Shown here: positions 1-34,089 of the stretch, piece by piece
How positions within the stretch are numbered: position 1 is the first letter of the stretch
Layout of the letters: the number at the start of each line of letters is the position of its first letter
Origin: an uncultured archaeon
GTDB taxonomy: Archaea > Aenigmatarchaeota > Aenigmatarchaeia > Aenigmatarchaeales > Aenigmatarchaeaceae
Length of the DNA stretch: 34,089 nt
NCBI GenBank assembly: GCA_964654075.1
Contig: CAZZIA010000001.1
Coordinates: 1-34,089 of the forward strand
Direction of reading: 5' to 3'
The notes under the pieces: model-generated
Told to the model about the DNA's origin: nothing
The model's database searches: none
Seen by the model: only the letters and a program-made list of their open reading frames with translations
Made by a program: the position numbers and the translations under genes

Positions 1-2
1 TC

Positions 3-233
3 CGCAAACTAAAAAAGAAATACGTATTTGGTTATGAATTTCTAAAGGTTGGAGATTTTTATATTCCTGTTTCTGATATTGAAAAAACTTTTATTGATTT
101 GATATATTTCAAAGAGGTTCCAGACAGGAAAATCTTAAAAGAGATTGTTAGGAAAATAAATCGTGAAAAGTTAAAAAGATACCTGAAATCTTACCCGAGA
201 AGATTCAAAAAGAAATGTGTTGGATATCTTTAG
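3..233 (+). CDS. 3'-terminal fragment of a CDS entering from upstream of the window; possible AbiEi/COG5340-like regulator C-terminus
   Basis: Frame 3 is open from the window edge to TAG at 231-233: RKLKKKYVFGYEFLKVGDFYIPVSDIEKTFIDLIYFKEVPDRK... The segment 'VSDIEKTFIDLIY' resembles the conserved S-x-E-x-T-l-l-D-l motif of AbiEi-type proteins. This is recalled, not searched. Confidence 0.35.
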   Translation, partial: RKLKKKYVFGYEFLKVGDFYIPVSDIEKTFIDLIYFKEVPDRKILKEIVRKINREKLKRYLKSYPRRFKKKCVGYL

Positions 234-274
234 AAAAGATGTAGGTTACCAAAGAAGGTAACTAACATTTATTT

Positions 275-385
275 CTAGATTTCACGCACCGGCCAGCCAA
301 TGCCAGGTCTTTTGAAACCGCACACTGGACAGACTTTTTTCACAGGATCAACTGCATTTCTGCATTTCACACAATAGCTCTCCAT
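275..385 (-). CDS. small zinc-ribbon protein (36 aa)
   Basis: Hand translation gives MESYCVKCRNAVDPVKKVCPVCGFKRPGIGWPVREI*, with two CxxC pairs. It starts 5 nt after the stop of the upstream same-strand ORF. It is below the length cutoff of the ORF track. Confidence 0.35.
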   Translation of the reverse strand: MESYCVKCRNAVDPVKKVCPVCGFKRPGIGWPVREI

Positions 386-389
386 ATTA

Positions 390-1235
390 CTAGCTCCAGA
401 AAACAATTACCTCAGCTTCTTCTATTTCATACTTTGTGTTCGGATCTGTTAAAAGATCGACTTTGTTCGATAGCCTTAGCAAGGCAGGTGAGAAATCAGC
501 TATCACAGTTGTTGTTCTTTCCCTAACTTTAGGTGATTTTCTGTAAACATCATTTCCATTTATTTTTATTATTATGTTCCCATCTCCTTCTTTTTTATTT
601 ATGAATAGAACAACTCTTGCTTCTGTTAGATCTTTTAGCTCAAGATCTGTTAAATTAAATTCAAATGTTTTTTCCTCAATGCCTAGATAGCTAACAAAAA
701 GGCTTGAATTAAAAATGTAAACAGTTGGCGCCCAGATTTTCCAGCCGGAGCTTCCAGCTAACGCTTCAAAAATATTTACTTCCTTTATCAAGCTTGTTGG
801 AAAGTTAAAAGAATGGGCTCCTGGAAAAGAGAAATTGTTAAATACCTTTTGCCCGTTTAAAGCAAAAATTATTTTTCCGTATAAATTTGCATCTTCTACT
901 GTAAAATTCGCTTTCGAATCAACTATTTGATTAAGCTTTTCTTTTGAAATTGCAAACTCGATTTTTTTGTTAACCCCACCGAAAATCCCGTTTGAAATTT
1001 GTCCATTGAGTTCTGTTGCAAGCTCTTCTTTTGCTGTATAGCTAACAGAAAAATCCTTTGCTAGTGAGATGTGTCTATATTCCTCTGTAATAGCGGTTGG
1101 CGGTGTGGTGATAGCAGCCCCCTCTTCTAGTGGAGATACTGGTGTAGTTGGCACCGGACCGCCAAAAAGCAGAAGCAATGCTGCAAATAAAAGAACAGCT
1201 ACCGCAAGTATTGAGATAAACTCAATTTCAGCCAT
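390..1235 (-). CDS. membrane-anchored/secreted hypothetical protein
   Basis: 281-aa ORF. N-terminal hydrophobic anchor MAEIEFISILAVAVLLFAALLLLFGG is followed by a Pro/Thr-rich linker and a beta-rich body. No recognisable family motif. Confidence 0.6.
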   Translation of the reverse strand: MAEIEFISILAVAVLLFAALLLLFGGPVPTTPVSPLEEGAAITTPPTAITEEYRHISLAKDFSVSYTAKEELATELNGQISNGIFGGVNKKIEFAISKEKLNQIVDSKANFTVEDANLYGKIIFALNGQKVFNNFSFPGAHSFNFPTSLIKEVNIFEALAGSSGWKIWAPTVYIFNSSLFVSYLGIEEKTFEFNLTDLELKDLTEARVVLFINKKEGDGNIIIKINGNDVYRKSPKVRERTTTVIADFSPALLRLSNKVDLLTDPNTKYEIEEAEVIVFWS

Positions 1236-1273
1236 GCCTATAGTTTAAATTTACAAGAATAAAAATATTCCTC

Positions 1274-2260
1274 ATGCAGTCAAAATTTGATATAAAGCAT
1301 AATAAAGCAATTGTAAAGCCTGAAAATACAGATGACCTTTTTATACTTTCTCAGATAATTCAGCCTGGAGCTTTTGTTAGGGCCAGGACCATACGTTCTG
1401 TGGAAATAAAAAGAGATAAGGAAAGGATAAAAGTTGGTAAAAGGCCTGTTACATTAAAAATTCAGATTGAAAAAATTGAACTTAACCAAAGGCTAAGACT
1501 TGGCGGAAAAATTGTTGAAGGTCCAGAAGATATTGAAAAGGGCTGGCATAGCATTTTAGTTGAGCCTATGCAACAGCTAACAATTGAAAAGGAATGGAAA
1601 GGCTGGGAAATTGAAAGAATAAAAAAAGCTCAAAAAAAGGCAGAGCCTGTTCTAGTTTGCATTTTAGATGAAAGGGAGGCTGATTTTTATTTAATTGAAC
1701 AAAGGGCACAGCACATTTTACACATAAGTTGCGGCAGCTTAGGAAAAGAAGCAGGAATTTCCAGAAAGCCTGAATATTATGGAAATATACTAGCTGAGCT
1801 AAAAAGAAGGGAAGAAAGGCATATTATACTAGCTGGCCCAGGATTCGCCAGAGAAGAGCTACATAAGCAAATTCCAGAAAAAGAAAGAGTAATAGCAGAA
1901 AGTTGCTCCCACGCTGGAGAAAGGGGATTGCAGGAAATTTTAAAAAGAAAAGTATTGGACCGCCTTGTCAAAGTATCAAGGATAGTCGAAGAAACAAAAG
2001 CAGTTGAAATGCTGCTAGAAGAAATTGCAAAAGAAGGAAAAGCTGTTTATGGGCTAGAACAAACTAAAGCAGCAATAGAATCTGGAGCTGTTGAACTTTT
2101 GCTTATATCTGATAAAAAAGTTAGAGAGCTTGAAAATCTATTAGAACTAGCAGAAAAGATGAAAGGCAAAATAATGATCGTTTCTTCTGAACATGAAGCT
2201 GGTGAGAAGCTGTTTGGCCTTGGTGGAATAGCTGCGCTGCTTAGGTATAAAATCTACTAA
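1274..2260 (+). CDS. pelA: Pelota (Dom34) mRNA surveillance / ribosome rescue factor
   Basis: 328 aa. The N-terminus (K..NKAIVKPENTDDLFILSQIIQPGAFVRARTIR) and the eRF1-like central and C-terminal domains (ILAGPGF..., YGLEQTKAAIESGAVELLLISD) are typical of archaeal Pelota. Confidence 0.9.
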   Translation: MQSKFDIKHNKAIVKPENTDDLFILSQIIQPGAFVRARTIRSVEIKRDKERIKVGKRPVTLKIQIEKIELNQRLRLGGKIVEGPEDIEKGWHSILVEPMQQLTIEKEWKGWEIERIKKAQKKAEPVLVCILDEREADFYLIEQRAQHILHISCGSLGKEAGISRKPEYYGNILAELKRREERHIILAGPGFAREELHKQIPEKERVIAESCSHAGERGLQEILKRKVLDRLVKVSRIVEETKAVEMLLEEIAKEGKAVYGLEQTKAAIESGAVELLLISDKKVRELENLLELAEKMKGKIMIVSSEHEAGEKLFGLGGIAALLRYKIY

Positions 2261-2277
2261 TACTTATATTGTGAGAA

Positions 2278-2472
2278 TTGCAAACTAATTGTATGGATAT
2301 TAAACTATATCTTGGGATTTTTCTGGCAGTGGTAATCGCAGATATCATATCAACTCTTCTAGCAATACCTATGTTCTTTGGCTTTCCATTTGAAAGATCT
2401 ATTGTATCTGCAATTATAGTGATAATATTTTACTTCCTGCTAGCAAGATTCTTGATCAAAGGCCCGGCCTAG
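2278..2472 (+). CDS. small two-TM membrane protein (hypothetical)
   Basis: 64-aa ORF, almost entirely hydrophobic. Its 3' end overlaps the convergent methyltransferase gene by 17 nt. Confidence 0.3.
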   Translation: MQTNCMDIKLYLGIFLAVVIADIISTLLAIPMFFGFPFERSIVSAIIVIIFYFLLARFLIKGPA

Positions 2473-2947
2473 AGCAAATAACTACAGCATCCCATTCTTG
2501 CTTAGCTTTAACAATAAAGCTTTCCTTAATTTTAAATCCATTTAATTTGTTTTTTAATTGATCTAATTTTTCCTTTGAGTTATATCTGTTGCAAAATATG
2601 GAAATTATAAAAATACCATTTTTATCTAAAATCTCTTTAACCTGAGCTAAAAATCCTTTTTCAAGCAAGTGAACAATGTCTATGCAAAAGATTGTTTTAA
2701 AACAGTCTTTTTTGAACGGCAGATGGCTTGCATCTCCCAGAACTTTTAGCCCTTTGGCTTTTTTCAAATTCTTCATGTCAATATCAATAGCAACTGCTGG
2801 TAGAAATTCTTCTAAAAAACCTGGGCCGGAACCGATATCTAAAATCCTCTCTTTTGCTTCAACATGCTTGAGAATTTGTTCTATTTTTTCTTTCTGGGTA
2901 GTTTCCATCCATTTATCATATATTTCTTTAGTTAGCATAATAAACAT
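2456..2947 (-). CDS. class I SAM-dependent methyltransferase
   Basis: 163 aa. Motif I ILDIGSGPGFLEEFL, with post-I/II acidic residues (AIDID, LGDASHLPF). Confidence 0.8.
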   Translation of the reverse strand: MFIMLTKEIYDKWMETTQKEKIEQILKHVEAKERILDIGSGPGFLEEFLPAVAIDIDMKNLKKAKGLKVLGDASHLPFKKDCFKTIFCIDIVHLLEKGFLAQVKEILDKNGIFIISIFCNRYNSKEKLDQLKNKLNGFKIKESFIVKAKQEWDAVVICSRPGL

Positions 2948-2987
2948 TAAATTTTTAACTTTTTAATATGAAAGTCGAAATATCTTT

Positions 2988-3755
2988 ATGCTTCAAAAAC
3001 TGTTAAATCTTTTTTTGCTTAAAGATCATCTTATCTATGGAATAGTGCTTGGCTTTTTTGCTGTAACAATCGGTATGCTTGTTGCAACTTTTATATCTCC
3101 TAGCTCACCATCGATTGTCGGCTTATTTTTTGCCACCCTAGCAATAATGCCGGTTACATTTTCTGCATTAAGAAGGCAAGAAGTTGTAAAAATTAAAGAA
3201 GTTTTGCCTAAATATAAGAAATTGGCTGAACTGTATTTTTATTTATTTTTTGGCATGGCCTTGGCATTTGCCTTCTGGTTCACTGTTTTGCCAGAGCCGA
3301 TATCTAGCTGGTTGTTTAAAGAGCAAATACAGAGGTTTGCTATTGGCTATTTTTCTCAGACTTATGCCACATTGCTTAGTATTTTAATAAATAATCTTGG
3401 TTTGGTTTTTCTGTTTTTTATTTTATCAATTGTATATGGCATGGGCTCTCTTTTTTTGCTGAGCTGGAATGCATCAATATTAGGCCTTATGTGGGGCAAT
3501 GCAATGAAAGCTTTGATTTTCTTTTTTGAACCATCGGTCTTCTTTAGAAACACGATTTTTATCCTGCCTTATATGCTTCCTGAGGTTGCAGCATATTTCA
3601 TAGCAGCAATTGCTGGCGGGATAATTTATGTAAACATAATAAAAAAGCAAAAGCTAAAAAATGCAATCAAGGATTCCTTAGTTCTGTTAAATATAGCAAT
3701 AGCCCTAATCATTTTAGCTGCTGGAATAGAAACTGTAATGCTGGCTATATTTTAA
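2988..3755 (+). CDS. SpoIIM/DUF95-like polytopic membrane protein
   Basis: 255 aa with multiple TM segments. 'LSWNASILG' and 'LPYMLPEVAAYFIAAIAGG' match the conserved hG-x-x-E-hP-A core of the stage II sporulation protein M family. Confidence 0.6.
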   Translation: MLQKLLNLFLLKDHLIYGIVLGFFAVTIGMLVATFISPSSPSIVGLFFATLAIMPVTFSALRRQEVVKIKEVLPKYKKLAELYFYLFFGMALAFAFWFTVLPEPISSWLFKEQIQRFAIGYFSQTYATLLSILINNLGLVFLFFILSIVYGMGSLFLLSWNASILGLMWGNAMKALIFFFEPSVFFRNTIFILPYMLPEVAAYFIAAIAGGIIYVNIIKKQKLKNAIKDSLVLLNIAIALIILAAGIETVMLAIF

Positions 3756-3774
3756 AGCCTTTAGAAAAGGCTTT
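3754..3774. terminator. perfect 9-bp stem / 3-nt loop hairpin between convergent genes
   Basis: AAAGCCTTT-AGA-AAAGGCTTT starts inside the stop codon of the 2988..3755 gene and lies just upstream of the convergent GNAT gene end. Confidence 0.4.
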
Positions 3775-3811
3775 ATCGAAAAATTCTTTGTTAAATCTTT
3801 CTTTTCACCGT

Positions 3812-4252
3812 CTATAAATATTTACAGAAAATTATTGCATCCTTTCCTTTGTTGAACCAGTCCTTGACGCGTCCCAATTCCCTGTAGCCCATTGCTTTAT
3901 GCCATTGAATTGATGGCTTGTCTTTTGAATAGACGTCTGTCATAATCCTCTCAATGCCTCTTTTCTTTAACACTGTAGAACACTTGTTAAAAAGAAACGT
4001 GCCTAGACGTCGGCGCCTTAAATCAGTTTTTATAATTATTAACCAGCCCCATGCAGTACGACCCCAGGCATCGCAGGTAAATCTGGCGCCGATTATTTTT
4101 CCCTTATCCTCAAGAACCCAGCATGACTTTGGATTGAACTTGATTATCCACTTCAAGGTCTCTTTGTCAAACCAATTTTCTTTTTTGAAATCATCTTTTG
4201 ATAAATTATATACAATATCCATATCAGATAGTTTTGCGTATCTTATCCGCAT
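3812..4252 (-). CDS. GNAT family N-acetyltransferase (intact copy)
   Basis: The ORF track entry 3812..4288 reads through the tRNA-Ala 3' end. The true start is probably MRIRYAKL at 4252, preceded by a GTGAT SD 4 nt upstream. Acetyl-CoA motif A is present (RRRRLGTFLFNKCSTVLKKRG). Confidence 0.8.
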   Translation of the reverse strand: MRIRYAKLSDMDIVYNLSKDDFKKENWFDKETLKWIIKFNPKSCWVLEDKGKIIGARFTCDAWGRTAWGWLIIIKTDLRRRRLGTFLFNKCSTVLKKRGIERIMTDVYSKDKPSIQWHKAMGYRELGRVKDWFNKGKDAIIFCKYL

Positions 4253-4264
4253 GTCAATCACGAA

Positions 4265-4396
4265 TGGTGGACCCGCTGGGATTCTCAAAACCCTTTTGAT
4301 TAACTTTTTTCTAAAAGGTTATTTGAACCCAGGATCTCTTCCATGCCATTTCCGGATTTCTCCTAAGGAAGCGTCTTTCCGCTGGACCACGGGCCC
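4265..4396 (-). tRNA. tRNA-Ala(GGC), 2 introns (17 nt at 33/34, coordinates 4348-4364; 40 nt at 59/60, coordinates 4282-4321), CCA encoded
   Basis: Hand fold: GGGCCCG TG GTCC-AGCGGAA-AGAC G CTTCC TT|..|GGCAT GGAAG AGATC CTGGG TTCAAA|..|T CCCAG CGGGTCC A CCA. The G3:U70 Ala identity pair is present. The BHB central helices are TTCC/GGAA and TTCA/TGAG, each with 3-nt bulges. The spliced length is 75 nt. Confidence 0.85.
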
Positions 4397-6090
4397 TTAT
4401 AATTTTTATAAATTTTAAATAATTTATCCACTGTCCTTTTGTTTATTACCTTTATTTTATGACCACCGCTTCCATTAAAATGAGCACACCTATGACTTAA
4501 TACGGCGCCAGAAAATGTTTTTGGAATGTGACAATTATGAGTAAATATTCCAGAGCCGTGCATGAAATTTTTGTTTTTTTCTACCTCTATGTTATAGAAG
4601 TATTTTTTATGGTATTTCCCCCCTTTAACTCTCCTTATTCTAATGTATTTCAAATCTTTAAAGTTCTTTTCATGTTTCATTACCTTAATTTTTCTTATAT
4701 CTTTTTCCAAACCCCTATACTTAATAGCTAAATTACAATACTTCATAAATTTTGGTAAGAAAAATGTTTGTATGGCTATATCTTGCTCGTTTCTTCTTAA
4801 TCTGCCAACTATTTTTAATTTATTTAACAATAAAAGTATGCCGAAAATTAACTCTTTACTTTTAGAAAAGCCGGACAATACTATTGAGTTGGTTCTTTTA
4901 TTTATATTTATTTGGCCGTCTCCAGCAAACCAACCATCAATCAATCCTGCTATAAATTCATCAGGAGCATAAAAAACAAATGGTGGTATTTTTTTATATC
5001 GAGCCTTTTCGCCAAATCCTAATATATTGGATATTATATCTTGTAGAAATCTGCTATACACATATATAACTTTACAATTATTTTTAGTAGTTCTTTCCTT
5101 TGGATTTGCATTAAATCTCTTCTTTAGGACATATTTTATAAATTTATGATACTCTTTTTCATCTAGGTTAAAGCTAAATGAAACTGAACCTGCAGCATGA
5201 TCTATACTACCTTCACTCAAATAAAATCCGAAAAACCTTCCTAACTCATTATCCAGTATTAATTTTGATGGTATAACTGTAGATACGACGCCTTTCTTCA
5301 TTAACAGTCCATTTTCAATTTTTATTTCATCGAGTCTGTTTTTCTCTTTGAAAATGTTAAATAAGTTTATTTCTTTCACTTTTCTTTCAAGCTTCGGTAA
5401 AGAAAATAGTTCTGGTATTCTTATGTATAATTTTTCGTTTAAAATATCTTTAGCTGCACAATTTCTTAGTTTTACATAACCTTTAGGATGCTCATAAGAA
5501 TATCCGTGCTTTGTGAAAATAATGCCATGAGATGGGCTCGTTCTAATTATTCTACCATCTCTTGTAATTACCTTTATAATCTCTTTTTCTTTATTGTTTC
5601 TTCTCATTAATTTTTTAATACTTTTCATTTCAACTTTTCTTGTCTTAATGTCAATTGATATAACATTATATTTTTTTGAAGGATTTACCCATTCAATATT
5701 GTCTAATATATTTATTTTTTTAGCCAATTTAAACTCATTTTCTATGAGCTCGCCGATATCTTTGATTTTTAATCCCTCTCCATCCTCAATAACAATCTTC
5801 TCTTCATATGGAAGGCATAATTCATGTAACATCGTCTTCTGCTTCTCCTCTTCGCTCAATTCATCAAAGTTTTCGCTGACAGCCTCTATAACATAGTGGG
5901 CATCGACGCCCAAAGCCTTCTGCCATATTTTCGGCAACGACCATATCCGCGCATAAGCTCGGCTCGTGCTCTTGAAAGACCGCATGCACACCAGTCTGTC
6001 GACATCAATGTAATCTAGATTTAATTTTTTGACTATATCTTTGATAATTTCCTTTATGTCTGGCGCTGATTCGACTTTCATAAGAATCAT
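4363..6090 (-). CDS. predicted small Zn-metallopeptidase (HExxH, archaeal COG4900-like) interrupted by an intein
   Basis: The exteins (91 aa + 56 aa) read ...RAYARIWSLPKIWQKALGVDAHYVIEAVSENFDELSEEEKQKTMLHEL / CHIPKTFSGAVLSHR.... After splicing this gives HELCH. The last 34 nt of the ORF overlap the 5' part of tRNA-Ala on the same strand. Confidence 0.85.
   Translation of the reverse strand: MILMKVESAPDIKEIIKDIVKKLNLDYIDVDRLVCMRSFKSTSRAYARIWSLPKIWQKALGVDAHYVIEAVSENFDELSEEEKQKTMLHELCLPYEEKIVIEDGEGLKIKDIGELIENEFKLAKKINILDNIEWVNPSKKYNVISIDIKTRKVEMKSIKKLMRRNNKEKEIIKVITRDGRIIRTSPSHGIIFTKHGYSYEHPKGYVKLRNCAAKDILNEKLYIRIPELFSLPKLERKVKEINLFNIFKEKNRLDEIKIENGLLMKKGVVSTVIPSKLILDNELGRFFGFYLSEGSIDHAAGSVSFSFNLDEKEYHKFIKYVLKKRFNANPKERTTKNNCKVIYVYSRFLQDIISNILGFGEKARYKKIPPFVFYAPDEFIAGLIDGWFAGDGQININKRTNSIVLSGFSKSKELIFGILLLLNKLKIVGRLRRNEQDIAIQTFFLPKFMKYCNLAIKYRGLEKDIRKIKVMKHEKNFKDLKYIRIRRVKGGKYHKKYFYNIEVEKNKNFMHGSGIFTHNCHIPKTFSGAVLSHRCAHFNGSGGHKIKVINKRTVDKLFKIYKNYKGPWSSGKTLP
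4534..5817 (-). mobile_element. 428-aa class 1 intein with LAGLIDADG homing endonuclease domain
   Basis: N-terminal Cys (CLPYEEKIVIEDG, block A). Block B is GRIIRTSPSHGIIF. The LAGLIDADG motifs are LGRFFGFYLSEGSI and FIAGLIDGWFAGDGQI. Blocks F/G are YFYNIEVEKNKNFMHGSGIFTHN, followed by the +1 Cys. Codons at both junctions were checked by hand (TGC at 5817-5815; AAT TGT at 4536-4531). Confidence 0.85.
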
Positions 6091-6526
6091 AGTTGTTTTA
6101 GGAATATTATCGCATCTTTTCCTTTACCGAATCAATGTTTAACATGACCAACATCTTTGTAACCAACTTTCTTATGCCATTTAATTGATCCTTTATTTTT
6201 AGCATATGCATCGGTCAGTATTCTGCGATAACCCATTTTTTTCAATCTTTTGCAAGTTTCGTTGAAAAGAAATGTTCCAAACCCCTTCCCCGCATATCTT
6301 TTCTTATAACCAGCAACCAACTCCAGGCAGTCTCTCCCCAGCTCTCGAAAACAAATCTAGCCCCTATCAGCTTTCCTCTGTCCTCTAGTAACCACGTAAA
6401 TTCTGGATATTTCTCTATTAGATTTTTAATTAATTCCTTTTCAAACCAAAATTCTTCTTTAAAATCTTTAACACCAAGACTGTAAATATCGTTTATGTCA
6501 GATATTTTAGCATGCCGTATTTTCAT
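6087..6526 (-). pseudogene. GNAT N-acetyltransferase paralog, inactivated by a 1-nt deletion and a TGG->TGA change
   Basis: Track ORFs 6242..6553 and 6132..6320 are two frames of one gene roughly 50% identical to 3812..4252. The frame switches at ...RGRGL|GTFLF, where a G is missing in the run at ~6277-6278. The in-frame TGA at 6132-6134 aligns with Trp of the paralog (VKDWFNKGKDAIIF vs VKH*FGKGKDAIIF). The ancestral stop at 6087-6089 overlaps the ATG of the next gene. Confidence 0.8.
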
Positions 6527-6538
6527 AAAGATCACAAA

Positions 6539-6653
6539 TGGTGGGCCAGGCAAGATTTGAACTTGCGATATCTACCTTTCTTAGTGGTTTGTAAGGGTTG
6601 CACGTTTGCCATTAATGACAAACTTAGCGTCATAACCACTAGACCACTGGCCC
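6539..6653 (-). tRNA. tRNA-Val(UAC), 2 introns (27 nt at 29/30, coordinates 6598-6624; 12 nt at 37/38, coordinates 6578-6589), CCA encoded
   Basis: GGGCCAG TG GTCT-AGTGGTTA-TGAC G CTA|..|CC CTTACA|..|A GGTAG ATATC GCAAG TTCAAAT CTTGC CTGGCCC A CCA. The second intron has a perfect CTTA/TAAG central helix. The first has GTTTG/CAAAC plus a relaxed ACGC/GTGC helix. The spliced length is 76 nt. Confidence 0.8.
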
Positions 6654-6692
6654 TTTGCAAATTTTATTAAGTTTTGAAGTTATAAAAGCTTT

Positions 6693-7262
6693 ATGAAACT
6701 TAAAAGAGATTTCTATGCAAGAAATACGGAACTAGTGGCAAAGCAGCTGCTAGGAAAAATTCTTGCGTGTAAAACTTCAAAGGGAATTTGCAAAGGAAAA
6801 ATAGTTGAGACGGAAGCTTATTTTGGTAGCAAAGATCCGGCCTCACATGCATGGAAAATAACTCCAAGAAGCAAAATAATGCTTGGAAAGCCTGGCACAG
6901 CTTATGTTTATTTCACTTATGGTAATCATTTTATGTTTAATGCTGTGACAGAAAAATTAGGAAAGCCAGGAGCAGTTTTAATTAGAGCTATTGAGCCAAT
7001 AAAAGGAATTAAACTGATGCAAAAAAGAAGAGGAATAAAAGAAATAAAAAAACTTTGCAGTGGTCCTGGAAAGCTTACAAAATCTCTTGGGATCACAAAG
7101 TCGCAAAATGGTCTTGATTTAACAAAAAGCAGTTTGTACATAGAAACTGGACAAAAAGAAAGTTTTCAAATTGTTCGCACAAAAAGAATTGGAATTAAAA
7201 GAGGTAAAGAAAAGTTGCTCAGATTTTATATTAAAGGAAATGAATTTGTATCGAAAAGATAA
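6693..7262 (+). CDS. mpg: DNA-3-methyladenine glycosylase (Mpg/AAG family)
   Basis: 189 aa. FYARNTELVAKQLLGKIL, IVETEAYFGSKDPASHA and PGTAYVYFTYGNHFMFNAV are hallmark Mpg-family segments. Confidence 0.85.
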   Translation: MKLKRDFYARNTELVAKQLLGKILACKTSKGICKGKIVETEAYFGSKDPASHAWKITPRSKIMLGKPGTAYVYFTYGNHFMFNAVTEKLGKPGAVLIRAIEPIKGIKLMQKRRGIKEIKKLCSGPGKLTKSLGITKSQNGLDLTKSSLYIETGQKESFQIVRTKRIGIKRGKEKLLRFYIKGNEFVSKR

Positions 7263-7297
7263 TTTTGTAACTCAGAGTAGTGAATTATATTTAAATA

Positions 7298-7317
7298 TAA
7301 GTTATATGTATAACTTA
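7298..7317. promoter_or_regulatory. palindromic operator-like site overlapping the promoter of the 7320 gene
   Basis: TAAGTTATA-TG-TATAACTTA (9-bp arms) ends 2 nt before the ATG. An A/T-rich TATA-like stretch (ATTTAAATATA) lies just upstream. Confidence 0.35.
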
Positions 7318-7319
7318 GT

Positions 7320-7547
7320 ATGTTAAAAGAAAAATATCTATTTTTATCATTTGACATTCCTAGAGAAAAGGCTAGTTTCAGAGTCAAAATTTGGAGAAGG
7401 TTAAAGGAGATTGAAGCAAGGCAAAAACTTGGTTCTTATTGGATGCTTTCTTACTCAAAACAAAATCTAAACAATTTAAAAAAGATTGTTAAACAGATTA
7501 AAAAATCCAAAGGACGGGCTGAAATAATTGTTGGAAGATTGATTTAG
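7320..7547 (+). CDS. small ChrB-N-terminal/Cas2-like alpha/beta protein (hypothetical)
   Basis: 75 aa. YLFLSFDIPREKASFRVKIWRRLKEIEARQKLGSYWMLSY....GRAEIIVG follows the pattern of ChrB N-terminal-type domains (L-x-Y-x-hP-x-x-x-S-x-x-RV-x-hWR-x-L-x-x-x-GA-x-x-L-x-x-S-VW-x-LP ... G-G-x-A). Its stop overlaps the GTG start of the next gene (taGTG). Confidence 0.5.
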   Translation: MLKEKYLFLSFDIPREKASFRVKIWRRLKEIEARQKLGSYWMLSYSKQNLNNLKKIVKQIKKSKGRAEIIVGRLI

Positions 7548-8365
7548 TGAATAGTGCAAAATTTGATTTATCTAAAATTAAATTTAGTTGGACTGATAAA
7601 AGAAAGAAAATAAAATTGCCGGAAATGTTAACAGAAGAATTGGCAGAAGATATTGGAATTCATATTGGAGATGGGAGTATGTATCTAACAGGTCCAAACT
7701 TAAAAAGCTATGAAATGAGATATTCGGGTGATTCCACAGAAGATAAAGAACATTATATTAATCGAATAATACCATTAAAAGAAAGATTATTTAATAAACA
7801 AATAAATGGAAAGATATTAAATTTTAGAGGAAATGAATATGGATTTGTCATTTGCTCAAAAGCAATTTTTTATTTTTATACAAAAATTATACATATCCCT
7901 TCAGGCACCAAAACAAAAATAGCAGAAGTACCTAAAATGATAATGAAATCTAACAAATCTATTCAAGCTGCATTTATAAGAGGATTGTCTGATACAGACT
8001 TTTCATTAACGTTTAAAAGAAAAAGCACTAAACATAATTTAAATTATTATCCTATGATTACAGCAAATTTTGCAAGTAGAAAATTAGTTGATAATCTTCA
8101 AAAAATTTTAAAGGGTTTAAGTTTTAATGTTGTAATTCTAGATGGAATTAATAAGAGGTATAACAAACATTATCCAACTCATATAATTAACATAAATGGA
8201 AAAAGGAACTTAGAACTTTGGATGAAAATTATAGGTTTTAATAATCCAAAACACTTAACAAAATATTTGGTGTGGAAAAAATTTGGTTTTTGCCCACCAA
8301 GATTATCTCTGAAACAAAGAAAACAAATACTAACAGGAAATTTGGATCCATATAATTTTTATTAA
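7547..8365 (+). CDS. free-standing double-motif LAGLIDADG homing endonuclease-like protein (copy 1)
   Basis: 272 aa. Motif 1 is LAEDIGIHIGDGSMY and motif 2 is AFIRGLSDTDFSL, both retaining the acidic residue. It is a paralog of the 24.0-24.8 kb ORF. The stop lies 1 nt from the 3' end of the convergent tRNA-Ile. Confidence 0.8.
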   Translation: MNSAKFDLSKIKFSWTDKRKKIKLPEMLTEELAEDIGIHIGDGSMYLTGPNLKSYEMRYSGDSTEDKEHYINRIIPLKERLFNKQINGKILNFRGNEYGFVICSKAIFYFYTKIIHIPSGTKTKIAEVPKMIMKSNKSIQAAFIRGLSDTDFSLTFKRKSTKHNLNYYPMITANFASRKLVDNLQKILKGLSFNVVILDGINKRYNKHYPTHIININGKRNLELWMKIIGFNNPKHLTKYLVWKKFGFCPPRLSLKQRKQILTGNLDPYNFY

Positions 8366-8366
8366 A

Positions 8367-8516
8367 TGGTGGGCGAGGTGAGATTTGAACTCACGACATC
8401 TGGGAGTTTTAACTCTCACCAGTTTTTACGCCAGGTTGCCTTATAAGACTGGCGCTCCTTCAGGAACGTATTAACCTGGCTGAGCATCGGGAACACAAAC
8501 ATGTGTTTACCCGCCC
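8367..8516 (-). tRNA. tRNA-Ile(UAU), 4 introns (22 nt at 9/10, coordinates 8486-8507; 14 nt in the D-loop, 8459-8472; 17 nt at 38/39, 8424-8440; 19 nt at 45/46, 8398-8416), CCA encoded
   Basis: Exons: GGGCGGGTA | GCTCAGCCAGGTT | GGAGCGCCAGTCTTATAA | ACTGGTG | GTCGTGAGTTCAAATCTCACCTCGCCCACCA. These give a 78-nt class I cloverleaf with loop CTTATAA and variable loop TGGTC. Each intron has a 4-bp central helix flanked by 3-nt bulges: CGGG/CCCG, CAGG/CCTG, TTAT/GTAA and CTGG/CCAG. Confidence 0.75.
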
Positions 8517-8641
8517 ATCTTTATCCTCACCCAATAAGAATTTATTACTATGAATCAATTTAAAAATATGCATAAAGAACGGTTAATAAATTAGTTAGGA
8601 TATTTATACTTATTGAAATAATAAAATAATGAGGTGTTTTG

Positions 8642-9013
8642 ATGAAGCAGTTTGACGTATATGTTACAAAAAAAGTTGGTGCTCTAGCTGATGTTTGCGA
8701 GCTATTGGCAAAGTCTGCTATAAATATTAGAGCTATCTCAACTGACGGAAATACTATAAGACTTGTAACAGAAGATGAAAGAACAACAATGGATGCGCTG
8801 AAAAAAGCTAGACTAAATTTTACTGATTCTGATATTTTATCTGTAAGATTGATTGATAGGCCTGGGGAGCTTGCAAAAGTTGCCAGAGCTCTAGCAAGAG
8901 AAGGAATAGCAATAGAATCTGTGTATATATTAGATAGAGACAAAGAAAGAGGGGAAACAGAAATTGCACTAAAAGTTGACAATTTGGCAAAGGCAAAGAA
9001 AATACTCAAATAG
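8642..9013 (+). CDS. ACT-domain protein (tandem paralog 1)
   Basis: The ORF is about 123 aa from ATG 8642, with a GAGGTG SD upstream (the track starts at TTG 8639). Two ACT-like repeats are present: KKVGALADVCELLAKSAINIRAIS and DRPGELAKVARALAREGIAIESVY. Confidence 0.75.
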   Translation: MKQFDVYVTKKVGALADVCELLAKSAINIRAISTDGNTIRLVTEDERTTMDALKKARLNFTDSDILSVRLIDRPGELAKVARALAREGIAIESVYILDRDKERGETEIALKVDNLAKAKKILK

Positions 9014-9052
9014 ATTTAAATTCCTTTCTAACAAAATAATAATTGTGATTAG

Positions 9053-9445
9053 ATGAGGCAATTTGACATAAATGTGAAAAATAAACCTGGTGCACTGGCA
9101 GCTGTATGCGATGTAATAGCTAAAGGTGGGATTAATATAAAAGCGATATCCAGTGAGATGGGGGATTCTTCTAGTATTATTAAGATTGTAACAGACAATG
9201 AAACAGCTACTAGAAAGGTATTGCAGGATTCCGGAATAAGCTTTAATGAATATGAAATAATTGGAATTGAGTTAATTGACAGGCCAGGGGAGCTTGCAAG
9301 ACTAACAAAAGCTTTAGCTGAATATGGGGTTAATATTGAATCTATTTATTTACTTGACAAAAGAAAGGATATAACCAAGCTAGCTGTTAAAGTAGATCAT
9401 TTGGCTAATGCTATTAAAGCTCTAGAAAAAATGGAAAGAGGATAA
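9053..9445 (+). CDS. ACT-domain protein (tandem paralog 2)
   Basis: 130 aa with the same architecture as the previous gene: NKPGALAAVCDVIAKGGINIKAIS and DRPGELARLTKALAEYGVNIESIY. Confidence 0.75.
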   Translation: MRQFDINVKNKPGALAAVCDVIAKGGINIKAISSEMGDSSSIIKIVTDNETATRKVLQDSGISFNEYEIIGIELIDRPGELARLTKALAEYGVNIESIYLLDKRKDITKLAVKVDHLANAIKALEKMERG

Positions 9446-9513
9446 TTTAATAGAAAAATTTAAATACACTTAAATGTACATAATTCTTACATATTATTCT
9501 AAGAGGTGGTTAA

Positions 9514-11163
9514 ATGAATGGTCAGACAGCACAATTTGGCGGGCAACCTATACTGGTTTTGCCCGAAGGTACTTTAAGGACAATTGGAAAGGATGCGCAA
9601 CATAATAACATAGCTGCAGCAAAGGCTGTAGCTGATGCTGTACGAACAACTCTAGGTCCTAAAGGTATGGATAAAATGCTTGTTGATTCATTAGGTGATA
9701 TTGTAATAACAAATGATGGTGTTACAATTCTAGAGGAAATGCGTATTGAACATCCTGCCGCAAAAATGATAGTTGAAGTAGCAAAAACACAAGATGAAGA
9801 GGTTGGTGATGGCACAACAACTGCAGCAGTCCTTGCAGGCGAGCTTCTGAAAAAAGCTGAAGAGCTTCTTGATCAAAGTATACATCCAACTGTCATAACA
9901 AGAGGATTTAGACTTGCAAGGGAAAGGGCTTTAGAAATTTTAGCTAAAATGGCAAAGGATGTAAAACCTGATGATATAGAAACACTAAGAAAAATTGCAA
10001 TAACGGCAATGACAGGTAAATCTGCTGAAAGAGCATCTGAACATCTTTCTAATTTGACAGTAGACGCTGTAAAGCTTGTAACTGAAAAAGTAAATGGAAA
10101 GCTGGAAATTAATACTGATAACATAAAGCTTGAGAAAAAGCCGGGCGCTTCCTCAGAAGATACTGAGCTGATAAAGGGAATAATAATTGACAAAGAAGTT
10201 GTTCATCCAGCAATGCCTAAGCATGTAAAAAATGCAAAAGTTGCTATTCTTGACTGTGCACTTGAAATAGAAAAACCTGAAACTGATGCACAAATTAGGA
10301 TTACAAATCCTGAACAGCTACAATTGTTCTTAGATCAGGAGGATAAAATACTTAAACAAATGGCTGAGAAGGTTGCTAATTCTGGTTGCAATGTGCTATT
10401 TTGTCAAAAAGGAATAGATGATATAGCACAACATCATTTGGCAAAAAGGGGAATTTTAGCTGCAAGGAGAGTTAAAAAATCTGACGTTGAAAAGCTTGCA
10501 AGAGCAACTGGAGCAAAAATAATAACAAGCTTAGAAGATCTAACAAAGCAGGATCTTGGATTTGCAGGACTTGTTGAAGAAAAGAAAATTGCCGGAGAGC
10601 AAATGACATTTGTAAGGGAGTGCAAAGATCCAAAGGCGGTTTCAATCCTAATTAGGGGTGGTACAGAGCACGTTGTTGAAGAGGTTGAGCGGGCAATGGA
10701 AGATGCTATAGGTGGTGTTGCATCCGCAATAGAGATTGGCAAGGTTGTAGCTGGTGGAGGTGCACCTGAAGCCAAAGTTGCAAAGGGTCTTAGAGAATTT
10801 GCCCAATCTTTTTCTGGAAGAGAACAGCTAGCAATACTTGCATTTGCAGAAGCGATGGAAGTAATTCCAAGAACACTTGCTGAAAATGCTGGGCTTGACC
10901 CAATAGATATACTTGTTGAGCTAAGAGCAGCTCAAGATGAAGGAAAAGTAAACTCTGGTGTGGAAGTTTTTAAAGGCAAAATTTCCGATATGTGGGAAGT
11001 TGGTGTAATTGAGCCATTGAAAATCAAAACACAGGCCATAAAATCAGCTGCAGAGGCAGCAGAGCTGATATTAAGAATAGATGATATAATATCTGCTGGA
11101 AGACTTGAAAAGGGTCCACAAATGCCGCCTGGCGGGATGCCTGGAGCAGAGGGAGAGTATTAA
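9514..11163 (+). CDS. ths: thermosome subunit (group II chaperonin)
   Basis: 549 aa. Motifs [45 protein letters not shown] and a C-terminal GGMPG tail. Confidence 0.95.
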
Positions 11164-11208
11164 GTTTTTTAGCAATATTTATATATTAGCTTTGCTTAAA
11201 ATTTAGAT

Positions 11209-11715
11209 ATGCCAGAAGAGGAAGTTGAAATTTCTGAAGGGAAAGGAGATTATGAGGTTTTGCCAGTAACTCCTATTCATAAACTTGAAAAAAGAATTAA
11301 ATATCTAGAACAAGCAGGCACAGTTCCACAGCTCCAAAGCCTAATTGGCCAAATTATTGAGCTTGTAAGAGGTAATCAACAGCTTGTTGATCAGGTTGTA
11401 AGAGCGGATGCTGAGCTAAGAAATGAACTTTCTAGGCTGCCTGGAAAGCTTGATGAACTTATAACAACAATAAAAAGCTTTCTTAATTTAGTAAAAATTG
11501 CAGGCGAAGAAGAGGTTAGAGGAGTTTCGCCTGAAAGCTTAAAACCTCTAACAGACCAGTTTCAAAAAATGCTTGAGCAAAATCAAAAGTTAATAGAAGG
11601 AAATCAAGCTATTCTCGAATCTATGGAATCTCTTGGTAAAAAAATAAAAATGGGTACTCCTGTATCTAAACTTTTATCTACTTATCCTGGACTAAAATTA
11701 AGAAAGGAGGAATAA
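11209..11715 (+). CDS. coiled-coil hypothetical protein at the head of the pilus locus
   Basis: 168-aa ORF rich in heptad-like Q/E/L segments. It lies 1 nt from the next gene, and no family was recognised. Confidence 0.55.
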   Translation: MPEEEVEISEGKGDYEVLPVTPIHKLEKRIKYLEQAGTVPQLQSLIGQIIELVRGNQQLVDQVVRADAELRNELSRLPGKLDELITTIKSFLNLVKIAGEEEVRGVSPESLKPLTDQFQKMLEQNQKLIEGNQAILESMESLGKKIKMGTPVSKLLSTYPGLKLRKEE

Positions 11716-11716
11716 A

Positions 11717-11926
11717 ATGAAACAAAAATTAGTTGTAAAGATTGGAACAGTCCTAACAACGGTCTTAATAGCGATTGTAGCACTAATGACATTTAGCATT
11801 TTTGCATTATGGCCAATAGCGCAAAATTTCACAAACGCTTTGCTAACAGTTATGATAGCAGCGCAGTTATGCACAGTTGTAATATTAATATATATTTATG
11901 AAAAACTGGAGGGGAAGAAAAAATGA
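11717..11926 (+). CDS. small two-TM membrane protein
   Basis: 69 aa with two hydrophobic spans. It overlaps the next gene by 4 nt (ATGA). Confidence 0.5.
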   Translation: MKQKLVVKIGTVLTTVLIAIVALMTFSIFALWPIAQNFTNALLTVMIAAQLCTVVILIYIYEKLEGKKK

Positions 11927-12339
11927 AAGGAATCTCAGCGGTAATTGCAGTTGTATTGATATTGATGATTACAGTTGCCCTAGCATCAATGGCATATGTC
12001 TGGTTCACAACAGTTTTCAGAACAATAACAACAGGAACAGAGGAAGCTGCAATTGGCGGAATAGCGGCCATGGCCACTAAGTTTACCATAGAAAGCGCAC
12101 ATAATGATACATTAACTAATATTGCAGTTTCTATCAGAAATACTGGAACTACGGATATTAATATGGGCACTATAGCAGCGTATGTAAATGGTGTTTCAAA
12201 AGTAGATGATGCAACAGGCACGCTTACATCTGGAAATGTTGGGAGTTTTGGTGTAACTGTAACAACGGTTCCATGTGATGGTATCTTAAAAGTAACAGAA
12301 GCAACTGGCTATGAAGCTTACGCAACAATTAAATGCTAG
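11923..12339 (+). CDS. archaeal type IV pilin-like protein (class III signal peptide, DUF361-type N-terminus)
   Basis: MKG|ISAVIAVVLILMITVALASMAYVWF is the typical prepilin-peptidase site plus hydrophobic helix. Size is 138 aa. Confidence 0.75.
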   Translation: MKGISAVIAVVLILMITVALASMAYVWFTTVFRTITTGTEEAAIGGIAAMATKFTIESAHNDTLTNIAVSIRNTGTTDINMGTIAAYVNGVSKVDDATGTLTSGNVGSFGVTVTTVPCDGILKVTEATGYEAYATIKC

Positions 12340-12357
12340 AAATCGCAATACAATTTT

Positions 12358-12843
12358 ATGAAAGGGCAGACAGAGATAGTTAGCTTTATATTGCTTTTTT
12401 TAATCAGCTCTATTTTGGTTTTTTCAGCTGCTGTATGGGCTAATAATATATTCCAAAGCAATGTTGATGCTAATAAAATATCTGCAGCTGAAAGCTTTAT
12501 CAATGCGTTAGACTCTAGGATACAAAGTGTCGCAAGATTTGGTGGTTCTAATTCTTTAGATTTTAGCATAGCTGGAACTTTAAAACTAGAAGAGGGCATA
12601 ATAGAATTTAGCAGCCCCAGTAGCATAGAGCTACCAGCAGAATGGATTTATCTAAACAAAAGCGCATTTAGCACTATTCGTGAAAAGCGAGAGGGCCGTA
12701 ATTTTAGGTTGCAGCTCTTTTATAATCCAGAAGAAATTGACCTATTTACAGAAGGTACTAGGATAGTATCGGTAGGGACTGTAACTATTGAGAAAAATGA
12801 AACAATTAATGGTATAGTAAGAATCGAACTAAAATTTGAATAA
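12358..12843 (+). CDS. prepilin-like protein (KGQ class III signal)
   Basis: MKG|QTEIVSFILLFLISSILVFSAAVWA. A Gln at +1, as in EppA-type substrates. Size is 161 aa. Confidence 0.65.
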   Translation: MKGQTEIVSFILLFLISSILVFSAAVWANNIFQSNVDANKISAAESFINALDSRIQSVARFGGSNSLDFSIAGTLKLEEGIIEFSSPSSIELPAEWIYLNKSAFSTIREKREGRNFRLQLFYNPEEIDLFTEGTRIVSVGTVTIEKNETINGIVRIELKFE

Positions 12844-12872
12844 TTAAATACAATTTAATCGATATTAATTAT

Positions 12873-13289
12873 ATGCAAGGGCAGTATCTTACTGTTGAAC
12901 ATGTTTTCTTTTTTGCAATTGGCATTGCTATTGTTATTGCTGTTTTTATGACATTTTCTGCTATTAGCGAAAATATCAAAAGAAATGCTATGGAAGGTCA
13001 GCTAGAAAGTGTTGGTGAACTTATCAGAAGTTCTATTGTAAATGTTTTTGAGACAGGCAATAGCACGAACAGCTTGATAAAGCTTGATTTAGAAATTCCA
13101 GCACAGCTGTCTGGCAATAGCTATCAGCTCACAACAAATGGAGGGTTAAACTTGAATTATACTGATATTAAAATTGGTAAAGTTCTAAATTTATATGGAA
13201 TAAACACATCAATTAAAAATATGATTATCTATAGTACGCAAGGTAAAATTAAGATAAGCTGCGATGGCAAGGAAGTGGTACTAGAATGA
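12873..13289 (+). CDS. prepilin-like protein (QGQ class III signal)
   Basis: MQG|QYLTVEHVFFFAIGIAIVIAVFM. Size is 138 aa. The stop overlaps the ATPase start (ATGA). Confidence 0.6.
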   Translation: MQGQYLTVEHVFFFAIGIAIVIAVFMTFSAISENIKRNAMEGQLESVGELIRSSIVNVFETGNSTNSLIKLDLEIPAQLSGNSYQLTTNGGLNLNYTDIKIGKVLNLYGINTSIKNMIIYSTQGKIKISCDGKEVVLE

Positions 13290-15019
13290 TTAAATTTGTG
13301 CTAAAAAGGCCTAAAAAAGATAAAATTAAGCTAAGTGGTATTTTCAAAAGGGGTGTTAGAGCTTATAAAATGCTAAAAGAAAGGGAAGAAATAATTCCGG
13401 TTAAACTAGAGGCACCTCCTTTTATGGTAGCTGCACCACCAGTAGTAGAAGTGCCTAAAGGCATCCCAATCGGTCTTCCAGCACCTCCTCTAGCAAAAAT
13501 TAGAAAAGAGGAAGCTGAAGATCTAACAAAAATTAATATAATTTATCCTTTAATTTCTGATCCGGAAACAAAAAAGCCGCTTGCGCTTACTAATATTAAA
13601 TGGTCAAAGGCTGAATCAGCGCTAGTTTACTATGTTATTGAACCCGAGCTAACTGCGCCTGAACAAGCTTTACTTAATGAAATAAAGTCTACTTTAATTG
13701 AAAAGCTTGATGTTGATTTCACAAGGCTAAGAAAAGGCGAAGCAAAAAAATATCTAAAGGGAAAGTTTGAAGAAACTGTTGCGCTGATAGCACATGCGCT
13801 ACCAAAAGAAAAGCAAACCCAAATACTTTATTACATAGAACGAGATTTTATTGGTCTTGGCAAAATAGAGCCTTTTATGATGGATCCTAATATTGAAGAT
13901 ATCTCATGCGATGGAATTGGCATACCAATTTTCATATATCATAGAAACTCTCTGATCGGTTCTGTGCGAACTAATATAATGTATGAATCTGCAGATGAGC
14001 TCGATACATTTGTTAACAAACTTTCACAAAGGTGTGGCAAATCCATATCTATTGCACAACCTATAGTTGGCGCTTCCTTGCCTGATGGATCTAGACTTCA
14101 AGCAACACTTGGAACAGATATTGCAAGACGAGGTTCAAATTTTACAATCAGGAAGTTTACTGTAGAACCTCTTACTCCAATGCATCTAATGAAATTTAAC
14201 ACATTTGATGCGCCTATTGTTGCATATCTTTGGCTAGCAACAGAATATAACAAATCCAGCCTAATAGCAGGTGGTGTTGCTTCGGGAAAAACATCCATGT
14301 TGAATGCTTTATCTCTGTTCATTAAACCGGAGCTAAAAGTAATTTCTATAGAAGATACAGCAGAACTTCGTCTACCCCATCCGCATTGGGTACCGGCTGT
14401 TGCCAGACAGCCAATAGCAGAGCTAGAAGGCAGAAAAATAGGAGAGGTAGATATGTTTGACCTTTTAAGAGAAACTTTAAGACAAAGACCAGATTTTATA
14501 ATAGTTGGTGAAGTAAGAGGAAGGGAAGCCTATGTTCTATTTCAGCAAATTGCTACTGGGCATCCGGGAATATCAACTATACATGCTGATACAATGGAAA
14601 GACTTGTTGATAGACTAACAACGCCACCAATAAGCTTACCAGCAAGCCTGATTGAAAATCTAGATATCGTAATATTTCTGGTTAGGATAAAATATGGAGC
14701 TAAGTATGTAAGAAGAGTTAGCAATATTTTTGAAATAACTGGATTTGATAGAGAAAAAAACATACCAATTATAAATGAGGTTTTTAGGTGGAATCCTGTA
14801 AACGATACTTTTTCTACCATAAACCCTTCCATTGTCCTTAAAAAAATTACAGAGCAATATGGAGTGAGCGAGGAGACTCTACAAAAAGAAATTAGACAAA
14901 GAATTAAAATACTAAAATGGATGCTTGAAAAAAATATAAGCGGCTATAAGGATTTTGCACAAGTTATGAAACTGTATTATGCAAAACCAGAATATCTGTT
15001 TGAACTTATAGGGCGATAA
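13286..15019 (+). CDS. FlaI/PilB-type (GspE family) type IV pilus assembly ATPase
   Basis: 577 aa. Walker A is GGVASGKTS, Walker B/Asp box is DFIIVGEVRGREA, and the His box is GHPGISTIHA. The N-terminus is proline-rich. Confidence 0.9.
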   Translation: MIKFVLKRPKKDKIKLSGIFKRGVRAYKMLKEREEIIPVKLEAPPFMVAAPPVVEVPKGIPIGLPAPPLAKIRKEEAEDLTKINIIYPLISDPETKKPLALTNIKWSKAESALVYYVIEPELTAPEQALLNEIKSTLIEKLDVDFTRLRKGEAKKYLKGKFEETVALIAHALPKEKQTQILYYIERDFIGLGKIEPFMMDPNIEDISCDGIGIPIFIYHRNSLIGSVRTNIMYESADELDTFVNKLSQRCGKSISIAQPIVGASLPDGSRLQATLGTDIARRGSNFTIRKFTVEPLTPMHLMKFNTFDAPIVAYLWLATEYNKSSLIAGGVASGKTSMLNALSLFIKPELKVISIEDTAELRLPHPHWVPAVARQPIAELEGRKIGEVDMFDLLRETLRQRPDFIIVGEVRGREAYVLFQQIATGHPGISTIHADTMERLVDRLTTPPISLPASLIENLDIVIFLVRIKYGAKYVRRVSNIFEITGFDREKNIPIINEVFRWNPVNDTFSTINPSIVLKKITEQYGVSEETLQKEIRQRIKILKWMLEKNISGYKDFAQVMKLYYAKPEYLFELIGR

Positions 15020-15021
15020 GG

Positions 15022-15897
15022 TTGTGGGAGCCATTTAAAAAAATTTCATTTAAGTTCTTTGGTAGATGGCTTGAGCCTTATGTATCTTATTTTGATAACT
15101 TAAAGCCGGATCTACAAAGAGCAAATATCCCTCTAAGTCTTATGGAATATGTTTATATCATGACATTTGTCACGCTGCTTGTTTTTGTAATTGAATTTCC
15201 TACTCTTTCAATAATAACTGCTCTGATTTTTAAATCAGCACTTATTGCATTTCTTCTTGCATTCACAACATCAGCTTTTATGACAATCTGTGTTTTTTTC
15301 ATGTTTTATACCTATCCGGCCATGGAGGCTGGTAAAAGAAAGAAAGATATAGACTCTTCGCTACCATTTGCAACTACATATATGGCCACTGTCGCTGCCT
15401 CTGGTGCGCCACCCATAACTATGTTTAGAGTTCTGTCGACATTTGATGAGTATGGTGAAGCTTCGAGAGAGGCAAAAAAAATTTATCGTGATGTTGAAGT
15501 ATTTGGGATGGACCTTGTTGGAGCTATGCATAAGACAGCAAATAGGACGCCGTCTGCTGAACTAAAGGAACTGCTGTGGGGGCTAGAAACTGTTATATTG
15601 ACCGGATCTAACATAAGTAATTACCTGCATGAGAAGTCTGCTGCATTTATGCAAGAGTATAGAAGAAAACTAAAGGAATTTTCACAGACACTATCGCTAA
15701 TCATAGAAATATACCTAACGGTTATTTTAGTTGGTTCTATATTTTTTATTATTATGTCTGCGCTAATGTCTATGTTTGGAGGCGTAGAAATGTCTTTAAT
15801 GTTATCTTTCATACAGTTCTTAATAATTTTTATAGTGCTGCCAGCAGTTTCAATAGGCTTTATTATTTTACTAAAAACACTATCTCCTTCAATGTGA
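15022..15897 (+). CDS. FlaJ/TadC-like platform membrane protein, N-terminal half equivalent
   Basis: 291 aa with a TTG start. It has one T2SS-F-type cytoplasmic domain (LPFATTYMATVAASGAPPITMFRVL...) flanked by TM segments. Confidence 0.75.
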   Translation: MWEPFKKISFKFFGRWLEPYVSYFDNLKPDLQRANIPLSLMEYVYIMTFVTLLVFVIEFPTLSIITALIFKSALIAFLLAFTTSAFMTICVFFMFYTYPAMEAGKRKKDIDSSLPFATTYMATVAASGAPPITMFRVLSTFDEYGEASREAKKIYRDVEVFGMDLVGAMHKTANRTPSAELKELLWGLETVILTGSNISNYLHEKSAAFMQEYRRKLKEFSQTLSLIIEIYLTVILVGSIFFIIMSALMSMFGGVEMSLMLSFIQFLIIFIVLPAVSIGFIILLKTLSPSM

Positions 15898-15901
15898 TAA
15901 A

Positions 15902-16831
15902 ATGGAGATAAAAAAAATCCCAATAGCTATTGCAGTTGTATTATTTGTTATAGGCATTATACTATTTGTTTTTCAAAAAGATGTTGGCCTTCTTGGAAAT
16001 TTTGTCTTGATGGCCTTAGTAATAGGCATTATACCATATATTATGCTTTCTTATTTTGAATATCAAAGAATAAAATCAATCGAAGATCAGTTGCCAGTTT
16101 TTCTTTTAGATCTGGCAGAAACACAAAAAGGTGGCATGTCTATACCAGATGCTTTAAAACTTCTAGCAAAAACTGATTATGGAAAGTTAAGCAGTGAAAT
16201 TAAAAAAATTGCAGATCAGCTTTCATGGGGAATTCCTTTACAGGAAGCTATGAATAGATTTTCATTCAGAATGAAAGGATCTGATACAATCAGAAGGGCA
16301 ATTAGAATAATTAATGAAGCGTACTCCTCAGGTGGCGACGTAGCTAGGACAGTAGAAACAACAGCAGGAGACATAACAGCCATAAAAGAATCTGAAAAAG
16401 AACGAAAGAGCATGATGTTTCAGCACACAGCTGTGATGTATGCAATTTATTTTATTTTTATTGGTGTAATAATTGGTATATCAAAAACTTTAGTGCCTAT
16501 GCTACAAATGGGTGCTGGCACAGCTGGCGCAATGGGAGGTATGTTTGCATTTCAAGATCCATGCAAAGCTTGTGTAGGAAATCCAAATATATATTGTATA
16601 TCATGCTCTATATTTTATGTAATTTGTGAAATGTTTGCACTTGGCACCTGGGCATCTTGCTATTACAGGGCATTATTTATTTCATTAGCAATTGTCCAAG
16701 GGATATTTTCTGGTCTCGTGATTGGACAAATTGGTGAAAATTCTGTTATAGCTGGCATAAAACATAGCCTTATTCTAACTGGCTCGGGCTTTGTAATAAT
16801 TATGTTACTTTTATATCTAAATATTATGTGA
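15902..16831 (+). CDS. FlaJ/TadC-like platform membrane protein, C-terminal half equivalent
   Basis: 309 aa with a second T2SS-F-type domain (LPVFLLDLAETQKGGMSIPDALKLLA..., IRIINEAYSSGGDVARTVE) plus TM segments. Confidence 0.75.
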   Translation: MEIKKIPIAIAVVLFVIGIILFVFQKDVGLLGNFVLMALVIGIIPYIMLSYFEYQRIKSIEDQLPVFLLDLAETQKGGMSIPDALKLLAKTDYGKLSSEIKKIADQLSWGIPLQEAMNRFSFRMKGSDTIRRAIRIINEAYSSGGDVARTVETTAGDITAIKESEKERKSMMFQHTAVMYAIYFIFIGVIIGISKTLVPMLQMGAGTAGAMGGMFAFQDPCKACVGNPNIYCISCSIFYVICEMFALGTWASCYYRALFISLAIVQGIFSGLVIGQIGENSVIAGIKHSLILTGSGFVIIMLLLYLNIM

Positions 16832-16835
16832 TCAA

Positions 16836-17285
16836 ATGCGCGGACAGATAAAAATTGAATATATTTTTGGAATAGTATTCTTTGCACTTATTATCTTTTA
16901 TTTGGCTGTGCAAATAGGAAACGCTGTAACAGGAGTTGCGTCTGACTCAGCAATGGATAATATGAAAGTGCGAACAAATTCTATATTAAAAATTTTAATT
17001 GAAGATCAAGGAGAACCAAGTAATTGGGAAGACGATGCAGCAAACGCCAAAAGAATTGGTTTGGCCACAAGCCCATATAATCTATCAAAATCAAAGATTG
17101 CAAAATTAAATGAAACGTGTGGCTTAATGGAAAAATTTAACCTTAGTAGTTATAAATTAACAATTTTTAATTCAACAGATCAATTGCTAGCATGTGGTTA
17201 TAGCCCGCCTTTAGTAAGCATTCCGATTATAAAGCCTGTTTTTATTGAAGGCTCGTATGGAAATATAACATTAGAGGTATGGTAA
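16836..17285 (+). CDS. prepilin-like protein (RGQ class III signal)
   Basis: MRG|QIKIEYIFGIVFFALIIFYLAV. Size is 149 aa. Confidence 0.6.
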   Translation: MRGQIKIEYIFGIVFFALIIFYLAVQIGNAVTGVASDSAMDNMKVRTNSILKILIEDQGEPSNWEDDAANAKRIGLATSPYNLSKSKIAKLNETCGLMEKFNLSSYKLTIFNSTDQLLACGYSPPLVSIPIIKPVFIEGSYGNITLEVW

Positions 17286-18871
17286 TGAAAGGGTTTATTC
17301 ACCTAATCGAAGTTGCAATTGCAGGAATGATAATCATTTTGGTAATACCTACATTCTTCACAGCTCAAATTATAAAACATAGCTGGGAAAGAGCAGATCT
17401 GATAGCAACAGCTAATGATATAATCGATTCATTAAAGGCTTCTGGTGATTTAGAAAAGATTTTGAACGAAAGCGAGATTATAAATAAAATAAATGCATTA
17501 AAGCCGCCAAACATAAAATATTCCTTGAAAATAACAGAAGCACCAAAACAAAATATATTAGTTGGGTGTTGTGAATGCACAGATACACAACTCGCACGTG
17601 CAAAAGAGTTTCTAACACCAGTTTATGTAAATAACAGATGGATAAATTTTACAGTTGAAAAAATTAAAATAGATGATATAAAAATTTTAGCAGAATTTAA
17701 TGATTCTACTATTACTAAAGACGTTGTATTTGAAACTGCTGACAATATAGTAGATGCTTGGATAAACGTATCAAAATCGACAAATGTGATAGAAGCTAAA
17801 ATGGATGTAAGTGGTGATCTAAATGTGGATAGTTACCCAAGCGATATAGCTATAGATATTGGTAATAGTGGTGTTAATGACTTTTCATTTACAAGTGAAT
17901 TAAATTTGGGAAATTCCCCAAAACAAACATCAGATTTTTCCTCAAAATTGAATTCAATTTTGCAAACATGTTCTTGCTCAGGATGTTCTCTTTTTGATAA
18001 CTATTGTACAATTCCTATCAATGTAACAAGCCAGACGAAAGGTATTGTTAGATTAAGTAATTTATTCATTAAGCCAAAGGGATATGATAATATTCTTTTC
18101 ATTGATTATACAAATTTTGATGAAAACCAAATAATTCAAAATTATATAAAAACTGGAAAGCCTGTTGTTGCTGTAACTGACATCACAGATGAAACAACTT
18201 TTAATAAAATGAATTACACATTTAATCTATCGGCGGGCTCTCCTGGTAGTACCACACTAAATTTCACAAAATTTGCCCCAGAAGAAAATAAAATTGCGAA
18301 ATATTTTCTAGGCTTTGGGTTTGGTATAAGCACGCCAACAATTGTTGGCACAAAAAAACAAGGCGACTGGTATATTTGGGAGGGACCAAGACAAGTGAAC
18401 ATCACGGCTGATAGGCATGTAGAAGTTGAAAACAAGACAACAGAAGAAGGTATAATAAATGTTATAGAGGGCGGTTCTTTTAATTTAAAGGGACCTGATT
18501 TAAATTTCTATACATTTAAAGTTAAAAAAATATTCGATATGAGTAATGTAACTTTTCAAGCTTTAAACACAAGCTTTGTTTTTAAAGATTTTTCAGATTC
18601 GTTTAAAGTTAGCGGAAACAATGTAATCAGCAATCCTGACAATACGTTCGCGGCAATGACTACTAACGGAACTTCTATATGGATTTCAAATTTTCCGCAA
18701 AGTGATGAATATAAAACTTTGGTCAAAACAGCTATAGCACAACCTGAAGAATGGTATTTAGTTGAGAACGTCCCTGAAAGAAAATTCATTGATGCGAGTA
18801 CATTTGTAAATCTATGCTGTGATATGCCAGAAACTATAGGGTTGGAATTTATGTTGTGGTACATGTACTGA
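17279..18871 (+). CDS. large Cys-rich prepilin-like protein (candidate tip/adhesin subunit)
   Basis: The N-terminus is (MV)MKG|FIHLIEVAIAGMIIILVIP; the start may be the ATG at 17285. The ~500-aa extracellular body carries Cys clusters (VGCCECTD, CSCSGCSLFDNYC, NLCCDMPE) and many N-x-S/T sites. Confidence 0.6.
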   Translation: MVMKGFIHLIEVAIAGMIIILVIPTFFTAQIIKHSWERADLIATANDIIDSLKASGDLEKILNESEIINKINALKPPNIKYSLKITEAPKQNILVGCCECTDTQLARAKEFLTPVYVNNRWINFTVEKIKIDDIKILAEFNDSTITKDVVFETADNIVDAWINVSKSTNVIEAKMDVSGDLNVDSYPSDIAIDIGNSGVNDFSFTSELNLGNSPKQTSDFSSKLNSILQTCSCSGCSLFDNYCTIPINVTSQTKGIVRLSNLFIKPKGYDNILFIDYTNFDENQIIQNYIKTGKPVVAVTDITDETTFNKMNYTFNLSAGSPGSTTLNFTKFAPEENKIAKYFLGFGFGISTPTIVGTKKQGDWYIWEGPRQVNITADRHVEVENKTTEEGIINVIEGGSFNLKGPDLNFYTFKVKKIFDMSNVTFQALNTSFVFKDFSDSFKVSGNNVISNPDNTFAAMTTNGTSIWISNFPQSDEYKTLVKTAIAQPEEWYLVENVPERKFIDASTFVNLCCDMPETIGLEFMLWYMY

Positions 18872-18875
18872 TATT

Positions 18876-19532
18876 ATGGGAGCATTTTGTTTTTTGTGCG
18901 GTAAAAAAACGGAAAACCTTATAGAAGGATATTGTGAAGAATGTTATAATAAGAAATTTTCATTAATAAAACTACCTAAAAGTTTTTCAATAAAAACTTG
19001 CAGCAAATGCGATCTTATTAAAATTGGGAATAAATGGCAAGAATTTGAACCAGAAAATTTTTTTAAAGGGGAAGCGAAAATTTTTGGGAAAATCAAAAAA
19101 TTGGAAATAAAAAAACAAAACAATGTGTTTAAAATTATTTGTAGTGGTTATCTAAAGGGGTCTGAGAAATTAAAAGAAGAGATGCATGAAGTTTATATAA
19201 AGCTTAATAAAATAATTTGCCCTGCTTGCTCAAGGCTGTATGGTGGTTATTATGAAGCTATCCTGCAACTAAGGGGCAAAATTAGCAATAATATTCTTGA
19301 TTTTATATCAAAAAAAAGCAGAAATCTACTTCTAACTGATAAAAAAGCTTTTTATAGAGCCGAGCAAAAGAAAGAAGGTATTAATATATATTTTGGCTCT
19401 AAGGGAGCTGCAAATCACATTGCCTTGGAGTTAAAAAATCGGTTTGGCTGCGAAATTAAGAGATCATTCAAACTCTTCACAAAAAAGGAAGGGAAGGATG
19501 TTTATAGAAATGTGATTTTAATAAGAATTTAA
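18876..19532 (+). CDS. NMD3-family protein (archaeal)
   Basis: 218 aa. It has N-terminal CxxC...CxxC, then CSKC and CPAC zinc knuckles, followed by YGGYYEAILQLRG, as in NMD3 N-terminal domains. Confidence 0.75.
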   Translation: MGAFCFLCGKKTENLIEGYCEECYNKKFSLIKLPKSFSIKTCSKCDLIKIGNKWQEFEPENFFKGEAKIFGKIKKLEIKKQNNVFKIICSGYLKGSEKLKEEMHEVYIKLNKIICPACSRLYGGYYEAILQLRGKISNNILDFISKKSRNLLLTDKKAFYRAEQKKEGINIYFGSKGAANHIALELKNRFGCEIKRSFKLFTKKEGKDVYRNVILIRI

Positions 19533-19549
19533 GTATTTGGTGCAGATAT

Positions 19550-19855
19550 ATGGGTATGGAGCAAGAAGAGATTTTAAGAATAAGAACCCCAAAGCAAGGG
19601 GAGATTTTAGGCTTAGTTATAGAGATGCTTGGTACAGGTAAACTTCGAGTTGAATGTGAAGATGGATTTACAAGAATATGTAGAATACCGGGTAAAATGA
19701 GAAAGAGGGTTTGGGTAAGAAATGGAGATCTTGTTATTGTTGAACCTTGGAAAGTACAGGAAAAGGAAAGAGCAGATATTGTCTGGAGATATACGAAAAC
19801 ACAAGCTAATTGGTTAAAAGAAAAAGGAATCGCTAAAAAACTTACAATTGAATAA
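19550..19855 (+). CDS. eif1a: translation initiation factor aIF-1A
   Basis: 101 aa with an S1/OB core: RIRTPKQGEILGLVIEMLGTGKLRVECEDGFTRICRIPGKMRKRVWVRNGDLVIVEPW. Confidence 0.9.
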   Translation: MGMEQEEILRIRTPKQGEILGLVIEMLGTGKLRVECEDGFTRICRIPGKMRKRVWVRNGDLVIVEPWKVQEKERADIVWRYTKTQANWLKEKGIAKKLTIE

Positions 19856-19934
19856 AAATAATCAATTATATTCTAATTCGGCACAAAAAGAATTTAAATA
19901 TTAAATCTATTTTATAAATAGAACAAATGATTTT

Positions 19935-20411
19935 ATGCAAGAAAGTGTTTTGATCCCCGAAAAAAGGGTGAAAGTTTTAATTAAAATGCTTGCTGAAACA
20001 GAACAGAAGCTTAAAGTCAAAATAAAAATAAAAGCAAACGTAGTGGAGCTTGATGGCGAAGGGATACCGCTTTATAGAGCAAAGATGATAATAAAAGCGG
20101 TTGCAAGAGGATTTGCACCTGAAGATGCACAAAGGCTTTTTGATGAGCAACAGCAACTTGAAATAATTGAACTTACTGATCTTAATCAAAAAAAGGCAGA
20201 AAGGATAAAGAGCAGAATTATAGGAACAGGTGGAAAAGCAAAATATATGATCGAACAGTTTACAGGATGTAAAATAGCAATTTGTGGAAAAACTATTTCA
20301 CTAATAGGCGGGTGGGAACAAAACCAAAATGCAAAACATGCGATAGAAATGTTTAAAAGAGGTGCAAAACATGCATCTGTATATGGCTTCTTAAGAAGTA
20401 TAAAAGAGTGA
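19935..20411 (+). CDS. KH-domain RNA-binding protein (Dim2/Pno1-like)
   Basis: 158 aa with two KH-like modules (GxxG-type IGTGGKAKYMIEQFTGCKIAI). The position downstream of aIF-1A is typical of archaea. Confidence 0.65.
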   Translation: MQESVLIPEKRVKVLIKMLAETEQKLKVKIKIKANVVELDGEGIPLYRAKMIIKAVARGFAPEDAQRLFDEQQQLEIIELTDLNQKKAERIKSRIIGTGGKAKYMIEQFTGCKIAICGKTISLIGGWEQNQNAKHAIEMFKRGAKHASVYGFLRSIKE

Positions 20412-20415
20412 TAAC

Positions 20416-22233
20416 GTGGCTAAATTTAAGACAGCTGAAGAGCTTGGTGCAGAACAAAGAGAGATTTCAGTAGCTGAATTTTTCGAAAAAAATCGCCACT
20501 TGCTTGGGTTTGACAATCCTGCAAAAGCTCTGCTTATAGTTGTCAAAGAATGTGTTGATAATTCACTTGATGCATGCTGTGATGCAGGCATACTTCCAGA
20601 AATTTATGTAGAAATTAAAGAGCCTGCTGAAAATTTTAAATTGCTTTCTGATGGAGAAGAAGTTGGAAAGCTAATAAAGATAGAAGGGGAGTTTGAACTT
20701 ATAATTGAACATGAGATATTAAAACCAACAGAAAAATATGAGAAAAAAAATGGTTTTGTGTATGTCTTTGAGCATAACAAAGCTAAATATAAACTGTATC
20801 AAATTAAAAAAAATGATAAGGAGATGCTAAAGATAATGAGGGGTAGGGCCGAACTTAAACTAGTAAAAATATCTTCTAACCGCTTCTTAATTATAGTTGA
20901 AGATAATGGCCCTGGTATTGTTCCTGAACAGGTTCCTAGAGTTTTTGGCAAATTGCTTTATGGAAGCAAATTCTACAAACTAAGACAAAACAGAGGACAG
21001 CAGGGCATTGGTGTATCAGCTGCATGCCTCTATGCACAGCTAACAACAGGCAAGCCTATTACAATTTTAACAAGAACTGCCCAAAACAAACCTGTTCATG
21101 CCTTTAGGTTAAGAATCGATACAGCAAAAAATGAGCCAATAGTCGTTGAGCATAAAAATCTAAAGAATGGCTTTGGACAACATGGAACACGTATTGAGCT
21201 TGAGATAGAAGGCAAATATATTCAACGCTATCATTCTGTTGAAGAATATCTAAAACAAACTGCCATAACAAACCCGTATGCACATATTGTTTATACAACG
21301 CCAGAAAAGCAGAGAATTGAATTTAAAAGAACAGCAAACGAGCTACCAGTGCAGCCAGCCATAATAAAACCCCACCCGCTTGGAGTTGAGTTGGGGGCAT
21401 TTGAAAGAATGACAAAACTAACTGAAAGCCGTACTTTGGCTGGATTTCTAGCTAATGAATTTTGCAGAATTGGGCAAGGGACAGCGGGGCAGCTTTGCAA
21501 GCTTTCTGGCATAGGACAAAAAACAAGACCCAGCGAACTGGACCATAAACAAATCGATAGGCTTTGGAGAACTATGCAAACATTTAGCTTTACAAAACCT
21601 CCAACTACTTGTTTAAGTCCGATTGGAGAGAAAGAATTTGAAAATGGTTTGAAAAAGGAATATAAGGTTGATTTTGTTGCTGTTGTTAGTAGGCCGCCAT
21701 GTGTTTATCGCGGAATGCCATTTTTAATTGAGGTTGCAATTTGCTATGGGGGTGAACTACCACAGAACGAACCTGCCAATATTATGAGATTTGCGAATCG
21801 CGTTCCACTGCTATATCAGGCAGCCTCATGTGCTATAATGAAATCGCTTCAGCGAATTGAGTGGCGAAACTACGGCCTTGATAGATCGGGTTCGATGCCG
21901 GCTGGCCCGGCAATAATAGCTGTGCATATGGCATCTGTTTGGATTCCTTACACATCTGAAAGTAAAGAGGCGATCGATCCGTACCCAATTATTGTCAAAG
22001 AGATAAAACTCGCGCTACAGGATTGCGCAAGAAAACTTGGCCATTATGTGTCTGGTAGAAAGAGGGTTTATGCAGCACAGCAGAGGCAGTCACTGTTTGA
22101 AAAATATATACCTGAAGTTGCTGAAGCAATTTCAAAACTAGCTGAGACGCCAAAAGAAAGAATAAAGGAAGGGCTAGAAAAAATACTAAAAGAGGGTAAA
22201 ATTGTAGTTGAAACGGATAAAGATAAGGAGTGA
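20416..22233 (+). CDS. top6B: DNA topoisomerase VI subunit B, with an ~80-aa insertion in the GHKL domain
   Basis: GTG start, 605 aa. Motifs ISVAEFFEKNRHLLGFDNP, KECVDNSLDA (N box), VEDNGPGI (G1 box) and LLYGSKF, plus a transducer domain. Confidence 0.92.
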   Translation: MAKFKTAEELGAEQREISVAEFFEKNRHLLGFDNPAKALLIVVKECVDNSLDACCDAGILPEIYVEIKEPAENFKLLSDGEEVGKLIKIEGEFELIIEHEILKPTEKYEKKNGFVYVFEHNKAKYKLYQIKKNDKEMLKIMRGRAELKLVKISSNRFLIIVEDNGPGIVPEQVPRVFGKLLYGSKFYKLRQNRGQQGIGVSAACLYAQLTTGKPITILTRTAQNKPVHAFRLRIDTAKNEPIVVEHKNLKNGFGQHGTRIELEIEGKYIQRYHSVEEYLKQTAITNPYAHIVYTTPEKQRIEFKRTANELPVQPAIIKPHPLGVELGAFERMTKLTESRTLAGFLANEFCRIGQGTAGQLCKLSGIGQKTRPSELDHKQIDRLWRTMQTFSFTKPPTTCLSPIGEKEFENGLKKEYKVDFVAVVSRPPCVYRGMPFLIEVAICYGGELPQNEPANIMRFANRVPLLYQAASCAIMKSLQRIEWRNYGLDRSGSMPAGPAIIAVHMASVWIPYTSESKEAIDPYPIIVKEIKLALQDCARKLGHYVSGRKRVYAAQQRQSLFEKYIPEVAEAISKLAETPKERIKEGLEKILKEGKIVVETDKDKE

Positions 22234-22237
22234 TGAT

Positions 22238-23320
22238 ATGGAAAAATCTGAGGCAAAAGATAAATTAAAAAATGTTGGCAAAAAGCTTGTTCAAGATATT
22301 GAAGCTAAAAAGAATCCTAATTTTGATATTCCTATCCGCACGCTATCAAATATTATGTATGACCAAAGGACAAAGTTTATAACCTTAGGAAACAAAACTG
22401 CAAAAAGGTATTTCTTTAATGTTGCCCATGTCAAACCTTTCCTTCAAACAACTGAGATTGCTGCCACAACAAAGGAACTGCTGGATGTAAGCAAACACCT
22501 AAGCTTGAGAGAAGTTTTTTATAGAATCAAAAGAACACTACCAGGTACTAATATTAATATCGTAGATGAGCAAACAGAATCAAACAAAGCAATCGAAGAT
22601 TTAGAGTTAATAACGCAACTCTCAAGGGAACAACTGCATATTAATGCAAACAAAATGGGTTCTGTTGCTGGAAGGGTTATTATCATAGATAAGGGAGATG
22701 TTGTTAATTGGGCCAAGCTTGGATCTGGTGGTTGGTCAATCCCATCTAATGTTGAGGATATAAAGTTCAAAAAAGTTAATGCAAAATTTGTTATATATGT
22801 GGAAAAAGCTGCTGAATGGGAAAGGTTGCATGAAGATAAAGTATGGGACAAGTTAAATTGTATAATTATGAGTTCCCAAGGCCAAGCAACTAGGGGAATT
22901 CGAAGATTGCTACAGAGATTGCACATAGAGCATAAACTTCCAATTTATGTTTTAGTTGACCTCGATCCATATGGATGGTATATTTATTCTGTTCTAAAAT
23001 TTGGATCAATTAGCCTTGCACATATGTCTGAAAAATTAGCTATTCCTGATGCAAAACTTTTGGGGCTAACTGTTGATGATGTCGGGAAATACGGTCTGAA
23101 AAGACACTTAATAAAATTTGAAGATGTTGATAAAAAAAGAATTAAGCAGATGGCAGATTACGAATGGTTTAAAAATAATAAAGCATGGCAAAGACAATTT
23201 AAAATGATGTGGGAACTTAACGCAAAAGTGGAGCTAGCAGCTCTAACAAGCAAAGGAATTTCATTCATTTCTGATGTATATATACCTGAAAAAATAAAAA
23301 ATAAAGAATGGTTAGATTAA
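22238..23320 (+). CDS. top6A: DNA topoisomerase VI subunit A (Spo11 family)
   Basis: The start is taken at MEKSEAK (ATG 22238), after an AGGAGTGAT SD and just past the top6B stop. The catalytic region is LSLREVFYRIK and the Toprim segment is YVLVDLDPYGWYIY. Confidence 0.92.
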   Translation: MEKSEAKDKLKNVGKKLVQDIEAKKNPNFDIPIRTLSNIMYDQRTKFITLGNKTAKRYFFNVAHVKPFLQTTEIAATTKELLDVSKHLSLREVFYRIKRTLPGTNINIVDEQTESNKAIEDLELITQLSREQLHINANKMGSVAGRVIIIDKGDVVNWAKLGSGGWSIPSNVEDIKFKKVNAKFVIYVEKAAEWERLHEDKVWDKLNCIIMSSQGQATRGIRRLLQRLHIEHKLPIYVLVDLDPYGWYIYSVLKFGSISLAHMSEKLAIPDAKLLGLTVDDVGKYGLKRHLIKFEDVDKKRIKQMADYEWFKNNKAWQRQFKMMWELNAKVELAALTSKGISFISDVYIPEKIKNKEWLD

Positions 23321-23326
23321 AGCAAT

Positions 23327-23563
23327 ATGTCAATTGCTTTGATTGCTGATATACATTCTATCTTGAGGCGTGGAAGCTGTTCTTGATAAAATAGAAAATG
23401 TTAATATTTTATGCGCTGGTGATATTATTGGCTATGGTGAATACTAATAAAAAAAATAATAAATTTAAAACGAGTTAACTATGATATCAAGAAAGTTGCT
23501 AGAAATATAATAAAAGCTGGACTGCCTACATGTTTAGCAGAATGGTTGTATAGTGGAATTTGA
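23327..23563 (+). pseudogene. decayed remnant of a small metallophosphoesterase (MJ0936/YfcE-like) gene
   Basis: MSIALIADIHS matches the D-x-H motif. After a frameshift the sequence continues ..VEAVLDKIENVNILCAGDIIGYGEY*, which contains the GD motif. A short C-terminal piece (..YDIKKVARNIIKAGLPTCLAEWLYSGI*) follows after an internal gap. Confidence 0.5.
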
Positions 23564-23596
23564 AATATGTAATTCGATATAGAAATCTTTAAATAA

Positions 23597-23614
23597 TATA
23601 GACACGTGTCTATA
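23597..23614. promoter_or_regulatory. perfect 18-bp palindrome (operator-like) between the TATA-like box and the start of the wHTH gene
   Basis: TATAGACAC|GTGTCTATA lies immediately downstream of CTTTAAATAATA and 3 nt upstream of ATG 23618. Confidence 0.45.
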
Positions 23615-23617
23615 ATT

Positions 23618-23857
23618 ATGAAACAAGTTAATGAGAAAAAGGTACAAAAGATTTTGAAAGTATTAGCAAGGTCTAAACAAAAATTATGGATTAGAGAAAT
23701 CGCCAGAAGAACAAAATTAAGTCCAGGGATTGTAAGTCATTACATTAATACAGCTTTAAGAGATAAAGTAAAAATATCACATGGTAAATTTGCCTTTCAA
23801 GATATAACTTTTGTAGAGTTGAAAGAGGGACGAAAAAATGAGATATTTAAAATTTAA
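23618..23857 (+). CDS. small winged-helix transcriptional regulator
   Basis: The ORF is about 79 aa from ATG 23618; the GTG at 23606 used by the track lies inside the palindrome. KILKVLARSKQKLWIREIARRTKLSPGIVSHYINTAL is a typical HTH (ArsR/TrmB-like). Confidence 0.6.
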   Translation: MKQVNEKKVQKILKVLARSKQKLWIREIARRTKLSPGIVSHYINTALRDKVKISHGKFAFQDITFVELKEGRKNEIFKI

Positions 23858-23883
23858 ATACATATTAAAGAAAATAAACTCAT

Positions 23884-24018
23884 GCCCGAGTAGCTCAGAG
23901 GAAGAGCGACTGGCTGTTAGCAAAATGGCTGGAACCAGTAGGTCACTTATGGATAAGTTAAGTGCTTTCCATAGATCAAAGGTTCGAAATGTGGACGGAG
24001 ATCCTGTCTCGGGCGCCA
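23884..24018 (+). tRNA. tRNA-Asn(GUU), 3 introns (14 nt at 37/38, coordinates 23920-23933; 33 nt at 50/51, 23947-23979; 13 nt at 59/60, 23989-24001), CCA encoded
   Basis: GCCCGAG TA GCTC-AGAGGAA-GAGC G ACTGG CTGTTA|..|A CCAGT AGGTC AC|..|AGG TTCGAA|..|T CCTGT CTCGGGC G CCA. The G73 discriminator is present. The BHB central helices GGTC/GATC and TTCG/CGGA restore a perfect ACAGG/CCTGT T-stem and a TTCGAAT loop. The spliced length is 75 nt. Confidence 0.85.
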
Positions 24019-24806
24019 TTTTAAATCTTTCTGCTATTAAATTTAGCAGAAATGATTTAAGAAGAAAAATTGTTCTACCAAAATTTATTTCAGAAGATCT
24101 TGCAGAAAACGTAGGTGTTCTTATTGGAGATGGCTCAATTTATATTTCCAATCACGATTACAATATTGTATATAGTGGAAATTTAGTGGAAGATAGATAC
24201 TATTTTGAAAACTATTTAGTTCCATTAAATAAGAGACTTTTCAATATTTTATTTAAAAACATTATTTACCATAATGAGTTTAGGCTTTATATACGATCTA
24301 AAGCCCTTTTAACTTTTTATAGTAAGGCTATAGGACTTCCATTAGGCTTAAAAAGTAATATCACTATCCCAAGAAAAATTTTGAGGTCTAAAAGTTTAAT
24401 TACTCATTGTATAAGAGGGATAATGGATACTGATTTTTCCTTATCATTTAAATCTAGGAAAAAATATCACTCATACCCTGTTATTTCTGCTTATTTTAAA
24501 AGTAAAGCACTTGTAAAACAATTAGAAAATTTATTAAAAAAATTAAACTTTAAAGTTGTATTAAATTACGATTATGAAAGAATTGACAAAAGAATTAAAA
24601 ATGGTAAATTTATATCTCAAGCAATTTATTTGAACGGAAAACAAAACTTAGAATTATGGTGGAATTTAATAGAAAGTCGTAATCCGAGACTTGTTACAAG
24701 ATACTTAATTTGGAAAAAATTTGGCTTTTGCCCTCCCTATACAAATATGCAACAAAGAATAAATATACTAAAAGGTAAGATCAACCCTAAAGAATTTTAT
24801 AAATAA
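23991..24806 (+). CDS. free-standing double-motif LAGLIDADG homing endonuclease-like protein (copy 2); start uncertain and located inside the tRNA-Asn gene
   Basis: Similarity to copy 1 begins at ..LNLSAIKFS (24022 onward). Motifs are LAENVGVLIGDGSIY and HCIRGIMDTDFSL, with a shared C-terminus NP..T.YL.WKKFGFCPP. No ATG/GTG/TTG occurs in frame between the tRNA end and motif 1. The in-frame candidates are GTG 23991, ATG 23949 and ATG 23925, all within tRNA introns. The track ORF extends back to 23838. Confidence 0.75.
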   Translation: MDGDPVSGAILNLSAIKFSRNDLRRKIVLPKFISEDLAENVGVLIGDGSIYISNHDYNIVYSGNLVEDRYYFENYLVPLNKRLFNILFKNIIYHNEFRLYIRSKALLTFYSKAIGLPLGLKSNITIPRKILRSKSLITHCIRGIMDTDFSLSFKSRKKYHSYPVISAYFKSKALVKQLENLLKKLNFKVVLNYDYERIDKRIKNGKFISQAIYLNGKQNLELWWNLIESRNPRLVTRYLIWKKFGFCPPYTNMQQRINILKGKINPKEFYK

Positions 24807-24809
24807 GCA

Positions 24810-24835
24810 TTGAGTCCGACTCCGGGCGCCATTTT
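24810..24835 (+). repeat. orphan tRNA 3'-end fragment / direct repeat of the tRNA-Asn 3' end
   Basis: TTGAGT CCGAC TCCGGGC G CCA TTTT reads as a degenerate T-loop, T-stem 3' strand, acceptor 3' strand, G73 and CCA. CGGGCGCCATTTT (24823-24835) is identical to 24010-24022. Confidence 0.6.
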
Positions 24836-24844
24836 GTGATTTAA

Positions 24845-25351
24845 ATGAATCTTGTCAAAAAAATAAATACTGAGTTGCAGAATGAAATAGCTAAATATAA
24901 CTCTGAAATTGCTAAAGCTATGAACGCTGTTATAGAGTTTCCAGTAGATTTTTTATTCGAAATCAAGCCAAATATTCCATTAGATAAAATAGCTGAATAT
25001 GCAAATGCAAATCCTGAAGCTGCTGCTAATAGCTATCTTACATATGCATTTAGCGCATTGCAAAATGAAAATTATAAATATGCAAGAAAATTTTTTAAAT
25101 TGGCTAAGTGCTGTTTAGAAAGGACAAAATATCTGCACTTAAAAGAACTACAGGTAATTGTGAGGCATCCAAAAAAGTCTGCCGAATTGCTAAAAGGCAG
25201 TATAGAAATTTATACTAAGAAGAATAAAGAATTAGTAAATGAATATAAAATGCAAAAAGCGGAAGCTGACAAAATAGTTGAAGAAAGTATTATAAGGTTG
25301 TTAGACAGAAAGGAAAATGAAAAGGAGAAATGGCAGACATATATTATGTAA
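24845..25351 (+). CDS. hypothetical helical protein
   Basis: 168-aa ORF with a GTGAT SD 4 nt upstream. No family motif was recognised. Confidence 0.55.
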   Translation: MNLVKKINTELQNEIAKYNSEIAKAMNAVIEFPVDFLFEIKPNIPLDKIAEYANANPEAAANSYLTYAFSALQNENYKYARKFFKLAKCCLERTKYLHLKELQVIVRHPKKSAELLKGSIEIYTKKNKELVNEYKMQKAEADKIVEESIIRLLDRKENEKEKWQTYIM

Positions 25352-25361
25352 ATGTGTTTGA

Positions 25362-25958
25362 ATGAAAGAGAAGGAATTATTTGAATTTTTAGAAAGTATT
25401 GTAAATCTTAAGTTAACTGCAAGGACAGGTTGGATTGGTAGGAAAGTTCCTAAACCTTTAGAAACTATAGCATCACATAGTTTTGGTGTTGTACTCATTT
25501 CTTGGATTTTAGCTGAGGGAAAGAAAGTTGATAAAGATAAAATTATAAAAATGGCTCTTATACATGATTTAGCTGAGGCATATTGTGGTGATATAACAGC
25601 ATATGCTGAAAAATATTCAATAGAGATGGGGCTAGAAGAAAAAATTTTGAAGGATAAAAAGAAAGTGGAAAGAAGTGTTTTAAAAAGGGTAATAAAACCT
25701 TTGGATGAGAATTTGCAAAAACAGATAACTCGGCTGTTTAACGAATTTGAAGAACAAAAAACACAGGAAGCAAAAATCGTTTATCTAGCTGATAAAATTG
25801 ATGAACTTTTTCAAGTTTTCTATTACAGAAAAGCTGGAGGTGGGAAAAGGCTGAAGGAATTCTACGACTGGTTCAAAAGGCACAAAATTTTTAATAAGAA
25901 CTTGCCCGAAAAATTTTTTAAATATGTAATGGTAAAGGATAGTAAATTAAGTAAATAA
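25362..25958 (+). CDS. HD-domain hydrolase (YfbR/HDDC2-like 5'-nucleotidase family)
   Basis: 198 aa. RTGW......ETIASHSFGV, the HD motif ALIHDLAEAYCGDIT, and a later D in YLADKIDE. Confidence 0.8.
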   Translation: MKEKELFEFLESIVNLKLTARTGWIGRKVPKPLETIASHSFGVVLISWILAEGKKVDKDKIIKMALIHDLAEAYCGDITAYAEKYSIEMGLEEKILKDKKKVERSVLKRVIKPLDENLQKQITRLFNEFEEQKTQEAKIVYLADKIDELFQVFYYRKAGGGKRLKEFYDWFKRHKIFNKNLPEKFFKYVMVKDSKLSK

Positions 25959-25995
25959 TATATTTTAAATATTATAATTTTAAATCAATTGTTAT

Positions 25996-26118
25996 GGGGT
26001 AGTAGCTCAGACTGGGAGAGCGCACGAGGATGCTATCCTGCGAAGCTGAAGACCGTGAATGGGATGCTTGGCATCTCATCGGGAAATGTCGTGAGTTCAA
26101 ATCTCACCTACCCCACCA
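25996..26118 (+). tRNA. tRNA-Phe(GAA), 2 introns (18 nt at 30/31, coordinates 26027-26044; 28 nt at 43/44, coordinates 26058-26085), CCA encoded
   Basis: GGGGTAG TA GCTC-AGACTGGGA-GAGC G CACG|..|G CTGAAGA CCGTG |..| ATGTC GTGAG TTCAAAT CTCAC CTACCCC A CCA. Intron 1 has a textbook BHB: CGCA/TGCG central helix, CG|A and AA|G bulges, and a GGAT/ATCC inner helix. Intron 2 has a 9-bp inner helix plus ACCG/CGGG. The spliced length is 77 nt. Confidence 0.85.
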
Positions 26119-26122
26119 AAGG

Positions 26123-26128
26123 TTTTTT
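26123..26128 (+). terminator. oligo-T run downstream of tRNA-Phe
   Basis: A TTTTTT run begins 5 nt after the CCA end, matching the archaeal oligo-T terminator pattern. Confidence 0.45.
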
Positions 26129-26151
26129 AATCTTAAAAAGTAATTCTAATT

Positions 26152-26706
26152 ATGTTCGTTCGTATTGTCCCGGCAGGAAATATAGCTCCAAAAATTCTAG
26201 AGTTGGTATGTGCTGGACTTGAAGAAGTGCTAAACTCGAGATGTAGAATACTTCAAAAAGTACAAATACCAAAAGAAGCGTGGGATCACTGGAGAAGGCA
26301 ATATGATGCTGAAAAAATACTAGAGAGCCTCGTAGACACTGGTGCTGCAAAGTTCATAGACAAATCAATACCAACAATAGGCATAACAGATGAAGATATA
26401 TATTATAAGGGATTAAACTTTGTATTTGGGCTTGAAGAACCAGCTACAGGTTGTTGCATAGTATCGATTGCTAGACTAAAGCAGGAATTTTATGGCCAAA
26501 GTTCAAATATGGGGCTTTTAGTTGATAGGACTGTTAAAGAAGTTATACATCAAATTGGCCACCTTTTTGACTTAAGTCACTGCCAATACCCAACATGTGT
26601 GATGTGCTTTTCACCATCAGTAAACGACGTTGACAATAAGCAAAAGTATTTTTGTGACAACTGTAAAATTAAAATAGCGAGAAAAGGTATCAGGATGTCT
26701 GATTAA
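26152..26706 (+). CDS. amzA: archaemetzincin (peptidase M54)
   Basis: 184 aa. HQIGHLFDLSHC (HExxHxxGxxH-type with Q in place of E, plus Cys), followed by C..CVMCF and CDNC zinc-binding cysteines. Confidence 0.85.
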   Translation: MFVRIVPAGNIAPKILELVCAGLEEVLNSRCRILQKVQIPKEAWDHWRRQYDAEKILESLVDTGAAKFIDKSIPTIGITDEDIYYKGLNFVFGLEEPATGCCIVSIARLKQEFYGQSSNMGLLVDRTVKEVIHQIGHLFDLSHCQYPTCVMCFSPSVNDVDNKQKYFCDNCKIKIARKGIRMSD

Positions 26707-27246
26707 ATGACTGAAGGTAAACTTGTAGAAGATAAAGTAATTATCTGGGATATAGAAGGTGGGAAAGAAATTTATGAAACTGCATATTATGGCAAACTAA
26801 AGGAAGATAGGCTAGAGCTGGCATTGATAGAGGCATGCTTGCTTTTAGAAAGGCAGAAAATTGACATATTGGACGAAGATGGCAAAAAAATGAAATTTGA
26901 TAAATTTTTTCATTATTGCTGCAAAATTGATAAAAGATTTGTATCTAGATATGTTGTGTATAAAGATTTAAGGGAAAGAGGATTACCAGTAAGGACTGGA
27001 TTTAAATTTGGATGTGATTTTAGAGTTTATGAAAGAGGTGTAAAGCCGATAAAGAGGGGGCCAAAAGCACCTGGCGAGCACACAAAATGGATTGTATTTG
27101 CTGTTTCAGAAGATTATACGTGCTCATTTCATGAACTTTCAAGGGCTGTAAGACTTGCCCACAATATCAGAGCAAACATGCTATGGGCGATTGTTGATGC
27201 GGATTTAGATGTTACATATTATACAGTAACATTTACCAGACCTTAG
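26707..27246 (+). CDS. endA: tRNA-splicing endonuclease EndA (179 aa, alpha4-sized), atypical active site
   Basis: YVVYKDLRERGLPVRTGFKFGCDFRVYERG...GEHTKWIV...AVRLAHNIRANMLWAIVDADLDVTYYTVTF aligns along its length with the M. jannaschii EndA sequence as I recall it. Tyr and His of the triad are present. The Lys position reads Ala. Confidence 0.9.
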   Translation: MTEGKLVEDKVIIWDIEGGKEIYETAYYGKLKEDRLELALIEACLLLERQKIDILDEDGKKMKFDKFFHYCCKIDKRFVSRYVVYKDLRERGLPVRTGFKFGCDFRVYERGVKPIKRGPKAPGEHTKWIVFAVSEDYTCSFHELSRAVRLAHNIRANMLWAIVDADLDVTYYTVTFTRP

Positions 27247-27254
27247 GTGAGAAA

Positions 27255-28397
27255 ATGTTCGTAAAAGATATAATGTCAAAAGATATAGTATCTCTTTCTC
27301 CAGATGAGCCTGTATCAAAATTTATTTCTTTGATGGAACAATTGCACATACATGAAGTTCTCATTGTTGATGATGCTAAAAGGCTCTTGGGCGTTGTAGA
27401 TTATAAATCCCTTGTTACAACAGGCATTACAGACCCGACTTCGATACAACTTAAAAAGCTTATGCAACCTTTACCGCAGCTAGTTTCCCCTGAAGATGAC
27501 ATGTCTGATGCAGCTGATCTGATATTTAAAACAGGACTCCGTGCCGTTCCTGTAGTTAAAAATAAAAAAGTAGTTGGAATTGCCTCTGTATTTGATATAA
27601 TAAATAACATAATCAAGACAAAACAGTTTAGACAAACTTATGCAGAGGCTTTGATGTCTTCAGTTCTTACAGTTACAAAAGATGATGACATTGGCAAAGC
27701 CAGGGTATTAATAAGAGAAAGGAATTTATCAAGGCTGCCTGTTGTTAATTCTGACGGAAAGCTGGTTGGTGCTGTTGCTGTTTTTGACTTGCTAAAGGCA
27801 ATTAAGCCACGTGAAAGAATGGGCTGGTACTCTATGGTAGCTGAGAAAAAAAGGATAATGGGAATAGCTGTTTCAACTGTGATGAACCGTAACCCGGTTA
27901 CAGCTGCTAGAAGCGCATCACTAAATGAAATTGGAAATTTGATGGCAAAGTACAAAACTTCTGGCATTATTATAACTGATGATAGCAAACCGGTCGGTAT
28001 CATTACTTTAAAGGACTTGCTAGAAGTTTATATCGCAGGGATGCAACAAAAAGGAGTTTATTATCAAATCATAGGGATAGAAAATGAAGATGAATTTGTA
28101 TTAGACACTGTAGATAGAATGATAAGAGATACCATACAAAAACTTTCTTTCATTTATCCGCCGCAATTTTTCTTTGTACATGTAAAGAAGTATCAAAAGG
28201 AAGGCGCTGTAATGAAATACTCTGTCAGAACAAGGCTGAAAACAGACCGAGGTGTATTTATCAGCAGAGGGTGCAAATGGGATTTGCGAGATGCTGTTGG
28301 TGATGCTTTAGATCATCTAGAACGTGCAATGCTTAAATGGAAAGGTGTTGTTACAACAAAAACAAAACGTAACATACAAAAGTTGAAGCAAATATAA
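27255..28397 (+). CDS. four-CBS-domain protein with C-terminal HPF/RaiA (S30AE)-like domain
   Basis: 380 aa. There are two CBS pairs (aa ~1-120 and ~133-262, e.g. VMNRNPVTAARSASLNEIGNLMAKYKTSGIIITDDSKPVGIITLKDLL). The C-terminal ~100 aa (YQIIGIENEDEFVLDTVDRMIRDTIQKLSFIY...FFVHVKKY...YSVRTRLKTDRGVFISRGCKWDLRDAVGDALDHLERAMLKWKG) matches the HPF pattern. Confidence 0.8.
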   Translation: MFVKDIMSKDIVSLSPDEPVSKFISLMEQLHIHEVLIVDDAKRLLGVVDYKSLVTTGITDPTSIQLKKLMQPLPQLVSPEDDMSDAADLIFKTGLRAVPVVKNKKVVGIASVFDIINNIIKTKQFRQTYAEALMSSVLTVTKDDDIGKARVLIRERNLSRLPVVNSDGKLVGAVAVFDLLKAIKPRERMGWYSMVAEKKRIMGIAVSTVMNRNPVTAARSASLNEIGNLMAKYKTSGIIITDDSKPVGIITLKDLLEVYIAGMQQKGVYYQIIGIENEDEFVLDTVDRMIRDTIQKLSFIYPPQFFFVHVKKYQKEGAVMKYSVRTRLKTDRGVFISRGCKWDLRDAVGDALDHLERAMLKWKGVVTTKTKRNIQKLKQI

Positions 28398-28399
28398 AT

Positions 28400-29017
28400 T
28401 TATTTCATCCATTCATCTTCCCATTGCTTAAATTGTGTATCGCTTATTTCACTTTTTGATCCTTTGATTTTTATTTCACCAAACCTCTTTCTCATTTTCA
28501 GCCCAACGATTAATCCAAATCCAAGACCAAATAAATGGGCAGCATTTGCTATCTGGCCTGGGGCAAACATCCCAATCAGGTCACCTGCCGCCCACACAAA
28601 AGCTGCAACAGCAAGAGGCATTGGAACCATCCCAACCCAAACAGTCATTCTTGGCCTTAATATGGTTAAGCATCCTAAAACACCAAAAATTGCTCCTGAA
28701 GCTCCGATTGAAGCTGGATAAAATATTGCTGAGCCAATACCGGCAAATAAGCCTGAAATGAAAAATAGAACTAGGAATCTTTTACTTGAAATGATCTTTT
28801 CTAATATGGAACCGAAAAGTGCAAGTGCAAACATGTTATAAAGCAAATGCTCCATTGAACCATGTAAGAAAATATGAGTTAGCAAAATCCATGGCCTTGC
28901 AAGAAGATCAGCAGAAACTAATGCAAATCCTTCAGTTATAAATGGAAATAAAGCTTGCAAAACAAAAACTACTATACATACAGCTGCTAATTTTACAGCC
29001 CACCATTTAAATGCCAT
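28400..29017 (-). CDS. rhomboid family intramembrane serine protease
   Basis: 205 aa with 6 TM segments. HGSMEHLLYNMFALALFG, catalytic GASGAIFGVLG, and His in AAHLFGLGFG. Confidence 0.85.
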   Translation of the reverse strand: MAFKWWAVKLAAVCIVVFVLQALFPFITEGFALVSADLLARPWILLTHIFLHGSMEHLLYNMFALALFGSILEKIISSKRFLVLFFISGLFAGIGSAIFYPASIGASGAIFGVLGCLTILRPRMTVWVGMVPMPLAVAAFVWAAGDLIGMFAPGQIANAAHLFGLGFGLIVGLKMRKRFGEIKIKGSKSEISDTQFKQWEDEWMK

Positions 29018-29022
29018 AACAA

Positions 29023-30486
29023 CTATTTGAGCTTTTTAGATAAAACTTTTGCTAAGTCTTTTACAGAAACCCTTTCCTGCTTTGTCGTGTCCCTATTTCT
29101 GATTGTTACCGTATTATCCTTCATTGTATCATAATCTATTGTAATACAGAAAGGTGTTCCTGCTTCATCTTCCCTGTAATATCTTTTTCCTATAGAATCC
29201 TTTTCCTCGTAGTTTATCCAAAATCCATTTTTTATTAGCATGTCTGCTATTTCACTTGCTTTTTTATCTAGGCCATCCTTTGCCACTAGCGGGAATACGG
29301 CAGCATCAACTGGAGCTAGAAAATTTGGAATAGAAAGCCAGACCCTGTCGCCCTCCTTTCTATAAGAGTTGTCTATCAGGCAATAGAGCGGTCTGTCAAC
29401 ACCAAATGAAATTTCCCATACATGTGGTATAAACTTTTTTTCATCTTTAAAAATAGTAAAATCCTCACCGCTAAGGTTTGTATGAGCTGATAGGTCCCAG
29501 TCTGTTCTATAGTTGTTTGCAACACATTCTATCCAACCAAAACTATCTGTATAAATCTCACAATCCCATGCATACTTTGTGTAAAATGGTTTTTCCGTTT
29601 CGCTCATTTCTTTCATTCTAATTTTTTCTGTTGGGATCCCCAAGCTTTCAAAAAATTGTTGAACTCTTGCCAAATAATAAACAATAAATTTTGGCAGAAT
29701 ATTACTTTTAACGATCTGCTCTGCTGTTAAGGTTATGCTCTTGTCAGATTCTCTGTCTTTTAAAAGAAAGAGTTTTAGTTTATATTTTTTTATCTCATCA
29801 AATCTTGGATGCTCATTTATTTCATCTGGATCAAAAAATACCTCTGCCTCAGCTTGCGTAAATTCTCTAAGCCTTATTATTGCCTGCCTTGGCGATATTT
29901 CGTTTCTATATGCCTTTCCAATTTGAATAACCCCAAGGGGGAATTTTTTTCTAGCAATCTCAAAAACTCTTTTAAATGCTATAAAATGACCTTGTGCTGT
30001 TTCTGGTCTGCAGTAAACCTCTTTTTCAAGTCCTGCTGTTGTTTTAAACATCATGTTAAACAGCTCAACAACCAATAGCTGGGAACCGCATTTTGGGCAT
30101 TTTATTTTATTTTCTGTTATTAGTTTTTTCAGTTGCCCACAACCTAGCCCTTCAACATCCTCTCTTTTCATTTTTAATTTTTCTACCAACAGCAGGTCTG
30201 CTCTAAAAACAGAACTGCACTTATTGCATTTTGTCATTGGGTCAACAAACTTTTCTAAATGTCTTGATGCAACAAAAACTTCCTTTGGCATTATTGTCGG
30301 GGTTTCTATTTCAATAAATCCCTCCCTTTTGAAAAAATCTCTCCAATAATCTTGAAATTTCCTTTTTATAACAGCGCCTAGTGGCCCGTAATCGTAAAAT
30401 CCGGCCATGCCTCCATATATCTCAGCAGCAGGCCAAAAAAATCCTCTTCTTTTTGCTAACTGCTCAATTACATCAGCTTTAACCAT
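29023..30486 (-). CDS. glyS: glycine--tRNA ligase (archaeal/eukaryotic-type)
   Basis: 487 aa. RRGFFWPAAEIYGGMAGFYDYGPLG, a Zn-ribbon insertion (CNKCSSVFRAD...CPKCGS), FRNEISPR (motif 2) and GVDRPLY (motif 3). Confidence 0.92.
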   Translation of the reverse strand: MVKADVIEQLAKRRGFFWPAAEIYGGMAGFYDYGPLGAVIKRKFQDYWRDFFKREGFIEIETPTIMPKEVFVASRHLEKFVDPMTKCNKCSSVFRADLLLVEKLKMKREDVEGLGCGQLKKLITENKIKCPKCGSQLLVVELFNMMFKTTAGLEKEVYCRPETAQGHFIAFKRVFEIARKKFPLGVIQIGKAYRNEISPRQAIIRLREFTQAEAEVFFDPDEINEHPRFDEIKKYKLKLFLLKDRESDKSITLTAEQIVKSNILPKFIVYYLARVQQFFESLGIPTEKIRMKEMSETEKPFYTKYAWDCEIYTDSFGWIECVANNYRTDWDLSAHTNLSGEDFTIFKDEKKFIPHVWEISFGVDRPLYCLIDNSYRKEGDRVWLSIPNFLAPVDAAVFPLVAKDGLDKKASEIADMLIKNGFWINYEEKDSIGKRYYREDEAGTPFCITIDYDTMKDNTVTIRNRDTTKQERVSVKDLAKVLSKKLK

Positions 30487-30552
30487 ATAATCACTTATAA
30501 TATCCTAGATAAACATATATTTTAATATAATTTAAAAATTAGATGTGGTGAC

Positions 30553-31671
30553 ATGACAGAAAAAATGACTGTAACTCCGTGGGAAGTTAAAGGGGAAATT
30601 GATTATTACAAATTAATTAAGGAATTTGGTACAGAGCCACTAACAGATGAACTGATAGCCAGATTAAAGAGACATACAAAAGACCTGCATTTATTATTAA
30701 GAAGAAAAATGTTTTTCTCCCATCGTGATTTTGGTTGGATATTGGATGAATATGAAAAGGACAATAAATTTTACCTATACACTGGCAGAGGCCCCTCCGG
30801 GCATACGCATCTAGGCCACTTAATTCCATGGTTTTTAACAAAATGGTTGCAAGATAAGTTTAAAGCTAAACTTTATTTTCAGCTAACAGATGATGAAAAG
30901 TTTTTATTTAACCCTAAGCTTTCGATAGAAGATACACAAAAATTTGCATATGAAAATACGCTAGACATAATTGCACTTGGATTTGACCAAAAGAGAACAT
31001 TTGTTTTTTCAGATATCAACTATGCAAAAACTTTATATAAAGAAGCGCTAAAAGTCGCAAAGAAGCTAACATTTTCAACAACAAAGGCGGTTTTTGGTTT
31101 TACATCTGAAAGCAATGTTGGGCAAATATTTTTTACTAGTATGCAATCTGTTCCATGCTTTTTAGAATCTATAAAAGCTGGCAAGAATGTTCCATGCCTG
31201 ATTCCGCTTGCAATAGATCAGGATCCTCATTTTAGGATAACAAGGGACATTGCTCCAAAACTAGGATATTATAAGCCTGCCATAATTCATTCCAAATTCT
31301 TACCTGGGTTAGGCAAAGGAGGTAAGATGTCTGCATCAGAGCCAGACACTTGCATTTTCACTACAGATAGCCAAGAACAAATTGATAGGAAAATTTCAAA
31401 TGCATTCACAGGAGGAGCCGCGACAATAAAGGAACAAAAAGAAAAAGGAGGTAATCCTGATATCTGCTCTGTGTATCAGTATTATTATTTTGTTTTTGAG
31501 CCAGATGATAAAAAAGTAAAAGAACTAAAAGAAAAATGCAAAGCTGGAAAAATTATGTGCGGTGAGTGTAAGAAAGAGCTTGCTAGCCGAATTAAGAAGT
31601 TTATGGCTGAACATCAAAAGAAAAGAGAGCAGGCAAAAAAAGTAATAGATAAATTTATTTTAAGTGATTGA
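30553..31671 (+). CDS. trpS: tryptophan--tRNA ligase (archaeal/eukaryotic-type)
   Basis: 372 aa. TPWEVKGEIDYYKLIKEFG, GRGPSGHTHLGHLIPW (HIGH-type) and KMSAS (KMSKS-type). Confidence 0.9.
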   Translation: MTEKMTVTPWEVKGEIDYYKLIKEFGTEPLTDELIARLKRHTKDLHLLLRRKMFFSHRDFGWILDEYEKDNKFYLYTGRGPSGHTHLGHLIPWFLTKWLQDKFKAKLYFQLTDDEKFLFNPKLSIEDTQKFAYENTLDIIALGFDQKRTFVFSDINYAKTLYKEALKVAKKLTFSTTKAVFGFTSESNVGQIFFTSMQSVPCFLESIKAGKNVPCLIPLAIDQDPHFRITRDIAPKLGYYKPAIIHSKFLPGLGKGGKMSASEPDTCIFTTDSQEQIDRKISNAFTGGAATIKEQKEKGGNPDICSVYQYYYFVFEPDDKKVKELKEKCKAGKIMCGECKKELASRIKKFMAEHQKKREQAKKVIDKFILSD

Positions 31672-32925
31672 ATGTATGAGCTAACAGAAGAGGGCAAAGA
31701 ATATTTAAAAGAAGGTTTGCCAGAAAAGCAGCTATTAAAAAAAATAAAATCTTTCTTAATCAGCAAAAAGCCATTAGAAGAAATTAAAAAGATGCCCCAC
31801 TCAGAAATAGCAATCGCCTGGGCTAGAAAAAACGGATGGGCGCAAATTGTTGGCGATTTTATTGAACTAACAAAAGCTGGAGCAGATATGGCAGAAAAAA
31901 GGACCCCTCTTGAGCTGGCGCTTGGACAAGTAGCTCAAGCAGGCGATGCAGAAGGGTCCGAGATAAAAATTTTATTAAGCAGGGGGCTGATTGAGAAAAT
32001 AAGAGAAAGGAAAATAGCACAGAAGGAAATAGCGCAACTAAGCCCTGGGATAATAGTAACAGGAGAGTGGAAAAATATCCCTTTTAGAAAATATGATGTT
32101 AGCACACCTGCCCCTGTTATTTGGGCTGGCAAAAAACAGCCATATGTTCAATTTATAGAGGATGTGAAAGCGAAGTTGGTTGGGCTCGGCTTTCAAGAAG
32201 TTTCTGGCCCTTTGGTTGAGCTGTCTTTTTGGAACTGTGACGCTCTTTTTACCCCACAGGACCATCCAGCAAAAAGCATACATGACATTTTTTATTTAAA
32301 ATGTCCGCAAAACGGAAAACTTCCTGACAAAAGTTTAGTTGCAAAAGTCAAGGCAACGCATCAGAACGGATGGACTACTGGAAGTACAGGATGGGGCGGA
32401 ACATGGGATGAGGGGGATGCCTCAAATCTAATAATGCGGTCGCACACAACTCCTGTATCAGCCAGAACTTTATTTAAACTTGGAGAGACCACTGGAAAGT
32501 ATTTTACAATAAGTAAGAATTTCAGACCGGATATTATTGATGCAAAACATTTGATGGAGTTTTATCAGTGTGAGGGTATTGTTGTTGGGAAAGGCCTAAC
32601 ATTTAGGCATTTGCTAGGCTATCTAAAGGAACTTGCAAGTGCTGTTGGAATAAAAGAGGTTAGATTTAAGCCGGGGTATTTCCCGTTCACAGAGCCTTCT
32701 GTTGAAGGTTATATAAACCATCCAAAACTTGGTTGGATAGAAGCTCTTCCAGCCGGCTTGCTAAGACCGGAGGTACTAAAGCCTCTAGGAATAGAAAATG
32801 CTCAGGTTCTGGCATGGGGCCTAGGGATTGATAGGTTAGCTATGGCTAAACTTGGGATAGATGATATCAGATTATTGTTCACAGATAATTTGGATTGGCT
32901 AAGAAAAAGCTCATTGGTGATATAG
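31672..32925 (+). CDS. pheS: phenylalanine--tRNA ligase alpha subunit
   Basis: 417 aa with class II motifs: HPAKSIHDIFY, MRSHTTPVSART, FRPD.IDAKHLMEFYQCEG, GYFPFTEPS and AWGLGIDRLAM. Confidence 0.92.
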   Translation: MYELTEEGKEYLKEGLPEKQLLKKIKSFLISKKPLEEIKKMPHSEIAIAWARKNGWAQIVGDFIELTKAGADMAEKRTPLELALGQVAQAGDAEGSEIKILLSRGLIEKIRERKIAQKEIAQLSPGIIVTGEWKNIPFRKYDVSTPAPVIWAGKKQPYVQFIEDVKAKLVGLGFQEVSGPLVELSFWNCDALFTPQDHPAKSIHDIFYLKCPQNGKLPDKSLVAKVKATHQNGWTTGSTGWGGTWDEGDASNLIMRSHTTPVSARTLFKLGETTGKYFTISKNFRPDIIDAKHLMEFYQCEGIVVGKGLTFRHLLGYLKELASAVGIKEVRFKPGYFPFTEPSVEGYINHPKLGWIEALPAGLLRPEVLKPLGIENAQVLAWGLGIDRLAMAKLGIDDIRLLFTDNLDWLRKSSLVI

Positions 32926-34089
32926 TGGTTGCAATAGAGATTGAAAAATCAGACCTGTTAAACCTAATTGGAAAGAAACTAACAGATGAACAAATAAAAG
33001 AAGCTTTATTTTTGCTAAAGTGTGAAAGCAGTATTTCTGACAATGTGATTAACTATGAGTTAAATCCTGATAGGCCTGATATGTTTTGTGTTGAAGGACT
33101 GGCTATGGCGATAAAGGGCTTTTTGGGAATTGAAACCGGTGCACCAAAATATGTCATCAGCGAATCAAAGATTAAGATAAAAAAGGATAACGCAAAAGTG
33201 AGGCCTTTTATTGCTGGAGCTGTTATAAAAAATGTAAAACTAAGCGATCAGCTTGTCCGTAGCCTGATGCAAATTCAAGAAAAATTGCATGCAACAATTG
33301 GGAGAGATAGAAGAAAGGTTGCAATTGGCGTGCATGATTTAAAAAATATCAAGCCGCCGTTTATCTATAAAGATGTTGAACCGGAGAAAATCAGCTTCAT
33401 CCCTCTTGATGAAACAAGGGAGATGAACTTAAATGAAATTTTAAAATACCACCCGAAAGGAAAAGATTTTGCTCATTTGCTTAAAGGTTTGGAAAAATAT
33501 CCGATAATTATTGATAGCAAAAAACAAGTTTTAAGCTTTCCGCCAATAATAAACGGCGAACTAACAAAGGTTACAAAAAAAACAAAAAATATATTTATTG
33601 ATGTCACCGGAACAGATGAACTGGCCGTTAACCAAGCTTTAAATGTCCTGGTTTGCACCATTGTTGAAAGGTCTGGAAAAATAGCAAGTGTAAAGATTGA
33701 TAATAAGTTATGCCCAAATCTTGAACCTCGACAAATGAAATTAGACGTCGAACAAATAGATAGGTTGCTAGGGCTTGGACTAAAAGAAAGGGAAATTTCA
33801 AAAATACTTGAAAGAATGCGTTATTCTGTGTTAAAGCTAAAGGGAGGAAAGATTGATATTTTAATCCCGCCTTTTAGGACTGATATCTTACATGCAGTTG
33901 ATATAATAGAGGATGTTGTAATTGGCTACGGATATAACAATATAATTCCTGTCCTACCAAAAATAGCAACAATTGGTACTATTTCTGAAAAGGAAAGGTT
34001 TTGCTCTAAGCTGAGAGAAGTGGCTATTGGCCTGGGCTTTCAGGAAGTAATCAGCTTTGTGCTAACTAATAAAGAAAACCAATTTAACA
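32925..34089 (+). CDS. pheT: phenylalanine--tRNA ligase beta subunit (5' part; continues beyond the window)
   Basis: The GTG start overlaps the pheS stop (taGTG). Hand translation stays open to the window end: VVAIEIEKSDLLNLIGKKLTDEQ..., NPDRPDMFCVEGLAMAIKGFLGIETG, IGVHDLKNIKPPFIY, RTDILHAVDIIEDVVIGYGYNNI. Confidence 0.9.
   Translation, partial: MVAIEIEKSDLLNLIGKKLTDEQIKEALFLLKCESSISDNVINYELNPDRPDMFCVEGLAMAIKGFLGIETGAPKYVISESKIKIKKDNAKVRPFIAGAVIKNVKLSDQLVRSLMQIQEKLHATIGRDRRKVAIGVHDLKNIKPPFIYKDVEPEKISFIPLDETREMNLNEILKYHPKGKDFAHLLKGLEKYPIIIDSKKQVLSFPPIINGELTKVTKKTKNIFIDVTGTDELAVNQALNVLVCTIVERSGKIASVKIDNKLCPNLEPRQMKLDVEQIDRLLGLGLKEREISKILERMRYSVLKLKGGKIDILIPPFRTDILHAVDIIEDVVIGYGYNNIIPVLPKIATIGTISEKERFCSKLREVAIGLGFQEVISFVLTNKENQFN

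Follow-up and report, generated by a model that had tools for sequence, protein, structure and literature searches.

The window, that is, the whole stretch of 34,089 nt analysed here, is a piece of the AT-rich chromosome of an archaeon of the Aenigmatarchaeota (DPANN). ARAGORN run on the raw window detected no tRNA, and the Rfam tRNA model matched only three loci, with low scores of 33–48 bits; far from being folded as uninterrupted genes, an outcome which the sequence-only reading of this DNA had named as contrary to its proposal, all three contained large internal insertions. A scan for acceptor stems and CCA ends yielded five tRNA loci, where 13 inserts of 10–40 nt each were recognised, two to four per gene. 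Their splice sites were scored by a BHB rule that asks for a central helix of 4 bp and places the cuts, one per strand, behind the second nucleotide of a 3-nt bulge, the Asn T-loop junction being set 1 nt away from its initial placement. A strict hBHBh′ form means that both flanking helices are at least 2 bp long.

4265–4396, minus strand: tRNA-Ala(GGC), G3:U70 and encoded CCA, two introns
4348–4364: Ala intron 33/34, 17 nt, 4/4 central pairs, flanking helices, strict hBHBh′
4282–4321: Ala intron 59/60, 40 nt, 4/4 central pairs, flanking helices, strict hBHBh′
6539–6653, minus strand: tRNA-Val(UAC), encoded CCA, two introns
6598–6624: Val intron 29/30, 27 nt, 3/4 central pairs, 8-bp inner helix
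6578–6589: Val intron 37/38, 12 nt, 4/4 central pairs
8367–8516, minus strand: tRNA-Ile(UAU), encoded CCA, four introns, all with 4/4 central pairs
8486–8507: Ile intron 9/10, 22 nt
8459–8472: Ile intron in the D-loop, 14 nt
8424–8440: Ile intron 38/39, 17 nt
8398–8416: Ile intron 45/46, 19 nt
23884–24018, plus strand: tRNA-Asn(GUU), encoded CCA, three introns
23920–23933: Asn intron 37/38, 14 nt, 3/4 central pairs
23947–23979: Asn intron 50/51, 33 nt, 4/4 central pairs
23989–24001: Asn intron 59/60, 13 nt, 4/4 central pairs
25996–26118, plus strand: tRNA-Phe(GAA), encoded CCA, two introns
26027–26044: Phe intron 30/31, 18 nt, 4/4 central pairs
26058–26085: Phe intron 43/44, 28 nt, 3/4 central pairs, 9-bp inner helix

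When two, two, four, three and two segments were removed in silico from the Ala, Val, Ile, Asn and Phe genes, ARAGORN called five normal cloverleaves out of five, with the anticodons Ala-GGC, Val-TAC, Ile-TAT, Asn-GTT and Phe-GAA. The same counts per gene had been proposed from the sequence alone, and the 13 BHB introns at 11 positions (37/38 and 59/60 each being used twice) were recovered where they had been placed, only two of the 13 being canonical, as claimed. Neither ARAGORN nor a T-arm/D-arm scan found an uninterrupted tRNA gene in the window, and the latter scan found no tRNA gene there beyond the five.

Over the 13 introns, 49 of the 52 central-helix pairs are formed in exact register; three introns (Val 29/30, Asn 37/38, Phe 43/44) have 3/4 pairs, and in the other 10 the helix is perfect. 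Re-pairing of 5′ with 3′ helix halves among the introns reached 49 pairs in 0 of 100,000 permutations, and mismatched partners formed on average 1.7 pairs per helix. The strict hBHBh′ scan was passed by only 3/13 introns, the others being relaxed forms. Energy minimisation gives the BHB for one of the 13 in the whole-gene MFE and for four in the local MFE, the BHB-constrained fold lying 0–3.9 kcal/mol above the local MFE.

Orthologous tRNA genes across the phylum

In about 80 Aenigmatarchaeota genomes, orthologues that are intron-less or otherwise interrupted confirm the window junctions, and thereby the splice sites that the BHB rule had given in the sequence-only reading. The intron-less Asn genes of five loci (L011, L031, L047, L056, L076) match the spliced tRNA-Asn of the window, and 19 intron-less Phe orthologues match its spliced tRNA-Phe. 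The Ile orthologue of L084 bears an uninterrupted GGGCGGGTAGCTCAGCCTGGTTGGAGC, which equals the predicted spliced 5′ third of the window tRNA-Ile, thus validating the 9/10 and D-loop junctions; the 45/46 intron is present in L084 too. Other introns are shared: the Ile 38/39 intron with its GTAAAA end is common to the window, L082 and L086, the Asn 50/51 and 59/60 introns were found again in orthologues, and the Val orthologue of L082 has three introns, two of which sit at 29/30 and 37/38 and repeat the helix pattern of the window gene.

The multi-intron trait is phylum-wide in Aenigmatarchaeota. Introns are contained in 72% of the 86 Phe/Asn orthologues, with a maximum of five per gene (the Phe gene of L053), and at least 3/4 central pairs are formed in 100 of their 112 introns. 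All 15 orthologous introns at 30/31 have 4/4 pairs over seven different exon tetramers, which indicates compensatory covariation with the exon; the 43/44 family fits the rule weakly, with 2/4 pairs in five orthologues. What the sequences show are the gene structures, the BHB geometry, the covariation, the agreement with the orthologues, the features of EndA and the lineage; actual cleavage and ligation are predicted from them.

Intron turnover is fast, with gain, loss and moves between sites and tRNAs on short time scales, though the mode of mobility is only inferred. The EndA of L081 is 96% identical to that of the window, yet the Asn and Phe intron sets are different. Similar intron sequences recur across sites and across tRNAs; for instance, the Phe 30/31 intron in L040 is similar to the Ala 59/60 intron of the window.

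The splicing endonuclease

26707–27246, plus strand: EndA (tRNA-splicing endonuclease), 179 aa, Pfam tRNA_int_endo_N and tRNA_int_endo

The tRNA genes and EndA had been regarded as a candidate system encoded side by side, which reads too much into conserved gene order. The EndA gene does lie 590 nt downstream of tRNA-Phe, but the gene order Asn-Phe-(M54 peptidase)-EndA recurs phylum-wide, whether tRNA introns are present or absent. Alignment to the solved structures 1a79, 3iey_A, 5x89 and 4fz2 showed that EndA retains Y108 and H125 and that the catalytic Lys is replaced by A156, aligned to M. jannaschii K156. This agrees with the earlier description of an alpha4-sized EndA with an altered triad; the lack of Lys is, however, not peculiar to the window genome, as the altered triad is fixed in 120/120 closest homologues. 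A156, K116, G118 and K120 are conserved across these 120 sequences, and the Lys156 site in the Aenigmatarchaeota EndA clade is occupied by Ala, Ser or Thr. Position 120 is Lys in this Lys156-less clade and Arg in L3-bearing EndAs with Lys156.

The acidic L10-like motif 'VDADLDVTYY' is retained, and by its sequence the enzyme is classed as alpha4-like. Between Tyr and His lies an L3-type insertion, G111–G123 'GVKPIKRGPKAPG', which is equated with the loop that Kaneta et al. 2018 (PMC5829648) named 'L3'; it aligns with 'GVIPKKGKRSEREH' of NEQ205 and 'GAKPIKENNEWIH' of ARMAN-2. Among L3 EndAs, N. equitans NEQ205/NEQ261 is (alpha-beta)2, that of ARMAN-2 is epsilon2, and alpha4 with L3 occurs in Pace-, Woese- and Nanohaloarchaea (Kaneta et al. 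2018); in several DPANN lineages, L3-bearing alpha4 EndAs go with increased tRNA gene disruption (PMC5829648), just as the loop accompanies disrupted tRNA genes here. In contrast to the Aenigmatarchaeota clade, the catalytic Lys is kept in N. equitans (Lys133; PMC2761253) and in ARMAN-2 ('RK'), and N. equitans has mainly split tRNA genes, whereas those of the window are multi-intron.

We consider it highly probable that these tRNA genes with many short BHB introns are spliced by a single alpha4-type A156/L3 EndA and that the introns are fluid. Each pre-tRNA would be transcribed with its two to four introns; the exon just 5′ of the 5′ splice site would pair with the last intron nucleotides, forming the 4-bp helix with two 3-nt bulges; EndA would cleave within both bulges, and the exons would be joined by an RNA ligase of the RtcB type encoded outside the window, giving a normal cloverleaf with its encoded CCA. 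Most likely, EndA is the sole subunit of an alpha4-type homotetramer, combining the catalytic Tyr/His with the acidic L10/C-terminal motif for a structural role, and its L3 insertion adjoining the catalytic His would be the feature earlier correlated with cleavage at non-canonical introns. Since the canonical Lys is replaced throughout the clade (here by Ala), catalysis must proceed without it; a basic L3 residue, with K120 as a candidate, may be the substitute.

It is quite unlikely that the window EndA instead supplies only one of the two subunit types of a heteromeric (alpha-beta)2 enzyme, the needed paralogue, structural or fully catalytic, being encoded outside the 34-kb window. Such enzymes classically accompany non-canonical introns (PMC5829648), a tandem second EndA gene is present in 16/80 related genomes, and the absence of Lys points the same way: the equivalent Lys-to-Ala mutant of M. 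kandleri EndA is inactive (PMC5829648), so that the A156 enzyme is not obviously active alone. However, a broad EndA profile gives one match in the window, EndA is preceded by the M54 peptidase gene and not by a paralogue, and the 80 EndA loci come from 80 different assemblies, which implies no second close copy per genome. Moreover, in two-EndA relatives, whose catalytic copy also has the A156-type substitution, the tandem paralogue lacks His and Lys and keeps the L10 motif, while every A156/L3 copy has lost it; single-copy EndAs all retain this acidic motif, with the 5′-truncated locus L025 as the sole exception. That the five loci are artefacts of assembly or pseudogenes undergoing decay, with functional tRNAs encoded elsewhere, is very improbable. 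Although the failure of ARAGORN at all five loci and the low Rfam scores would fit, five perfect cloverleaves with identity elements including Ala G3:U70 are restored, the helix halves covary, the same architecture recurs in independent assemblies from many samples, and the window is devoid of any uninterrupted tRNA.

Comparison with known intron-rich tRNA sets

Thermoproteales, two Asgard lineages and, as a trend, DPANN are already known for tRNA sets that are very rich in introns. The combination of high density with an alpha4 EndA, implied to be unprecedented in the sequence-only reading, is real but has precedents (Kaneta 2018, PMC5829648; Asgard, PMC11291895), so that the observation itself is confirmed and its interpretation partly supported: the window is an extreme case of a known phenomenon, beside an EndA without the canonical catalytic lysine.

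Just as in Thermoproteales (Pyrobaculum, Thermofilum), the introns are short, BHB or relaxed BHB, at many non-canonical positions and several per gene, related introns occur at different sites, and the endonuclease has an insertion loop tied to broad specificity. The density reported for Thermoproteales is lower, averaging 0.84 introns per gene, with no more than 71 introns in 46 genes and a maximum given as 'up to three' per gene (PMC8450103), against 13 in five genes here and up to five per gene in relatives. Their EndA is a heteromeric (alpha-beta)2 enzyme with the N-terminal Crenarchaea-specific loop CSL (L1) and intact Tyr/His/Lys, unlike the single alpha4-like gene of the window with an L3 loop and no canonical Lys; lineage and lifestyle differ as well (DPANN, AT-rich). 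In the Asgard Atabeyarchaeia and Freyarchaeia, which belong to a different superphylum, introns interrupt 92–95% of tRNA genes, with a tabulated maximum of four per gene, more than half of the genes are multi-intron, and positions are mostly non-canonical (PMC11291895). The local density of the window, 2.6 per gene, and the five-intron Phe gene of L053 are slightly higher. Asgard EndAs have the L1 loop, not L3 (Kaneta 2018, PMC5829648), and the Lys-less triad present in the window is unreported for these two lineages.

LAGLIDADG genes beside the tRNA genes

An unexpected extra was the presence of homing-endonuclease genes adjoining tRNA genes.

7547–8365, plus strand: free-standing LAGLIDADG homing-endonuclease gene, 272 aa, weak Pfam LAGLIDADG_3 match
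24021–24806, plus strand: paralogous LAGLIDADG homing-endonuclease gene directly downstream of tRNA-Asn, phmmer 3e-63 against 7547–8365

Only 1 nt separates the stop codon of the former from tRNA-Ile, whose 3′ end faces it from the opposite strand. Homologues of its product carry LAGLIDADG_3/Hom_end, and its AF2 model (pLDDT 94.6) gave the TliVMA intein HE domain, I-Tsp061I and I-DmoI as top Foldseek matches. For the latter gene, no ATG, GTG or TTG occurs between the tRNA-Asn end and the conserved N-terminus, the sole in-frame start being a GTG within the Asn 59/60 intron. Orthologues of the former in L082–L087 likewise adjoin tRNA-Ile(UAU), and homologues of the latter adjoin Asn, Phe or Ile genes (L005, L018, L041, L049, L058, L091, L093, L095).

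As to the origin of the intron load rather than its removal, a conflict with mobile DNA targeting tRNA genes is a possible driver, though a rather unlikely one. Free-standing LAGLIDADG endonucleases and integrating cassettes would recognise tRNA gene sequences, and introns would break the recognition site, giving protection, or be co-converted with the endonuclease gene ('collaborative homing'). Such a conflict is consistent with LAGLIDADG genes adjoining tRNA genes in 14/14 distinct loci examined, with their fold, which is that of the archaeal BHB-intron-encoded homing endonucleases I-DmoI and I-Tsp061I, and with the rapid turnover and related introns at new sites. In L082 a 20-nt stretch of the tRNA-Ile 3′ end stands as a direct repeat on either side of the cassette, and in L086 a degenerate tRNA-Ile 5′ fragment remains upstream. 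These are, however, correlations only: some tRNAs beside an endonuclease gene are intron-less (e.g., the Ile-GAU tRNAs of L093 and L095), introns keep no consistent position with respect to that gene, and many intron-rich tRNAs have no LAGLIDADG gene nearby. In location the window genes resemble phage T4 SegB, a free-standing homing endonuclease encoded among clustered tRNA genes; they are, however, cellular archaeal genes and not phage genes, and they lie outside any intron or intein.

Introns in the tRNA genes of the window

ARAGORN found no tRNA genes in the raw window, and the Rfam tRNA model gave three matches (33-48 bits), each with large unaligned insertions. A scan for a 7-bp acceptor stem followed by a discriminator base and CCA revealed five candidate loci in this AT-rich (29-38% G+C), densely coding stretch; no additional T-arm or D-arm signature was seen outside the ORFs of the window. 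The five genes, located by the scan and recognized by ARAGORN once spliced, are as follows:

4265-4396, minus strand: tRNA-Ala-GGC, with G3:U70
6539-6653, minus strand: tRNA-Val-UAC
8367-8516, minus strand: tRNA-Ile-UAU
23884-24018, plus strand: tRNA-Asn-GUU
25996-26118, plus strand: tRNA-Phe-GAA

Excision of 2, 2, 4, 3 and 2 segments from the Ala, Val, Ile, Asn and Phe genes, respectively, gave a standard cloverleaf in all five cases (ARAGORN). The intron option of ARAGORN, applied to the unspliced genes, called Val as Asp and Phe as Ala; these calls were wrong and were discarded.

The junctions were examined under the BHB rule, by which four base pairs form the central helix and cleavage follows nucleotide 2 of the 3-nt bulge on each strand, and only register shifts leaving the spliced product unchanged were allowed. 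Ten of the 13 introns form a perfect 4-bp helix in exactly one register, and the other three (Val 29/30, Asn 37/38 and Phe 43/44, the labels giving the tRNA positions between which the intron lies) are best at three of four pairs. In the tRNA-restoring register, 49 of 52 central pairs are formed over the 13 introns; none of 100,000 permutations of the helix halves reached 49, mismatched halves averaging 1.7 pairs of 4. The strict hBHBh' form, with at least 2 bp of flanking helix on both sides, is found only at Ala 33/34, Ala 59/60 and Phe 30/31, while the remaining ten introns lack an inner or an outer helix and represent the relaxed hBH/HBh' forms. Since a scan for strict hBHBh' recovered just these three true introns together with several false ones, the strict criteria are too narrow here.

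Whole-gene or local MFE folding does not reproduce most of the BHBs, the full helix being present in 4 of the 13 local minima. When constrained to the BHB, the local folds are only 0-3.9 kcal/mol above the local MFE, and we therefore take the misses as a limit of the energy model rather than as counter-evidence. With only four local MFEs bearing the helix and only three strict motifs, most of the motifs must be regarded as relaxed. Taken together, the sequence analysis confirms the inserts in the window as predicted archaeal tRNA introns of the BHB type.

Two features of the mature ends and anticodons were also observed. The 3' CCA is genomically encoded in all five tRNA genes of the window and is absent from many orthologues (L012, L023, L031 and others; L-numbers denote the fetched loci of related genomes that carry homologues of EndA or of the endonuclease genes). 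The AUA-decoding tRNA-Ile has a UAU rather than a CAU anticodon encoded in the genome, as it does in L082, L084 and L086; this is otherwise known from Nanoarchaeum and Korarchaeum.

Intron-less orthologues and intron turnover

In the 80 fetched loci, EndA is usually preceded directly by tRNA-Asn and tRNA-Phe. No introns are present in 24 of the 86 Phe/Asn orthologues, and their architecture is that of the predicted spliced Phe and Asn of the window, including the anticodon stem CACGG/CCGTG, the variable loop ATGTC and the T-loops. Similarly, the 5' third of the tRNA-Ile gene in L084 is uninterrupted, and its sequence, GGGCGGGTAGCTCAGCCTGGTTGGAGC, equals that of the window Ile without the 9/10 and D-loop introns; even the unusual G that ends the window Ile D-loop at the junction set by the BHB rule is seen in L084. 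Cloverleaf restoration, BHB register and intron-less orthologues thus bear out the sequence-only reading of 13 introns in five tRNA genes, and the positions it had listed (9/10, D-loop, 29/30, 30/31, 33/34, 37/38, 38/39, 43/44, 45/46, 50/51 and 59/60) are exactly those found here.

The other 62 orthologues bear one to five introns each, which makes 112 introns at more than 25 positions; five are found in the Phe gene and four in the Asn gene of L053, and L060 also has an Asn gene with four. The 30/31 introns of this set (n=15) all have a perfect central helix built from seven different exon tetramers (CAAC/GTTG, CACA/TGTG, CACC/GGTG, CGCA/TGCG, CGCC/GGYG, CGTC/GGCG and CGTT/GATG), which is compensatory covariation.

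Some introns are shared with relatives: the Ile 38/39 intron ending in GTAAAA is common to the window, L082 and L086, the Ile 45/46 intron is present in L084 as in the window, and both Val introns of the window (29/30 and 37/38) recur in the L082 Val gene, the former again with a 3-bp helix and one mismatch. On the other hand, L081 encodes an EndA 96% identical to that of the window, yet the intron sets of both its Asn gene (D-arm and 37/38) and its Phe gene (acceptor stem at 4/5, and about 43/44) differ. Intron turnover is fast. Introns at different sites or in different tRNAs can be alike in sequence, namely L036 Asn 59/60 and L044 Asn 15/16, L019 Asn 59/60 and L019 Phe 59/60, and L040 Phe 30/31 and window Ala 59/60, similar to the intron transposition described for Thermoproteales. 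Many of the longer introns have in common a hairpin of the type CCTTTCTT-NNNN-AAGAAAGG, and whole families recur at different positions (Asn 59/60 in L036, L032 and L019, Asn 15/16 in L044, Phe 37/38 in L070 and Phe 59/60 in L019). The shared hairpin and the varied positions of the families suggest a mobile intron family.

The splicing endonuclease

The window encodes one recognizable EndA:

26707-27246, plus strand: EndA, 179 aa, with PF02778 (N-terminal) and PF01974 (catalytic C-terminal)

The protein aligns over its full length with the M. jannaschii (MJ) enzyme 1a79 (E 1.6e-33), and its best matches are the MJ alpha4 EndA and the catalytic subunit of N. equitans; its length, both domains and this alignment agree with its earlier description as alpha4-sized. 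More than 1,200 homologues were found, the named ones belonging to Candidatus Aenigmatarchaeota or other DPANN, and a close relative is encoded in 148 GTDB species genomes; an identical copy of the window EndA was not found in the contig index. An altered catalytic triad had also been noted, rightly so: when aligned to four solved EndAs, the triad Tyr115/His125/Lys156 is incomplete, with Y108 and H125 kept and A156 at the position of Lys156. In the acidic L10 loop/C-terminal strand, by which one and the same subunit can also serve structurally, VDADLDVTYYTVTFTRP of the window EndA aligns with VDADGDIVYYNMTYVKP of MJ.

The equivalent of MJ Lys156 in N. equitans, Lys133, is the catalytic Lys (PMC2761253), and a Lys-to-Ala mutant of the M. 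kandleri EndA is inactive (Kaneta et al. 2018, PMC5829648). All 120 closest homologues have Ala or Ser at the A156-equivalent position, and among 150 cluster representatives the loss of Lys156 is confined to relatives of the window EndA. Sixteen residues lie between Tyr and His in the window EndA vs. 9 in M. jannaschii. Because the insertion there aligns with those of NEQ205, an N. equitans EndA subunit, and of ARMAN-2, we equate it with the "L3" loop of Kaneta et al. (2018), who found alpha4 EndAs with L3 in several lineages of DPANN to go with a higher degree of tRNA gene disruption (PMC5829648). Most of the Lys156-less enzymes have a long Tyr-His loop with G-[PQE]-K, and the rest have shorter loops. 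At position 120 in L3, the Lys156-less clade has Lys, and the L3-bearing enzymes with Lys156 have Arg; because the residue at this position tracks the absence or presence of Lys156, Lys120 is a candidate substitute for it. The catalytic Lys of this clade may, as we infer, have shifted from helix position 156, now Ala, into L3.

No second EndA-like ORF was found in the 34-kb window, where the profile gave a single match. However, the profile search of the fetched loci revealed a second, structural-like EndA gene directly upstream of the first in 16 of 80 related genomes (L005, L007-L011, L016, L019-L021, L026, L027, L029, L038, L063 and L080). The upstream copy has no His and no Lys and its loop is short, but it keeps the acidic L10 motif, DNDxDVTYY; the downstream copy has Tyr, His, Ala156 and L3 and has lost the acidic motif. 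Every single-copy EndA retains D-x-[DE]-x-x-x-T-[YF]-Y, the only exception being L025, a 5'-truncated locus, and the motif of the window EndA, VDADLDVTYY, aligns with VDADGDIVYY of MJ. A156 was considered as the mark of a non-catalytic beta subunit and rejected: the copy bearing His and L3 also has A156, and it is the other copy that is degenerate. We read this as the apparent subfunctionalisation of an alpha4 ancestor into (alpha-beta)2, by tandem duplication, in some Aenigmatarchaeota lineages. On this reading, Ala156 would be a feature of the catalytic subunit, and the window EndA would probably be self-sufficient, its structural role included. The natural, clade-wide Lys-to-Ala variant, together with subfunctionalisation inside the phylum, makes the roles of Lys and L3 testable by mutagenesis.

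Homing-endonuclease genes beside tRNA genes, and known intron-rich systems

Two of the tRNA genes are immediately adjoined by ORFs of another kind:

7547-8365, plus strand: LAGLIDADG homing-endonuclease gene (putative), ending 1 nt from the tRNA-Ile 3' end
about 24021-24806, plus strand: LAGLIDADG homing-endonuclease gene (putative), starting directly after tRNA-Asn

The two ORFs are paralogues (phmmer 3e-63), each with a sub-threshold match to Pfam LAGLIDADG_3, and many of their 106 homologues, which come from Aenigmat-, Nano-, Woese- and Diapherotrites archaea, bear a LAGLIDADG_3 or Hom_end domain. The AlphaFold (AF2) model of the endonuclease (pLDDT 94.6) was matched by Foldseek to the TliVMA intein HE domain, I-Tsp061I and I-DmoI with TM up to 0.78; the latter two are archaeal endonucleases encoded by BHB introns. 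G41-D42-G43 is invariant and D149-T150 nearly so, the GDG and D-T-D motifs being conserved. By model and motifs, both ORFs encode putative two-motif LAGLIDADG homing endonucleases with a double alpha-beta-beta-alpha-beta-beta-alpha fold.

Both genes are free-standing and intergenic next to tRNA genes, rather than situated in an intron or intein. Group I introns as their source were ruled out, as Rfam gave no group I match. A tRNA gene lies within 0-90 nt of the endonuclease gene in all 14 distinct loci examined: tRNA-Ile(UAU) in L082-L087, a multi-intron tRNA in L088-L090, Asn and/or Ile(GAU) in L091-L096, and Phe or Asn in L005, L018, L041, L049 and L058. Some of these adjoining tRNA genes are intron-less. 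Direct repeats of 20 nt, TAATGGGCGGGGAGAGATTT (about 2426-2445 and 3320-3339), flank the cassette of L082 and correspond to the 3'-terminal 17 nt of tRNA-Ile with 3 further nt, and in L086 a degenerate copy of the first ~25 nt of tRNA-Ile (about 2420-2450) lies upstream of the endonuclease gene. The repeat and the remnant look like traces of an insertion into the tRNA gene by which an intact copy was restored; the two endonuclease genes of the window, in contrast to those of L082 and L086, have no partial tRNA duplications on their flanks. The searchable literature yielded no account of such an adjacency of these genes to tRNA genes.

According to an old proposal, tRNA gene disruption protects against, or results from, mobile elements targeting tRNA genes, and the strict adjacency described here gives a concrete handle on it. 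A joint reading, which we consider rather improbable, would trace the extreme, fast-changing intron load of Aenigmatarchaeota tRNA genes to an arms race with mobile DNA directed at tRNA genes, and would have the catalytic Lys of EndA moved to Lys120 of L3. The free-standing LAGLIDADG enzymes beside tRNA-Ile, -Asn and -Phe would recognize the intron-less tRNA gene sequence; BHB introns would make the gene immune, or would be co-converted along with the endonuclease gene and spread in this way; and an L3-loop EndA would let them be tolerated anywhere.

Thermoproteales are a classical case of tRNAs with several introns at non-canonical positions. For this order, the tRNAscan-SE 2.0 paper (PMC8450103) gives 0.84 introns per gene, and it states "up to three" in one gene and at most 71 introns in 46 genes. 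In Atabeyarchaeia and Freyarchaeia, 92-95% of tRNA genes contain introns, and the Asgard table lists several four-intron tRNA genes (Valentin-Alvarado et al. 2024, PMC11291895), which rules out four introns per gene as a record. A DPANN trend was noted by Kaneta et al. (2018, PMC5829648) without any Aenigmatarchaeota in the analysis, and the literature on Aenigmarchaeota or DPANN and tRNA introns yielded nothing more specific. Given these precedents, the kind of system is already known. The sequence-only reading was partly right: such a system does exist and is an extreme one, but it forms no new category, and the nearness of EndA alone does not make it a dedicated one. Compared with the published maxima, the density is at or above them, with 2.6 introns per gene locally and five in one gene of a relative. 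What is new is the lineage, Aenigmatarchaeota; the local density of 13 introns in 5 genes and the five-intron gene in a relative; the homing-endonuclease genes flanking tRNA genes; and, as predicted from sequence comparison, an alpha4-like EndA with L3 that lacks the canonical catalytic Lys throughout the clade, and the apparent alpha4 to (alpha-beta)2 transition within a phylum.

Hyper-intronised tRNA genes are thereby extended to Aenigmatarchaeota (DPANN). Most such genes are missed by standard finders, which inflates the apparent tRNA gaps in DPANN genome bins and thus distorts inferences of completeness and auxotrophy.

Several observations concern the gene boundaries and other ORFs. From the end of tRNA-Asn to the conserved N-terminus of the downstream endonuclease ORF (23989-24030) there is no ATG, GTG or TTG, and the only in-frame start for the 24021-24806 ORF is a GTG within the Asn 59/60 intron, so that the two genes would overlap and be transcribed together. 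L081 has a second type of LAGLIDADG ORF (2599-3366) with no BLASTP similarity detectable to those of the window. The N-terminus of a 575-aa ORF of the window (4363-6090, minus strand) resembles a phage metallopeptidase and is split by an intein that includes a LAGLIDADG domain (Pfam); the 3' end of this ORF runs over the first 34 nt of tRNA-Ala. The genes of the window are housekeeping genes typical of archaea, among them those for an eRF1-like protein, the thermosome, topoisomerase VI A and B, aIF-1A, NMD3, three aminoacyl-tRNA synthetases, the ATPase and platform proteins of a pilus, an archaemetzincin and a rhomboid protease. The short, stop-interrupted frames MSIALIADIHS... and ...NILCAGDIIGYGEY at 23327-23475, between topoisomerase VI A and tRNA-Asn, look like a decayed metallophosphoesterase gene.

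Follow-up and report, generated by a model that had tools for sequence, protein, structure and literature searches.

We describe an intein that interrupts a small archaeal metallopeptidase within HExxH, its zinc-binding motif, and is encoded in a 34,089-nucleotide stretch of DNA from an uncultured archaeon (hereafter the window, meaning the whole stretch analysed). We propose that the host is a zincin-like peptidase of about 144 residues from Pfam family PF18894, that a class-1 LAGLIDADG intein splices itself out of the active site of this peptidase, and that the element has a history of homing; the probability of this reading is estimated at roughly 0.85. The gene is found in a cellular context, the window also encoding thermosome, Topo VI, aIF1A, NMD3 and aminoacyl-tRNA synthetases. 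MAGs of Aenigmatarchaeota give the best matches to the thermosome, and the chromosome is most likely that of an archaeon from this DPANN group.

The precursor is encoded by a single uninterrupted open reading frame of 575 codons, whose parts are listed in Table 1. The insertion point lies between x1 and x2 of HExxH (HEL/CH), and joining of the exteins gives HELCH across the splice point. The C-extein contributes Cys+1, corresponding to x2, His93 (spliced numbering), the predicted second zinc ligand, and the invariant His105, which is the probable third ligand. The intein boundaries and junction residues in Table 1 are those of the original prediction, which turned out to be right to the base; its 428-residue intein, its splicing product HELCH and its assignment of the +1 Cys to one of the 'xx' positions hold as well. 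The intein is indeed about three times as long as its host, as had been stated, but the host length of 147 residues has to be corrected. Translation probably starts at M4 (window position 6081), because MK.E opens every homologue and because an identical protein in a public collection (P0121) has 572 residues. The precursor would then comprise 572 amino acids (4366..6081, minus strand) and the host about 144. The final nine residues of the C-extein, PWSSGKTLP, are read-through, the TAG stop of a close relative (L004, described below) being TGG here. In public records, identical and related proteins are labelled only "putative metallopeptidase" and the intein is unmentioned.

Table 1. Features of the intein-bearing peptidase gene in the window
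Feature	Position in window	Strand	Remarks
Precursor ORF, PF18894 metallopeptidase split by intein	4363..6090	-	575 aa counted from first ATG
N-extein	5818..6090	-	91 aa; active-site helix ..KTMLHEL at its end
HEL within N-extein	5818..5826	-	zinc ligand H89, catalytic E90
Intein	4534..5817	-	428 aa, CLPYEE...GIFTHN, precursor residues 92-519; class-1 HINT with inserted double-LAGLIDADG endonuclease
C-extein	4366..4533	-	56 aa; opens CHIPKTFSGAV, CHIPKTFSGAVLSH...; stop codon 4363..4365
Splicing block A	5779..5817	-	CLPYEEKIVIEDG; Cys1 = first nucleophile; C92, L93 and P94 invariant in 7 intein-bearing sequences
Splicing block B	5527..5541	-	TSPSH, [S/T]xxH; S185, H188 (precursor numbering)
Splicing blocks F and G	4534..4602	-	YFYNIEVEKNKNFMHGSGIFTHN; penultimate His518, terminal Asn519
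First LAGLIDADG motif	5206..5244	-	LGRFFGFYLSEGS; catalytic E293, ..YLSEGS; aligned to PI-PkoII motif LAKLLGYYVSEG
Second LAGLIDADG motif	4912..4956	-	FIAGLIDGWFAGDGQ; catalytic D391, ..FAGDGQ; aligned to PI-PkoII LEGYFIGDGD
Inferred donor-derived tract: frameshifted GNAT remnant, N-extein, intein, ~16 nt of C-extein	4517..6566	-	approximate; from blastn against L004 and informative sites

Profile searches with the intein returned PF14890 (63.2 bits, cut-off 35.8, E 3.2e-17), PF14528 in two stretches (44.5 bits, cut-off 22.5, E 1.9e-11), TIGR01445 in the N-terminal region (44.2 bits, cut-off 24.5) and TIGR01443 in the C-terminal region (20.6 bits, cut-off 15.6). Because four profiles exceed their curated cut-offs and removal of the intein restores an ungapped alignment with homologues of the host, this match is far beyond chance. 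Residues presumed to carry out splicing, namely Cys1 (C92), the block-B histidine, H518-N519 and Cys+1 (C520), are invariant in seven diverged intein-bearing sequences. In block B of all seven, H188 is invariant and position 185 is either S or T; block F has an invariant Asn (7 of 7) where many inteins have Asp. The element is an ordinary class-1 LAGLIDADG intein. A BIL/Hint domain is excluded by the canonical HN/C junction, and a free-standing homing endonuclease gene or group I intron by the continuous, in-frame reading frame.

The endonuclease had been predicted to be apparently intact, and this is borne out: both acidic residues, E293 and D391, are kept, the motif DGWFAGDG is invariant across the seven intein-bearing sequences, and the domain is modelled with confidence. 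An AlphaFold model of the full precursor, built from the 7-sequence alignment, has a mean pLDDT of 59.7 and is confident in the endonuclease only (pLDDT 81-95, precursor residues 241-390), with values below 50 at the junctions (residues 89-98 and 505-554). The modelled endonuclease is predicted to adopt the pseudo-dimeric alpha-beta-beta-alpha-beta-beta-alpha fold, and Foldseek matched it to the TliVMA intein, PI-PkoII, PI-PfuI, PI-SceI, I-DmoI and I-Tsp061I, with a target-normalised TM of 0.62-0.66 and probability 1.0 for I-Tsp061I and I-DmoI. Matches to archaeal inteins with associated homing endonucleases reached E values from 5e-18 to 9e-13 (probability 1.0), and the sequence match to PI-PkoII has an E value of 1.2e-9. 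The same HINT domain split by a double-LAGLIDADG endonuclease is seen in PI-PkoII, the DNA polymerase intein of Thermococcus kodakarensis (2cw7), in TliVMA and PhoVMA (7qss, 7qst) and in PI-PfuI (1dq3), which share with the window intein Cys1, a block-B histidine of the TxxH type, the terminal His-Asn, the +1 nucleophile and location in a catalytic motif of the host. Solved inteins are nevertheless only 12-17% identical to it, and among 1.8 billion representative proteins the nearest inteins that are not alleles reach about 31% identity, over the endonuclease only.

As had been predicted, the exteins can be placed in a family of HExxH metallopeptidases: once spliced, they match PF18894 with 80.8 bits (gathering cut-off 23.7, E 1.3e-22, residues 5-106). 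A search with the spliced extein yielded 352 relatives, the best 120 of which are all intein-free and 123-169 residues long; intein-free homologues from DPANN archaea number more than 100. In a 120-row alignment of the spliced window sequence and 119 homologues, the spliced exteins align with all 119 intein-free proteins gap-free across HEL-x-HIPKTFSG. H89, E90, H93, P95, F98, S99, G100 and H105 are invariant throughout, and the window host thus retains every family-invariant residue (HExxH-P..FSG....H). At x2 the 120 sequences have L (58), M (37), I (16), A (5), C (3) or S (1), that is Leu, Met or Ile in about 93%, whereas the window host has Cys. HELCH alleles without an intein exist, for example P0010.

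The AlphaFold model of the spliced extein has a pLDDT of 90.6. Its top PDB matches in Foldseek are all zincins, among them selecase, jannalysin, BlaR1, SPRTN, Ste24 and HtpX, but they are weak (E 0.05-1, TM 0.3-0.57). The best are the minigluzincins selecase and jannalysin of Methanocaldococcus jannaschii (PDB 4qhf, 4jix), single-domain proteins of about 140 residues like the spliced host, although their resemblance to the host model is also weak (TM 0.4-0.57, E at least 0.05). A PDB sequence search with the extein found no relative of solved structure. Despite the Pfam name "putative phage metallopeptidase", this branch of the family is cellular and archaeal, as searches of PHROGs and NCBIfam gave no meaningful extein match. 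Our literature search found no paper on the biochemistry of PF18894 and no member with a known substrate. We take PF18894 to be probably equivalent to COG4900, the "predicted metallopeptidase" of archaea. The sole paper found on COG4900 lists it for Aeropyrum APE1561. No conserved gene neighbourhood hints at the function of the peptidase, its neighbours being different in L001, L002, L004, L097 and the window. GNAT genes flanking the peptidase are specific to the window in this comparison; one of them, at 3812-4288 beyond the native C-extein, has an atypical GC3 of 0.43.

Besides that of the window, six further database clusters, 48-54% identical, contain a homologous intein, and all seven clusters (at 90% identity) have the same architecture and the same HEL/CH site. 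Two more intein-bearing alleles are represented by the junction fragments P0187 and P0205, and such alleles are also present on JGI contigs, in five cases at full length and in two partially. Two intein-specific peptide patterns, searched in 185,579 GTDB species-representative genomes, gave 73 pattern matches and no confirmed relative. Synonymous sites are saturated in every pair of alleles, which leaves only bounds on dN/dS, and pN was compared instead. It is lowest in the endonuclease (0.08-0.23), followed by the HINT domain (0.17-0.30) and the extein (0.29-0.40). In 19 of the 21 pairs that can be formed from the seven intein-bearing sequences, the inteins are more alike than the exteins (76% identity against 52% in P0124/P0125, 60% against 42% in P0126/P0127), and the nearest neighbours of a sequence are not the same for intein and for extein.

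The peptidase gene without the intein was found in L004, a syntenic close relative from sample SRR22388313. Its thermosome and SpoIIM are 96.9% and 94.9% identical to those of the window at the amino acid level, its DNA is 86-92% identical, and both window flanks are colinear with it over more than 5 kb (blastn). The empty site reads ..TTACATGAATTG/TTACATGTGCCACAT.. in L004 and ..CTTCATGAGTTG/ATGCATATTCCGAAG.. in a further intein-free allele, L005, the slash marking the insertion point; in common terms it is CATGA(A/G)TTG followed by (T/A)T(A/G)CAT.

Comparison of the window with these two alleles, three sequences in all, suggests that the host gene is a mosaic. DNA identity of the N-extein is 70% to L004 and 79.5% to L005, while the C-extein from nucleotide 17 onward is 88% identical to L004. 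Informative sites side with L005 and L004 in a ratio of 53:28 in the N-extein (94 sites) as against 2:30 in the C-extein from nucleotide 17 (Fisher p 3e-9). GC3 is 0.53 in the N-extein, 0.32 in the whole C-extein and 0.24 in the intein, with a gene mean of 0.26 for the window. Foreign-looking sequence takes up the N-extein and roughly 16 nt at the start of the C-extein, after which the C-extein has a native look; the 3' breakpoint falls some 16-23 nt past the start of the C-extein (near window 4511-4518), and the 5' edge is equally approximate. L005 is rejected as the donor: its upstream gene is not GNAT, and it matches only 53 of 94 informative N-extein sites, 28 of 94 siding with L004. At best it is related to the lineage of the donor. 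GC content of the intein was likewise discarded as a sign of foreign origin, the intein being equally AT-rich in two other hosts of higher GC; because its GC3 resembles that of its own genome and it is the extein that is the compositional outlier, composition is uninformative about where the intein came from.

Such a mosaic fits homing with co-conversion. It could instead be a chimera assembled from co-occurring strains, the window evidently being a metagenome-assembled contig, or the result of a larger, unrelated replacement of the GNAT-peptidase region by one already carrying the intein; the foreign-looking tract does continue for about 0.5 kb outside the gene, where it takes in a GNAT remnant that L004 lacks, and the second GNAT gene of atypical GC3 on the other side implies more than one rearrangement at this spot. 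We regard this account as rather unlikely. A breakpoint less than about 20 nt from the insertion site is predicted by double-strand-break repair and not by an unrelated event, two mis-joins would be needed for a chimera between the colinear flanks, and the identical protein P0121 is on record from a 52.6-kb NCBI contig.

A second alternative accepts the splicing but not the homing: the intein would have lost its mobility and persisted vertically, precise deletion being rare and imprecise deletion destroying HExxH. With its nearest sampled relative the window intein shares only 57% identity, so that any partner in a very recent transfer is missing from the sample; decay of the endonuclease does happen in this lineage, as P0122 has Lys for the first catalytic Glu (YLSKGS); and the lack of any confirmed allele in the GTDB representatives, with the two patterns used, indicates that the element is not sweeping. 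We still consider loss of homing improbable for the window intein, given its intact catalytic acidic residues, an endonuclease under stronger constraint than any other part of the precursor (with pS saturated), which is unexpected for a dead domain, the disagreement between intein and extein similarities, and the breakpoint beside the insertion site. The suggestion that the intein may still be mobile has thereby gained indirect backing from endonuclease constraint, from the intein-extein disagreement and from the co-conversion-like mosaic next to an empty-site relative. Finally, it is very improbable that the intein is splicing-defective and that the peptidase gene is effectively a pseudogene or yields cleavage products only: although the unusual Asn of block F, the lost ancestral stop and the adjacent frameshifted GNAT gene hint at local decay, the 575-codon frame is intact in a genome of 34% GC, where chance stop codons arise easily, the splicing residues do not vary among seven sequences whose overall identity is only 48-54%, none of the residues fixed in the family is missing from either extein, and pN stays far under pS in every region.

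For the preferred reading, an intein that splices and has homed, the following course of events is proposed. After translation, an N-S acyl shift at Cys1 would be followed by attack of Cys+1 on the thioester, cyclisation of Asn519 would free the intein, and an S-N shift would link the exteins into ...HELCH.... Not until that point would H89, H93 and probably H105 share a chain, correctly arranged, with the catalytic E90, and peptidase activity is accordingly not expected of the precursor before splicing. The excised intein would act as a homing endonuclease that cuts intein-free alleles at the conserved sequence coding for HEL/xH-IPKTFSG, and repair templated by the intein-bearing allele would copy the intein in. 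For the invaded allele to be able to splice, co-conversion would also have to turn its +1 codon, which specifies Leu, Met or Ile, into one for Cys. The present lineage may have received the intein by gene conversion from a relative of higher GC, and together with it the conversion would have carried in a GNAT remnant from upstream, the N-extein in full and some 16 nt of C-extein sequence.

Catalogued intein hosts are for the most part proteins that bind ATP or take part in replication, recombination or repair. The host here is not a polymerase, ATPase or reductase but a zinc peptidase of about 144 residues, with an intein some three times its length. The peptidase had been thought to be absent from known intein hosts, and literature searches agree: queries combining inteins with metallopeptidases, HExxH or DPANN, and queries for COG4900 and PF18894, found no such host and no intein in an HExxH motif. 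The intein is thus a normal one, in a host protein and at an insertion site for which the literature searched holds no report. Parallels listed in Novikova et al. 2016 (PMC4760082) are the inteins of archaeal LonB (COG1067) and chloroplast ClpP, which likewise interrupt a protease that is presumably inactive until splicing; those hosts, however, are serine or ATP-dependent proteases, LonB being a P-loop NTPase, whereas here the host is an HExxH metal-dependent enzyme and the metal-binding motif itself is split. Homing with co-conversion of the extein has been studied for haloarchaeal MCM and PolB inteins (PMC10643990), which also have an empty-site close relative and flanks of donor type. The co-converted +1 residue changes from Pro to Ser in haloarchaeal MCM (PMC10643990) and would change from Leu, Met or Ile to Cys in the window host. 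Unlike those studied systems, our case rests on three sequences, and its 5' tract spans the whole short N-extein into the neighbouring gene, with about 16 nt on the 3' side.

At the splice junctions, the metal ligands His89 (-3) and His93 (+2) of the host adjoin Cys1 and Cys+1. Once the precursor has folded, these four residues should be near one another and might form a Cys2His2-like zinc site, through which zinc, the presumed cofactor of the mature peptidase, would reversibly block splicing, as a metal- or redox-gated zymogen switch; we consider this idea speculative and doubtful. Other inteins are known to be inhibited by zinc via their catalytic Cys (PMC7360933); the proposed switch would differ from these in that the extein itself gives extra ligands. 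If it were true, the intein would set the timing of activation of a potentially dangerous small peptidase.

The present case adds a host class, the small zinc metallopeptidase, and a site, the interior of HExxH, to the intein catalogue. It comes from DPANN archaea, a group in which inteins have hardly been looked for; one recent survey includes 2 of their genomes, with 1 intein. With a tiny host whose activity residues come from both exteins and lie at most 4 positions from the junction, it would be a clean natural case of splicing-dependent activation, and the compact host also suits the question of possible metal-dependent conditional splicing. Taken together, an allele with the intein, a closely related one whose site is empty and a breakpoint roughly 16-23 nt from the insertion point would make a rare natural record of homing and co-conversion in uncultivated archaea.

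The metallopeptidase gene and its intein form one intact ORF. Translation and string location proved the original prediction correct in all its sequence statements (pieces, junctions, lengths and coordinates). The true start is probably M4 (window 6081), because homologues all begin with MK.E and P0121, an identical database protein, has 572 aa. The nine C-terminal residues PWSSGKTLP (4363..4392, minus strand) stem from an ancestral stop codon, which is TAG in L004, a syntenic close relative with an intein-free peptidase, and TGG in the window; they are the sole disordered part of the spliced-protein model.

Pieces of the intein-bearing precursor in the window
Feature	Position	Strand	Basis
Precursor ORF, 575 aa	4363..6090	minus	longest ORF over the predicted interval
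N-extein, 91 aa, end ..KTMLHEL	5818..6090	minus	translation and string location
Intein, 428 aa, CLPYEE...GIFTHN	4534..5817	minus	translation and string location
C-extein, 56 aa, start CHIPKTFSGAV	4366..4533	minus	translation and string location
Stop codon of precursor	4363..4365	minus	translation

The predicted HExxH metallopeptidase host was recognized by HMM search: the joined exteins (147 aa) match PF18894, "putative phage metallopeptidase" (E 1.3e-22, 80.8 bits, cut-off 23.7), and SprT-like, M78 and WLM models give sub-threshold echoes around HExxH. No match was obtained in PHROGs and NCBIfam, and no solved structure related by sequence was found. COG4900 is described in the literature as a Crenarchaeota-specific COG. 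A search of 5.8 billion proteins returned 352 relatives of the spliced extein, the closest being P0001 (85% identity). The best 120 of them (123-169 aa) are all intein-free, which supplies the survey of such homologues that had been proposed; the named ones are "metallopeptidase" from MAGs of Nanoarchaeota, Aenigmatarchaeota, Micrarchaeota and Nanohalarchaeota.

Exactly colinear with its relatives, the spliced protein passes through the junction without a gap in the 120-sequence alignment, where H89, E90, H93, P95, F98, S99, G100 and H105 are invariant. This alignment places the insertion point between the two middle residues of HExxH, x1 (Leu91) and x2. Position x2 is Leu in 58 sequences, Met in 37, Ile in 16, Ala in 5, Cys in 3 and Ser in 1 (spliced window protein counted among the 120), and Cys in every intein-bearing allele found; the Cys at +1, the first C-extein residue, therefore reads as a substitution imposed by the intein at a usually hydrophobic position. 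HELCH is already present in a few intein-free alleles (P0010 and one other in alignment A3), which may descend from ancestors that lost the intein precisely or may be pre-adapted to invasion.

The spliced-protein model (pLDDT 90.6) has only zincins as closest PDB folds: selecase, jannalysin (both "mini" zincins of M. jannaschii), BlaR1, SPRTN, Ste24 and HtpX. Because these scores are weak (E 0.05-1, TM 0.3-0.57), a zincin fold is consistent with the model rather than proven. Tandem PF18894 duplications (219-265 aa) occur among relatives (P0140, P0141, P0153, P0250, P0257), and several such proteins have lost HExxH in one copy (LINLLLYIPKRF, LIQELLYIPKSF, VIRWLLLIPKSF) and kept it in the other, a pattern suggesting that part of the family pairs an enzyme with a pseudo-enzyme.

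That the insert is an intein was borne out by four models above curated thresholds: Pfam Intein_splicing (63.2 bits, cut-off 35.8), LAGLIDADG_3 (44.5 bits, cut-off 22.5, in two stretches), TIGR01445 for the N-terminal region (44.2 bits, cut-off 24.5) and TIGR01443 for the C-terminal region (20.6 bits, cut-off 15.6). Among whole-protein NCBIfam models, it matches best those for intein-containing RNA polymerase A'', Tes, PolD and DnaB, in their intein portions. None of the canonical class-1 residues is missing: Cys1 lies in block A, S185 and H188 belong to the S-P-S-H of block B, blocks F and G read YFYNIEVEKNKNFMHGSGIFTHN with His-Asn at the end, and Cys occupies +1. The double LAGLIDADG endonuclease appears as intact as predicted: its motifs, LGRFFGFYLSEGS and FIAGLIDGWFAGDGQ, both align with their PI-PkoII counterparts and retain the catalytic Glu and Asp. 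From an input alignment of only seven sequences, AlphaFold modelled the precursor poorly as a whole (mean pLDDT 59.7) and the endonuclease confidently (81-95 at residues 241-390). In Foldseek the model resembles the endonuclease-bearing inteins TliVMA, PI-PkoII, PhoVMA, PI-PfuI and PI-SceI (E 5e-18 to 1e-9); I-Tsp061I and I-DmoI, which are monomeric enzymes, match as well.

In mechanism the intein is a standard member of class 1, of the LAGLIDADG type; the novelty lies in the host protein and the insertion site. In the main text of the principal prokaryotic intein survey (PMC4760082), the protease hosts are LonB (listed) and ClpP (cited), and no metallopeptidase host is named. In agreement with the impression that such a host was new, no description of an intein in an HExxH metallopeptidase, PF18894 or COG4900 was found by full-text literature searches.

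The intein-bearing allele is recurrent but rare. With the whole precursor as query, seven clusters at 90% identity showed the PF18894 plus intein architecture, each with a homologous intein at HEL|CH: P0121, on record in a 52.6-kb NCBI contig, and P0122-P0127, 48-54% identical, including MFQ5647831.1, annotated merely as [quoted passage not shown]. Exhaustive HMMER search of 1.84 billion 50%-identity representatives gave one full-length allele (P0126) and two junction fragments (P0187, P0205); the next-nearest inteins there show ~31% identity, in the endonuclease only, and belong to very large proteins. JGI metagenomes hold 5 full-length and 2 partial copies, and two intein-specific patterns found none in GTDB representatives. 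At least three extein subtypes bear the intein (..FSGAVLSH.., ..FGGGFRHH.., ..FSGALRPH..). Beside P0127, contig L001 encodes an intein-containing IF-2-family translation GTPase of 1102 aa (10033..11124; domains GTP_EFTU, IF-2, Intein_splicing, LAGLIDADG_3), so at least one of these genomes hosts several inteins. The window has no second intein.

Four observations bear on the suggestion that the intein may still be mobile. First, intein and extein similarities disagree: in 19 of the 21 pairs formed by the seven intein-bearing sequences, the inteins are more alike than the exteins (76% vs 52% identity for P0124/P0125, 60% vs 42% for P0126/P0127), and the nearest neighbour of the window is P0126 by extein and P0122 by intein. 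The endonuclease has the lowest non-synonymous divergence (0.08-0.23), against 0.17-0.30 in the HINT domain and 0.29-0.40 in the exteins, with synonymous sites saturated (pS ~0.7-0.9), and is therefore under strong constraint. An empty site exists in a close relative: L004 is colinear with the window (SpoIIM, peptidase, MPG, ACT genes, thermosome; proteins 84-97% and DNA 86-92% identical), and its 136-aa peptidase is intein-free.

The host gene itself is a mosaic, as judged from only three alleles. The N-extein DNA is 70% identical to L004 and 79.5% to L005, a higher-GC allele, and its GC3 is 0.53 vs 0.26 ± 0.05 across window genes; the C-extein begins with ~16 donor-like nt (Cys-His-Ile-Pro-Lys) and from nt 17 on is 88% identical to L004 (GC3 of whole C-extein 0.32). 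At L004/L005-discordant sites the window's agreement with L005:L004 is 53:28 across the N-extein and 2:30 across the remaining C-extein (Fisher p 3e-9). The non-native tract extends upstream as far as ~6566 and takes in a frameshifted GNAT remnant. L005 is not the donor. The mosaic has the footprint that double-strand-break repair in homing predicts, since the breakpoint lies ~20 nt or less from the insertion site and the +1 codon is converted; an assembly chimera is a less probable alternative. Such +1 residue co-conversion has been described for haloarchaeal MCM inteins (PMC10643990). GC3 of the intein (0.24-0.30) is uninformative on its origin, because each of the three hosts examined shows low values.

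The window, with 34.4% GC, is part of an archaeal chromosome and carries genes for Pelota/aRF1-like protein, thermosome, MPG glycosylase, type-IV pilus ATPase and platform proteins, NMD3, aIF1A, topoisomerase VI A and B, tRNA-intron endonuclease, archaemetzincin and three aminoacyl-tRNA synthetases. The archaemetzincin (Peptidase_M54, E 4e-31; 26152..26706, plus) is a second small zinc peptidase, intein-free. Within the GTDB species representatives, the thermosome is matched best by Aenigmatarchaeota MAGs (only 76%), so the organism is most likely an Aenigmatarchaeota (DPANN) archaeon that lacks a close representative. Paralogous GNAT acetyltransferase genes in the same orientation flank the peptidase gene (6132..6553 and 3812..4288, both minus), with no detectable DNA similarity between them. 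Upstream, two overlapping ORFs (6242-6553 and 6132-6320) make up the gene, which is therefore probably a frameshifted pseudogene; the downstream copy is intact, with atypical GC3 (0.43 vs window mean 0.26). L004 has neither, and a bPH_2-domain gene upstream in their stead. A ~1.1-kb segment (7272..8367), whose L004 counterpart is only ~96 bp, may be a strain-specific insertion; it contains a GTG-started ORF of 272 aa (7547..8365, plus; GC 25.6%, GC3 0.16) with no Pfam match. Minus-strand ORF 8560..9009 (149 aa, no Pfam match) is probably spurious; it overlaps plus-strand ORF 8639..9013 (124 aa), the positional counterpart of the second ACT-domain gene of L004 (2920-3291).

Following established intein chemistry, splicing would proceed by N-S acyl shift at Cys1, trans-thioesterification by Cys+1, cyclisation of Asn519 and S-N shift yielding HELCH. 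The precursor should be catalytically dead, because 428 residues part H89 and E90 from H93 and H105; splicing would thus assemble the metal site. Once freed, the intein would target empty alleles as a homing endonuclease, at their conserved HEL-x-HIPKTFSG coding sequence. Other inteins are documented to be inhibited by zinc through the catalytic Cys (PMC7360933). His-3, Cys1, Cys+1 and His+2 of the precursor might form a zinc site, which we regard as quite improbable; if they did, splicing would be metal-gated.

Follow-up and report, generated by a model that had tools for sequence, protein, structure and literature searches.

A probable four-intron tRNA-Ile(UAU) gene and its orthologues in Aenigmatarchaeota

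Can a stretch of 150 nt in which standard tools recognize no complete tRNA encode an ordinary one, and if so, how many introns have to leave it? This question is raised by positions 8367-8516 (minus strand) of a 34,089-nt stretch of DNA from an uncultured archaeon of the Aenigmatarchaeota, referred to here as the window. ARAGORN reported nothing on the unspliced 150 nt and zero tRNAs in the whole window. When Rfam was searched at its gathering threshold, the locus was not among the matches; the other three tRNAs of the window were found, with large insertions. A permissive Rfam scan of the locus gave only an 18.8-bit partial tRNA match covering the 3' part. If the reading given below is correct, standard tools (ARAGORN, and Rfam at the gathering threshold) overlook the tRNA-Ile(UAU) gene completely. 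Annotations of such genomes would then list no tRNA-Ile(UAU) and give a wrong picture of what the organisms can decode.

A tRNA-Ile(UAU) locus in pieces

Read from 8516, its 5' end, to 8367, the locus begins GGGCGGGTA and closes GTGAGTTCAAATCTCAC CTCGCCC A CCA, with the CCA encoded at 8369-8367. An earlier note, made from the sequence alone, had proposed that the 150 nt are reduced to a 78-nt class I tRNA by removal of segments of 22, 14, 17 and 19 nt. ARAGORN identified this product as tRNA-Ile(UAU). When all 16 removal subsets were passed through the program, a normal-length tRNA-Ile was obtained solely with all four segments out; it should be noted that the anticodon intron can be absorbed in the intron mode of ARAGORN. 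Spliced alignment to an intron-poor orthologue, performed blind to BHB motifs, again returned insertions of 22, 14, 17 and 19 nt. The two methods agree, and the proposed reduction is thereby borne out. The locus is no assembly artefact, because the identical 150-nt sequence is present in three further assemblies (L084, L087 and L088).

We assign a probability of roughly 85% to the reading that the locus is a functional class I tRNA-Ile(UAU) gene with four BHB introns, located at 9/10, at 20a/21 in the D-loop, at 37/38 and at 45/46. The parts of the gene as predicted from the sequence, together with the elements upstream of it, are as follows.

8367..8516, minus strand: whole tRNA-Ile(UAU) gene, with five exons, four introns and a genome-encoded CCA
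8508..8516, minus strand: exon 1, GGGCGGG TA (acceptor 5' strand, U8, A9)
8486..8507, minus strand: intron 1, 22 nt, position 9/10; missing in L086
8473..8485, minus strand: exon 2, GCTC AGCCAGGTT (D-stem 5' strand and most of the D-loop)
8459..8472, minus strand: intron 2, 14 nt, D-loop 20a/21; an intron at the same site in L001
8441..8458, minus strand: exon 3, G GAGC G CCAGT CTTATAA (D-stem 3' strand, G26, anticodon stem 5' strand, anticodon loop with UAU)
8424..8440, minus strand: intron 3, 17 nt, position 37/38 or 38/39; identical 17 nt in L086
8417..8423, minus strand: exon 4, ACTGG TG (anticodon stem 3' strand, positions 44-45)
8398..8416, minus strand: intron 4, 19 nt, position 45/46; missing in L086 and L001 (ACTGGTGGTC)
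8367..8397, minus strand: exon 5, GTC GTGAG TTCAAAT CTCAC CTCGCCC A CCA (rest of the variable loop, T-arm, acceptor 3' strand, A73, CCA)
8517..8532, minus strand: 16-nt leader GGGTGAGGATAAAGAT
8558..8566, minus strand: TATA-like box TTTTTAAAT within the conserved motif GCATATTTTTAAAT

Orthologous genes and intron turnover

Nine further distinct orthologues, all from other Aenigmatarchaeota, were found by way of the thermosome, a 3'-exon scan and MPG homologues. The synteny of MPG glycosylase, tRNA-Ile(UAU), ACT-ACT and thermosome is common to several Aenigmatarchaeota contigs and indicates orthology. The MPG relatives L090-L092 and L097-L100 were non-syntenic or had no detectable tRNA-Ile beside MPG. 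The intron positions assigned to the genes are listed below.

L083, L093, L095, L081: a single intron of ~40 nt in the anticodon loop
L085: introns at 29/30 and 37/38
L086: introns in the D-loop, at 29/30 and at 37/38
L002: introns in the D-loop (about 14/15), at 37/38 and in the T-loop
L001: introns in the D-loop, at 37/38, at 53/54 and at 59/60
Window: introns at 9/10, in the D-loop, at 37/38 and at 45/46
L004: introns at 8/9, 19/20, 29/30, 37/38 and 45/46

Judged by these alignments, the predicted introns of the tRNA-Ile(UAU) orthologues number one to five, at shifting positions. The closest relative of the window is L086 (Logan SRR22388313_123867, minus strand, about 3090-3220), whose MPG is 84% identical and whose flanks and promoter region are near-identical. 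This sequence reads GGGCGGGTAGCTC and ACTGGTGGTCGTGAG without interruption, which are the exact predicted junctions of introns 1 and 4. Junction 1 (TA^GCTC, where ^ marks the cut) and junction 4 (ACTGGTG^GTC) are contiguous in both L086 and L001, and exon 1 runs directly into exon 2 in L086, L001, L002, L081, L083 and L085. The D-loop junction GGTT^GGAGC (GGTTGGAGC) is contiguous in L002, and L001 and L002 read GGTTG-GAGC. Since every orthologue has an intron in the anticodon loop, the comparison with intron-free junctions covers junctions 1, 2 and 4. The comparison with nine orthologous loci, of the kind suggested in the earlier note as a check, thus supports the four-intron reading of the window gene.

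The ten inferred mature sequences align without gaps, with a mean column identity of 93%. Across these 10 sequences, 99.5% of the pair cells of the cloverleaf are paired, compared with 34-60% when the partners are slid, and compensatory double changes occur at four cloverleaf pairs. The window product has the features of a class I elongator tRNA: a 7-nt anticodon loop, U33, anticodon UAU, a purine at 37, a 5-nt variable loop, U8, A14, G18G19, the T-loop GTTCAAATC and A73. Position 21 is G and not the usual A; G21 is common to L001, L002 and L086. The resemblance to archaeal tRNA-Ile that had been claimed for the product holds, as ARAGORN calls tRNA-Ile(UAU) and the orthologues all carry UAU. 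From its anticodon, the mature tRNA is predicted to be charged with isoleucine and to read AUA codons.

The gene could instead contain three introns, with the 19-nt segment 4 kept in the tRNA as a 24-nt variable arm of class II type. Indeed, ARAGORN also accepts a 97-nt tRNA-Ile with just segments 1-3 out and segment 4 kept as a long variable arm, and segment 4 holds a 4-bp hairpin (GAGT/ACTC). The orthologues make this extremely unlikely: between the same flanks, L086 and L001 show an ordinary variable loop of 5 nt (TGGTC), and a loop of this length is also found in L081, L083, L085, L093 and L095. Moreover, segment 4 fits a strict BHB formed with anticodon-stem nucleotides 40-43, unlike a variable arm, and covariation of the corresponding 45/46 helix is seen in L004, whose insertion of 30 nt is unrelated. 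The four-intron reading predicts ACTGGTG-GTCGTGAG as a contiguous stretch instead. To our knowledge, tRNA-Ile is class I in all known organisms, which likewise counts against a class II-like arm.

A second class II interpretation, a tRNA-Leu(UAA) with a long variable arm, had been considered and rejected in the earlier note. It could draw on a TTAA motif in the D-loop insertion, but no tool found such a fold, the loop CTTATAA with the anticodon UAU is present in 9/9 orthologues, and the intron-poor orthologues are unambiguous class I tRNA-Ile. The rejection is upheld by the orthologue comparison, and the probability of a tRNA-Leu(UAA) is close to nil.

With the four-intron tRNA-Ile(UAU) as the preferred reading, the window and L086 differ by three events of intron presence or absence: L086 is without the 9/10 intron, is without the 45/46 intron and has a 12-nt intron at 29/30. 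Their exons differ in a single T-loop base. The D-loop intron of L086 is that of the window plus 1 nt, and the 17-nt anticodon intron is identical. Taken from the two sequences, these differences point to very fast intron turnover. The pair would thus offer a fine-grained natural series on the gain, loss and movement of archaeal tRNA introns.

L004 (JBHIDR010000004.1, minus strand, about 3270-3470) has introns that differ entirely in sequence from those of the window, while the exons are conserved. The tRNA-Ile(UAU) gene of L004 spans 196 nt and has at least five introns, with perfect BHB helices at four of them; its 45/46 insertion consists of 30 nt of unrelated sequence. A parse of this gene with six introns, based on a duplicated CTAGTG, gave helices of just 3/4 and was rejected in favor of the simpler five-intron parse, which has a 32-nt canonical intron (3/4 paired, outer helix of 3 bp).

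Several minor observations concern the intron sequences themselves. The ~40-nt anticodon intron of L083, L093, L095, L001 and L081 is well conserved and has a direct repeat inside it, GCGTTYAGT...GCGTTCNGTA. In the window and L086, the 17-nt anticodon intron has the look of the ~40-nt form shortened by deletion, with the 3' GCGTAAAA retained. Introns at 29/30 or 30/31 were observed in the tRNA-Val and tRNA-Phe genes of the window and in the tRNA-Ile genes of L004, L085 and L086, that is, in three isoacceptors. In these introns, the conserved exon stretch (GA)GCGC pairs with an intron 3' end GCGT/GTGC/TGCG, followed by AA. From this shared pattern, they may be a related intron family or may have been transposed between tRNA genes.

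Splice sites, processing and the leader

Splice sites were assessed with a cleavage rule that requires a 4-bp central helix and two 3-nt bulges on opposite strands, with the cut after the second bulge nucleotide. All four proposed junctions have a 4/4 paired central helix, and these are the helices named in the earlier note (CGGG/CCCG, CAGG/CCTG, TTAT/GTAA and CTGG/CCAG). The note had further described each helix as flanked by 3-nt bulges. This description fits introns 1 and 4, which are strict or near-strict; introns 2 and 3 are relaxed. In intron 1, the H helix is formed by C4-G7 and CCCG (4/4 Watson-Crick) with bulges TA^A and AT^G and an outer helix of 3 bp. Intron 4 is a strict hBHBh': CTGG pairs with CCAG in the H helix (4/4 Watson-Crick), TG^A and AT^G are the bulges, and the inner helix has 4 bp. 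Intron 2 has the H helix CAGG/CCTG (4/4) and a 3' bulge AA^G adjoining the D-stem; it is a relaxed BHB of the hBH type, because its 5' site TT^A lies in a hairpin loop. In intron 3, the H helix TTAT/GTAA is 4/4 paired including one G-U, with 2 extra unpaired nt opposite the 3' bulge. Owing to runs of A, intron 3 has three equivalent placements that give the same product. TTAT/GTAR is kept in L001, L081 and L083 and, by eye, also in L093 and L095.

A generic strict-BHB scan of the locus returned 19 matches, compared with 20 +/- 7 in shuffles, and so showed no excess. Because such geometry is no more frequent here than expected by chance, the helices on their own say little, and the weight falls on the comparative test. 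When the intron boundaries were fixed by homology, that is, by uninterrupted orthologues, a 4/4 central helix was found in 8/9 introns across the family, as opposed to 2.2% of arbitrary placements that give such a helix in the cleavage register (0.6% with Watson-Crick pairs only). At boundaries fixed in this way, introns 1 and 4 of the window each show four Watson-Crick pairs out of four. The 45/46 helix covaries: the exon change from G42 to A42 in L004 is matched by an intron change from C to T, giving CTAG/CTAG in place of CTGG/CCAG. The 29/30 helix occurs as GCGC/GCGT and GCGC/GTGC, and the anticodon helix as TTAT/GTAA and TTAT/GTAG. Splice-site helices are thus kept by covariation at 45/46, at 29/30 and in the anticodon loop, with few independent events.

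The exact position of the D-loop intron required separate consideration, as the earlier note had given this segment by its length (14 nt) alone. In the placement first used to reproduce the reduction (pre 43-56, window 8474-8461), the cuts lie at the ends of the CAGG/CCTG helix, 2 nt off; under the cleavage rule only 2/4 positions pair, and this placement was rejected. A placement that keeps the GGTTA of distant orthologues pairs at 1/4 and was rejected as well, whereas the placement by the BHB rule pairs at 4/4 and yields GGTTG, as found in the closest relatives. With the cuts inside the 3-nt bulges TT^A and AA^G, the D-loop reads AGCCAGGTTG, with GGTTG as in L001 and L002. The D-loop intron is therefore most likely 8472-8459 (pre 45-58), still 14 nt.

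The following pathway would account for these features. Transcription would start about 25 nt downstream of the TATA box and produce the 16-nt leader. In each intron, 4 nt near its 3' end would pair with the exon stretch just upstream of the 5' splice site, placing both splice sites in 3-nt bulges or, in the case of the D-loop intron, one of them in a loop. As in the established archaeal pathway, EndA would cut after the second bulge nucleotide and an RtcB-type ligase would join the exons. The leader would presumably be removed by RNase P and the 3' end trimmed to the encoded CCA, and the 78-nt product would decode AUA. For tRNA-Ile(UAU), we infer transcription, cleavage, ligation, the order of splicing and aminoacylation. 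EndA and RtcB domains were sought in 20 proteins of the window, and none was found among them.

The proposed BHBs share exon nucleotides. The intron-1 BHB uses G1-G7 and C11-C13, and the intron-2 BHB has the D-stem as its outer helix; the intron-4 BHB uses nucleotides 40-43, which are the outer helix of intron 3. Because BHBs 1 and 2, and likewise 3 and 4, overlap in this way, they could not be recognized simultaneously, and refolding between steps would be needed. In partition-function folding (ViennaRNA) of the primary transcript with its leader, the intron-1 helix had a probability of 0.74 and the intron-4 helix of 0.92. The intron-2 helix was predicted solely after removal of intron 3 (P 0.90-0.98), and the weak intron-3 helix was never favored, with P close to 0 in every context.

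These features also bear on the idea that the gene is decaying and non-functional, its insertions not all being removed, so that no functional tRNA-Ile(UAU) results. In its favor are the relaxed geometry of two of the four BHBs, the unusual G21 of the mature form and a thermodynamic model that disfavors several of the required helices. Yet the exons are intact and almost identical to those of intron-poor orthologues, every stem change is compensatory, the promoter motif and CCA are conserved, the splice-site helices are conserved or covarying, and G21 is common to L001, L002 and L086. In addition, all tRNA genes of the window are interrupted alike, and the organism must therefore process such genes. 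We consider decay improbable and return to the functional four-intron gene in what follows.

The 16-nt leader sets the window apart from most orthologues. The motif GCATATTTTTAAAT lies 26-27 nt upstream of +1 in intron-poor orthologues (L081 and L083) and in L086, and in the remaining orthologues without a 9/10 intron, a TATA-like box precedes +1 by 23-27 nt. The distance from TATA to +1 is 41 nt in the window and 39 nt in L004, and the leader begins where +1 of the tRNA falls in intron-poor orthologues. It is present only together with the 8/9-9/10 intron, in the window and L004, and is absent in the eight orthologues without that intron; L086, with flanks near-identical to those of the window, is without both. 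The two co-occurrences of leader and intron may be non-independent events. The leaders of the window (GGGTGAGGATAAAGAT) and L004 (GGGCGAGGATAA) share the start GGGYGAGGATAA; 11 of their first 12 nt are conserved, whereas the introns have fully diverged. The leader is possibly a functional element.

The first 7-8 nt of the leader resemble the acceptor 5' strand in sequence, and their complement is CCTCGCCC of the acceptor 3' strand. In the MFE fold, the leader pairs with the acceptor 3' strand (P 0.99 in the window, 0.71 in L004), and the true 5' strand is engaged in the intron-1 BHB. Folding predicts that, also in the spliced RNA, pairing of the acceptor 3' strand with the leader would prevail over pairing with the true 5' strand, which counts against the four-intron reading. 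In a folding test on L004, the leader shifted the intron-1 helix from P=0.00 to P=1.00; in the window, shuffled G-rich leaders performed like the native one, so that the effect there is non-specific. A rather doubtful proposal is that the leader acts in cis as a surrogate acceptor strand, pairing with the 3' strand and freeing G1-G7 for the BHB of the 8/9-9/10 intron. If this were true, the leader, displaced and removed only after splicing, would constitute an RNA structural switch that co-evolved with an intron, in a lineage with intron gain and loss at no fewer than eight sites of one tRNA gene.

Alternatively, the leader could be a fifth intervening sequence, within or next to the acceptor stem, that is spliced out and not cut off by RNase P. 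It starts exactly at +1 of the intron-poor orthologues, opens with a near-copy of the acceptor 5' strand, and is identical to its L004 counterpart at 11 of the first 12 nt despite intron divergence; excision as GGG^TGAGGATAAAGATGGG^CGGG would lead to the same mature 5' end. Against this, no placement that preserves the 7-nt acceptor strand has BHB geometry, and the sole nearby 4/4 candidate takes out 17 nt and shortens the acceptor strand. A 5' exon of 1-3 nt would provide no upstream helix, unless the start lies upstream of the prediction from TATA spacing, and the few placements with enough upstream sequence do not pair when inspected by hand. We therefore give little credence to a fifth interruption and retain four introns preceded by a leader.

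The upstream copy GGGTGAG was also tried by hand as the true acceptor strand; it gives G8 or no U8/A9, with helices of 3/4 or worse, and was rejected. In L004, L081 and L083, the tRNA promoter is directly adjoined by a divergent gene that begins MLK.... Only an 8-codon remnant of it, MHKERLIN*, is left in the window at 8551-8583 (plus strand).

Known multi-intron tRNA genes and the surroundings of the locus

Three introns per tRNA, given in the earlier note as the published maximum, is an outdated figure. tRNAscan-SE 2.0 describes archaeal tRNA genes with up to three introns. Four-intron genes appear in Valentin-Alvarado et al. 2024 (PMC11291895), whose Supplementary Data 4 lists four introns in tRNA-Arg(TCT) and tRNA-Ile2(CAT) of Freyarchaeia, and four "observed" by manual count in Leu(GAG) and in Trp(CCA) of Atabeyarchaeia-2. 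Since that supplement tabulates four-intron genes, four introns are not unprecedented. The count in the window gene equals the highest tabulated for any tRNA gene, and that of the L004 tRNA-Ile(UAU) exceeds every count that we found on record. A literature search returned no report for Aenigmatarchaeota and none of five introns in one tRNA gene. The positions 9/10 and D-loop had both been called rare. The D-loop site 20/21 is one of the established non-canonical sites in archaea (20/21, 29/30, 45/46, 53/54 and 59/60 according to a review); 9/10 is absent from the same list.

The best-known parallel is found in Thermoproteales (Pyrobaculum calidifontis, Thermofilum pendens), where BHB introns likewise occupy canonical and non-canonical sites and some BHBs form only once another intron is gone, a pattern that points to an EndA of broad specificity. 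The stated maximum there is three per gene, with an average of 0.84 per gene and at most 71 introns in 46 genes, as opposed to four in one gene and 11 in four genes within the 34 kb of the window. The lineage of the window also differs in belonging to DPANN, in being AT-rich (about 34% GC) and in not being known as thermophilic. The Asgard archaea Freyarchaeia and Atabeyarchaeia (PMC11291895) resemble it in having four-intron tRNA genes, with introns in 92-95% of tRNA genes. They belong to another superphylum, however, and their four-intron cases are given in the supplementary table only, not in the main text, as predictions by tRNAscan-SE/R2DT without orthologue or RNA validation. The Asgard list tops out at four, whereas the L004 orthologue has at least five. 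In C. merolae, the same isoacceptor is interrupted by three BHB introns, located in the D-arm, at 37/38 and in the T-loop; this gene is eukaryotic, its sites otherwise differ, and the ordered removal of its introns was shown by RT-PCR, whereas the window gene is known from sequence.

The DPANN EndA enzymes with specificity loops (epsilon2 of ARMAN-2, and alpha4 with an L3 loop; PMC3239211, PMC5829648) are a likely enzymatic basis for such splicing. DPANN lineages whose EndA has the insertion loop show more tRNA gene disruption (PMC3239211, PMC5829648), and the 2018 EndA survey took incomplete DPANN tRNA sets as a sign of undetected disrupted genes. The newly analyzed DPANN genomes of these papers (PMC3239211, PMC5829648) include no Aenigmatarchaeota. 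Our reading would extend the extreme fragmentation of tRNA genes, known from Thermoproteales and recently from Asgard, to the DPANN (Aenigmatarchaeota). The comparative evidence argues that four introns per tRNA gene are real, with five in a relative, where the main-text literature says three.

The window has a GC content of about 34% and encodes a thermosome, topoisomerase VI A and B, an eRF1-family protein, several aminoacyl-tRNA synthetases, a type IV pilus/archaellum-type ATPase and membrane proteins. The closest named relatives of the thermosome are from Candidatus Aenigmatarchaeota MAGs, with 72-76% identity; a search for the identical thermosome sequence had no match. All four tRNA genes of the window are interrupted, with 11 insertions in total, some of whose boundaries are approximate, and CCA is encoded in all four. 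The three tRNAs found by Rfam, listed below, became valid in ARAGORN only after removals.

6539-6653, minus strand: tRNA-Val(UAC), two segments
23884-24018, plus strand: tRNA-Asn(GUU), three segments (anticodon loop, T-stem, T-loop)
25996-26118, plus strand: tRNA-Phe(GAA), two segments (30/31 and 45/46), canonical site free

The Aenigmatarchaeota lineage of the window thus appears to be unusually rich in tRNA introns, with rapid turnover.

Two further differences between the window and L086 were observed outside the tRNA gene. Between MPG and the 3' end of the tRNA, the window has about 1.1 kb (7320-8365, plus strand) with ORFs of 75 and 272 aa; a Pfam scan of the 272-aa ORF alone gave no match. 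This stretch is missing in L086, where MPG directly abuts the tRNA, and it may be an insertion beside the tRNA gene. At 4363-6090 (minus strand), the window encodes a 575-aa protein whose PhageMetallopep domain is split by an intein that carries a LAGLIDADG domain. In L086, the homologue is intein-free and 136 aa long, and the intein is therefore polymorphic between close relatives.

What the first reader, a model, noticed from the sequence alone, without database searches (positions are those of the whole stretch)
23884..24018. tRNA-Asn with three introns, including one inside the T-stem (50/51) and one in the T-loop (59/60)
Removing 23920-23933, 23947-23979 and 23989-24001 gives a 75-nt tRNA with loop CTGTTAA, a G73 discriminator, a perfect ACAGG/CCTGT T-stem and a TTCGAAT loop. 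The 50/51 intron has a clean BHB: GGTC/GATC helix, AC|T and AA|A bulges, and a TATGGA/TCCATA inner helix. The canonical 37/38 intron has only a relaxed helix (CTGT/GCTG, 3 of 4 pairs). The same DNA is also open in the reading frame of the downstream LAGLIDADG gene.
Basis: seen in the sequence. Interest (0 to 1): 0.6.

Follow-up and report, generated by a model that had tools for sequence, protein, structure and literature searches.

The report
Three-intron tRNA-Asn beside homing endonuclease
This is a genuine asparagine tRNA gene of a tiny DPANN archaeon, broken by three small enzyme-spliced introns, one of them inside the T-stem, with a selfish LAGLIDADG endonuclease gene fused to its end; the gene type is known, but the pairing hints at how such introns spread.

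Summary
Removing 23920-23933, 23947-23979 and 23989-24001 gives a 75-nt tRNA-Asn(GUU). It is 68/75 identical to an intronless ortholog in a same-family genome, and four of the seven differences form two compensatory acceptor-stem pairs that span exon 1 and exon 4. ARAGORN calls the spliced sequence tRNA-Asn. Rfam scores the precursor at 33.5 bits.

All three junctions fit archaeal bulge-helix-bulge geometry:
- 50/51 has a 4-bp central helix plus a 6-bp inner helix.
- 59/60 is a bulge-helix-loop (TTCG/CGGA).
- 37/38 is relaxed (3 of 4 pairs).

The 50/51 intron recurs in tRNA-Asn of three families of this class. One relative carries 30/31+50/51+59/60. The genome encodes EndA, with the DPANN "L3" loop, and RtcB.

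Three-intron tRNAs are already known from Thermoproteales, so the gene is a new member or variant of a known kind.

The downstream LAGLIDADG gene adds interest. Homologs lie beside or inside tRNA genes across DPANN. One sits inside the 30/31 intron of a relative's tRNA-Asn, and one lies directly downstream of another 50/51-intron tRNA-Asn. The window's copy has no start codon after the tRNA and is followed by a relic tRNA-Asn 3' fragment. No RNA data could be obtained.

The parts
23853..23860 (+). TTTAAATA, a TATA-like box about 27 nt upstream of tRNA position 1 (putative archaeal promoter of the pre-tRNA)
   Evidence: Read directly from the sequence. The spacing is typical of archaeal promoters. 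This is an inference and was not tested.
23884..23919 (+). Exon 1, tRNA positions 1-37: acceptor 5' strand, D arm, anticodon stem 5' strand, and loop CTGTTA with anticodon GTT
   Evidence: Identical to the G002 ortholog except for 3 nt.
23920..23933 (+). Intron 1, 14 nt, at the canonical position 37/38 (36/37 would give the same product). Relaxed BHB: CTGT/GCTG with 3 of 4 pairs; bulges TA|G and GA|A.
   Evidence: Relatives carry 13-42-nt introns at the same site with 4/4 pairs.
23934..23946 (+). Exon 2, positions 38-50: A38, anticodon stem 3' strand, variable loop AGGTC, and T-stem A49 and C50
23947..23979 (+). Intron 2, 33 nt, at 50/51 inside the 5' strand of the T-stem. BHB of HBh' type: central helix GGTC/GATC, bulges AC|T and AA|A, and inner hairpin TATGGA...TCCATA.
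   Evidence: The same site is occupied in tRNA-Asn of G171/G136 and G040, where different intron sequences keep the pairing to GGTC (GACT, GGCC).
23980..23988 (+). Exon 3, positions 51-59: T-stem A51, G52 and G53, and T-loop TTCGAA
23989..24001 (+). Intron 3, 13 nt, at 59/60 in the T-loop (58/59 would give the same product). Bulge-helix-loop: TTCG/CGGA with 4 pairs; bulges AA|A and GA|T; the outer helix is the T-stem.
   Evidence: G040 (13 nt) and G039 (54 nt) carry an intron at the same site in tRNA-Asn. Position 59/60 is a published non-canonical position (PMC4090602).
24002..24018 (+). Exon 4, positions 60-76: T60, T-stem 3' strand CCTGT, acceptor 3' strand CTCGGGC, G73, and an encoded CCA
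   Evidence: It changes in a compensatory way with exon 1 relative to G002 and G040.
24018..24806 (+). Conserved body of a two-motif LAGLIDADG endonuclease gene. The frame is open from 23823. The only in-frame ATG/GTG/TTG codons upstream of the first motif are 23838, 23925, 23949 and 23991, all upstream of or inside the tRNA gene.
   Evidence: The N-termini of the paralog (7547-8365) and of the G171 homolog align to about 24010-24020.
24810..24835 (+). Relic 3' fragment of a second tRNA-Asn allele (TTGAGT CCGAC TCCGGGC G CCA TTTT). Its last 13 nt (24823-24835) repeat 24010-24022 exactly.
   Evidence: It resembles the 3' end of the G040a tRNA-Asn, TTCGAGTCCAGCTCCGGGCGCCA.
26707..27246 (+). tRNA-splicing endonuclease EndA, 179 aa. 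It is the only PF01974 gene in the assembly and carries the Lys-rich insert VKPIKRGPKAP between the catalytic Tyr and His.

Best explanation
Positions 23884-24018 hold the only detectable tRNA-Asn(GUU) gene of a roughly 0.7-Mb DPANN archaeon. Its class contains genomes deposited as Aenigmatarchaeota.

The gene is interrupted by three protein-spliced (BHB-type) introns:
- 37/38, 14 nt;
- 50/51, 33 nt, inside the 5' strand of the T-stem;
- 59/60, 13 nt, in the T-loop.

How the introns are recognised (shown by the sequence):
- Variable-loop nucleotides G45-C48 pair with the 3' end of intron 2. Together with the intron's own 6-bp hairpin, this presents both 50/51 splice sites in 3-nt bulges.
- T-loop nucleotides 54-57 pair with intron 3.
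- Loop nucleotides 32-35 pair loosely with intron 1.

How splicing proceeds (inferred):
- The genome's single EndA, which carries the DPANN-type Lys-rich loop, cuts after the second nucleotide of each bulge, and RtcB joins the exons.
- Removing intron 2 restores the full T-stem, which then serves as the outer helix for intron 3.

The LAGLIDADG gene (inferred link):
- A LAGLIDADG homing-endonuclease gene is fused directly to the tRNA's 3' end. It belongs to a DPANN-wide family that sits inside or against tRNA genes.
- The T-arm introns probably persist, or arrived, in connection with such endonucleases. They may be decayed mobile introns, or they may shield the target site.
For: Gene and intron boundaries:
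- Rfam tRNA gives 33.5 bits on the precursor.
- ARAGORN calls the spliced 75-mer tRNA-Asn(gtt).
- The spliced product has perfect stems, G18 G19, a TTCGAAT loop, G73 and an encoded CCA.
- It is 68/75 identical to the intronless G002 ortholog, and the differences include two compensatory acceptor pairs that link exon 1 and exon 4.
- BHB geometry holds at all three sites and at all ten ortholog introns tested, each with 4/4 central pairs.
- The 50/51 intron recurs in tRNA-Asn of three families. Its Hb sequences differ (GATC, GGCC, GACT) but all pair with GGTC.
- G040 has a three-intron tRNA-Asn (30/31, 50/51, 59/60) and G039 has a 59/60 intron.
- No other GTT anticodon arm with tRNA context exists in the assembly.

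Splicing machinery:
- EndA is present and its sequence is conserved across the order.
- RtcB is present at 563 bits.
- DPANN alpha-type EndAs with the L3 loop are reported to go with heavily disrupted tRNA sets (PMC5829648).

Endonuclease link:
- Homologs occur in 86 of 201 genomes of the class.
- A tRNA or 23S rRNA adjoins most homolog loci, including 17 of 20 loci from other DPANN groups.
- G171 has a 50%-identical homolog about 95 nt downstream of its 50/51-intron tRNA-Asn. Its congener G136 keeps only a C-terminal remnant there.
- G015 carries a homolog inside the 30/31 intron of tRNA-Asn. G005 and G040 have short 30/31 introns that retain its first bases.
Against: - No RNA evidence exists.
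- Intron 1 has a U.U mismatch in the central helix. Intron 2 has no outer helix. Intron 3 has no inner helix. All three need a broad-specificity enzyme.
- This EndA has Ala where the canonical catalytic Lys sits (RAN instead of RKK). That is conserved across the order, so it is presumably compensated, but this is unproven.
- Junctions 37/38 and 59/60 could each lie one nucleotide upstream without changing the product.
- The assembly is 91.6% complete, so a second tRNA-Asn cannot be excluded.
- The endonuclease-intron link is only correlative. G040's three-intron gene has no endonuclease next to it.
Confidence: 0.88

Rival explanations
1. A different parse, the one Rfam's alignment suggests. 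The middle insertion lies in the variable region (about 45-48), the T-stem is AAAGG/CCUGU with one A.G mismatch, and no intron lies inside the T-stem.
For: The cmscan alignment places a 34-nt insertion before 'AuCAAAGG' and marks one non-canonical T-stem pair.
Against: - The cut sites of that parse would fall inside the GGTC/GATC helix, not in bulges.
- Orthologs have AGGTC-[A/G]C-AGG with C50 paired to G64. Three other genomes have an intron exactly between C50 and A51.
- The 50/51 parse gives a perfect T-stem.
Confidence: 0.03
2. A decaying, unspliced tRNA pseudogene that has been wrecked by insertions next to a mobile element. The functional tRNA-Asn would lie in the missing 8% of the genome.
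For: - The gene sits next to a selfish endonuclease gene and a relic tRNA fragment.
- The assembly is incomplete.
- Two of the three splice motifs are relaxed.
Against: - Every stem is perfect after splicing, and acceptor changes against orthologs are compensatory.
- The insertions sit exactly where BHB geometry predicts cuts, and where relatives have introns.
- No other GTT anticodon arm is found.
- A TATA-like box lies at -27.
- Most tRNAs of this genome are similarly disrupted: only 12 reach the Rfam cut-off.
Confidence: 0.04
3. Dual use of the DNA. The stretch is also translated as the N-terminal extension of the LAGLIDADG protein. Translation would start at ATG 23838 (GAGGG lies 9-13 nt upstream) or at the in-frame ATG/GTG codons that lie in each intron (23925, 23949, 23991). 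Endonuclease synthesis would then depend on unprocessed or unspliced pre-tRNA.
For: - No ATG/GTG/TTG lies in frame between the tRNA end and the first LAGLIDADG motif.
- The 262-codon body has no stop in a 27-31% GC region.
- The frame is open through the tRNA in only 1.1% of shuffles.
- In G103, a homolog's stop-to-stop frame also runs through the whole upstream tRNA-Phe.
Against: - The 60 codons over the tRNA have no counterpart in the paralog or in homologs, whose N-termini map to the tRNA's 3' end.
- RNase P, RNase Z and EndA processing would sever such an mRNA.
- The G103 copy has a TTG just after the tRNA.
- The gene may simply have lost its start recently.
Confidence: 0.12
4. A fourth, 813-nt 'intron' at 76/77. 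The two copies of GGGCGCCATTT would pair as a symmetric BHB (GCGC/GCGC, bulges CA|T). EndA would release 24019-24831 as an RNA circle, and in that circle TTG 24810 opens a complete endonuclease ORF (MSPTPGAILNLS...).
For: - The geometry fits, with 4 G-C pairs.
- 813 = 3 x 271.
- TTG 24810 lies two codons after the stop and is in frame across the junction. The resulting N-terminus is within 3 residues of the paralog's length.
Against: - Both flanking helices consist of only two G.U pairs.
- The helix competes with the acceptor stem.
- The repeat is more simply two tRNA-Asn 3' ends, each with an oligo-T tail. CCATTT follows several tRNAs in this genome, and the relic resembles the G040a allele.
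- G103, which has a similar tRNA-endonuclease fusion, has no such repeat.
Confidence: 0.05

Closest known systems
Three-intron pre-tRNAs of Thermoproteales, e.g. Pyrobaculum islandicum tRNA-Pro(UGG) with introns at 25/26, 37/38 and 56/57, and P. calidifontis tRNA-Glu(UUC)
   Same: - One canonical plus two non-canonical BHB/HBh'/BHL introns in one tRNA gene.
- Three introns is the published maximum.
- Spliced by EndA and RtcB (PMC4090602; PMC4033280; PMC4390854).
   Different: - The host is a DPANN archaeon with a single alpha-type EndA carrying the L3 loop, not a crenarchaeal (alpha-beta)2 enzyme with the CSL loop.
- Two introns lie in the T arm, one of them inside the T-stem at 50/51. That position is not in the list of positions in the review I could read. 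I could not search for '50/51' because the slash is not searchable.
Disrupted tRNA sets of DPANN archaea with L3-loop EndA (Kaneta et al. 2018, PMC5829648) and ARMAN-2 pre-tRNAs with T-loop introns
   Same: - An alpha-type EndA with the insert between the catalytic Tyr and His, shared with the Nanoarchaeum equitans alpha subunit.
- Many multi-intron tRNAs that standard finders miss.
- The paper explicitly predicts unidentified disrupted tRNAs in DPANN.
   Different: - This specific gene and lineage are not described there.
- The EndA here and throughout its order lacks the canonical catalytic Lys (RAN for RKK).
LAGLIDADG-encoding BHB introns of archaeal rRNA genes (I-DmoI, I-PorI, I-ApeI; cited from my own knowledge)
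   Same: - A LAGLIDADG endonuclease is associated with BHB-spliced introns.
- Members of the same protein family here also lie in 23S rRNA.
- One member lies inside a tRNA-Asn intron, in G015.
   Different: - In the window the endonuclease gene is outside the introns and fused to the tRNA's 3' end.
- The host gene is a tRNA. The reviews I read give tRNA intron lengths of 11-129 nt and mention no ORFs. I found no paper on endonuclease-bearing archaeal tRNA introns.
Collaborative homing of a free-standing endonuclease and an ORF-less intron (F-CphI beside the psbA group I intron of cyanophage S-PM2; cited from my own knowledge)
   Same: - A free-standing endonuclease gene lies next to a gene whose ORF-less intron could disrupt the enzyme's target.
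- Presence, decay and absence of the endonuclease gene all occur among relatives.
   Different: - The introns here are protein-spliced BHB introns, not group I ribozymes.
- No cleavage site is known.
- The link is only correlative: 3 of 4 lineages with the 50/51 intron have the endonuclease gene or its remnant next to the tRNA.

Membership tests
Archaeal tRNA gene with multiple BHB-type introns | The exons join to a canonical cloverleaf with conserved tRNA nucleotides and a sensible identity set | tested here: met
   - The 75-nt product has perfect stems, U8, G18 G19, T54 T55 C56, anticodon GTT, G73 and CCA.
- ARAGORN calls it tRNA-Asn.
- It is 68/75 identical to an intronless ortholog.
Archaeal tRNA gene with multiple BHB-type introns | Each exon-intron boundary lies in a bulge-helix-bulge motif or an accepted relaxed form (HBh', hBH, BHL), with cuts 4 bp apart on opposite strands | tested here: met
   
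- 50/51: H 4/4 plus a 6-bp inner helix (HBh').
- 59/60: H 4/4 plus the T-stem as outer helix (BHL).
- 37/38: H 3/4 plus the anticodon stem (relaxed).

The same geometry gives 4/4 pairs in ten ortholog introns.
Archaeal tRNA gene with multiple BHB-type introns | The genome encodes a splicing endonuclease able to cut relaxed motifs, and the RtcB ligase | tested here: inconclusive
   - EndA is present and carries the L3-type insert.
- RtcB is present.
- The canonical catalytic Lys is Ala. This is conserved across the order. Activity was not tested.
Archaeal tRNA gene with multiple BHB-type introns | The mature spliced RNA exists | not testable with these tools
The one metagenome contig found is DNA identical to the window.
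LAGLIDADG homing endonuclease | Two LAGLIDADG motifs with conserved acidic residues in one chain, and a profile match | tested here: inconclusive
   - The motifs VLIGDGSIY and IRGIMDTDFS are present.
- Pfam LAGLIDADG_3 gives only 14.2 bits (cut-off 22.5) for this copy and 16.3 bits for the paralog. It gives 38.6 bits for the homologous G015 intron ORF.
- Homology among these proteins was shown by search (33-50% identity).
LAGLIDADG homing endonuclease | Site-specific DNA cleavage of an allele lacking the element, followed by copying of the element | not testable with these tools
   Only indirect signs exist:
- patchy, multi-copy distribution, with copies broken by stop codons;
- an intact copy against a remnant copy at the same site in two congeners.
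Collaborative homing (free-standing endonuclease gene plus ORF-less intron) | The endonuclease gene is adjacent to the intron-bearing target gene, and intronless alleles lack it | tested here: met
   - The window and G171 have both the endonuclease gene and the intron; G136 has a remnant.
- Intronless tRNA-Asn genes of G002, G014 and G019 have no adjacent homolog.
- Exception: G040's three-intron gene has none.
Collaborative homing (free-standing endonuclease gene plus ORF-less intron) | The enzyme cuts the intronless allele at or near the intron insertion site, and the intron protects against cutting | not testable with these tools
   No cleavage data exist. The relic tRNA fragment that begins at T54 is compatible with a break in the T-arm, but it proves nothing.

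The most novel reading that the evidence does not exclude
The T-arm introns and the fused LAGLIDADG gene form one mobile unit.

- The endonuclease targets the T-arm of intronless tRNA-Asn genes.
- The 50/51 and 59/60 introns split that target and so protect the carrier allele.
- The tRNA-intron-endonuclease cassette spreads by gene conversion, leaving the relic 3' fragment at 24810-24835 as the scar.
- Short non-canonical tRNA introns in DPANN would then be gained through homing endonucleases, or would be their decayed footprints. The G015 (ORF inside the 30/31 intron), G005 and G040 (mini-introns keeping the ORF's first bases) series suggests the decay route.

This would give a concrete, testable mechanism for archaeal tRNA intron gain.
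Probability: 0.3. Interest if true: 0.78.

Novelty: new variant of a known kind. Interest (0 to 1): 0.55.

Why it matters
- Multi-intron tRNAs are the reason tRNA sets of DPANN genomes look incomplete. This gene is invisible to ARAGORN and barely passes Rfam, yet it is probably the only tRNA-Asn of the organism.
- An intron inside the T-stem that recurs in three families shows that the splicing endonuclease tolerates substrates in which the T arm cannot form before splicing.
- This happens in a lineage whose EndA lacks the textbook catalytic lysine.
- The tight association of a large LAGLIDADG family with tRNA genes, inside an intron in one relative and fused to the 3' end here, offers an experimentally testable route for how archaeal tRNA introns are gained and lost. 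The literature I could read treats that question as unresolved.

Tried and rejected
- ARAGORN on the window, and with intron mode on the whole genome, misses the gene. Its 'tRNA-Asn' at C4:15803-15926 is a different multi-intron tRNA whose 'gtt' lies in an intron.
- I considered an alternative anticodon reading, CTTGGAA = Pro with a shifted intron. I rejected it because orthologs read CTGTTAA and an intact tRNA-Pro(TGG) exists on C69.
- The Rfam 'evalue' run on homolog loci failed twice, once for too much sequence and once with an internal error. I used the gathering mode instead.
- Synteny with the intronless G002 locus could not define an empty site, because the gene context differs.
- I looked for a relic tRNA fragment or repeat behind the analogous tRNA-Phe-endonuclease fusion in G103. 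There is none.
- I looked for an endonuclease remnant behind G040's three-intron tRNA-Asn. There is none.
- The metagenome scan for other alleles returned only one contig, identical to the window.
- The literature check for a precedent of position 50/51 failed, because '/' cannot be searched and the key MBE/RNA papers are not held.
- I did not attempt a full SPLITS-like census of all tRNAs in the genome. Only Rfam scores were collected.
Full report
**1. The observation**

The window is contig C1:1-34089 of a 676-kb, 112-contig assembly that is 91.6% complete. It has about 33% GC. It carries archaeal genes: Top6A/B, archaemetzincin and tRNA-intron endonuclease. Relatives in the same class are deposited as Candidatus Aenigmatarchaeota or Nanoarchaeota MAGs, so this is a DPANN archaeon.

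ARAGORN finds no tRNA in the window. Rfam's tRNA model matches 23884-24015 at 33.5 bits (cut-off 29), with three large insertions.

Removing 23920-23933, 23947-23979 and 23989-24001 gives a 75-nt sequence that folds into a perfect cloverleaf:
- acceptor GCCCGAG/CTCGGGC;
- D arm GCTC-AGAGGAA-GAGC;
- anticodon arm ACTGG-CTGTTAA-CCAGT;
- variable loop AGGTC;
- T arm ACAGG-TTCGAAT-CCTGT;
- G73 and an encoded CCA.

The cloverleaf energy is -29.2 kcal/mol. ARAGORN calls this spliced sequence tRNA-Asn(gtt).

**2. Is it more than chance?**

Loose BHB-like motifs are frequent. I found 32 in these 135 nt with four central pairs and one 2-bp flank. Splice-motif scoring alone therefore proves little. The comparative evidence is decisive.

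- Genome G002 (same family) has an uninterrupted tRNA-Asn, GCCCAGGTAGCTCAGCGGAAGAGCGACTGGCTGTTAACCAGTAGGTCGCAGGTTCAAATCCTGTCCTGGGCGCCA. The predicted spliced product is 68/75 identical to it.
- Of the seven differences, four form two compensatory acceptor pairs (G5-C68/A6-U67 against A5-U68/G6-C67). These pairs link exon 1 to exon 4.
- The orthologs read AGGTC-[A/G]C-AGG. This settles the middle junction in favour of C50|A51. Rfam's alignment puts the insertion in the variable region and leaves an A.G mismatch in the T-stem.

**3. The splice motifs**

I used the geometry in which each cut follows the second nucleotide of a 3-nt bulge and the two bulges flank a 4-bp helix. I validated it on ten introns of relatives, and all ten gave 4/4 central pairs. 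The three introns score as follows.

| Intron | Central helix | Bulges | Flanking helices | Type |
|---|---|---|---|---|
| 2 (50/51) | GGTC (nt 45-48) / GATC, 4 pairs, 1 G.U | AC\|T, AA\|A | inner TATGGA/TCCATA 6 bp; no outer | HBh' |
| 3 (59/60) | TTCG (nt 54-57) / CGGA, 4 pairs | AA\|A, GA\|T | outer = T-stem, 3 bp in the raw precursor and 5 bp after intron 2 is removed; no inner | bulge-helix-loop |
| 1 (37/38) | CTGT / GCTG, 3 of 4 pairs | TA\|G, GA\|A | outer = anticodon stem | relaxed BHB |

Junctions 37/38 and 59/60 could each be drawn one nucleotide upstream without changing the product. Junction 50/51 is unique.

**4. Relatives**

tRNA-Asn genes in this order and class show a mosaic of introns.

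| Genome(s) | Introns in tRNA-Asn |
|---|---|
| G002, G014/G009, G019, G020, G040 copy a | none |
| G035 (two copies) | 37/38 |
| G003, G005 | 30/31 + 37/38 |
| G039 | an anticodon-region intron + 59/60 |
| G171, G136 (a different family) | 50/51 only |
| G040 copy b | 30/31 + 50/51 + 59/60 |

So the window's gene is not unique in having three introns, and 50/51 is a recurrent site. The three 50/51 introns differ in sequence, but their 3' segments (GATC, GGCC, GACT) all pair with the exon's GGTC.

**5. Is it functional, and what splices it?**

- A regex search for GTT anticodon arms with tRNA context finds only this gene in the assembly.
- A TTTAAATA box lies about 27 nt upstream.
- The genome has one EndA gene (26707-27246), 2.7 kb downstream in the same window, and an RtcB ligase.
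- EndA aligns best to the M. jannaschii alpha4 enzyme and the N. equitans alpha subunit. With the latter it shares a Lys-rich insert between the catalytic Tyr and His, YERGVKPIKRGPKAPGEH.
- That location and distribution match the 'L3' loop that Kaneta et al. associate with broad specificity and heavily disrupted tRNA sets in DPANN (PMC5829648).
- In keeping with that, only 12 tRNA hits in this genome reach the Rfam cut-off and about 30 show up at E<=10. All four tRNAs I saw in the window have introns.
- One caveat: the canonical catalytic Lys (MJ K156, motif RKK) is Ala here (RAN). All nine alpha-like orthologs aligned from the order show the same, so it is a conserved feature and not decay.

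**6. The overlapping ORF and the LAGLIDADG gene**

The frame of ORF 23838-24806 is open from 23823, across the whole tRNA gene. Only 1.1% of shuffles of 23838-24018 keep it open.

The protein has two LAGLIDADG motifs. It is homologous to:
- a paralog in the window (7547-8365; 47% identity, 44%);
- the G171 gene (50%);
- the G015 ORF (33%).

Pfam LAGLIDADG_3 passes its threshold only for the G015 protein.

The N-termini of these homologs align to the tRNA's 3' end (about 24010-24020). The 60 codons over the tRNA are therefore not conserved protein. Yet no ATG, GTG or TTG lies in frame between 24018 and the first motif. The only candidates are 23838, which has GAGGG upstream, and one codon in each intron: 23925, 23949 and 23991. 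I cannot tell whether the gene recently lost its start or is translated from precursor RNA.

**7. The relic fragment**

Three nucleotides after the stop codon comes TTGAGTCCGACTCCGGGCGCCATTTT (24810-24835). Its last 13 nt repeat 24010-24022 exactly. It closely resembles the T-loop-to-CCA end of the G040a-type tRNA-Asn, TTCGAGTCCAGCTCCGGGCGCCA.

I read it as the 3' relic of a second or displaced tRNA-Asn gene. Most members of the endonuclease family abut a tRNA (see section 8). A break in the T arm followed by repair from a tRNA-endonuclease cassette would leave exactly such a scar.

A more exotic reading is a symmetric BHB between the two repeat copies. This would release an 813-nt (3 x 271) RNA circle in which TTG 24810 opens the complete ORF. 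The geometry fits, but the flanks are only G.U pairs and the helix competes with the acceptor stem. I give it about 5%.

**8. The endonuclease family and tRNA genes**

- Homologs occur in 86 of 201 genomes of the class. They are often multi-copy, and some are broken by stop codons.
- Of the first 20 loci, most have a tRNA flush against the gene or lie in 23S rRNA.
- Of 20 loci from Woese-, Pace-, Iainarchaeota and other groups, 17 have a tRNA within about 0-40 nt of the ORF's end. These copies have their own start codon, and the stop codon overlaps the tRNA's 5' end.
- In G171 the closest homolog lies about 95 nt behind a tRNA-Asn with the 50/51 intron. In its congener G136 only the C-terminal remnant FKKFGYCPPRTN is left at the same place.
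- In G015 a homolog lies inside the 30/31 intron of tRNA-Asn. The intron is about 668 nt with a perfect CGAC/GTCG helix, and the ORF's stop codon is formed in the anticodon loop.
- G005's 53-nt and G040's 20-nt introns at the same site keep the ORF's first bases (GGGTGAG..., ATGGGT...). That fits decay of an ORF-bearing intron to a mini-intron.
- G103 has such a gene between tRNA-Phe and archaemetzincin, where the window has none.
- The window's paralog abuts a multi-intron tRNA-Ile(UAU)-like gene (8370-8475, minus strand), as do its orthologs in G008 and G006.

I found no paper that describes LAGLIDADG genes in or beside archaeal tRNA introns. Reviews give tRNA intron lengths of 11-129 nt.

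Other agents of this scan have noted the same association in other genomes. Those are unchecked notes, and I reached the idea before reading them.

**9. Comparison with what is known, and verdict**

Three introns per tRNA is the published maximum, documented in Pyrobaculum and Thermofilum. Position 59/60 is a published site. Multi-intron tRNAs in DPANN with L3-loop EndA are anticipated. The gene is thus a new member of a known kind.

Three features are less ordinary:
- a recurrent intron inside the T-stem (I could not verify whether 50/51 has a precedent);
- an EndA without the textbook lysine;
- a homing-endonuclease gene fused to the tRNA's 3' end, with a frame running through the tRNA.

The only metagenome hit is an identical DNA contig.

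Noticed in passing
window 27160-27180 (EndA motif AHNIRANMLW) and 27025-27060 (loop VKPIKRGPKAP): The only EndA of the genome has Ala where M. jannaschii has the catalytic Lys156 (RKK becomes RAN). The substitution is conserved in all nine alpha-like EndAs aligned from the order. The Lys-rich insert between Tyr and His is shared with the N. equitans alpha subunit. Most genomes of this family have one EndA gene, whereas the other families of the order have a tandem alpha/beta-like pair, and the beta-like copy lacks both the loop and the His.
   Followed up: partly
window 7547-8365 (+) and 8370-8475 (-): A paralogous LAGLIDADG gene (44-47% identity) ends 2-4 nt from the CCA end of a convergent, multi-intron tRNA-Ile(UAU)-like gene. 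That tRNA scores only 18.8 bits with Rfam and is missed at the gathering threshold. Orthologs of this paralog in G008 and G006 also sit next to tRNA-Ile(TAT).
   Followed up: partly
window 24810-24835 and 24010-24022: A relic T-loop-to-CCA fragment of a tRNA-Asn follows the endonuclease stop codon and ends in a perfect 13-nt repeat of the live tRNA's 3' end. The repeat spacing is 813 nt = 271 codons. TTG 24810 would open the full ORF if the segment were circular.
   Followed up: partly
L020 (G015:C16) 1501-2260: A relative's tRNA-Asn carries a 224-aa LAGLIDADG ORF inside a roughly 668-nt intron at 30/31. The ATG lies at the first intron bases, and the stop codon TAA is made of T36, A37 and the first base of the next (37/38) intron. 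G005, G040 and G003 have 53-, 20- and 12-nt introns at the same site, two of which keep the ORF's first bases.
   Followed up: partly
L047 (G103:C121) 1498-2457 (-) versus window 25996-26706: In G103 a homologous endonuclease gene lies between tRNA-Phe and archaemetzincin. The window has the same two genes without it, so this is a filled site against an empty site. The G103 stop-to-stop frame also runs through the whole upstream tRNA-Phe.
   Followed up: partly
genome contig C4:15803-15926 (+): Another heavily disrupted tRNA (acceptor GCCCCGG/CCGGGGC, encoded CCA). It has an insertion in the D-loop and at least one more in the anticodon region. ARAGORN miscalls it tRNA-Asn.
   Followed up: no
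whole genome G000: Only 12 tRNA matches reach the Rfam cut-off in a 92%-complete genome, and about 30 appear at E<=10. Most tRNA genes are therefore probably multi-intron or split. Eleven of 14 inspected tRNAs encode their CCA.
   Followed up: partly
L012/L065 (G040:C17) and L003/L005 (G035:C1): Two tRNA-Asn genes lie 2-4 kb apart in these genomes. One copy in each directly precedes an Asp/Asn-tRNA-synthetase-like ORF (MF[VI]..I[SP]..). In G040 one copy is intronless and the other has three introns.
   Followed up: no

Follow-up and report, generated by a model that had tools for sequence, protein, structure and literature searches.

How does a LAGLIDADG homing-endonuclease gene come to lie flush with the 3' end of a tRNA gene, and where can its translation begin when it has no start codon of its own? 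The question is raised by a 34,089-nucleotide stretch of DNA from an uncultured archaeon of the Aenigmatarchaeaceae (contig CAZZIA010000001.1), which is referred to below as the window. The arrangement described in the first-pass annotation, in which a tRNA-Asn gene with inserts is followed directly by a LAGLIDADG gene, a 13-nt repeat and an orphan tRNA fragment, was confirmed as a whole (Table 1). Its interpretation, a cassette that entered at the tRNA 3' end and can start only within the tRNA introns, was partly supported: the enzyme, the flush tRNA, the displaced 3' end and the missing start codon were upheld, whereas the empty site and the exclusively intronic starts were not.

Table 1. 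Positions of the features discussed in the text, numbered from the first nucleotide of the window.
Feature	Position	Strand	Remarks
Endonuclease copy 1, same family, own GTG start	7547-8365	+	43% identity to the tRNA-Asn-linked gene
tRNA-Ile(UAU), multi-insert, encoded CCA	8367-8515	-	Hand-spliced sequence called as tRNA-Ile(tat); convergent on and flush with copy 1
SD-like GAGGG (23825-23829), 8 nt, in-frame ATG 23838	23825-23840	+	Upstream start candidate
A/T-rich TATA-like tract TATTTAAAATTTAAATA	23844-23860	+	24-40 nt upstream of tRNA G1
tRNA-Asn(GUU), encoded CCA	23884-24018	+	Rfam 33.5 bits at 23884-24015; spliced sequence is a perfect cloverleaf
tRNA-Asn exons	23884-23919, 23934-23946, 23980-23988, 24002-24018	+	
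Insert 1, 14 nt, position 37/38	23920-23933	+	In-frame ATG 23925 inside
Insert 2, 33 nt, within T stem 5' strand	23947-23979	+	In-frame ATG 23949 inside
Insert 3, 13 nt, T loop 59/60	23989-24001	+	In-frame GTG 23991 inside
13-nt repeat, copy 1, CGGGCGCCATTTT	24010-24022	+	Acceptor 68-72, G73, CCA, TTTT
LAGLIDADG endonuclease domain, 262 codons and stop (24804-24806)	24018-24806	+	Flush with tRNA-Asn 3' end
Orphan tRNA-Asn 3' fragment	24810-24831	+	T loop TTGAGT, T stem 3' strand CCGAC, acceptor 3' strand TCCGGGC, G73, CCA; alignment with tRNA-Asn 3' parts
13-nt repeat, copy 2, CGGGCGCCATTTT	24823-24835	+	Inside orphan fragment plus TTTT trailer
GTGAT (24836-24840)-TTAA-ATG 24845	24836-24847	+	Ribosome-binding site and start of next gene
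Next gene, 168 aa	24845-25351	+	
tRNA-Phe(GAA), two inserts, no endonuclease gene after it	25996-26118	+	Unoccupied state of a site filled in about 22 relatives
EndA (tRNA-splicing endonuclease) gene	26707-27246		

The tRNA-Asn gene, the endonuclease and the displaced tRNA end

When the three inserts are taken out, a perfect 75-nt tRNA-Asn(GUU) cloverleaf is obtained, in which A76 is nucleotide 24018, and hence the gene ends at this position. Two stem pairs differ from those of the tRNA-Asn at a related locus, L001, by compensatory changes (A6-T67 to G6-C67 and A49-T65 to G49-C65), and the gene, as judged from its cloverleaf, is intact and functional. Inserts 1 and 2 form hairpins in local minimum-free-energy folds, and a clear 3-4-3 bulge-helix-bulge was not seen in such simple folding. 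The multi-insert tRNAs of the window were recognised by Rfam and manual splicing; ARAGORN, run with default settings and also with the intron search for multi-insert genes, reported no tRNA in the window. The TATA-like tract upstream of the gene is likely to be its promoter and at the same time supplies in-frame codons (..LKFKY..) of the long ORF, and the run of four T nucleotides that follows the CCA could terminate transcription.

The endonuclease domain contains two LAGLIDADG motifs, VLIGDGS and GIMDTDFS, of which the G-D-G and D-T-D acidic residues are invariant or nearly so in alignments of 28 and 36 sequences. The window protein itself has no Pfam match at E<=0.01; 32 of the 36 aligned homologues match PF14528 (LAGLIDADG_3), as do most of the homologues found in all (at least 54), and the family profile matches I-DmoI, PI-PfuI and intein endonucleases in the PDB with E values of 4e-7 to 5e-15. 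In the AlphaFold model, the pLDDT is 93-98 for residues 61-322 and 42-69 for residues 1-60, with the folded domain beginning at residue 61, which is the end of the tRNA. Foldseek matched the model to the TliVMA intein endonuclease domain (E 3e-11) and to I-DmoI (E 1e-7, target-normalised TM score 0.75), as well as to I-Tsp061I, other intein endonuclease domains and the bI3 maturase, and the predicted fold is the pseudo-dimeric alpha-beta-beta-alpha-beta-beta-alpha type. On the evidence of sequence and model, the ORF encodes a real two-motif LAGLIDADG enzyme with a predicted nuclease activity and target.

The stop codon of the endonuclease lies 3 nt before the orphan fragment. The 13-nt repeat is exact, is absent from the remainder of the window on both strands and had no exact copy in 100 dinucleotide-preserving shuffles. 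That its second copy belongs to a tRNA-like fragment running from the T loop to the CCA, as proposed in the first-pass annotation, is borne out by a match at 18 of 20 bases to the 3' part of the L001 tRNA-Asn (p<1/300, shuffling), to which the orphan is closer than to the tRNA-Asn of the window. The fragment is still joined to its original trailer, TTTT, and to the ribosome-binding site of the next gene, where GTGAT and the ATG are spaced as is usual in the window (3-4 nt), again as had been noted; the protein of this gene has no homologue among 5.8 billion proteins. In a hybrid of the 5' tRNA part and the orphan, A6 would face C67, the T stem would be interrupted and the T loop would have 6 nt, so the orphan would be unable to substitute for the real 3' part of tRNA-Asn. 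Two candidate readings were rejected: a giant intron with the orphan as its genuine 3' exon, because the T stem and acceptor strands of the orphan do not pair with the 5' part, and a group I intron, for which there is no Rfam match in the window. In a conceptual endonuclease-free site, the sequence placed 3' of tRNA-Asn is TTTTGTGATTTAAATG.

An open frame through the tRNA gene

The endonuclease frame is open from 23823, through tRNA-Asn, into the enzyme. Between 23838 and 24186, the ATG, GTG and TTG codons in this frame are those at 23838, 23925, 23949 and 23991 alone, and none occurs between 23991 and motif 1. The endonuclease gene, as the first-pass annotation had stated, is without a start codon of its own. 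The accompanying claim that the only possible starts lie inside the tRNA introns was incorrect, since ATG 23838, preceded by an SD-like GAGGG, is in frame 46 nt upstream of tRNA-Asn. This codon overlaps the end of an HTH gene (23606-23857) and probably precedes the promoter of the tRNA; L001, the frame of which is closed upstream, has no equivalent of it. The three codons within the inserts are all in frame, as had been claimed, but no start candidate of the window is conserved in both L001 and L095, the latter from another assembly of the same species: ATG 23925 has no SD sequence; ATG 23949, 3 nt after AGGTCA, corresponds to GTG in L001 and ATA in L095; and GTG 23991 is not kept in L001. The L095 sequence spans the whole cassette, and this ATG-to-ATA change is the single base that differs in 1,190 nt. 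The in-frame codons just past the tRNA are ATT 24018 (I61) and ATT 24036 (I67), with ATC at the equivalent isoleucine of L001. Both the window and L001 retain a conserved N-terminal motif, LNLSxIxFSxxDxxRKIxLP, and therefore translation must begin at or before the end of the tRNA.

The use of starts in or upstream of the tRNA would give leader peptides beginning MAGTSR.., MDKLSAFHR or NVDGDPVSGAILNLSAIK, and an example of a peptide spelled by tRNA-encoded codons of this frame is SKVRNVDGDPVSGAILNLSAIK.

A multi-insert tRNA-Asn gene with a flush ORF that has no start of its own is also found at L001, where the endonuclease is 57% identical to that of the window. Its frame contains a TGA followed 9 nt on by GTGAT-AAT-ATG, in frame, within an extra 19-nt tRNA insert, and its stop codon is directly followed by an orphan, cattGGGCGCCATTTT, which is 12 nt shorter than that of the window and has only about 8 nt (GGGCGCCA) in common with the 13-nt repeat. 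At L096 (45% identity), tRNA-Asn is again followed by a flush ORF without its own start, in-frame ATG codons lie inside a tRNA insert and there is no room for a flanking repeat.

About 22 loci form a separate clade at tRNA-Phe genes, in which the N-termini of the proteins are in-frame translations of the tRNA and the frame is open through the whole tRNA. In all eight of the tRNA-Phe loci studied as DNA, the length of the tRNA gene is a multiple of 3, despite at least six insert configurations, and the endonuclease frame has no stops, with one to five stops in each other frame; among 49 insert-containing control tRNAs, a given frame is stop-free with P=0.136. An ATG is found exactly 7 nt before G1 in seven of the eight, and the spacing from the TATA element to this ATG (15-19 nt) places the predicted transcription start at or just after it; the ATG could be an initiator element and not a start codon. 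Where the loci differ in the acceptor and T stems, the changes are fully compensatory, which indicates that the tRNA-Phe genes of the clade are functional. The window contains a tRNA-Phe gene with no endonuclease gene after it, the equivalent frame of which is also stop-free and its length also a multiple of 3, and this may reflect either chance or the trace of a lost endonuclease gene. The predicted N-terminal peptide of the tRNA-Phe clade is M(K/R)xGxSSxRESNRLK.

There is good reason to think that translation starts inside or upstream of the tRNA gene, because of the GTGAT-AAT-ATG of L001, the ATG codons in the insert of L096 and the open frames of the roughly 22 tRNA-Phe loci.

A tRNA-associated family in the DPANN archaea

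The tRNA-Asn locus belongs to a wider family of tRNA-associated genes. Among 81 copies from GTDB representative genomes, the stop codon is abutted or overlapped by the 3' end of an opposite-strand tRNA in 35, a same-strand tRNA lies just downstream in nine and a same-strand tRNA lies within 130 nt upstream in six, against a tRNA background of 0.073 per kb of flank. The family adjoins more than ten different tRNA species, and two members (L030 and L038) are situated inside LSU rRNA insertions. Judged from these genomic sequences, the family is a DPANN-wide LAGLIDADG_3 lineage lodged directly against tRNA 3' ends. Copy 1 of the window represents the convergent form: its GTG start overlaps the stop of a 75-codon ORF (7320-7547), and its stop codon is 1 nt from the 3' end of an opposite-strand tRNA-Ile(UAU) that was missed by both ARAGORN and Rfam. 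The similarity of the tRNA-Asn-linked gene to copy 1 begins at the tRNA end, in agreement with the first-pass annotation.

Orphan fragments recur in the tRNA-Phe clade, where they lie directly after the stop codon in L089 and L094 (p<1/300). Shorter ones occur in L001 and L088, and the orphan of each of L088 and L089 is similar to the tRNA-Phe acceptor type found in the other of the two lineages. Flanking repeats are not a general feature, being absent at five of the 11 tandem loci (L003 and L090-L093), and a search for exact words of at least 10 nt in both orientations around all 83 copies revealed nothing systematic at the convergent loci.

Proposed origin and expression of the cassette

On balance, we favour the reading that a homing-endonuclease cassette duplicated or replaced the 3' end of the tRNA and that its expression runs through the tRNA gene, with both translation and cleavage being predictions. 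A free-standing, I-DmoI-like LAGLIDADG_3 gene would have entered the 3' part of the tRNA-Asn gene and would have brought, or duplicated, a replacement tRNA 3' end, leaving the tRNA intact and the displaced native end downstream, where the orphan could provide right-hand homology for homing into any tRNA-Asn gene. The endonuclease gene, with neither promoter nor start of its own, would be co-transcribed with tRNA-Asn; translation would start at ATG 23838 upstream or at ATG 23925, ATG 23949 or GTG 23991 in the inserts and would run on from tRNA codons into the enzyme. The mRNA would be confined to transcripts left untouched by tRNA end-processing and splicing, giving low expression, and the enzyme, itself normally folded, would carry at its N-terminus a disordered, tRNA-encoded leader of 20-60 residues.

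The ancestral arrangement envisaged in the first-pass annotation, tRNA-Asn followed directly by the 24845 gene, was not recovered by an exact-protein look-up or by a metagenome scan with the orphan-to-gene junction, which returned only occupied copies; the cassette is present on every population contig and in each of the five other assemblies of the species. Presence of the endonuclease does vary at the syntenic tRNA-Phe site, which is occupied in about 22 relatives and empty in the window. A lone recent insertion is contradicted by L001, which shares the orphan and has different flanking genes and a considerably diverged endonuclease, and thus the layout is either old or moves as a unit.

A broader proposal, which we regard as close to an even prospect and slightly short of it, is that in several DPANN lineages one and the same sequence serves as a functional tRNA gene and as the 5' coding region of a protein gene. 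The pre-tRNA, before processing and splicing, would then be both mRNA leader and N-terminal coding sequence of a homing endonuclease, the inserts would supply the ribosome-binding site and start (as in the GTGAT-AAT-ATG of L001) and would be constrained in length, to overall multiples of 3, and kept stop-free, and tRNA maturation and endonuclease translation would compete for one transcript. Selfish endonuclease genes would be connected with part of the unusual spread of non-canonical tRNA introns in these archaea, the inserts acting as expression modules and possibly protecting the tRNA gene against re-cleavage.

These readings have to be weighed against four others. Translation could start downstream of the tRNA, at the non-canonical ATT 24018 or ATT 24036, with the processed 3' trailer as mRNA and the open frame incidental. 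The ATT and ATC codons of the window and L001 are in the right place, weak initiation would suit a toxic nuclease and no start within the tRNA is conserved across the window, L095 and L001; the tRNA-Phe clade, however, has no conserved near-cognate start at the family's Met position, where ACN or ATN is found, and, in about 22 of 22 members with varied inserts, preserves an open frame across the tRNA, well beyond the control expectation, whereas L001 offers a canonical GTGAT-N3-ATG in frame inside its tRNA. Leaderless translation in archaea, moreover, strongly prefers a 5'-terminal AUG, and we consider the downstream start unlikely. It is quite unlikely, too, that the protein is domesticated and immobile, with a maturase-like or tRNA-related host role and with the orphan as a fossil of an ancient insertion. 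The tRNA-Phe copies do occupy the same syntenic slot (TopoVI-A, GT2, tRNA-Phe and ORF, M54/EndA/S17e) in at least eight divergent genomes, which agrees at least as well with long vertical retention as with active homing, and their 45-63% identity is akin to the divergence of the neighbouring GT2; the ORFs are intact everywhere, no empty tRNA-Asn site was found in the searches described above, the gene for the tRNA-splicing endonuclease is nearby and LAGLIDADG maturases exist, bI3 being among the fold matches. Nevertheless, the catalytic acidic residues of both motifs are kept across the family, and the insertions into LSU rRNA and beside more than ten tRNA species are as expected for mobile site-specific elements. 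The tRNA-Phe site of the window, empty while a related copy lies at tRNA-Asn 2 kb away, is likewise at odds with immobility. The identities of endonuclease and GT2 are uncorrelated (r=0.006), which leaves the congruence test uninformative but, together with the orphan type of L088 and L089, suggests exchange between lineages.

A decaying, untranslated pseudogene that lost its start on fusion to the tRNA would account for the missing start codon and for the lack of a Pfam match of the window protein, but it is very improbable in view of 262 stop-free codons in a genome of 34% G+C, the retention of all family-invariant residues, the very confident fold prediction and the persistence, at 40-65% identity, of start-less ORFs that are still intact at L001, at L096 and at about 22 tRNA-Phe loci. 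The exact 13-mer on either side of the cassette could also be read as the att site or target-site duplication of an integrase- or transposase-driven element, because integrase insertion into tRNA genes is classically recognised by direct repeats of the tRNA 3' end, and islands and proviruses of this kind regenerate the tRNA 3' end and leave a partial direct repeat at the far end of the insert, as seen here. No integrase is present in this case: between the repeats, the 0.8 kb insert has no ORF of 40 aa or more besides the LAGLIDADG gene, terminal inverted repeats are lacking (the repeat search found only the direct 13-mer) and the repeat varies in length, from about 8 nt in L001 to about 20 nt in the window, L089 and L094, where it is imperfect and extends as far as the T loop, a variation which points to partial gene duplication and not to duplication by a staggered cut. 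An integrase or transposon origin was rejected on these grounds and is hardly credible.

The favoured cassette has partial counterparts in other systems. The seg and mob genes of phage T4 encode free-standing homing endonucleases that practise intron-less homing, cutting the endonuclease-free allele, which is repaired from the occupied one. Like the gene described here, they lie between or beside conserved genes; they differ in being phage genes with their own promoters and starts and in belonging to the GIY-YIG or HNH type, not LAGLIDADG, and we know of none that shares a reading frame with a tRNA gene. A close parallel in layout is offered by the mORFs of fungal mitochondria, which insert at the 3' ends of atp6, atp9, cox2 or nad3 and bring along a foreign version of the gene's C-terminus (Allomyces macrogynus atp6; Glomus spp.; PMC3630166). 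In both cases a free-standing endonuclease ORF stands at the 3' end of a conserved host gene and in phase with it, the host gene is completed by a second 3' copy upstream of the ORF and the displaced copy lies downstream; co-transcription is known for mORFs and would apply here as well. The host here is an archaeal (DPANN) tRNA gene and not a protein-coding mitochondrial gene, so an in-phase ORF means the translation of a structural RNA gene with its inserts. The archaeal intron-encoded LAGLIDADG endonucleases (I-DmoI, I-PorI and I-Tsp061I) and the endonuclease genes of DPANN rRNA group I introns (PMC6125680) share the fold, the family and the preference for highly conserved stable-RNA genes, and Nawrocki et al. 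reported 39 archaeal group I introns, every one of them in rRNA and not in tRNA (PMC6125680). Unlike these, the ORF of the window is outside any intron: a complete tRNA precedes it, so that the host gene does not have to be restored by splicing. In the open-access literature we found no account of endonuclease genes that adjoin archaeal tRNA genes without a gap, or of reading frames that extend through a tRNA gene.

In conclusion, if these readings are correct, the tRNA genes of DPANN archaea would be a major and previously undescribed home of LAGLIDADG homing-endonuclease genes, which would lie flush with tRNA 3' ends and not inside introns or inteins. A structural RNA gene and its introns could then be under protein-coding constraint, an overlap that would be hidden in annotation because pipelines mask tRNAs or pick a later start (the annotated proteins P0068 and P0069 are truncated in this manner), and RNA processing and translation would compete for one transcript in a natural system. 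For genome mining, the family would provide endonucleases whose likely targets, the 3' ends of tRNA genes, can be read from genomic context. It would also connect mobile endonucleases, in a concrete form open to testing, with the unexplained frequency and odd placement of the tRNA introns of small archaeal genomes.

A start-less LAGLIDADG gene behind tRNA-Asn

The window is AT-rich (34% G+C) and archaeal; its genes include topoisomerase VI A, a tRNA-splicing endonuclease and an archaemetzincin, and their nearest relatives are found in the DPANN archaea (Aenigmatarchaeota, Woesearchaeota and Nanoarchaeota). A LAGLIDADG gene (24018–24806, +) lies flush with a functional tRNA-Asn gene and has no start codon of its own. 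The tRNA, at 23884–24015, scored 33.5 bits with Rfam and was not detected by ARAGORN; when its three inserts are taken out, a perfect 75-nt tRNA-Asn(GUU) cloverleaf is obtained, with G73 at 24015 and an encoded CCA at 24016–24018. The frame of the ORF is open from 23823 to 24806, with in-frame ATG, GTG or TTG codons before motif 1 at 23838, 23925, 23949 and 23991 and none further until 24186; the first-pass annotation had likewise seen no start between the tRNA end and motif 1. That annotation had also placed the only candidate starts in the tRNA inserts; those at 23925, 23949 and 23991 do lie there, but it had missed the ATG at 23838 upstream of the tRNA. That codon follows a GAGGG at a distance of 8 nt and overlaps the HTH gene's end. 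No single start is common to the tRNA-Asn clade: ATG 23949 is GTG in L001, a homologous locus of an NCBI metagenome-assembled genome, and ATA in L095, an independent assembly of the same species that spans the whole cassette with one difference from the window in 1,190 nt. The base change to ATA (L095:212, window 23951) also weakens the insert-2 hairpin.

Positions of tRNA and neighbouring features in the window
Feature	Position	Strand	Remarks
tRNA-Asn insert 1	23920–23933	+	14 nt, position 37/38
tRNA-Asn insert 2	23947–23979	+	33 nt, 5' strand of T stem
tRNA-Asn insert 3	23989–24001	+	13 nt, T loop
tRNA-Phe(GAA)	25996–26118	+	two inserts, no endonuclease gene behind; syntenic site, occupied in ~22 related genomes
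EndA gene	26707–27246		tRNA-splicing endonuclease
tRNA-Asp	6542–6653	-	
tRNA-Ile(UAU)	8367–8515	-	multi-insert

The ORF is a real LAGLIDADG gene. Its homologues are many (250–335 aa, most with Pfam LAGLIDADG_3), the family profile matches intein endonuclease domains, PI-PfuI and I-DmoI, and the acidic residues in both motifs are invariant in the family alignments. From 24018 on, the residues are 43% identical to those of the second family member in the window, copy 1 (7547–8365, +). The AlphaFold model matches I-DmoI, I-Tsp061I and intein endonuclease domains, with a pLDDT of 93–98 for residues 61–322 and of 42–69 for the 60 residues derived from the promoter region and the tRNA gene. Since pLDDT is high only from residue 61 on, the folded enzyme is predicted to start at the codon containing A76 of the tRNA.

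Downstream of the ORF lies a displaced tRNA 3' fragment. The 13-mer CGGGCGCCATTTT occurs in the window only at 24010–24022 and 24823–24835, and not even one copy appeared in any shuffle of the window, which bears out the direct repeat reported to flank the gene. The second copy belongs to TTGAGT-CCGAC-TCCGGGC-G-CCA (24810–24831), an orphan that begins 3 nt past the ORF stop and comprises, as had been described, a degenerate T loop, T stem 3' strand, acceptor 3' strand, discriminator and CCA, and then continues into TTTT-GTGAT-TTAA-ATG of the next gene; GTGAT followed by 3–4 nt and ATG is the usual ribosome-binding layout in the window. The orphan aligns with tRNA-Asn 3' parts (p<1/300), the best being that of L001 (18 of 20 bases). 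As a stand-in for the real 3' part of tRNA-Asn the orphan was rejected, as it cannot substitute. Elsewhere in the window, TTT-GTGAT-CTTT-ATG leads from tRNA-Asp into a weak GNAT-like ORF (E 0.002), the tRNA–SD–ATG layout previously noted at the GNAT loci.

Related loci at tRNA-Asn and tRNA-Phe

Start-less tandem forms are recurrent. In L001, the protein of which is 57% identical to the window ORF product, the ORF directly follows the CCA of a tRNA-Asn with four inserts and has no ATG, GTG or TTG before motif 1; the flanking genes differ from those of the window. Its stop codon is followed by cattGGGCGCCATTTT, which is the window orphan minus 12 nt, and GGGCGCCA is almost absent elsewhere in ~470 kb of fetched loci. 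Compensatory changes between the two tRNA-Asn genes at 6–67 and 49–65 indicate that both are under selection as tRNAs. The L001 endonuclease frame is closed by a TGA inside the tRNA, and 9 nt after it, in an extra 19-nt anticodon-stem insert, GTGAT-AAT-ATG stands in frame and has the consensus ribosome-binding layout. At L096 (45% identity to the window ORF product, with the window's copy as best match), a tRNA-Asn with CCA-TTTT is flush with the ORF and in-frame ATGs lie in an anticodon-arm insert; the frame relative to the tRNA differs from that of the window, and there is no orphan. Two further members of this clade (L004 and L014) lie 90–110 nt behind tRNA-Asn with their own Met start.

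In a separate monophyletic clade of ~22 proteins, the N-termini are literal translations of the tRNA-Phe(GAA) gene. Ten loci were read at the DNA level, eight of them from this clade, and the frame is kept through the tRNA-Phe genes at well above the rate in controls. In all eight, the tRNA gene has a length divisible by 3 (93, 111, 117 or 120 nt), across at least six insert configurations, and the endonuclease frame is free of stops in all eight, with one to five stops in each other frame; the frame is also open through the tRNA for two proteins annotated with later starts (P0068 and P0069). In the control set of 49 insert-containing tRNAs adjoining other family members, any one frame is without stops with P=0.136; for 32 of the 49, no frame is open. 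In P0065, a member of the tRNA-Phe clade, another frame is used for the tRNA 5' part (GDVAQSGRAT = GTAGCTCAG..); its ORF is nonetheless open and is back in the common frame before the T arm.

The tRNA-Phe genes of the clade are working tRNA genes, their between-locus differences in the acceptor and T stems being fully compensatory. The codon at the family's Met position (N73 plus 2 nt) is ACN or ATN, or GCC in the Asn clade, and never a start codon. T-loop-to-A73 orphans directly follow the stop codon in L089 and L094 (p<1/300) and, weakly, in L088; the orphans of L088 and L089 are closer to each other's tRNA acceptor type than to their own. An ATG stands exactly 7 nt before tRNA G1 in seven of the eight DNA loci, 15–19 nt after a TATA-like box, and may be not a start codon but an initiator element; in one subclade its place is taken by a conserved ATG ~58 nt upstream, which has a TATA-like box of its own.

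All tRNA-Phe loci share the order TopoVI-A, GT2, tRNA-Phe with the ORF, and then M54, EndA and S17e, and the window has the same neighbourhood. Its tRNA-Phe is directly followed by M54, and the endonuclease site there is thus unoccupied; the related endonuclease lies 2 kb upstream, at tRNA-Asn. The window tRNA-Phe spans 120 nt from G1 to A73, again divisible by 3, and no stop interrupts the frame that corresponds to the endonuclease frame, which may be the trace of a lost endonuclease gene or may be chance. That the tRNA-Phe copies persist in synteny is as compatible with domestication as with homing. The EndA gene lies 0–2 genes from the unit of tRNA and endonuclease in the window and at most tRNA-Phe loci (L003, L088 and L091–L093). 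The proposed ancestral arrangement, with tRNA-Asn directly before the 24845 gene, was looked for and not found, and none of the species' other assemblies yielded a cassette-free variant. Three contigs of this species from other samples (L084–L086) begin inside the endonuclease ORF and another (L087) breaks off shortly after the junction to the 24845 gene; these breaks could stem from strain heterogeneity or from low coverage of the locus.

Association of the family with tRNA 3' ends

Across GTDB representative genomes (80 DPANN loci with 81 analysable copies), the family is associated with tRNA 3' ends. An opposite-strand tRNA has its 3' end 0–7 nt from the ORF stop codon, or overlapped by it, in 35 of the 81 copies; a same-strand tRNA lies just downstream in nine and ≤130 nt upstream in six, the tRNA background in the same flanks being 22 per 302 kb. 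More than ten tRNA species adjoin family copies. In L030 (793–5526) and L038 (1–376), the family gene is located within LSU rRNA insertions, where archaeal LAGLIDADG genes are classically found (PMC6125680); one protein family thus occurs in rRNA insertions as well as beside tRNA genes. Copy 1 of the window is a classic example of the convergent arrangement, with its stop TAA 1 nt from the CCA end of tRNA-Ile(UAU), a tRNA undetected by ARAGORN and by Rfam (E≤5).

Several further features of these copies were observed. The GTG start of copy 1 overlaps the stop of an unassigned 75-codon ORF (7320–7547) without a Pfam match. The 3' ends of tRNA-Asp and tRNA-Ile, with 3 nt of trailer (6536–6573 and 8364–8401), are 84% identical over 38 nt, and their T-stem differences are compensatory. 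Copies flush with tRNA-Thr or tRNA-Ala (L025, L026, L036, L047 and L080) stop right after a conserved FCPP motif (..CPPxY*) and are ~25 residues shorter than other members, and in others (for example L034, L037, L056 and L061) the ORF extends 20–60 nt into the tRNA antisense strand before its stop. L060 holds two family members in tandem, each behind an identical 54-nt sequence (2460–2513 and 3349–3402), as if the entire cassette had been duplicated locally.

Proposed origin and expression

From the sequence comparisons, we infer that the cassette would have entered the tRNA 3' region, bringing or duplicating a replacement 3' end; the orphan may serve as right-hand homology for homing. Fungal mitochondrial mORFs make the same replacement with gene C-termini (PMC3630166), but the part replaced here would be a tRNA 3' end. 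In the open-access full-text literature searched, archaeal LAGLIDADG genes were described only in rRNA introns and as inteins, and the duplicated-3'-end architecture only in mitochondrial protein genes; neither endonuclease genes that abut archaeal tRNA genes nor ORFs that run through a tRNA gene turned up. We rate the element as a free-standing homing endonuclease with 3'-end duplication, an already known kind, in a form that is new. The more radical component is a tRNA gene that doubles as coding sequence, for and against which we consider the chances evenly balanced. The gene would be expressed on the tRNA transcript, with starts upstream of or within the tRNA, in which case the enzyme would be encoded only by unprocessed, unspliced precursors.

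Follow-up and report, generated by a model that had tools for sequence, protein, structure and literature searches.

In reviews and structural studies published through 2025, the Tyr-His-Lys triad of the tRNA-splicing endonuclease EndA is regarded as universal from archaea to humans. The window, the whole 34,089-nucleotide stretch of archaeal DNA analyzed here, contains an endA gene whose product was described in a first-pass annotation as keeping the catalytic Tyr and His and lacking the Lys. This raises the question of whether such a protein is an active endonuclease and, if it is, what does the work of the lost residue. An intron-rich lineage that lacks the lysine and relies on a single enzyme is a natural experiment on how far the chemistry depends on that lysine and on the function of L3, a basic loop between the catalytic Tyr and His.

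The endA gene occupies positions 26707 to 27246 (all coordinates are those of the window and refer to the plus strand unless stated otherwise) and is an intact open reading frame for a tRNA-splicing endonuclease (tRNA-intron lyase) of 179 amino acids. Pfam recovers two domains, both scoring over their cut-offs: the EndA N-terminal domain PF02778 at residues 3 to 68 (26713 to 26910; 66 bits) and the C-terminal catalytic domain PF01974 at residues 78 to 171 (26938 to 27219; 94.6 bits). An AF2 model built from an alignment of 53 homologues has a mean pLDDT of 90 and a pTM of 0.86, with L3 residues 111 to 120 at a pLDDT of about 76; it superseded a single-sequence model with a pLDDT of 60.6 and L3 below 50. 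The best PDB match of this model in Foldseek is Methanocaldococcus jannaschii EndA (1a79_A; TM 0.88/0.92, rmsd 1.8 Å), and the remaining strong matches are all archaeal EndA or human TSEN chains. The predicted fold is that of a normal EndA.

To place the catalytic residues, we aligned the protein with PDB sequences using phmmer and counted residue equivalences along the pairwise alignments. Between His125 and residue 164, the alignments with four solved enzymes contain no gaps: M. jannaschii EndA (1a79), Nanoarchaeum equitans NEQ205 (3iey_A), Methanopyrus kandleri EndA (5x89), and ARMAN-2 EndA (4fz2). In these alignments, Ala156 (codon GCA, 27172 to 27174) stands opposite the catalytic lysines MJ Lys156, NEQ Lys133, MKA Lys334, and ARMAN-2 Lys282 (numbering from PMC2761253, PMC5829648, and PMC3488258), and the surveys of homologues described below agree with this placement. 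The first-pass annotation had read the RAN motif at this site as loss of the catalytic Lys by comparison with the M. jannaschii triad Y115/H125/K156. That triad is correct (PMC2761253), and the four ungapped alignments bear the reading out, placing no Lys of the protein at the catalytic position.

The other two members of the triad are present, as had also been noted. Tyr108 (27028 to 27030) aligns with MJ Tyr115 and ARMAN-2 Tyr236, and His125 (27079 to 27081) aligns with MJ His125, NEQ His102, and ARMAN-2 His251. Tyr108 is invariant in 133/133 EndA units with Ala, Ser, or Thr at position 156 (Ala-type) and in 130/130 units with Lys (Lys-type); His125 likewise shows no variation across the 133 closest units of the Ala/Ser/Thr type. 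Arg149 (27151 to 27153), the phmmer equivalent of the bulge-recognition arginines ARMAN-2 R275 and AFU R280 (PMC12397907), is invariant too. The second recognition position, an Arg or Trp near the C terminus, corresponds to Arg178 here and is Ser in most relatives. The protein therefore has the Tyr and His of a catalytic subunit, the kind of subunit that cuts BHB RNA to give 2',3'-cyclic phosphate and 5'-OH ends, and lacks the canonical Lys (MJ Lys156/AFU Lys287).

This absence extends far beyond the window. All 120 of the closest 120 database homologues have A or S at position 156, within the motif LAHNIR[AS]xMLW. We also read position 156 directly from genome loci in 111 distinct Aenigmatarchaeota genomic units, selected for the presence of Tyr108, His125, and L3, and found Ala in 94, Ser in 15, and Thr in 2. 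These residues are specified by 11 different codons, among them the four for Ala, two for Thr, and codons from both Ser families. The relatives of the query belong to Candidatus Aenigmatarchaeota, and the distant Ala-type members are labeled Nanohaloarchaea and Aenigmarchaeota. A tree of 304 EndA units joins the Ala-type units and a set of His-less paralogues in one clade (support 90); the His-less beta clade (support 100) is nested within the clade that contains the query (support 98). The survey and the tree together indicate that the Lys was lost early, probably once, and that its absence was kept through several changes of subunit architecture. Loss of the Lys is lineage-wide and old, rather than a local defect, chance, or sequencing error, and the lineage without it covers most Aenigmatarchaeota and some Nanohaloarchaea.

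A full-text literature search found no description of an EndA lineage without the catalytic Lys. A 2019 review and the 2025 paper on the ARMAN-2-RNA structure (PMC12397907) describe Tyr, His, and Lys as conserved in all EndA types. The L3 loop is already known, and we found no mention of the lineage that lacks the Lys.

L3 spans Gly111 to Glu124 (27037 to 27078) and is recognized in the alignments as a basic insertion between the catalytic Tyr and His. The spacer between these residues is 16 residues long in the query and 9 in M. jannaschii, so the 7-residue insertion with four basic residues (K113, K116, R117, and K120) reported in the first-pass annotation is real. Its comparison of this insertion with the Lys-bearing loop of crenarchaeal enzymes (CSL) did not hold; the insertion is instead L3, the loop specific to Nanoarchaea and ARMAN-2. 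The CSL, unlike L3, belongs to the N-terminal portion of the catalytic unit. Query residues K116, R117, and K120 align with NEQ205 K93, K94, and R97. The name L3 was given by Kaneta (2018), who found the insertion in alpha4-type EndAs from several DPANN lineages and reported an association with greater disruption of tRNA genes (PMC5829648). In the structures of the NEQ and ARMAN-2 enzymes, Hirata (2012) had located L3 near the triad, with the catalytic His within it, and proposed NEQ K93, K94, K96, and R97 as determinants of broad specificity (PMC3488258). L3 is also present in enzymes that keep the Lys, namely NEQ205 and the P0173 family (about 35 sequences), which indicates that acquisition of L3 and loss of the Lys are separate events. 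Conversely, three EndAs have neither Lys156 nor L3: P0167, from a Diapherotrites MAG (AHNIRTR, with Thr156-Arg157), and P0189 and P0214 (VKT, with Lys155-Thr156). Loss of the Lys may accordingly be tolerable without L3.

The genome of origin (a 676-kb assembly in 112 contigs, 91.6% complete) was then searched for a second endA, as the first-pass annotation had recommended. Only the one locus was recovered: neither an HMM search (PF01974, E ≤ 10) nor tblastn with alpha, beta, fused, and epsilon queries found another endA in the assembly. The same was true, at E ≤ 10, of eight near-closed relatives in one to seven contigs, including the single-contig genome G114. One endA is present in 10 of the 11 genomes of the query family, and a single strong match is all that was seen in 81 of the 151 genomes sampled across the phylum.

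Other Aenigmatarchaeota have different arrangements. Sister families in the same order carry a beta-like paralogue directly upstream of alpha, and this paralogue has no His, no L3, and Ala, Ser, or Thr at position 156. In one family, two units are fused into a single EndA, both with Tyr and His and with Ser or Ala at 156, and several families have a 400-amino-acid epsilon-type EndA with a normal Lys, either alone or beside an Ala-type gene. The genome studied here has a single endA of about 180 codons that is neither fused to a second unit nor accompanied by a beta gene, as in the alpha4 type. A separate beta gene, of the kind that (alpha-beta)2 enzymes have, is absent from the assembly; the 179-residue length of the protein does not fit the epsilon2 type, and the epsilon-type tblastn query matches only the endA locus. 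The acidic segment DADLD at residues 164 to 168 (27196 to 27210) aligns with DADGD of M. jannaschii EndA in phmmer, and we take this region to be the L10 loop used in tetramer assembly. The role of L10 in EndA assembly has been described previously (PMC2761253). The shared acidic pattern is suggestive of homotetramer assembly via L10 and beta9-beta9' pairing, and EndA is presumably an alpha4 homotetramer. The endA product is a true EndA homologue that falls in the alpha4 class with L3, as a variant without the triad Lys.

Does this organism need a splicing endonuclease? All three tRNA genes in the window contain introns, with one to three insertions each, some of them outside the anticodon loop, and all are likely substrates. 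A gene with a GAA anticodon region (Phe) at 25996 to 26118 has two insertions, in the anticodon arm and the variable region (RF00005, 41.4 bits over 120 nt). A second gene, at 23884 to 24018, has three insertions (33.5 bits over 132 nt), and a third, at 6542 to 6653 on the minus strand, has an insertion of about 39 nt in the anticodon region (47.8 bits over 112 nt). Across the genome, three of the 12 above-threshold RF00005 matches are about 72 nt long, and aragorn finds only seven uninterrupted tRNAs. These calls rest on RF00005; the intron mode of aragorn gave inconsistent anticodons and introns and was used as a hint only. Relatives with a single EndA likewise show many tRNA matches of 100 to 190 nt. 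The ligase RtcB is present (E = 7.7e-170), and we know of no other archaeal enzyme that removes BHB introns. Because a single endA coexists with intron-bearing tRNA genes, RtcB, and no other known remover of BHB introns, we infer that the Ala-type EndA is catalytically competent. On this genomic logic, the organism and much of the phylum almost certainly have no functional splicing endonuclease other than this EndA. Annotation that scores a "missing catalytic residue" would wrongly label these genes as inactive or structural.

If the enzyme is active, another basic residue may serve in place of the Lys. Candidates were basic residues conserved in Ala-type enzymes but not generally: Lys116, Lys/Arg117, Lys120, Arg155, Arg35, and Lys127. 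In the 111-unit set, Arg155 is present in 111/111 and Lys120 in 110/111; position 116 is Lys in 103 and Arg in 4, and position 127 is Lys in 97 and Arg in 13. Lys120 (27064 to 27066) is also Lys in 131 of the 133 closest Ala/Ser/Thr-type units, whereas every Lys-bearing L3 enzyme that we read has Arg at this position (about 35 sequences of the P0173 family, P0226, P0247, and NEQ R97). This contrast is effectively one evolutionary event and could reflect lineage history rather than compensation. Lys116 (27052 to 27054) is near-invariant only in Ala-type enzymes; among L3 enzymes that keep the Lys, this position varies. Distant Ala-type members have Asp or Glu at position 117. Arg155 (27169 to 27171), the neighbor of the lost Lys and a rival compensator, is R, K, or N in Lys-type enzymes.

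The RNA-bound structure of ARMAN-2 EndA (PDB 9W2K, Table S2) shows what these positions contact. There, Lys282 NZ binds OP1 and O5' of the scissile phosphate, the backbone oxygen of E248 contacts bulge nucleotide 14, and W249 NE1 binds a backbone phosphate. Lys120 aligns with E248, next to W249, although the equivalence is approximate since the query loop is two residues longer. ARMAN-2 has no basic residue at the Lys120 position. R281 and K253, the equivalents of Arg155 and Lys127, are absent from the RNA-contact table. For ARMAN-2 K241 and K244, the equivalents of K113 and K116, a part in activity or specificity has reportedly not been demonstrated (PMC3488258).

The non-catalytic beta paralogues offer a second comparison. 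They have deleted L3 along with the His but still carry the small residue at 156 as well as Arg155 and Lys127, a pattern that ties L3, rather than Arg155 or Lys127, to the active site. Taken together, the conservation contrast, the loss of L3 from the beta paralogues, the ARMAN-2-RNA contacts, and the report on K241 and K244 rank Lys120 as the best candidate substitute and Lys116 as the second. Lys127 was rejected as a compensator: beta paralogues and Lys-type L3 enzymes retain it, and its ARMAN-2 equivalent has no RNA contact. N153, T126, and W160 were also rejected as non-cationic, and several Ala-type members have Ser in place of N153.

Our leading model, offered as a best guess, is that a loop lysine does the work. 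In cleavage, the general base would still be Tyr108 and the general acid His125. The role left vacant would be that of holding a non-bridging oxygen of the scissile phosphate and stabilizing the transition state; a lysine of L3, which flanks the active site, would most likely take this over, with Lys120 the first choice and Lys116 the second, and the small residue at 156 would give it space. The first-pass annotation had suggested that a loop lysine might substitute in cis. This stands as the best-supported mechanism, on indirect evidence: the pattern at position 120, the deletion of L3 in beta paralogues, and the contacts seen in ARMAN-2. On these grounds we lean, by slightly better than an even call, toward EndA being the organism's sole and functional tRNA/rRNA-intron splicing endonuclease, a single-subunit L3 enzyme from a Lys-less lineage in which a lysine of L3 has most likely replaced the canonical one. 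More tentatively, and with the balance tilted a little against it, tRNA splicing throughout the phylum may run with the catalytic Lys moved from its canonical site after helix 141-153 to L3, as Lys120 or Lys116. If true, nature would have rebuilt the Tyr-His-Lys site in a "with-no-lysine" form, and L3 would be catalytic rather than just RNA binding; such a role could explain the acceptance of many irregular intron positions.

The alternatives differ in where they place the missing function. EndA could be active with nothing specific in place of the Lys, relying on Tyr108 and His125, the Thr126 backbone NH, Arg106, Lys100, and the in-line geometry of the bulge, and possibly cutting at a lower rate that a symbiont with slow growth could afford. 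Both Ala-type and Lys-type enzymes indeed conserve Arg106, Lys100, and the residue that follows His; in ARMAN-2, the counterparts R234, K228, and S252 N contact the attacking 2'-OH and adjacent phosphates (9W2K), and the existence of P0167, P0189, and P0214 points the same way. However, the K282A substitution abolishes detectable cleavage by ARMAN-2 EndA (PMC3488258), and the unusually many introns per tRNA in these genomes speak against a crippled enzyme. In addition, position 156 is strictly kept small and Lys116 and Lys120 are strictly conserved, which suggests a site that was rebuilt, not merely depleted. We regard this explanation as unlikely on balance. The K282A result bears on our own model as well: the ARMAN-2 mutant is inactive despite its L3-like loop, so the loop alone does not rescue loss of the Lys. 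A basic residue outside L3 might compensate instead, either Arg155 swinging into the space left at Ala156 or Arg35 of an N-terminal loop at the place of the CSL/ASL. The invariance of Arg155 in Ala-type enzymes and its variability in Lys-type enzymes are consistent with this, as is Lys155-Thr156 in P0189 and P0214, which resembles a one-residue shift of the Lys. Position 35 is R or K in about 84 to 95% of Ala-type versus 32% of Lys-type enzymes and lies near the position aligned with ASL Lys161, a substrate contact in 9W2K. Yet the Arg155 equivalent R281 makes no RNA contact in that structure, and retention of Arg155 in non-catalytic beta paralogues points to a structural role; the query lacks an insertion of the CSL/ASL type, and Arg35 is less conserved than Lys120. 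Compensation from outside L3 thus appears rather improbable.

The two remaining explanations deny that the protein is a Lys-less enzyme at all. The first-pass annotation had raised the possibility that it is the structural partner of an unseen catalytic paralogue, and it might also be a dead enzyme. The incompleteness of the assembly (91.6%, 112 contigs) leaves room for a missing gene, and some other Aenigmatarchaeota families also carry a Lys-bearing epsilon-type EndA. But no second endA was found in this genome by HMM or by tblastn with four query types, and single copies are the rule in the family (10 of 11 genomes) and in the eight near-closed genomes. The true structural paralogues of this lineage lose the His and L3, whereas the query keeps Tyr, His, and L3, and Tyr, His, Lys120, and Arg155 are conserved. 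The structural-partner proposal is therefore unsupported, and we consider a structural or dead subunit highly improbable. Finally, misalignment or a sequencing error could be hiding a catalytic Lys. We found no point in favor of this; four ungapped alignments agree, the Foldseek superposition on 1a79 has an rmsd of 1.8 Å, and the same class of residue occurs in more than 200 homologues through 11 codons, so that the probability of an artefact is close to negligible.

Substitution of the Lys by an L3 lysine has a formal parallel in the WNK ("with no lysine") kinases, in which the catalytic Lys is supplied from a neighboring structural element of the same domain. The parallel is an analogy only, as fold and chemistry are unrelated and relocation of the EndA Lys is hypothetical. 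Among splicing endonucleases, M. jannaschii EndA (alpha4, PDB 1A79) is the best PDB sequence match (E = 1.6e-33). It shares with the query a length of 179 amino acids, two domains, a single gene, the Tyr, the His, the recognition Arg, and the acidic DADxD; it differs in having Lys at position 156 and no L3. It has been reported to cut strict BHB motifs only (PMC5829648), whereas the query genome has multiple introns, including introns at non-canonical positions.

NEQ205, from an (alpha-beta)2 enzyme (PDB 3IEY), resembles the query in its L3 with aligned basic residues, and both come from DPANN archaea with disrupted tRNA genes. Unlike the query, it keeps Lys133, has Arg at position 120, and requires the structural subunit NEQ261; the query genome has no beta gene. 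By architecture, the query falls in the class of single-subunit, L3-bearing alpha4 EndAs of DPANN and Hadesarchaea, but in that class the Tyr-His-Lys triad is described as conserved (PMC5829648). The epsilon2 EndA of ARMAN-2 (Candidatus Micrarchaeum acidiphilum; 4FZ2, 9W2K) has an L3-like loop (YFPGAKPIK...H), and other Aenigmatarchaeota families carry homologous genes of the epsilon type. It differs from the query in being a three-unit protein of about 390 amino acids with an ASL loop and in keeping Lys282.

Close counterparts are also found in the (alpha-beta)2 gene pairs of Aenigmatarchaeota sister families in the same order. Their alpha subunit is an orthologue with 55 to 69% identity, Ala or Ser at 156, and an L3 with Lys116 and Lys120, and they share the neighborhood amzA-...-endA-CBS/HPF. 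They differ in the His-less, L3-less beta gene directly upstream, which is absent in the query family. The gene order amzA-[beta]-alpha-CBS/HPF is conserved, and in the query family the beta slot is empty or filled by unrelated genes. In the window, the upstream neighbor encodes an archaemetzincin (Peptidase_M54; 26152 to 26706), whose stop codon abuts the endA ATG. Some relatives have a gap of 560 to 690 nt between amzA and endA; a decayed beta gene was considered for this interval and rejected, as both loci checked contain unrelated open reading frames. The gene downstream of endA encodes four CBS domains.

All three tRNA genes of the window carry insertions: one in the gene at 6542-6653 (reverse strand), three in that at 23884-24018 (forward strand), and two in that at 25996-26118 (forward strand). 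Part of these insertions lie outside the anticodon loop, in the variable region and the T-arm. Because the whole genome of this archaeon yields only 16 matches to the tRNA model RF00005, many of its tRNA genes are probably too disrupted for detection. The genomes of four near-closed relatives (G114, G105, G015, and G019) contain 8 to 14 tRNA model matches each (E<=0.001), most of them 85 to 197 nt in length; these few, mostly long matches suggest that tRNA gene disruption is extreme in some Aenigmatarchaeota families.

The endA gene lies within an arrangement conserved across the order: archaemetzincin, (EndA beta, the paralogue lacking both the His and the L3 loop), EndA alpha, and a CBS/HPF-like gene (window 26152-28397; loci L032-L151). 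At the two loci examined from relatives of the window's family, amzA and endA are separated by unrelated ORFs, of 189 aa (L044) and 182 aa (L073).

Three cysteines are conserved among the 133 Ala-type units: Cys71 (26917-26919) in 104, Cys103 (27013-27015) in 122, and Cys139 (27121-27123) in 115. In Lys-type EndAs the corresponding residues are Ala at the first position, Thr, Ala, or Ser at the second, and Phe or Leu at the third. One family encodes a fused two-unit EndA of 365 to 410 aa (loci L057-L060, L070, and L071; proteins P0121 and P0301-P0303). Tyr and His are present in both of its units, the Lys position is Ser or Ala in both, and the L3 loop is confined to the C-terminal unit.

EndAs without Lys156 and without the L3 loop also occur in other lineages (P0167, from L153-L155, P0189, and P0214). 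The Diapherotrites-labelled P0167 reads AHNIRTR, and the archaeal P0189 and P0214 read S/G-V-K-T, as if the Lys had moved by one position. Several Aenigmatarchaeota families encode an ARMAN-2-like, epsilon-type EndA of ~400 aa that keeps the normal Lys (AHGVKKTF; L052-L056 and L061-L069). In some cases the same genome also encodes an intact Ala-type EndA and therefore has two distinct splicing endonucleases.

Follow-up and report, generated by a model that had tools for sequence, protein, structure and literature searches.

The window, the whole stretch of 34,089 nucleotides that was analysed, belongs to the genome of an uncultured archaeon of the Aenigmatarchaeota (assembly GCA_964654075.1, contig CAZZIA010000001.1). 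With 676 kb in 112 contigs and a completeness of 91.6%, this is a typical reduced DPANN genome. The gene under study lies between two co-directional and two convergent neighbors (Table 1). The first-pass annotation had placed its reading frame correctly: the coordinates are as claimed, the strand is plus and the 380-aa frame is unbroken. The four N-terminal CBS domains, in two pairs, were likewise recovered, as four stretches of the protein that match PF00571 (E 5.3e-47, Pfam); the coordinates of the individual CBS domains are those of a six-frame PF00571 search of the source genome. Taken together, the sequence comparisons and structural models described below support the view that this protein is a fusion of four CBS domains to an HPF/RaiA-like domain, and a candidate archaeal ribosome hibernation factor.

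Table 1. Features of the gene, its product and the neighboring genes (positions in the window; residues of the 380-aa protein).
Feature	Position	Strand or orientation	Basis and remarks
Complete hibA/AHA-type gene	27255..28397	+	uninterrupted frame, ATG start, 380 aa plus stop
CBS1, residues ~3-54	27261..27416	+	PF00571, E 4.2e-12
CBS2, residues ~67-119	27453..27611	+	PF00571, E 9.8e-10; G-x-x-S-x-x-D (G108/S111/D114)
CBS3, residues ~133-184	27651..27806	+	PF00571, E 6.8e-13; motif G172-A-V-A175-V-F-D178
Long loop C-terminal to CBS3, residues 184-203, KPRERMGWYSMVAEKKRIMG	27804..27863	+	alignment with P. abyssi HibA
CBS4, residues ~206-259	27870..28031	+	PF00571, E 2.8e-13; motif G248-I-I-T251-L-K-D254
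HPF/RaiA-like C-terminal domain	28056..28337	+	sub-threshold PF02482, AF2 topology, Foldseek
Basic C-terminal tail, residues 362-380, WKGVVTTKTKRNIQKLKQI	28338..28394	+	net charge +6; prolongs last helix
Archaemetzincin	26152-26706	co-directional with the gene	abuts EndA
tRNA-splicing endonuclease EndA	26707-27246	co-directional	8-nt gap before the gene
Rhomboid	28400-29017	convergent toward the gene	downstream
GlyRS	29023-30486	convergent toward the gene	downstream

What is the C-terminal domain? The sole Pfam match outside the CBS part is PF02482 (Ribosomal_S30AE) on residues 286-363, coinciding with the segment pointed out in the first-pass annotation (nt ~28056-28349, residues ~268-365), with 16.8 bits (E 0.012) for the whole 380-aa protein and 20.2 bits (E 0.001) for the C-terminal 113 aa alone. 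Both scores are below the Pfam gathering cut-off of 23.7 bits for this family. Of the two Pfam families named in the first-pass annotation, PF00571 is matched clearly and PF02482 only below its formal threshold. A six-frame scan of the source genome picked out an S30AE-like stretch at 28107-28343 with 19.2 bits, and no NCBIfam model matched the C-terminal domain. With the C-terminal region as query, 40 homologs were gathered, which, apart from a few partial sequences, are ~370-386 aa long and have the same architecture; the alignments used below comprise 35 full-length sequences (A1) and 29 C-terminal domains (A2). When the 29 domains of the family were scanned singly, 27 matched PF02482 at E <= 1, the best at 4.4e-9, and no family besides PF02482 matched consistently. 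A phmmer search of 1.84 billion representative proteins returned 256 clusters (at 50% identity) with E <= 0.001, mostly of 350-410 aa and ending in this domain, along with some standalone proteins of 100-130 aa. Most members score below the Pfam S30AE cut-off, and for this reason the HPF domain has been missed by annotation pipelines: precomputed PF02482 annotation is found in only two of the 40 homologs. In the databases, the family goes only by the labels "CBS domain-containing protein" or "predicted transcriptional regulator".

The first-pass annotation had described the domain as following E. coli HPF almost position by position. This was overstated, since the relationship holds at the level of profile and fold but not as pairwise similarity. 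BLASTP found no alignment at E <= 100 between the C-terminal domain and the product of the actual hpf gene from E. coli K-12, and hhalign of the family profile against this single sequence gave E 0.005 with a probability of 6.9% over 44 columns, corresponding to beta3-beta4-alpha2. Among the motifs that had been quoted, DL..AV..ALD.LER...K.K is literally present (DLRDAVGDALDHLERAMLKWK); "V.V.VKK" was misread, the actual residues being V-H-V-K-K, and "I-x-G-x-N-x-E" is one residue off, the actual sequence being I-I-G-I-E-N-E. Judged from profiles and predicted folds, the relationship to E. coli HPF is real and is visible only at these two levels.

The predicted structure points the same way. 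AlphaFold2, run on A1, produced a model with a mean pLDDT of 82.8, in which the C-terminal domain has the topology beta(269-273)-alpha(280-298)-beta(303-313)-beta(321-330)-beta(333-341)-alpha(344-379). Foldseek searches with the full-length model were swamped by CBS-tetrad matches, and the C-terminal domain was therefore folded and searched alone. Its topology was unchanged (pLDDT 84.7, pTM 0.74), and its 38 best matches in the PDB were all HPF, RaiA, YfiA or pY (prob 1.00, TM up to 0.77, rmsd ~3 Å), so that the structural likeness to HPF claimed for residues ~268-365 is borne out by the predicted model. These matches include pY from spinach and Chlamydomonas, HPF from Listeria, Vibrio, E. coli, mycobacteria, staphylococci and Bacillus, and YfiA on the Thermus 70S ribosome; the first unrelated fold, a dsRBD, appears at rank 39. 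The bacterial and plastid proteins (YfiA, pY, PSRP1; PF02482), with which the domain also has sequence similarity at the profile level, either stand alone (~95-115 aa) or are extended by a C-terminal dimerisation domain (long HPF). Here, on the other hand, the domain is placed C-terminal to a 260-aa CBS tetrad, its last helix (344-379) is longer and runs into the basic tail.

Fusions of this kind have recently been described in other archaea. HibA (Madru et al., Nat Commun 2026; PMC13324472) and AHA (Souza et al., EMBO J 2026; PMC13728122) were discovered and characterised in 2025-2026 by two independent groups, in both cases with ribosome-bound cryo-EM structures and knockouts. The CBS-HPF fusion is thus already known as an archaeal hibernation factor and is widespread, and the novelty implied in the first-pass annotation is outdated (PMC13324472, PMC13728122); that annotation had itself named a common and characterised archaeal architecture as a refutation, and this now applies. 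HibA is found in 47% of 4026 archaeal genomes, in all major lineages (PMC13324472), and AHA has 3160 homologs in 17 archaeal phyla, with a CBS tetrad related to AMPK-gamma (PMC13728122). The Aenigmatarchaeota are included in the genome table of the HibA paper (PMC13324472). A reading of the raw sequence had nevertheless arrived independently at an idea that is biologically real and has recently been validated.

The homology to HibA extends over both modules. The family profile aligned with 9sr9_H, the P. abyssi HibA chain (392 aa, labelled "Dehydrogenase" in the PDB), at E 7.6e-59; the alignment takes in positions 2-370 of the profile and residues 5-381 of the chain. BLASTP of the protein itself against P. 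abyssi HibA gave E 1e-44, with 29% identity across residues 3-361. In Madru et al., PDB 9SR9 appears as "HibA-ATP" (PMC13324472). With the C-terminal profile as query against the PDB sequences, 9sr9_H came first (1.2e-9) and 9l96_a second (4e-4), each matched at the C-terminus of the chain, followed by RaiA/YfiA/HPF chains at E ~0.1. The full-length profile likewise aligned with both modules of 9l96_a, a "CBS domain-containing protein" of 406 aa (E 1.2e-37); among the papers searched, none mentions PDB 9L96. HibA entries were not returned by Foldseek for the full-length model, possibly because the structure library ends at 2026-04-08.

In length and architecture the protein resembles HibA of P. 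abyssi and Thermococcus barophilus (PDB 9SR9-9SRF, 9T7H), in which a CBS tetrad (~1-269) is followed by an HPF/RaiA-like domain. Both have a long loop after CBS3, a long last helix, a basic C-terminus and the motif R-x-R-x-x-T-D-x-G-x-F, which in the present protein is R325-x-R327-x-x-T330-D-x-G-x-F and is also found in 9l96. The differences are that identity is only 29%, and that HibA comes from hyperthermophilic euryarchaea, whereas the present host, an uncultivated member of the DPANN archaea, has a genome of ~0.68 Mb. AHA (HVO_2384 of Hfx. volcanii) belongs to the same family under another name. Compared by its description, it is a 4xCBS-HPF fusion that reaches across the two subunits; its loop 3 lies in the peptidyl-transferase centre (PTC), and AMP sits between CBS3 and CBS4. 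The relationship is more distant, AHA being part of an acidic haloarchaeal proteome, and haloarchaeal loci match the present protein over its full length at 24-27% identity. Relatives at 41-56% identity are nearly all "Candidatus Aenigmatarchaeota" MAGs, a few being labelled Nanoarchaeota or Micrarchaeota, and those at 24-31% come from Halobacteria, Wolframiiraptor and Nitrososphaeria. Domain architecture, fold, full-length homology to HibA and conservation of loop and motifs were all computed for this protein, which is very probably the Aenigmatarchaeota (DPANN) ortholog of the ribosome hibernation factor HibA/AHA.

Madru et al. place the PTC loop of HibA at residues 190-207 (PMC13324472). 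Residues 184-203 of the present protein align, both by profile and by BLASTP, with residues ~188-207 of P. abyssi HibA (KPRFKAQYGELAGEKIPPF), and by this alignment they are the counterpart of the HibA "PTC loop" and the AHA "loop 3". Few stretches of the Aenigmatarchaeota family are as well conserved as this loop: E197 is present in all 35 relatives, K184 and P185 in 33 each, and S193 and M194 in 32 each. AlphaFold2 models the region as loop-like, with a pLDDT of 65 at residues 181-190 and of 51 at residues 191-200. The tail that follows the HPF-like domain is basic throughout the family, its net charge ranging from +1 to +8 across all 35 relatives.

The ribose-binding motif of CBS domains is G-x-x-S/T-x-x-D. 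In CBS4, G248 and D254 are invariant among the 35 relatives and T251 is present in 32. In CBS3, D178 is kept in 34 of 35, and position 175 is Thr or Ser in 31; since the present protein has Ala175 at this position, nucleotide binding at the predicted CBS3 site may be weakened. The CBS2 motif is kept in 32-34 of the 35 relatives (D114 in 33). The profile alignment shows P. abyssi HibA to have G-V-I-S-D-M-A at the corresponding place, without the motif Asp, and the canonical motif of the present protein may thus be a lineage difference.

The tetrad as modelled by AlphaFold2 also resembles other CBS proteins. The best fold match of the full-length model was ribosome-bound SriA (E 1.7e-21), followed by AMPK-gamma, and Dri was among the matches as well. 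SriA-D/ARC and Dri (PDB 9ZNF/9ZNG/9ZNI, 9E6Q) are archaeal hibernation factors, ribosome-binding CBS modules with the same tetrad fold, but they lack the HPF domain, and in sequence the Sri chains resemble the family only in the CBS part, at E 5e-28, where HibA reaches 7.6e-59. AMPK-gamma of eukaryotes has the fold of a four-CBS adenine-nucleotide sensor (~15% identity; TM ~0.52 by query, 0.64 by target). Unlike the present protein, it is the regulatory subunit of a kinase with alpha and beta partners, with no HPF domain and no role on the ribosome.

How would such a protein act? In the orthologs from P. abyssi/T. barophilus and Hfx. volcanii, binding to the 70S ribosome across the subunits, obstruction of the mRNA and tRNA sites and preservation of ribosomes in stationary phase have been reported (PMC13324472, PMC13728122), and HibA inhibits translation in vitro (PMC13324472). 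The HibA C-terminal domain occupies the mRNA/tRNA channel of the 30S subunit, and its CBS module is found at three positions on the 50S subunit, in one of which loop 190-207 enters the peptidyl-transferase centre (PMC13324472). By analogy with these orthologs, the Aenigmatarchaeota protein would be expected to bind ribosomes, inhibit translation, preserve the ribosome and bind nucleotides. Its C-terminal domain and basic tail would occupy the A and P sites in the mRNA/tRNA channel of the small subunit, presumably the same 30S site as that of bacterial HPF/RaiA, while the CBS tetrad would lie on the large subunit, covering the tRNA sites, with the CBS3 loop (~184-203) inserted in the PTC. With both modules joined in one chain, the protein would clamp the 30S and 50S subunits together as an idle, nuclease-protected 70S ribosome during starvation or stress. 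Adenine nucleotides, AMP in preference, are probably bound at the CBS3/CBS4 interface. According to Madru et al., however, the CBS-module residues that contact the ribosome differ from the conserved ones (PMC13324472), and for this reason the binding mode on the 50S subunit could be different from that of HibA.

Would the nucleotide control the interaction? A HibA-family protein might engage the ribosome according to the energy charge, a coupling suggested in the first-pass annotation: it would bind in its AMP form and be released in its ATP form, and the nucleotide would then be neither purely structural nor meant for another partner. The family-wide retention of ribose-binding motifs in CBS2, CBS3 and CBS4 would be consistent with such a switch, as would the resemblance to AMPK-gamma. 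In the published orthologs, the HibA CBS module prefers AMP (Kd 12 uM) over ADP and ADP over ATP by ITC (PMC13324472), and cryo-EM density revealed two molecules of AMP bound by AHA on the ribosome (PMC13728122). On the other hand, AMP left the classes and their distribution unchanged in reconstituted P. abyssi complexes, ATP added just one weakly populated uL5 state beyond the three conformations, and the authors drew no conclusion on a role of ATP in release (PMC13324472). With Ala175 in the CBS3 motif of the present protein as a further point against it, such a switch is possible but rather doubtful.

A quite different view would be that the protein is a CBS-tetrad regulator without a ribosomal role, either HhpR-like or a generic sensor with Bateman modules, whose likeness to HPF is superficial. 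The sub-threshold PF02482 score and the family's database labels would agree with this, as would a weak HhpR match in NCBIfam (E 3e-14). That match is restricted to the CBS part and reaches 52.8 bits against a cut-off of 520 bits, and an HhpR-like transcription regulator was rejected on this account. Since the C-terminal domain matches that of HibA itself at E 1.2e-9, its first 38 structural matches contain nothing but HPF/RaiA factors and the counterpart of the PTC loop is conserved, a non-ribosomal regulator is very unlikely. Nor does the fusion look like an error of annotation or assembly, such as two neighboring genes read as one, or like a decaying gene. The source assembly is fragmented, to be sure, but the frame is uninterrupted and conservation is strong over the full length; moreover, the same 370-386-aa architecture occurs in at least 30 independent genomes at 41-56% identity, and ~250 clusters at 50% identity consist mostly of proteins of 350-410 aa in which the domain is C-terminal. 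A fusion artefact is ruled out by these many independent full-length orthologs, and the chance that the gene is an artefact or in decay is negligible.

In its own genome, the HibA/AHA ortholog stands alone. Six-frame searches found no other HPF-like locus in the 676 kb and no standalone CBS tetrad, the gene itself encoding the only tetrad and the three other CBS proteins being short CBS pairs. HibA and standalone CBS-tetrad factors are reported to be mutually exclusive (PMC13324472), and a single HibA with no other CBS tetrad fits this pattern. Standalone HPF-like proteins are found mostly in DPANN and Nitrososphaerales (PMC13324472). That a DPANN genome of this size should keep one HibA, and no other recognisable hibernation factor, suggests that ribosome preservation is important to the symbiont lifestyle. 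What is new here is modest: a set of Aenigmatarchaeota orthologs, an annotation gap caused by scores below the cut-off, and a conserved EndA-HibA neighborhood.

This neighborhood is shared within the phylum. The order archaemetzincin-EndA-HibA is found at most Aenigmatarchaeota loci, with EndA directly upstream in ~24 of 31, and the EndA-HibA order is absent at the loci of distant relatives; the conserved order may be plain phylum-wide collinearity. It is improbable that the two features specific to the Aenigmatarchaeota, this gene cluster and the canonical CBS2 motif, are functional. If the cluster were a real operon, it could tie the processing of tRNA introns to ribosome hibernation in genomes rich in such introns. 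The CBS2 motif that P. abyssi HibA lacks could, for its part, add a nucleotide site that senses adenylates supplied by the host.

A precomputed PF02482 (Ribosomal_S30AE/HPF) annotation is present in just two of the 40 members of the HibA/AHA ribosome hibernation family in the homolog table; the databases name these proteins "predicted transcriptional regulator" or "CBS domain-containing protein". Standard annotation of archaeal HibA/AHA thus systematically overlooks their HPF domain. Among known structures, the 406-aa chain 9l96_a (entries 9L96, 9L98, 9L9C and 9L9V), whose sole name is "CBS domain-containing protein", can be aligned over the two modules, CBS tetrad and HPF-like domain alike, and is presumably a further HibA/AHA structure. 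Its acidic sequence makes it look haloarchaeal in origin. No mention of entry 9L96 was found in the papers searched.

The G-x-x-S/T-x-x-D motif of CBS3 has Ala175 (codon 27777–27779) in the window HibA where 31 of 35 aligned relatives have Thr or Ser, a substitution that may weaken one putative adenylate site. The canonical CBS2 motif is retained in this protein, whereas it is missing from the characterised P. abyssi ortholog.

Is hibA part of an operon? The gene order archaemetzincin, EndA, HibA is kept in most Aenigmatarchaeota genomes (window 26152–30486 compared with loci L002–L032, the neighbourhoods of hibA homologs elsewhere), with 8–70 nt from the end of EndA to HibA, and the convergent rhomboid and GlyRS genes downstream belong to the same conserved arrangement. 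Haloarchaeal, Thermoproteota and Nitrososphaeria relatives lack this order. The arrangement could represent an operon, or merely phylum-wide collinearity. At the 3' junction, the stop codons of hibA (28395–28397) and the convergent rhomboid gene (28400–28402) are separated by 2 nt, leaving no space for separate terminators.

Many translation and ribosome-biogenesis genes surround hibA, and the window also encodes an intein-containing metallopeptidase.

Other genes in the window
Feature	Position	Strand	Content
Intein-containing metallopeptidase, 575-aa ORF	4363–6090	-	N-terminal PF18894 ("putative phage metallopeptidase"); intein splicing and LAGLIDADG homing-endonuclease domains
Pelota/aRF1-like protein	among 1274–2260, 18876–20411, 29023–34088		eRF1 domains 1–3
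NMD3, aIF1A, PNO1/KRR1-like KH protein	among the same three intervals		
GlyRS, class Ib (Trp/Tyr) tRNA synthetase, PheRS alpha and beta	among the same three intervals
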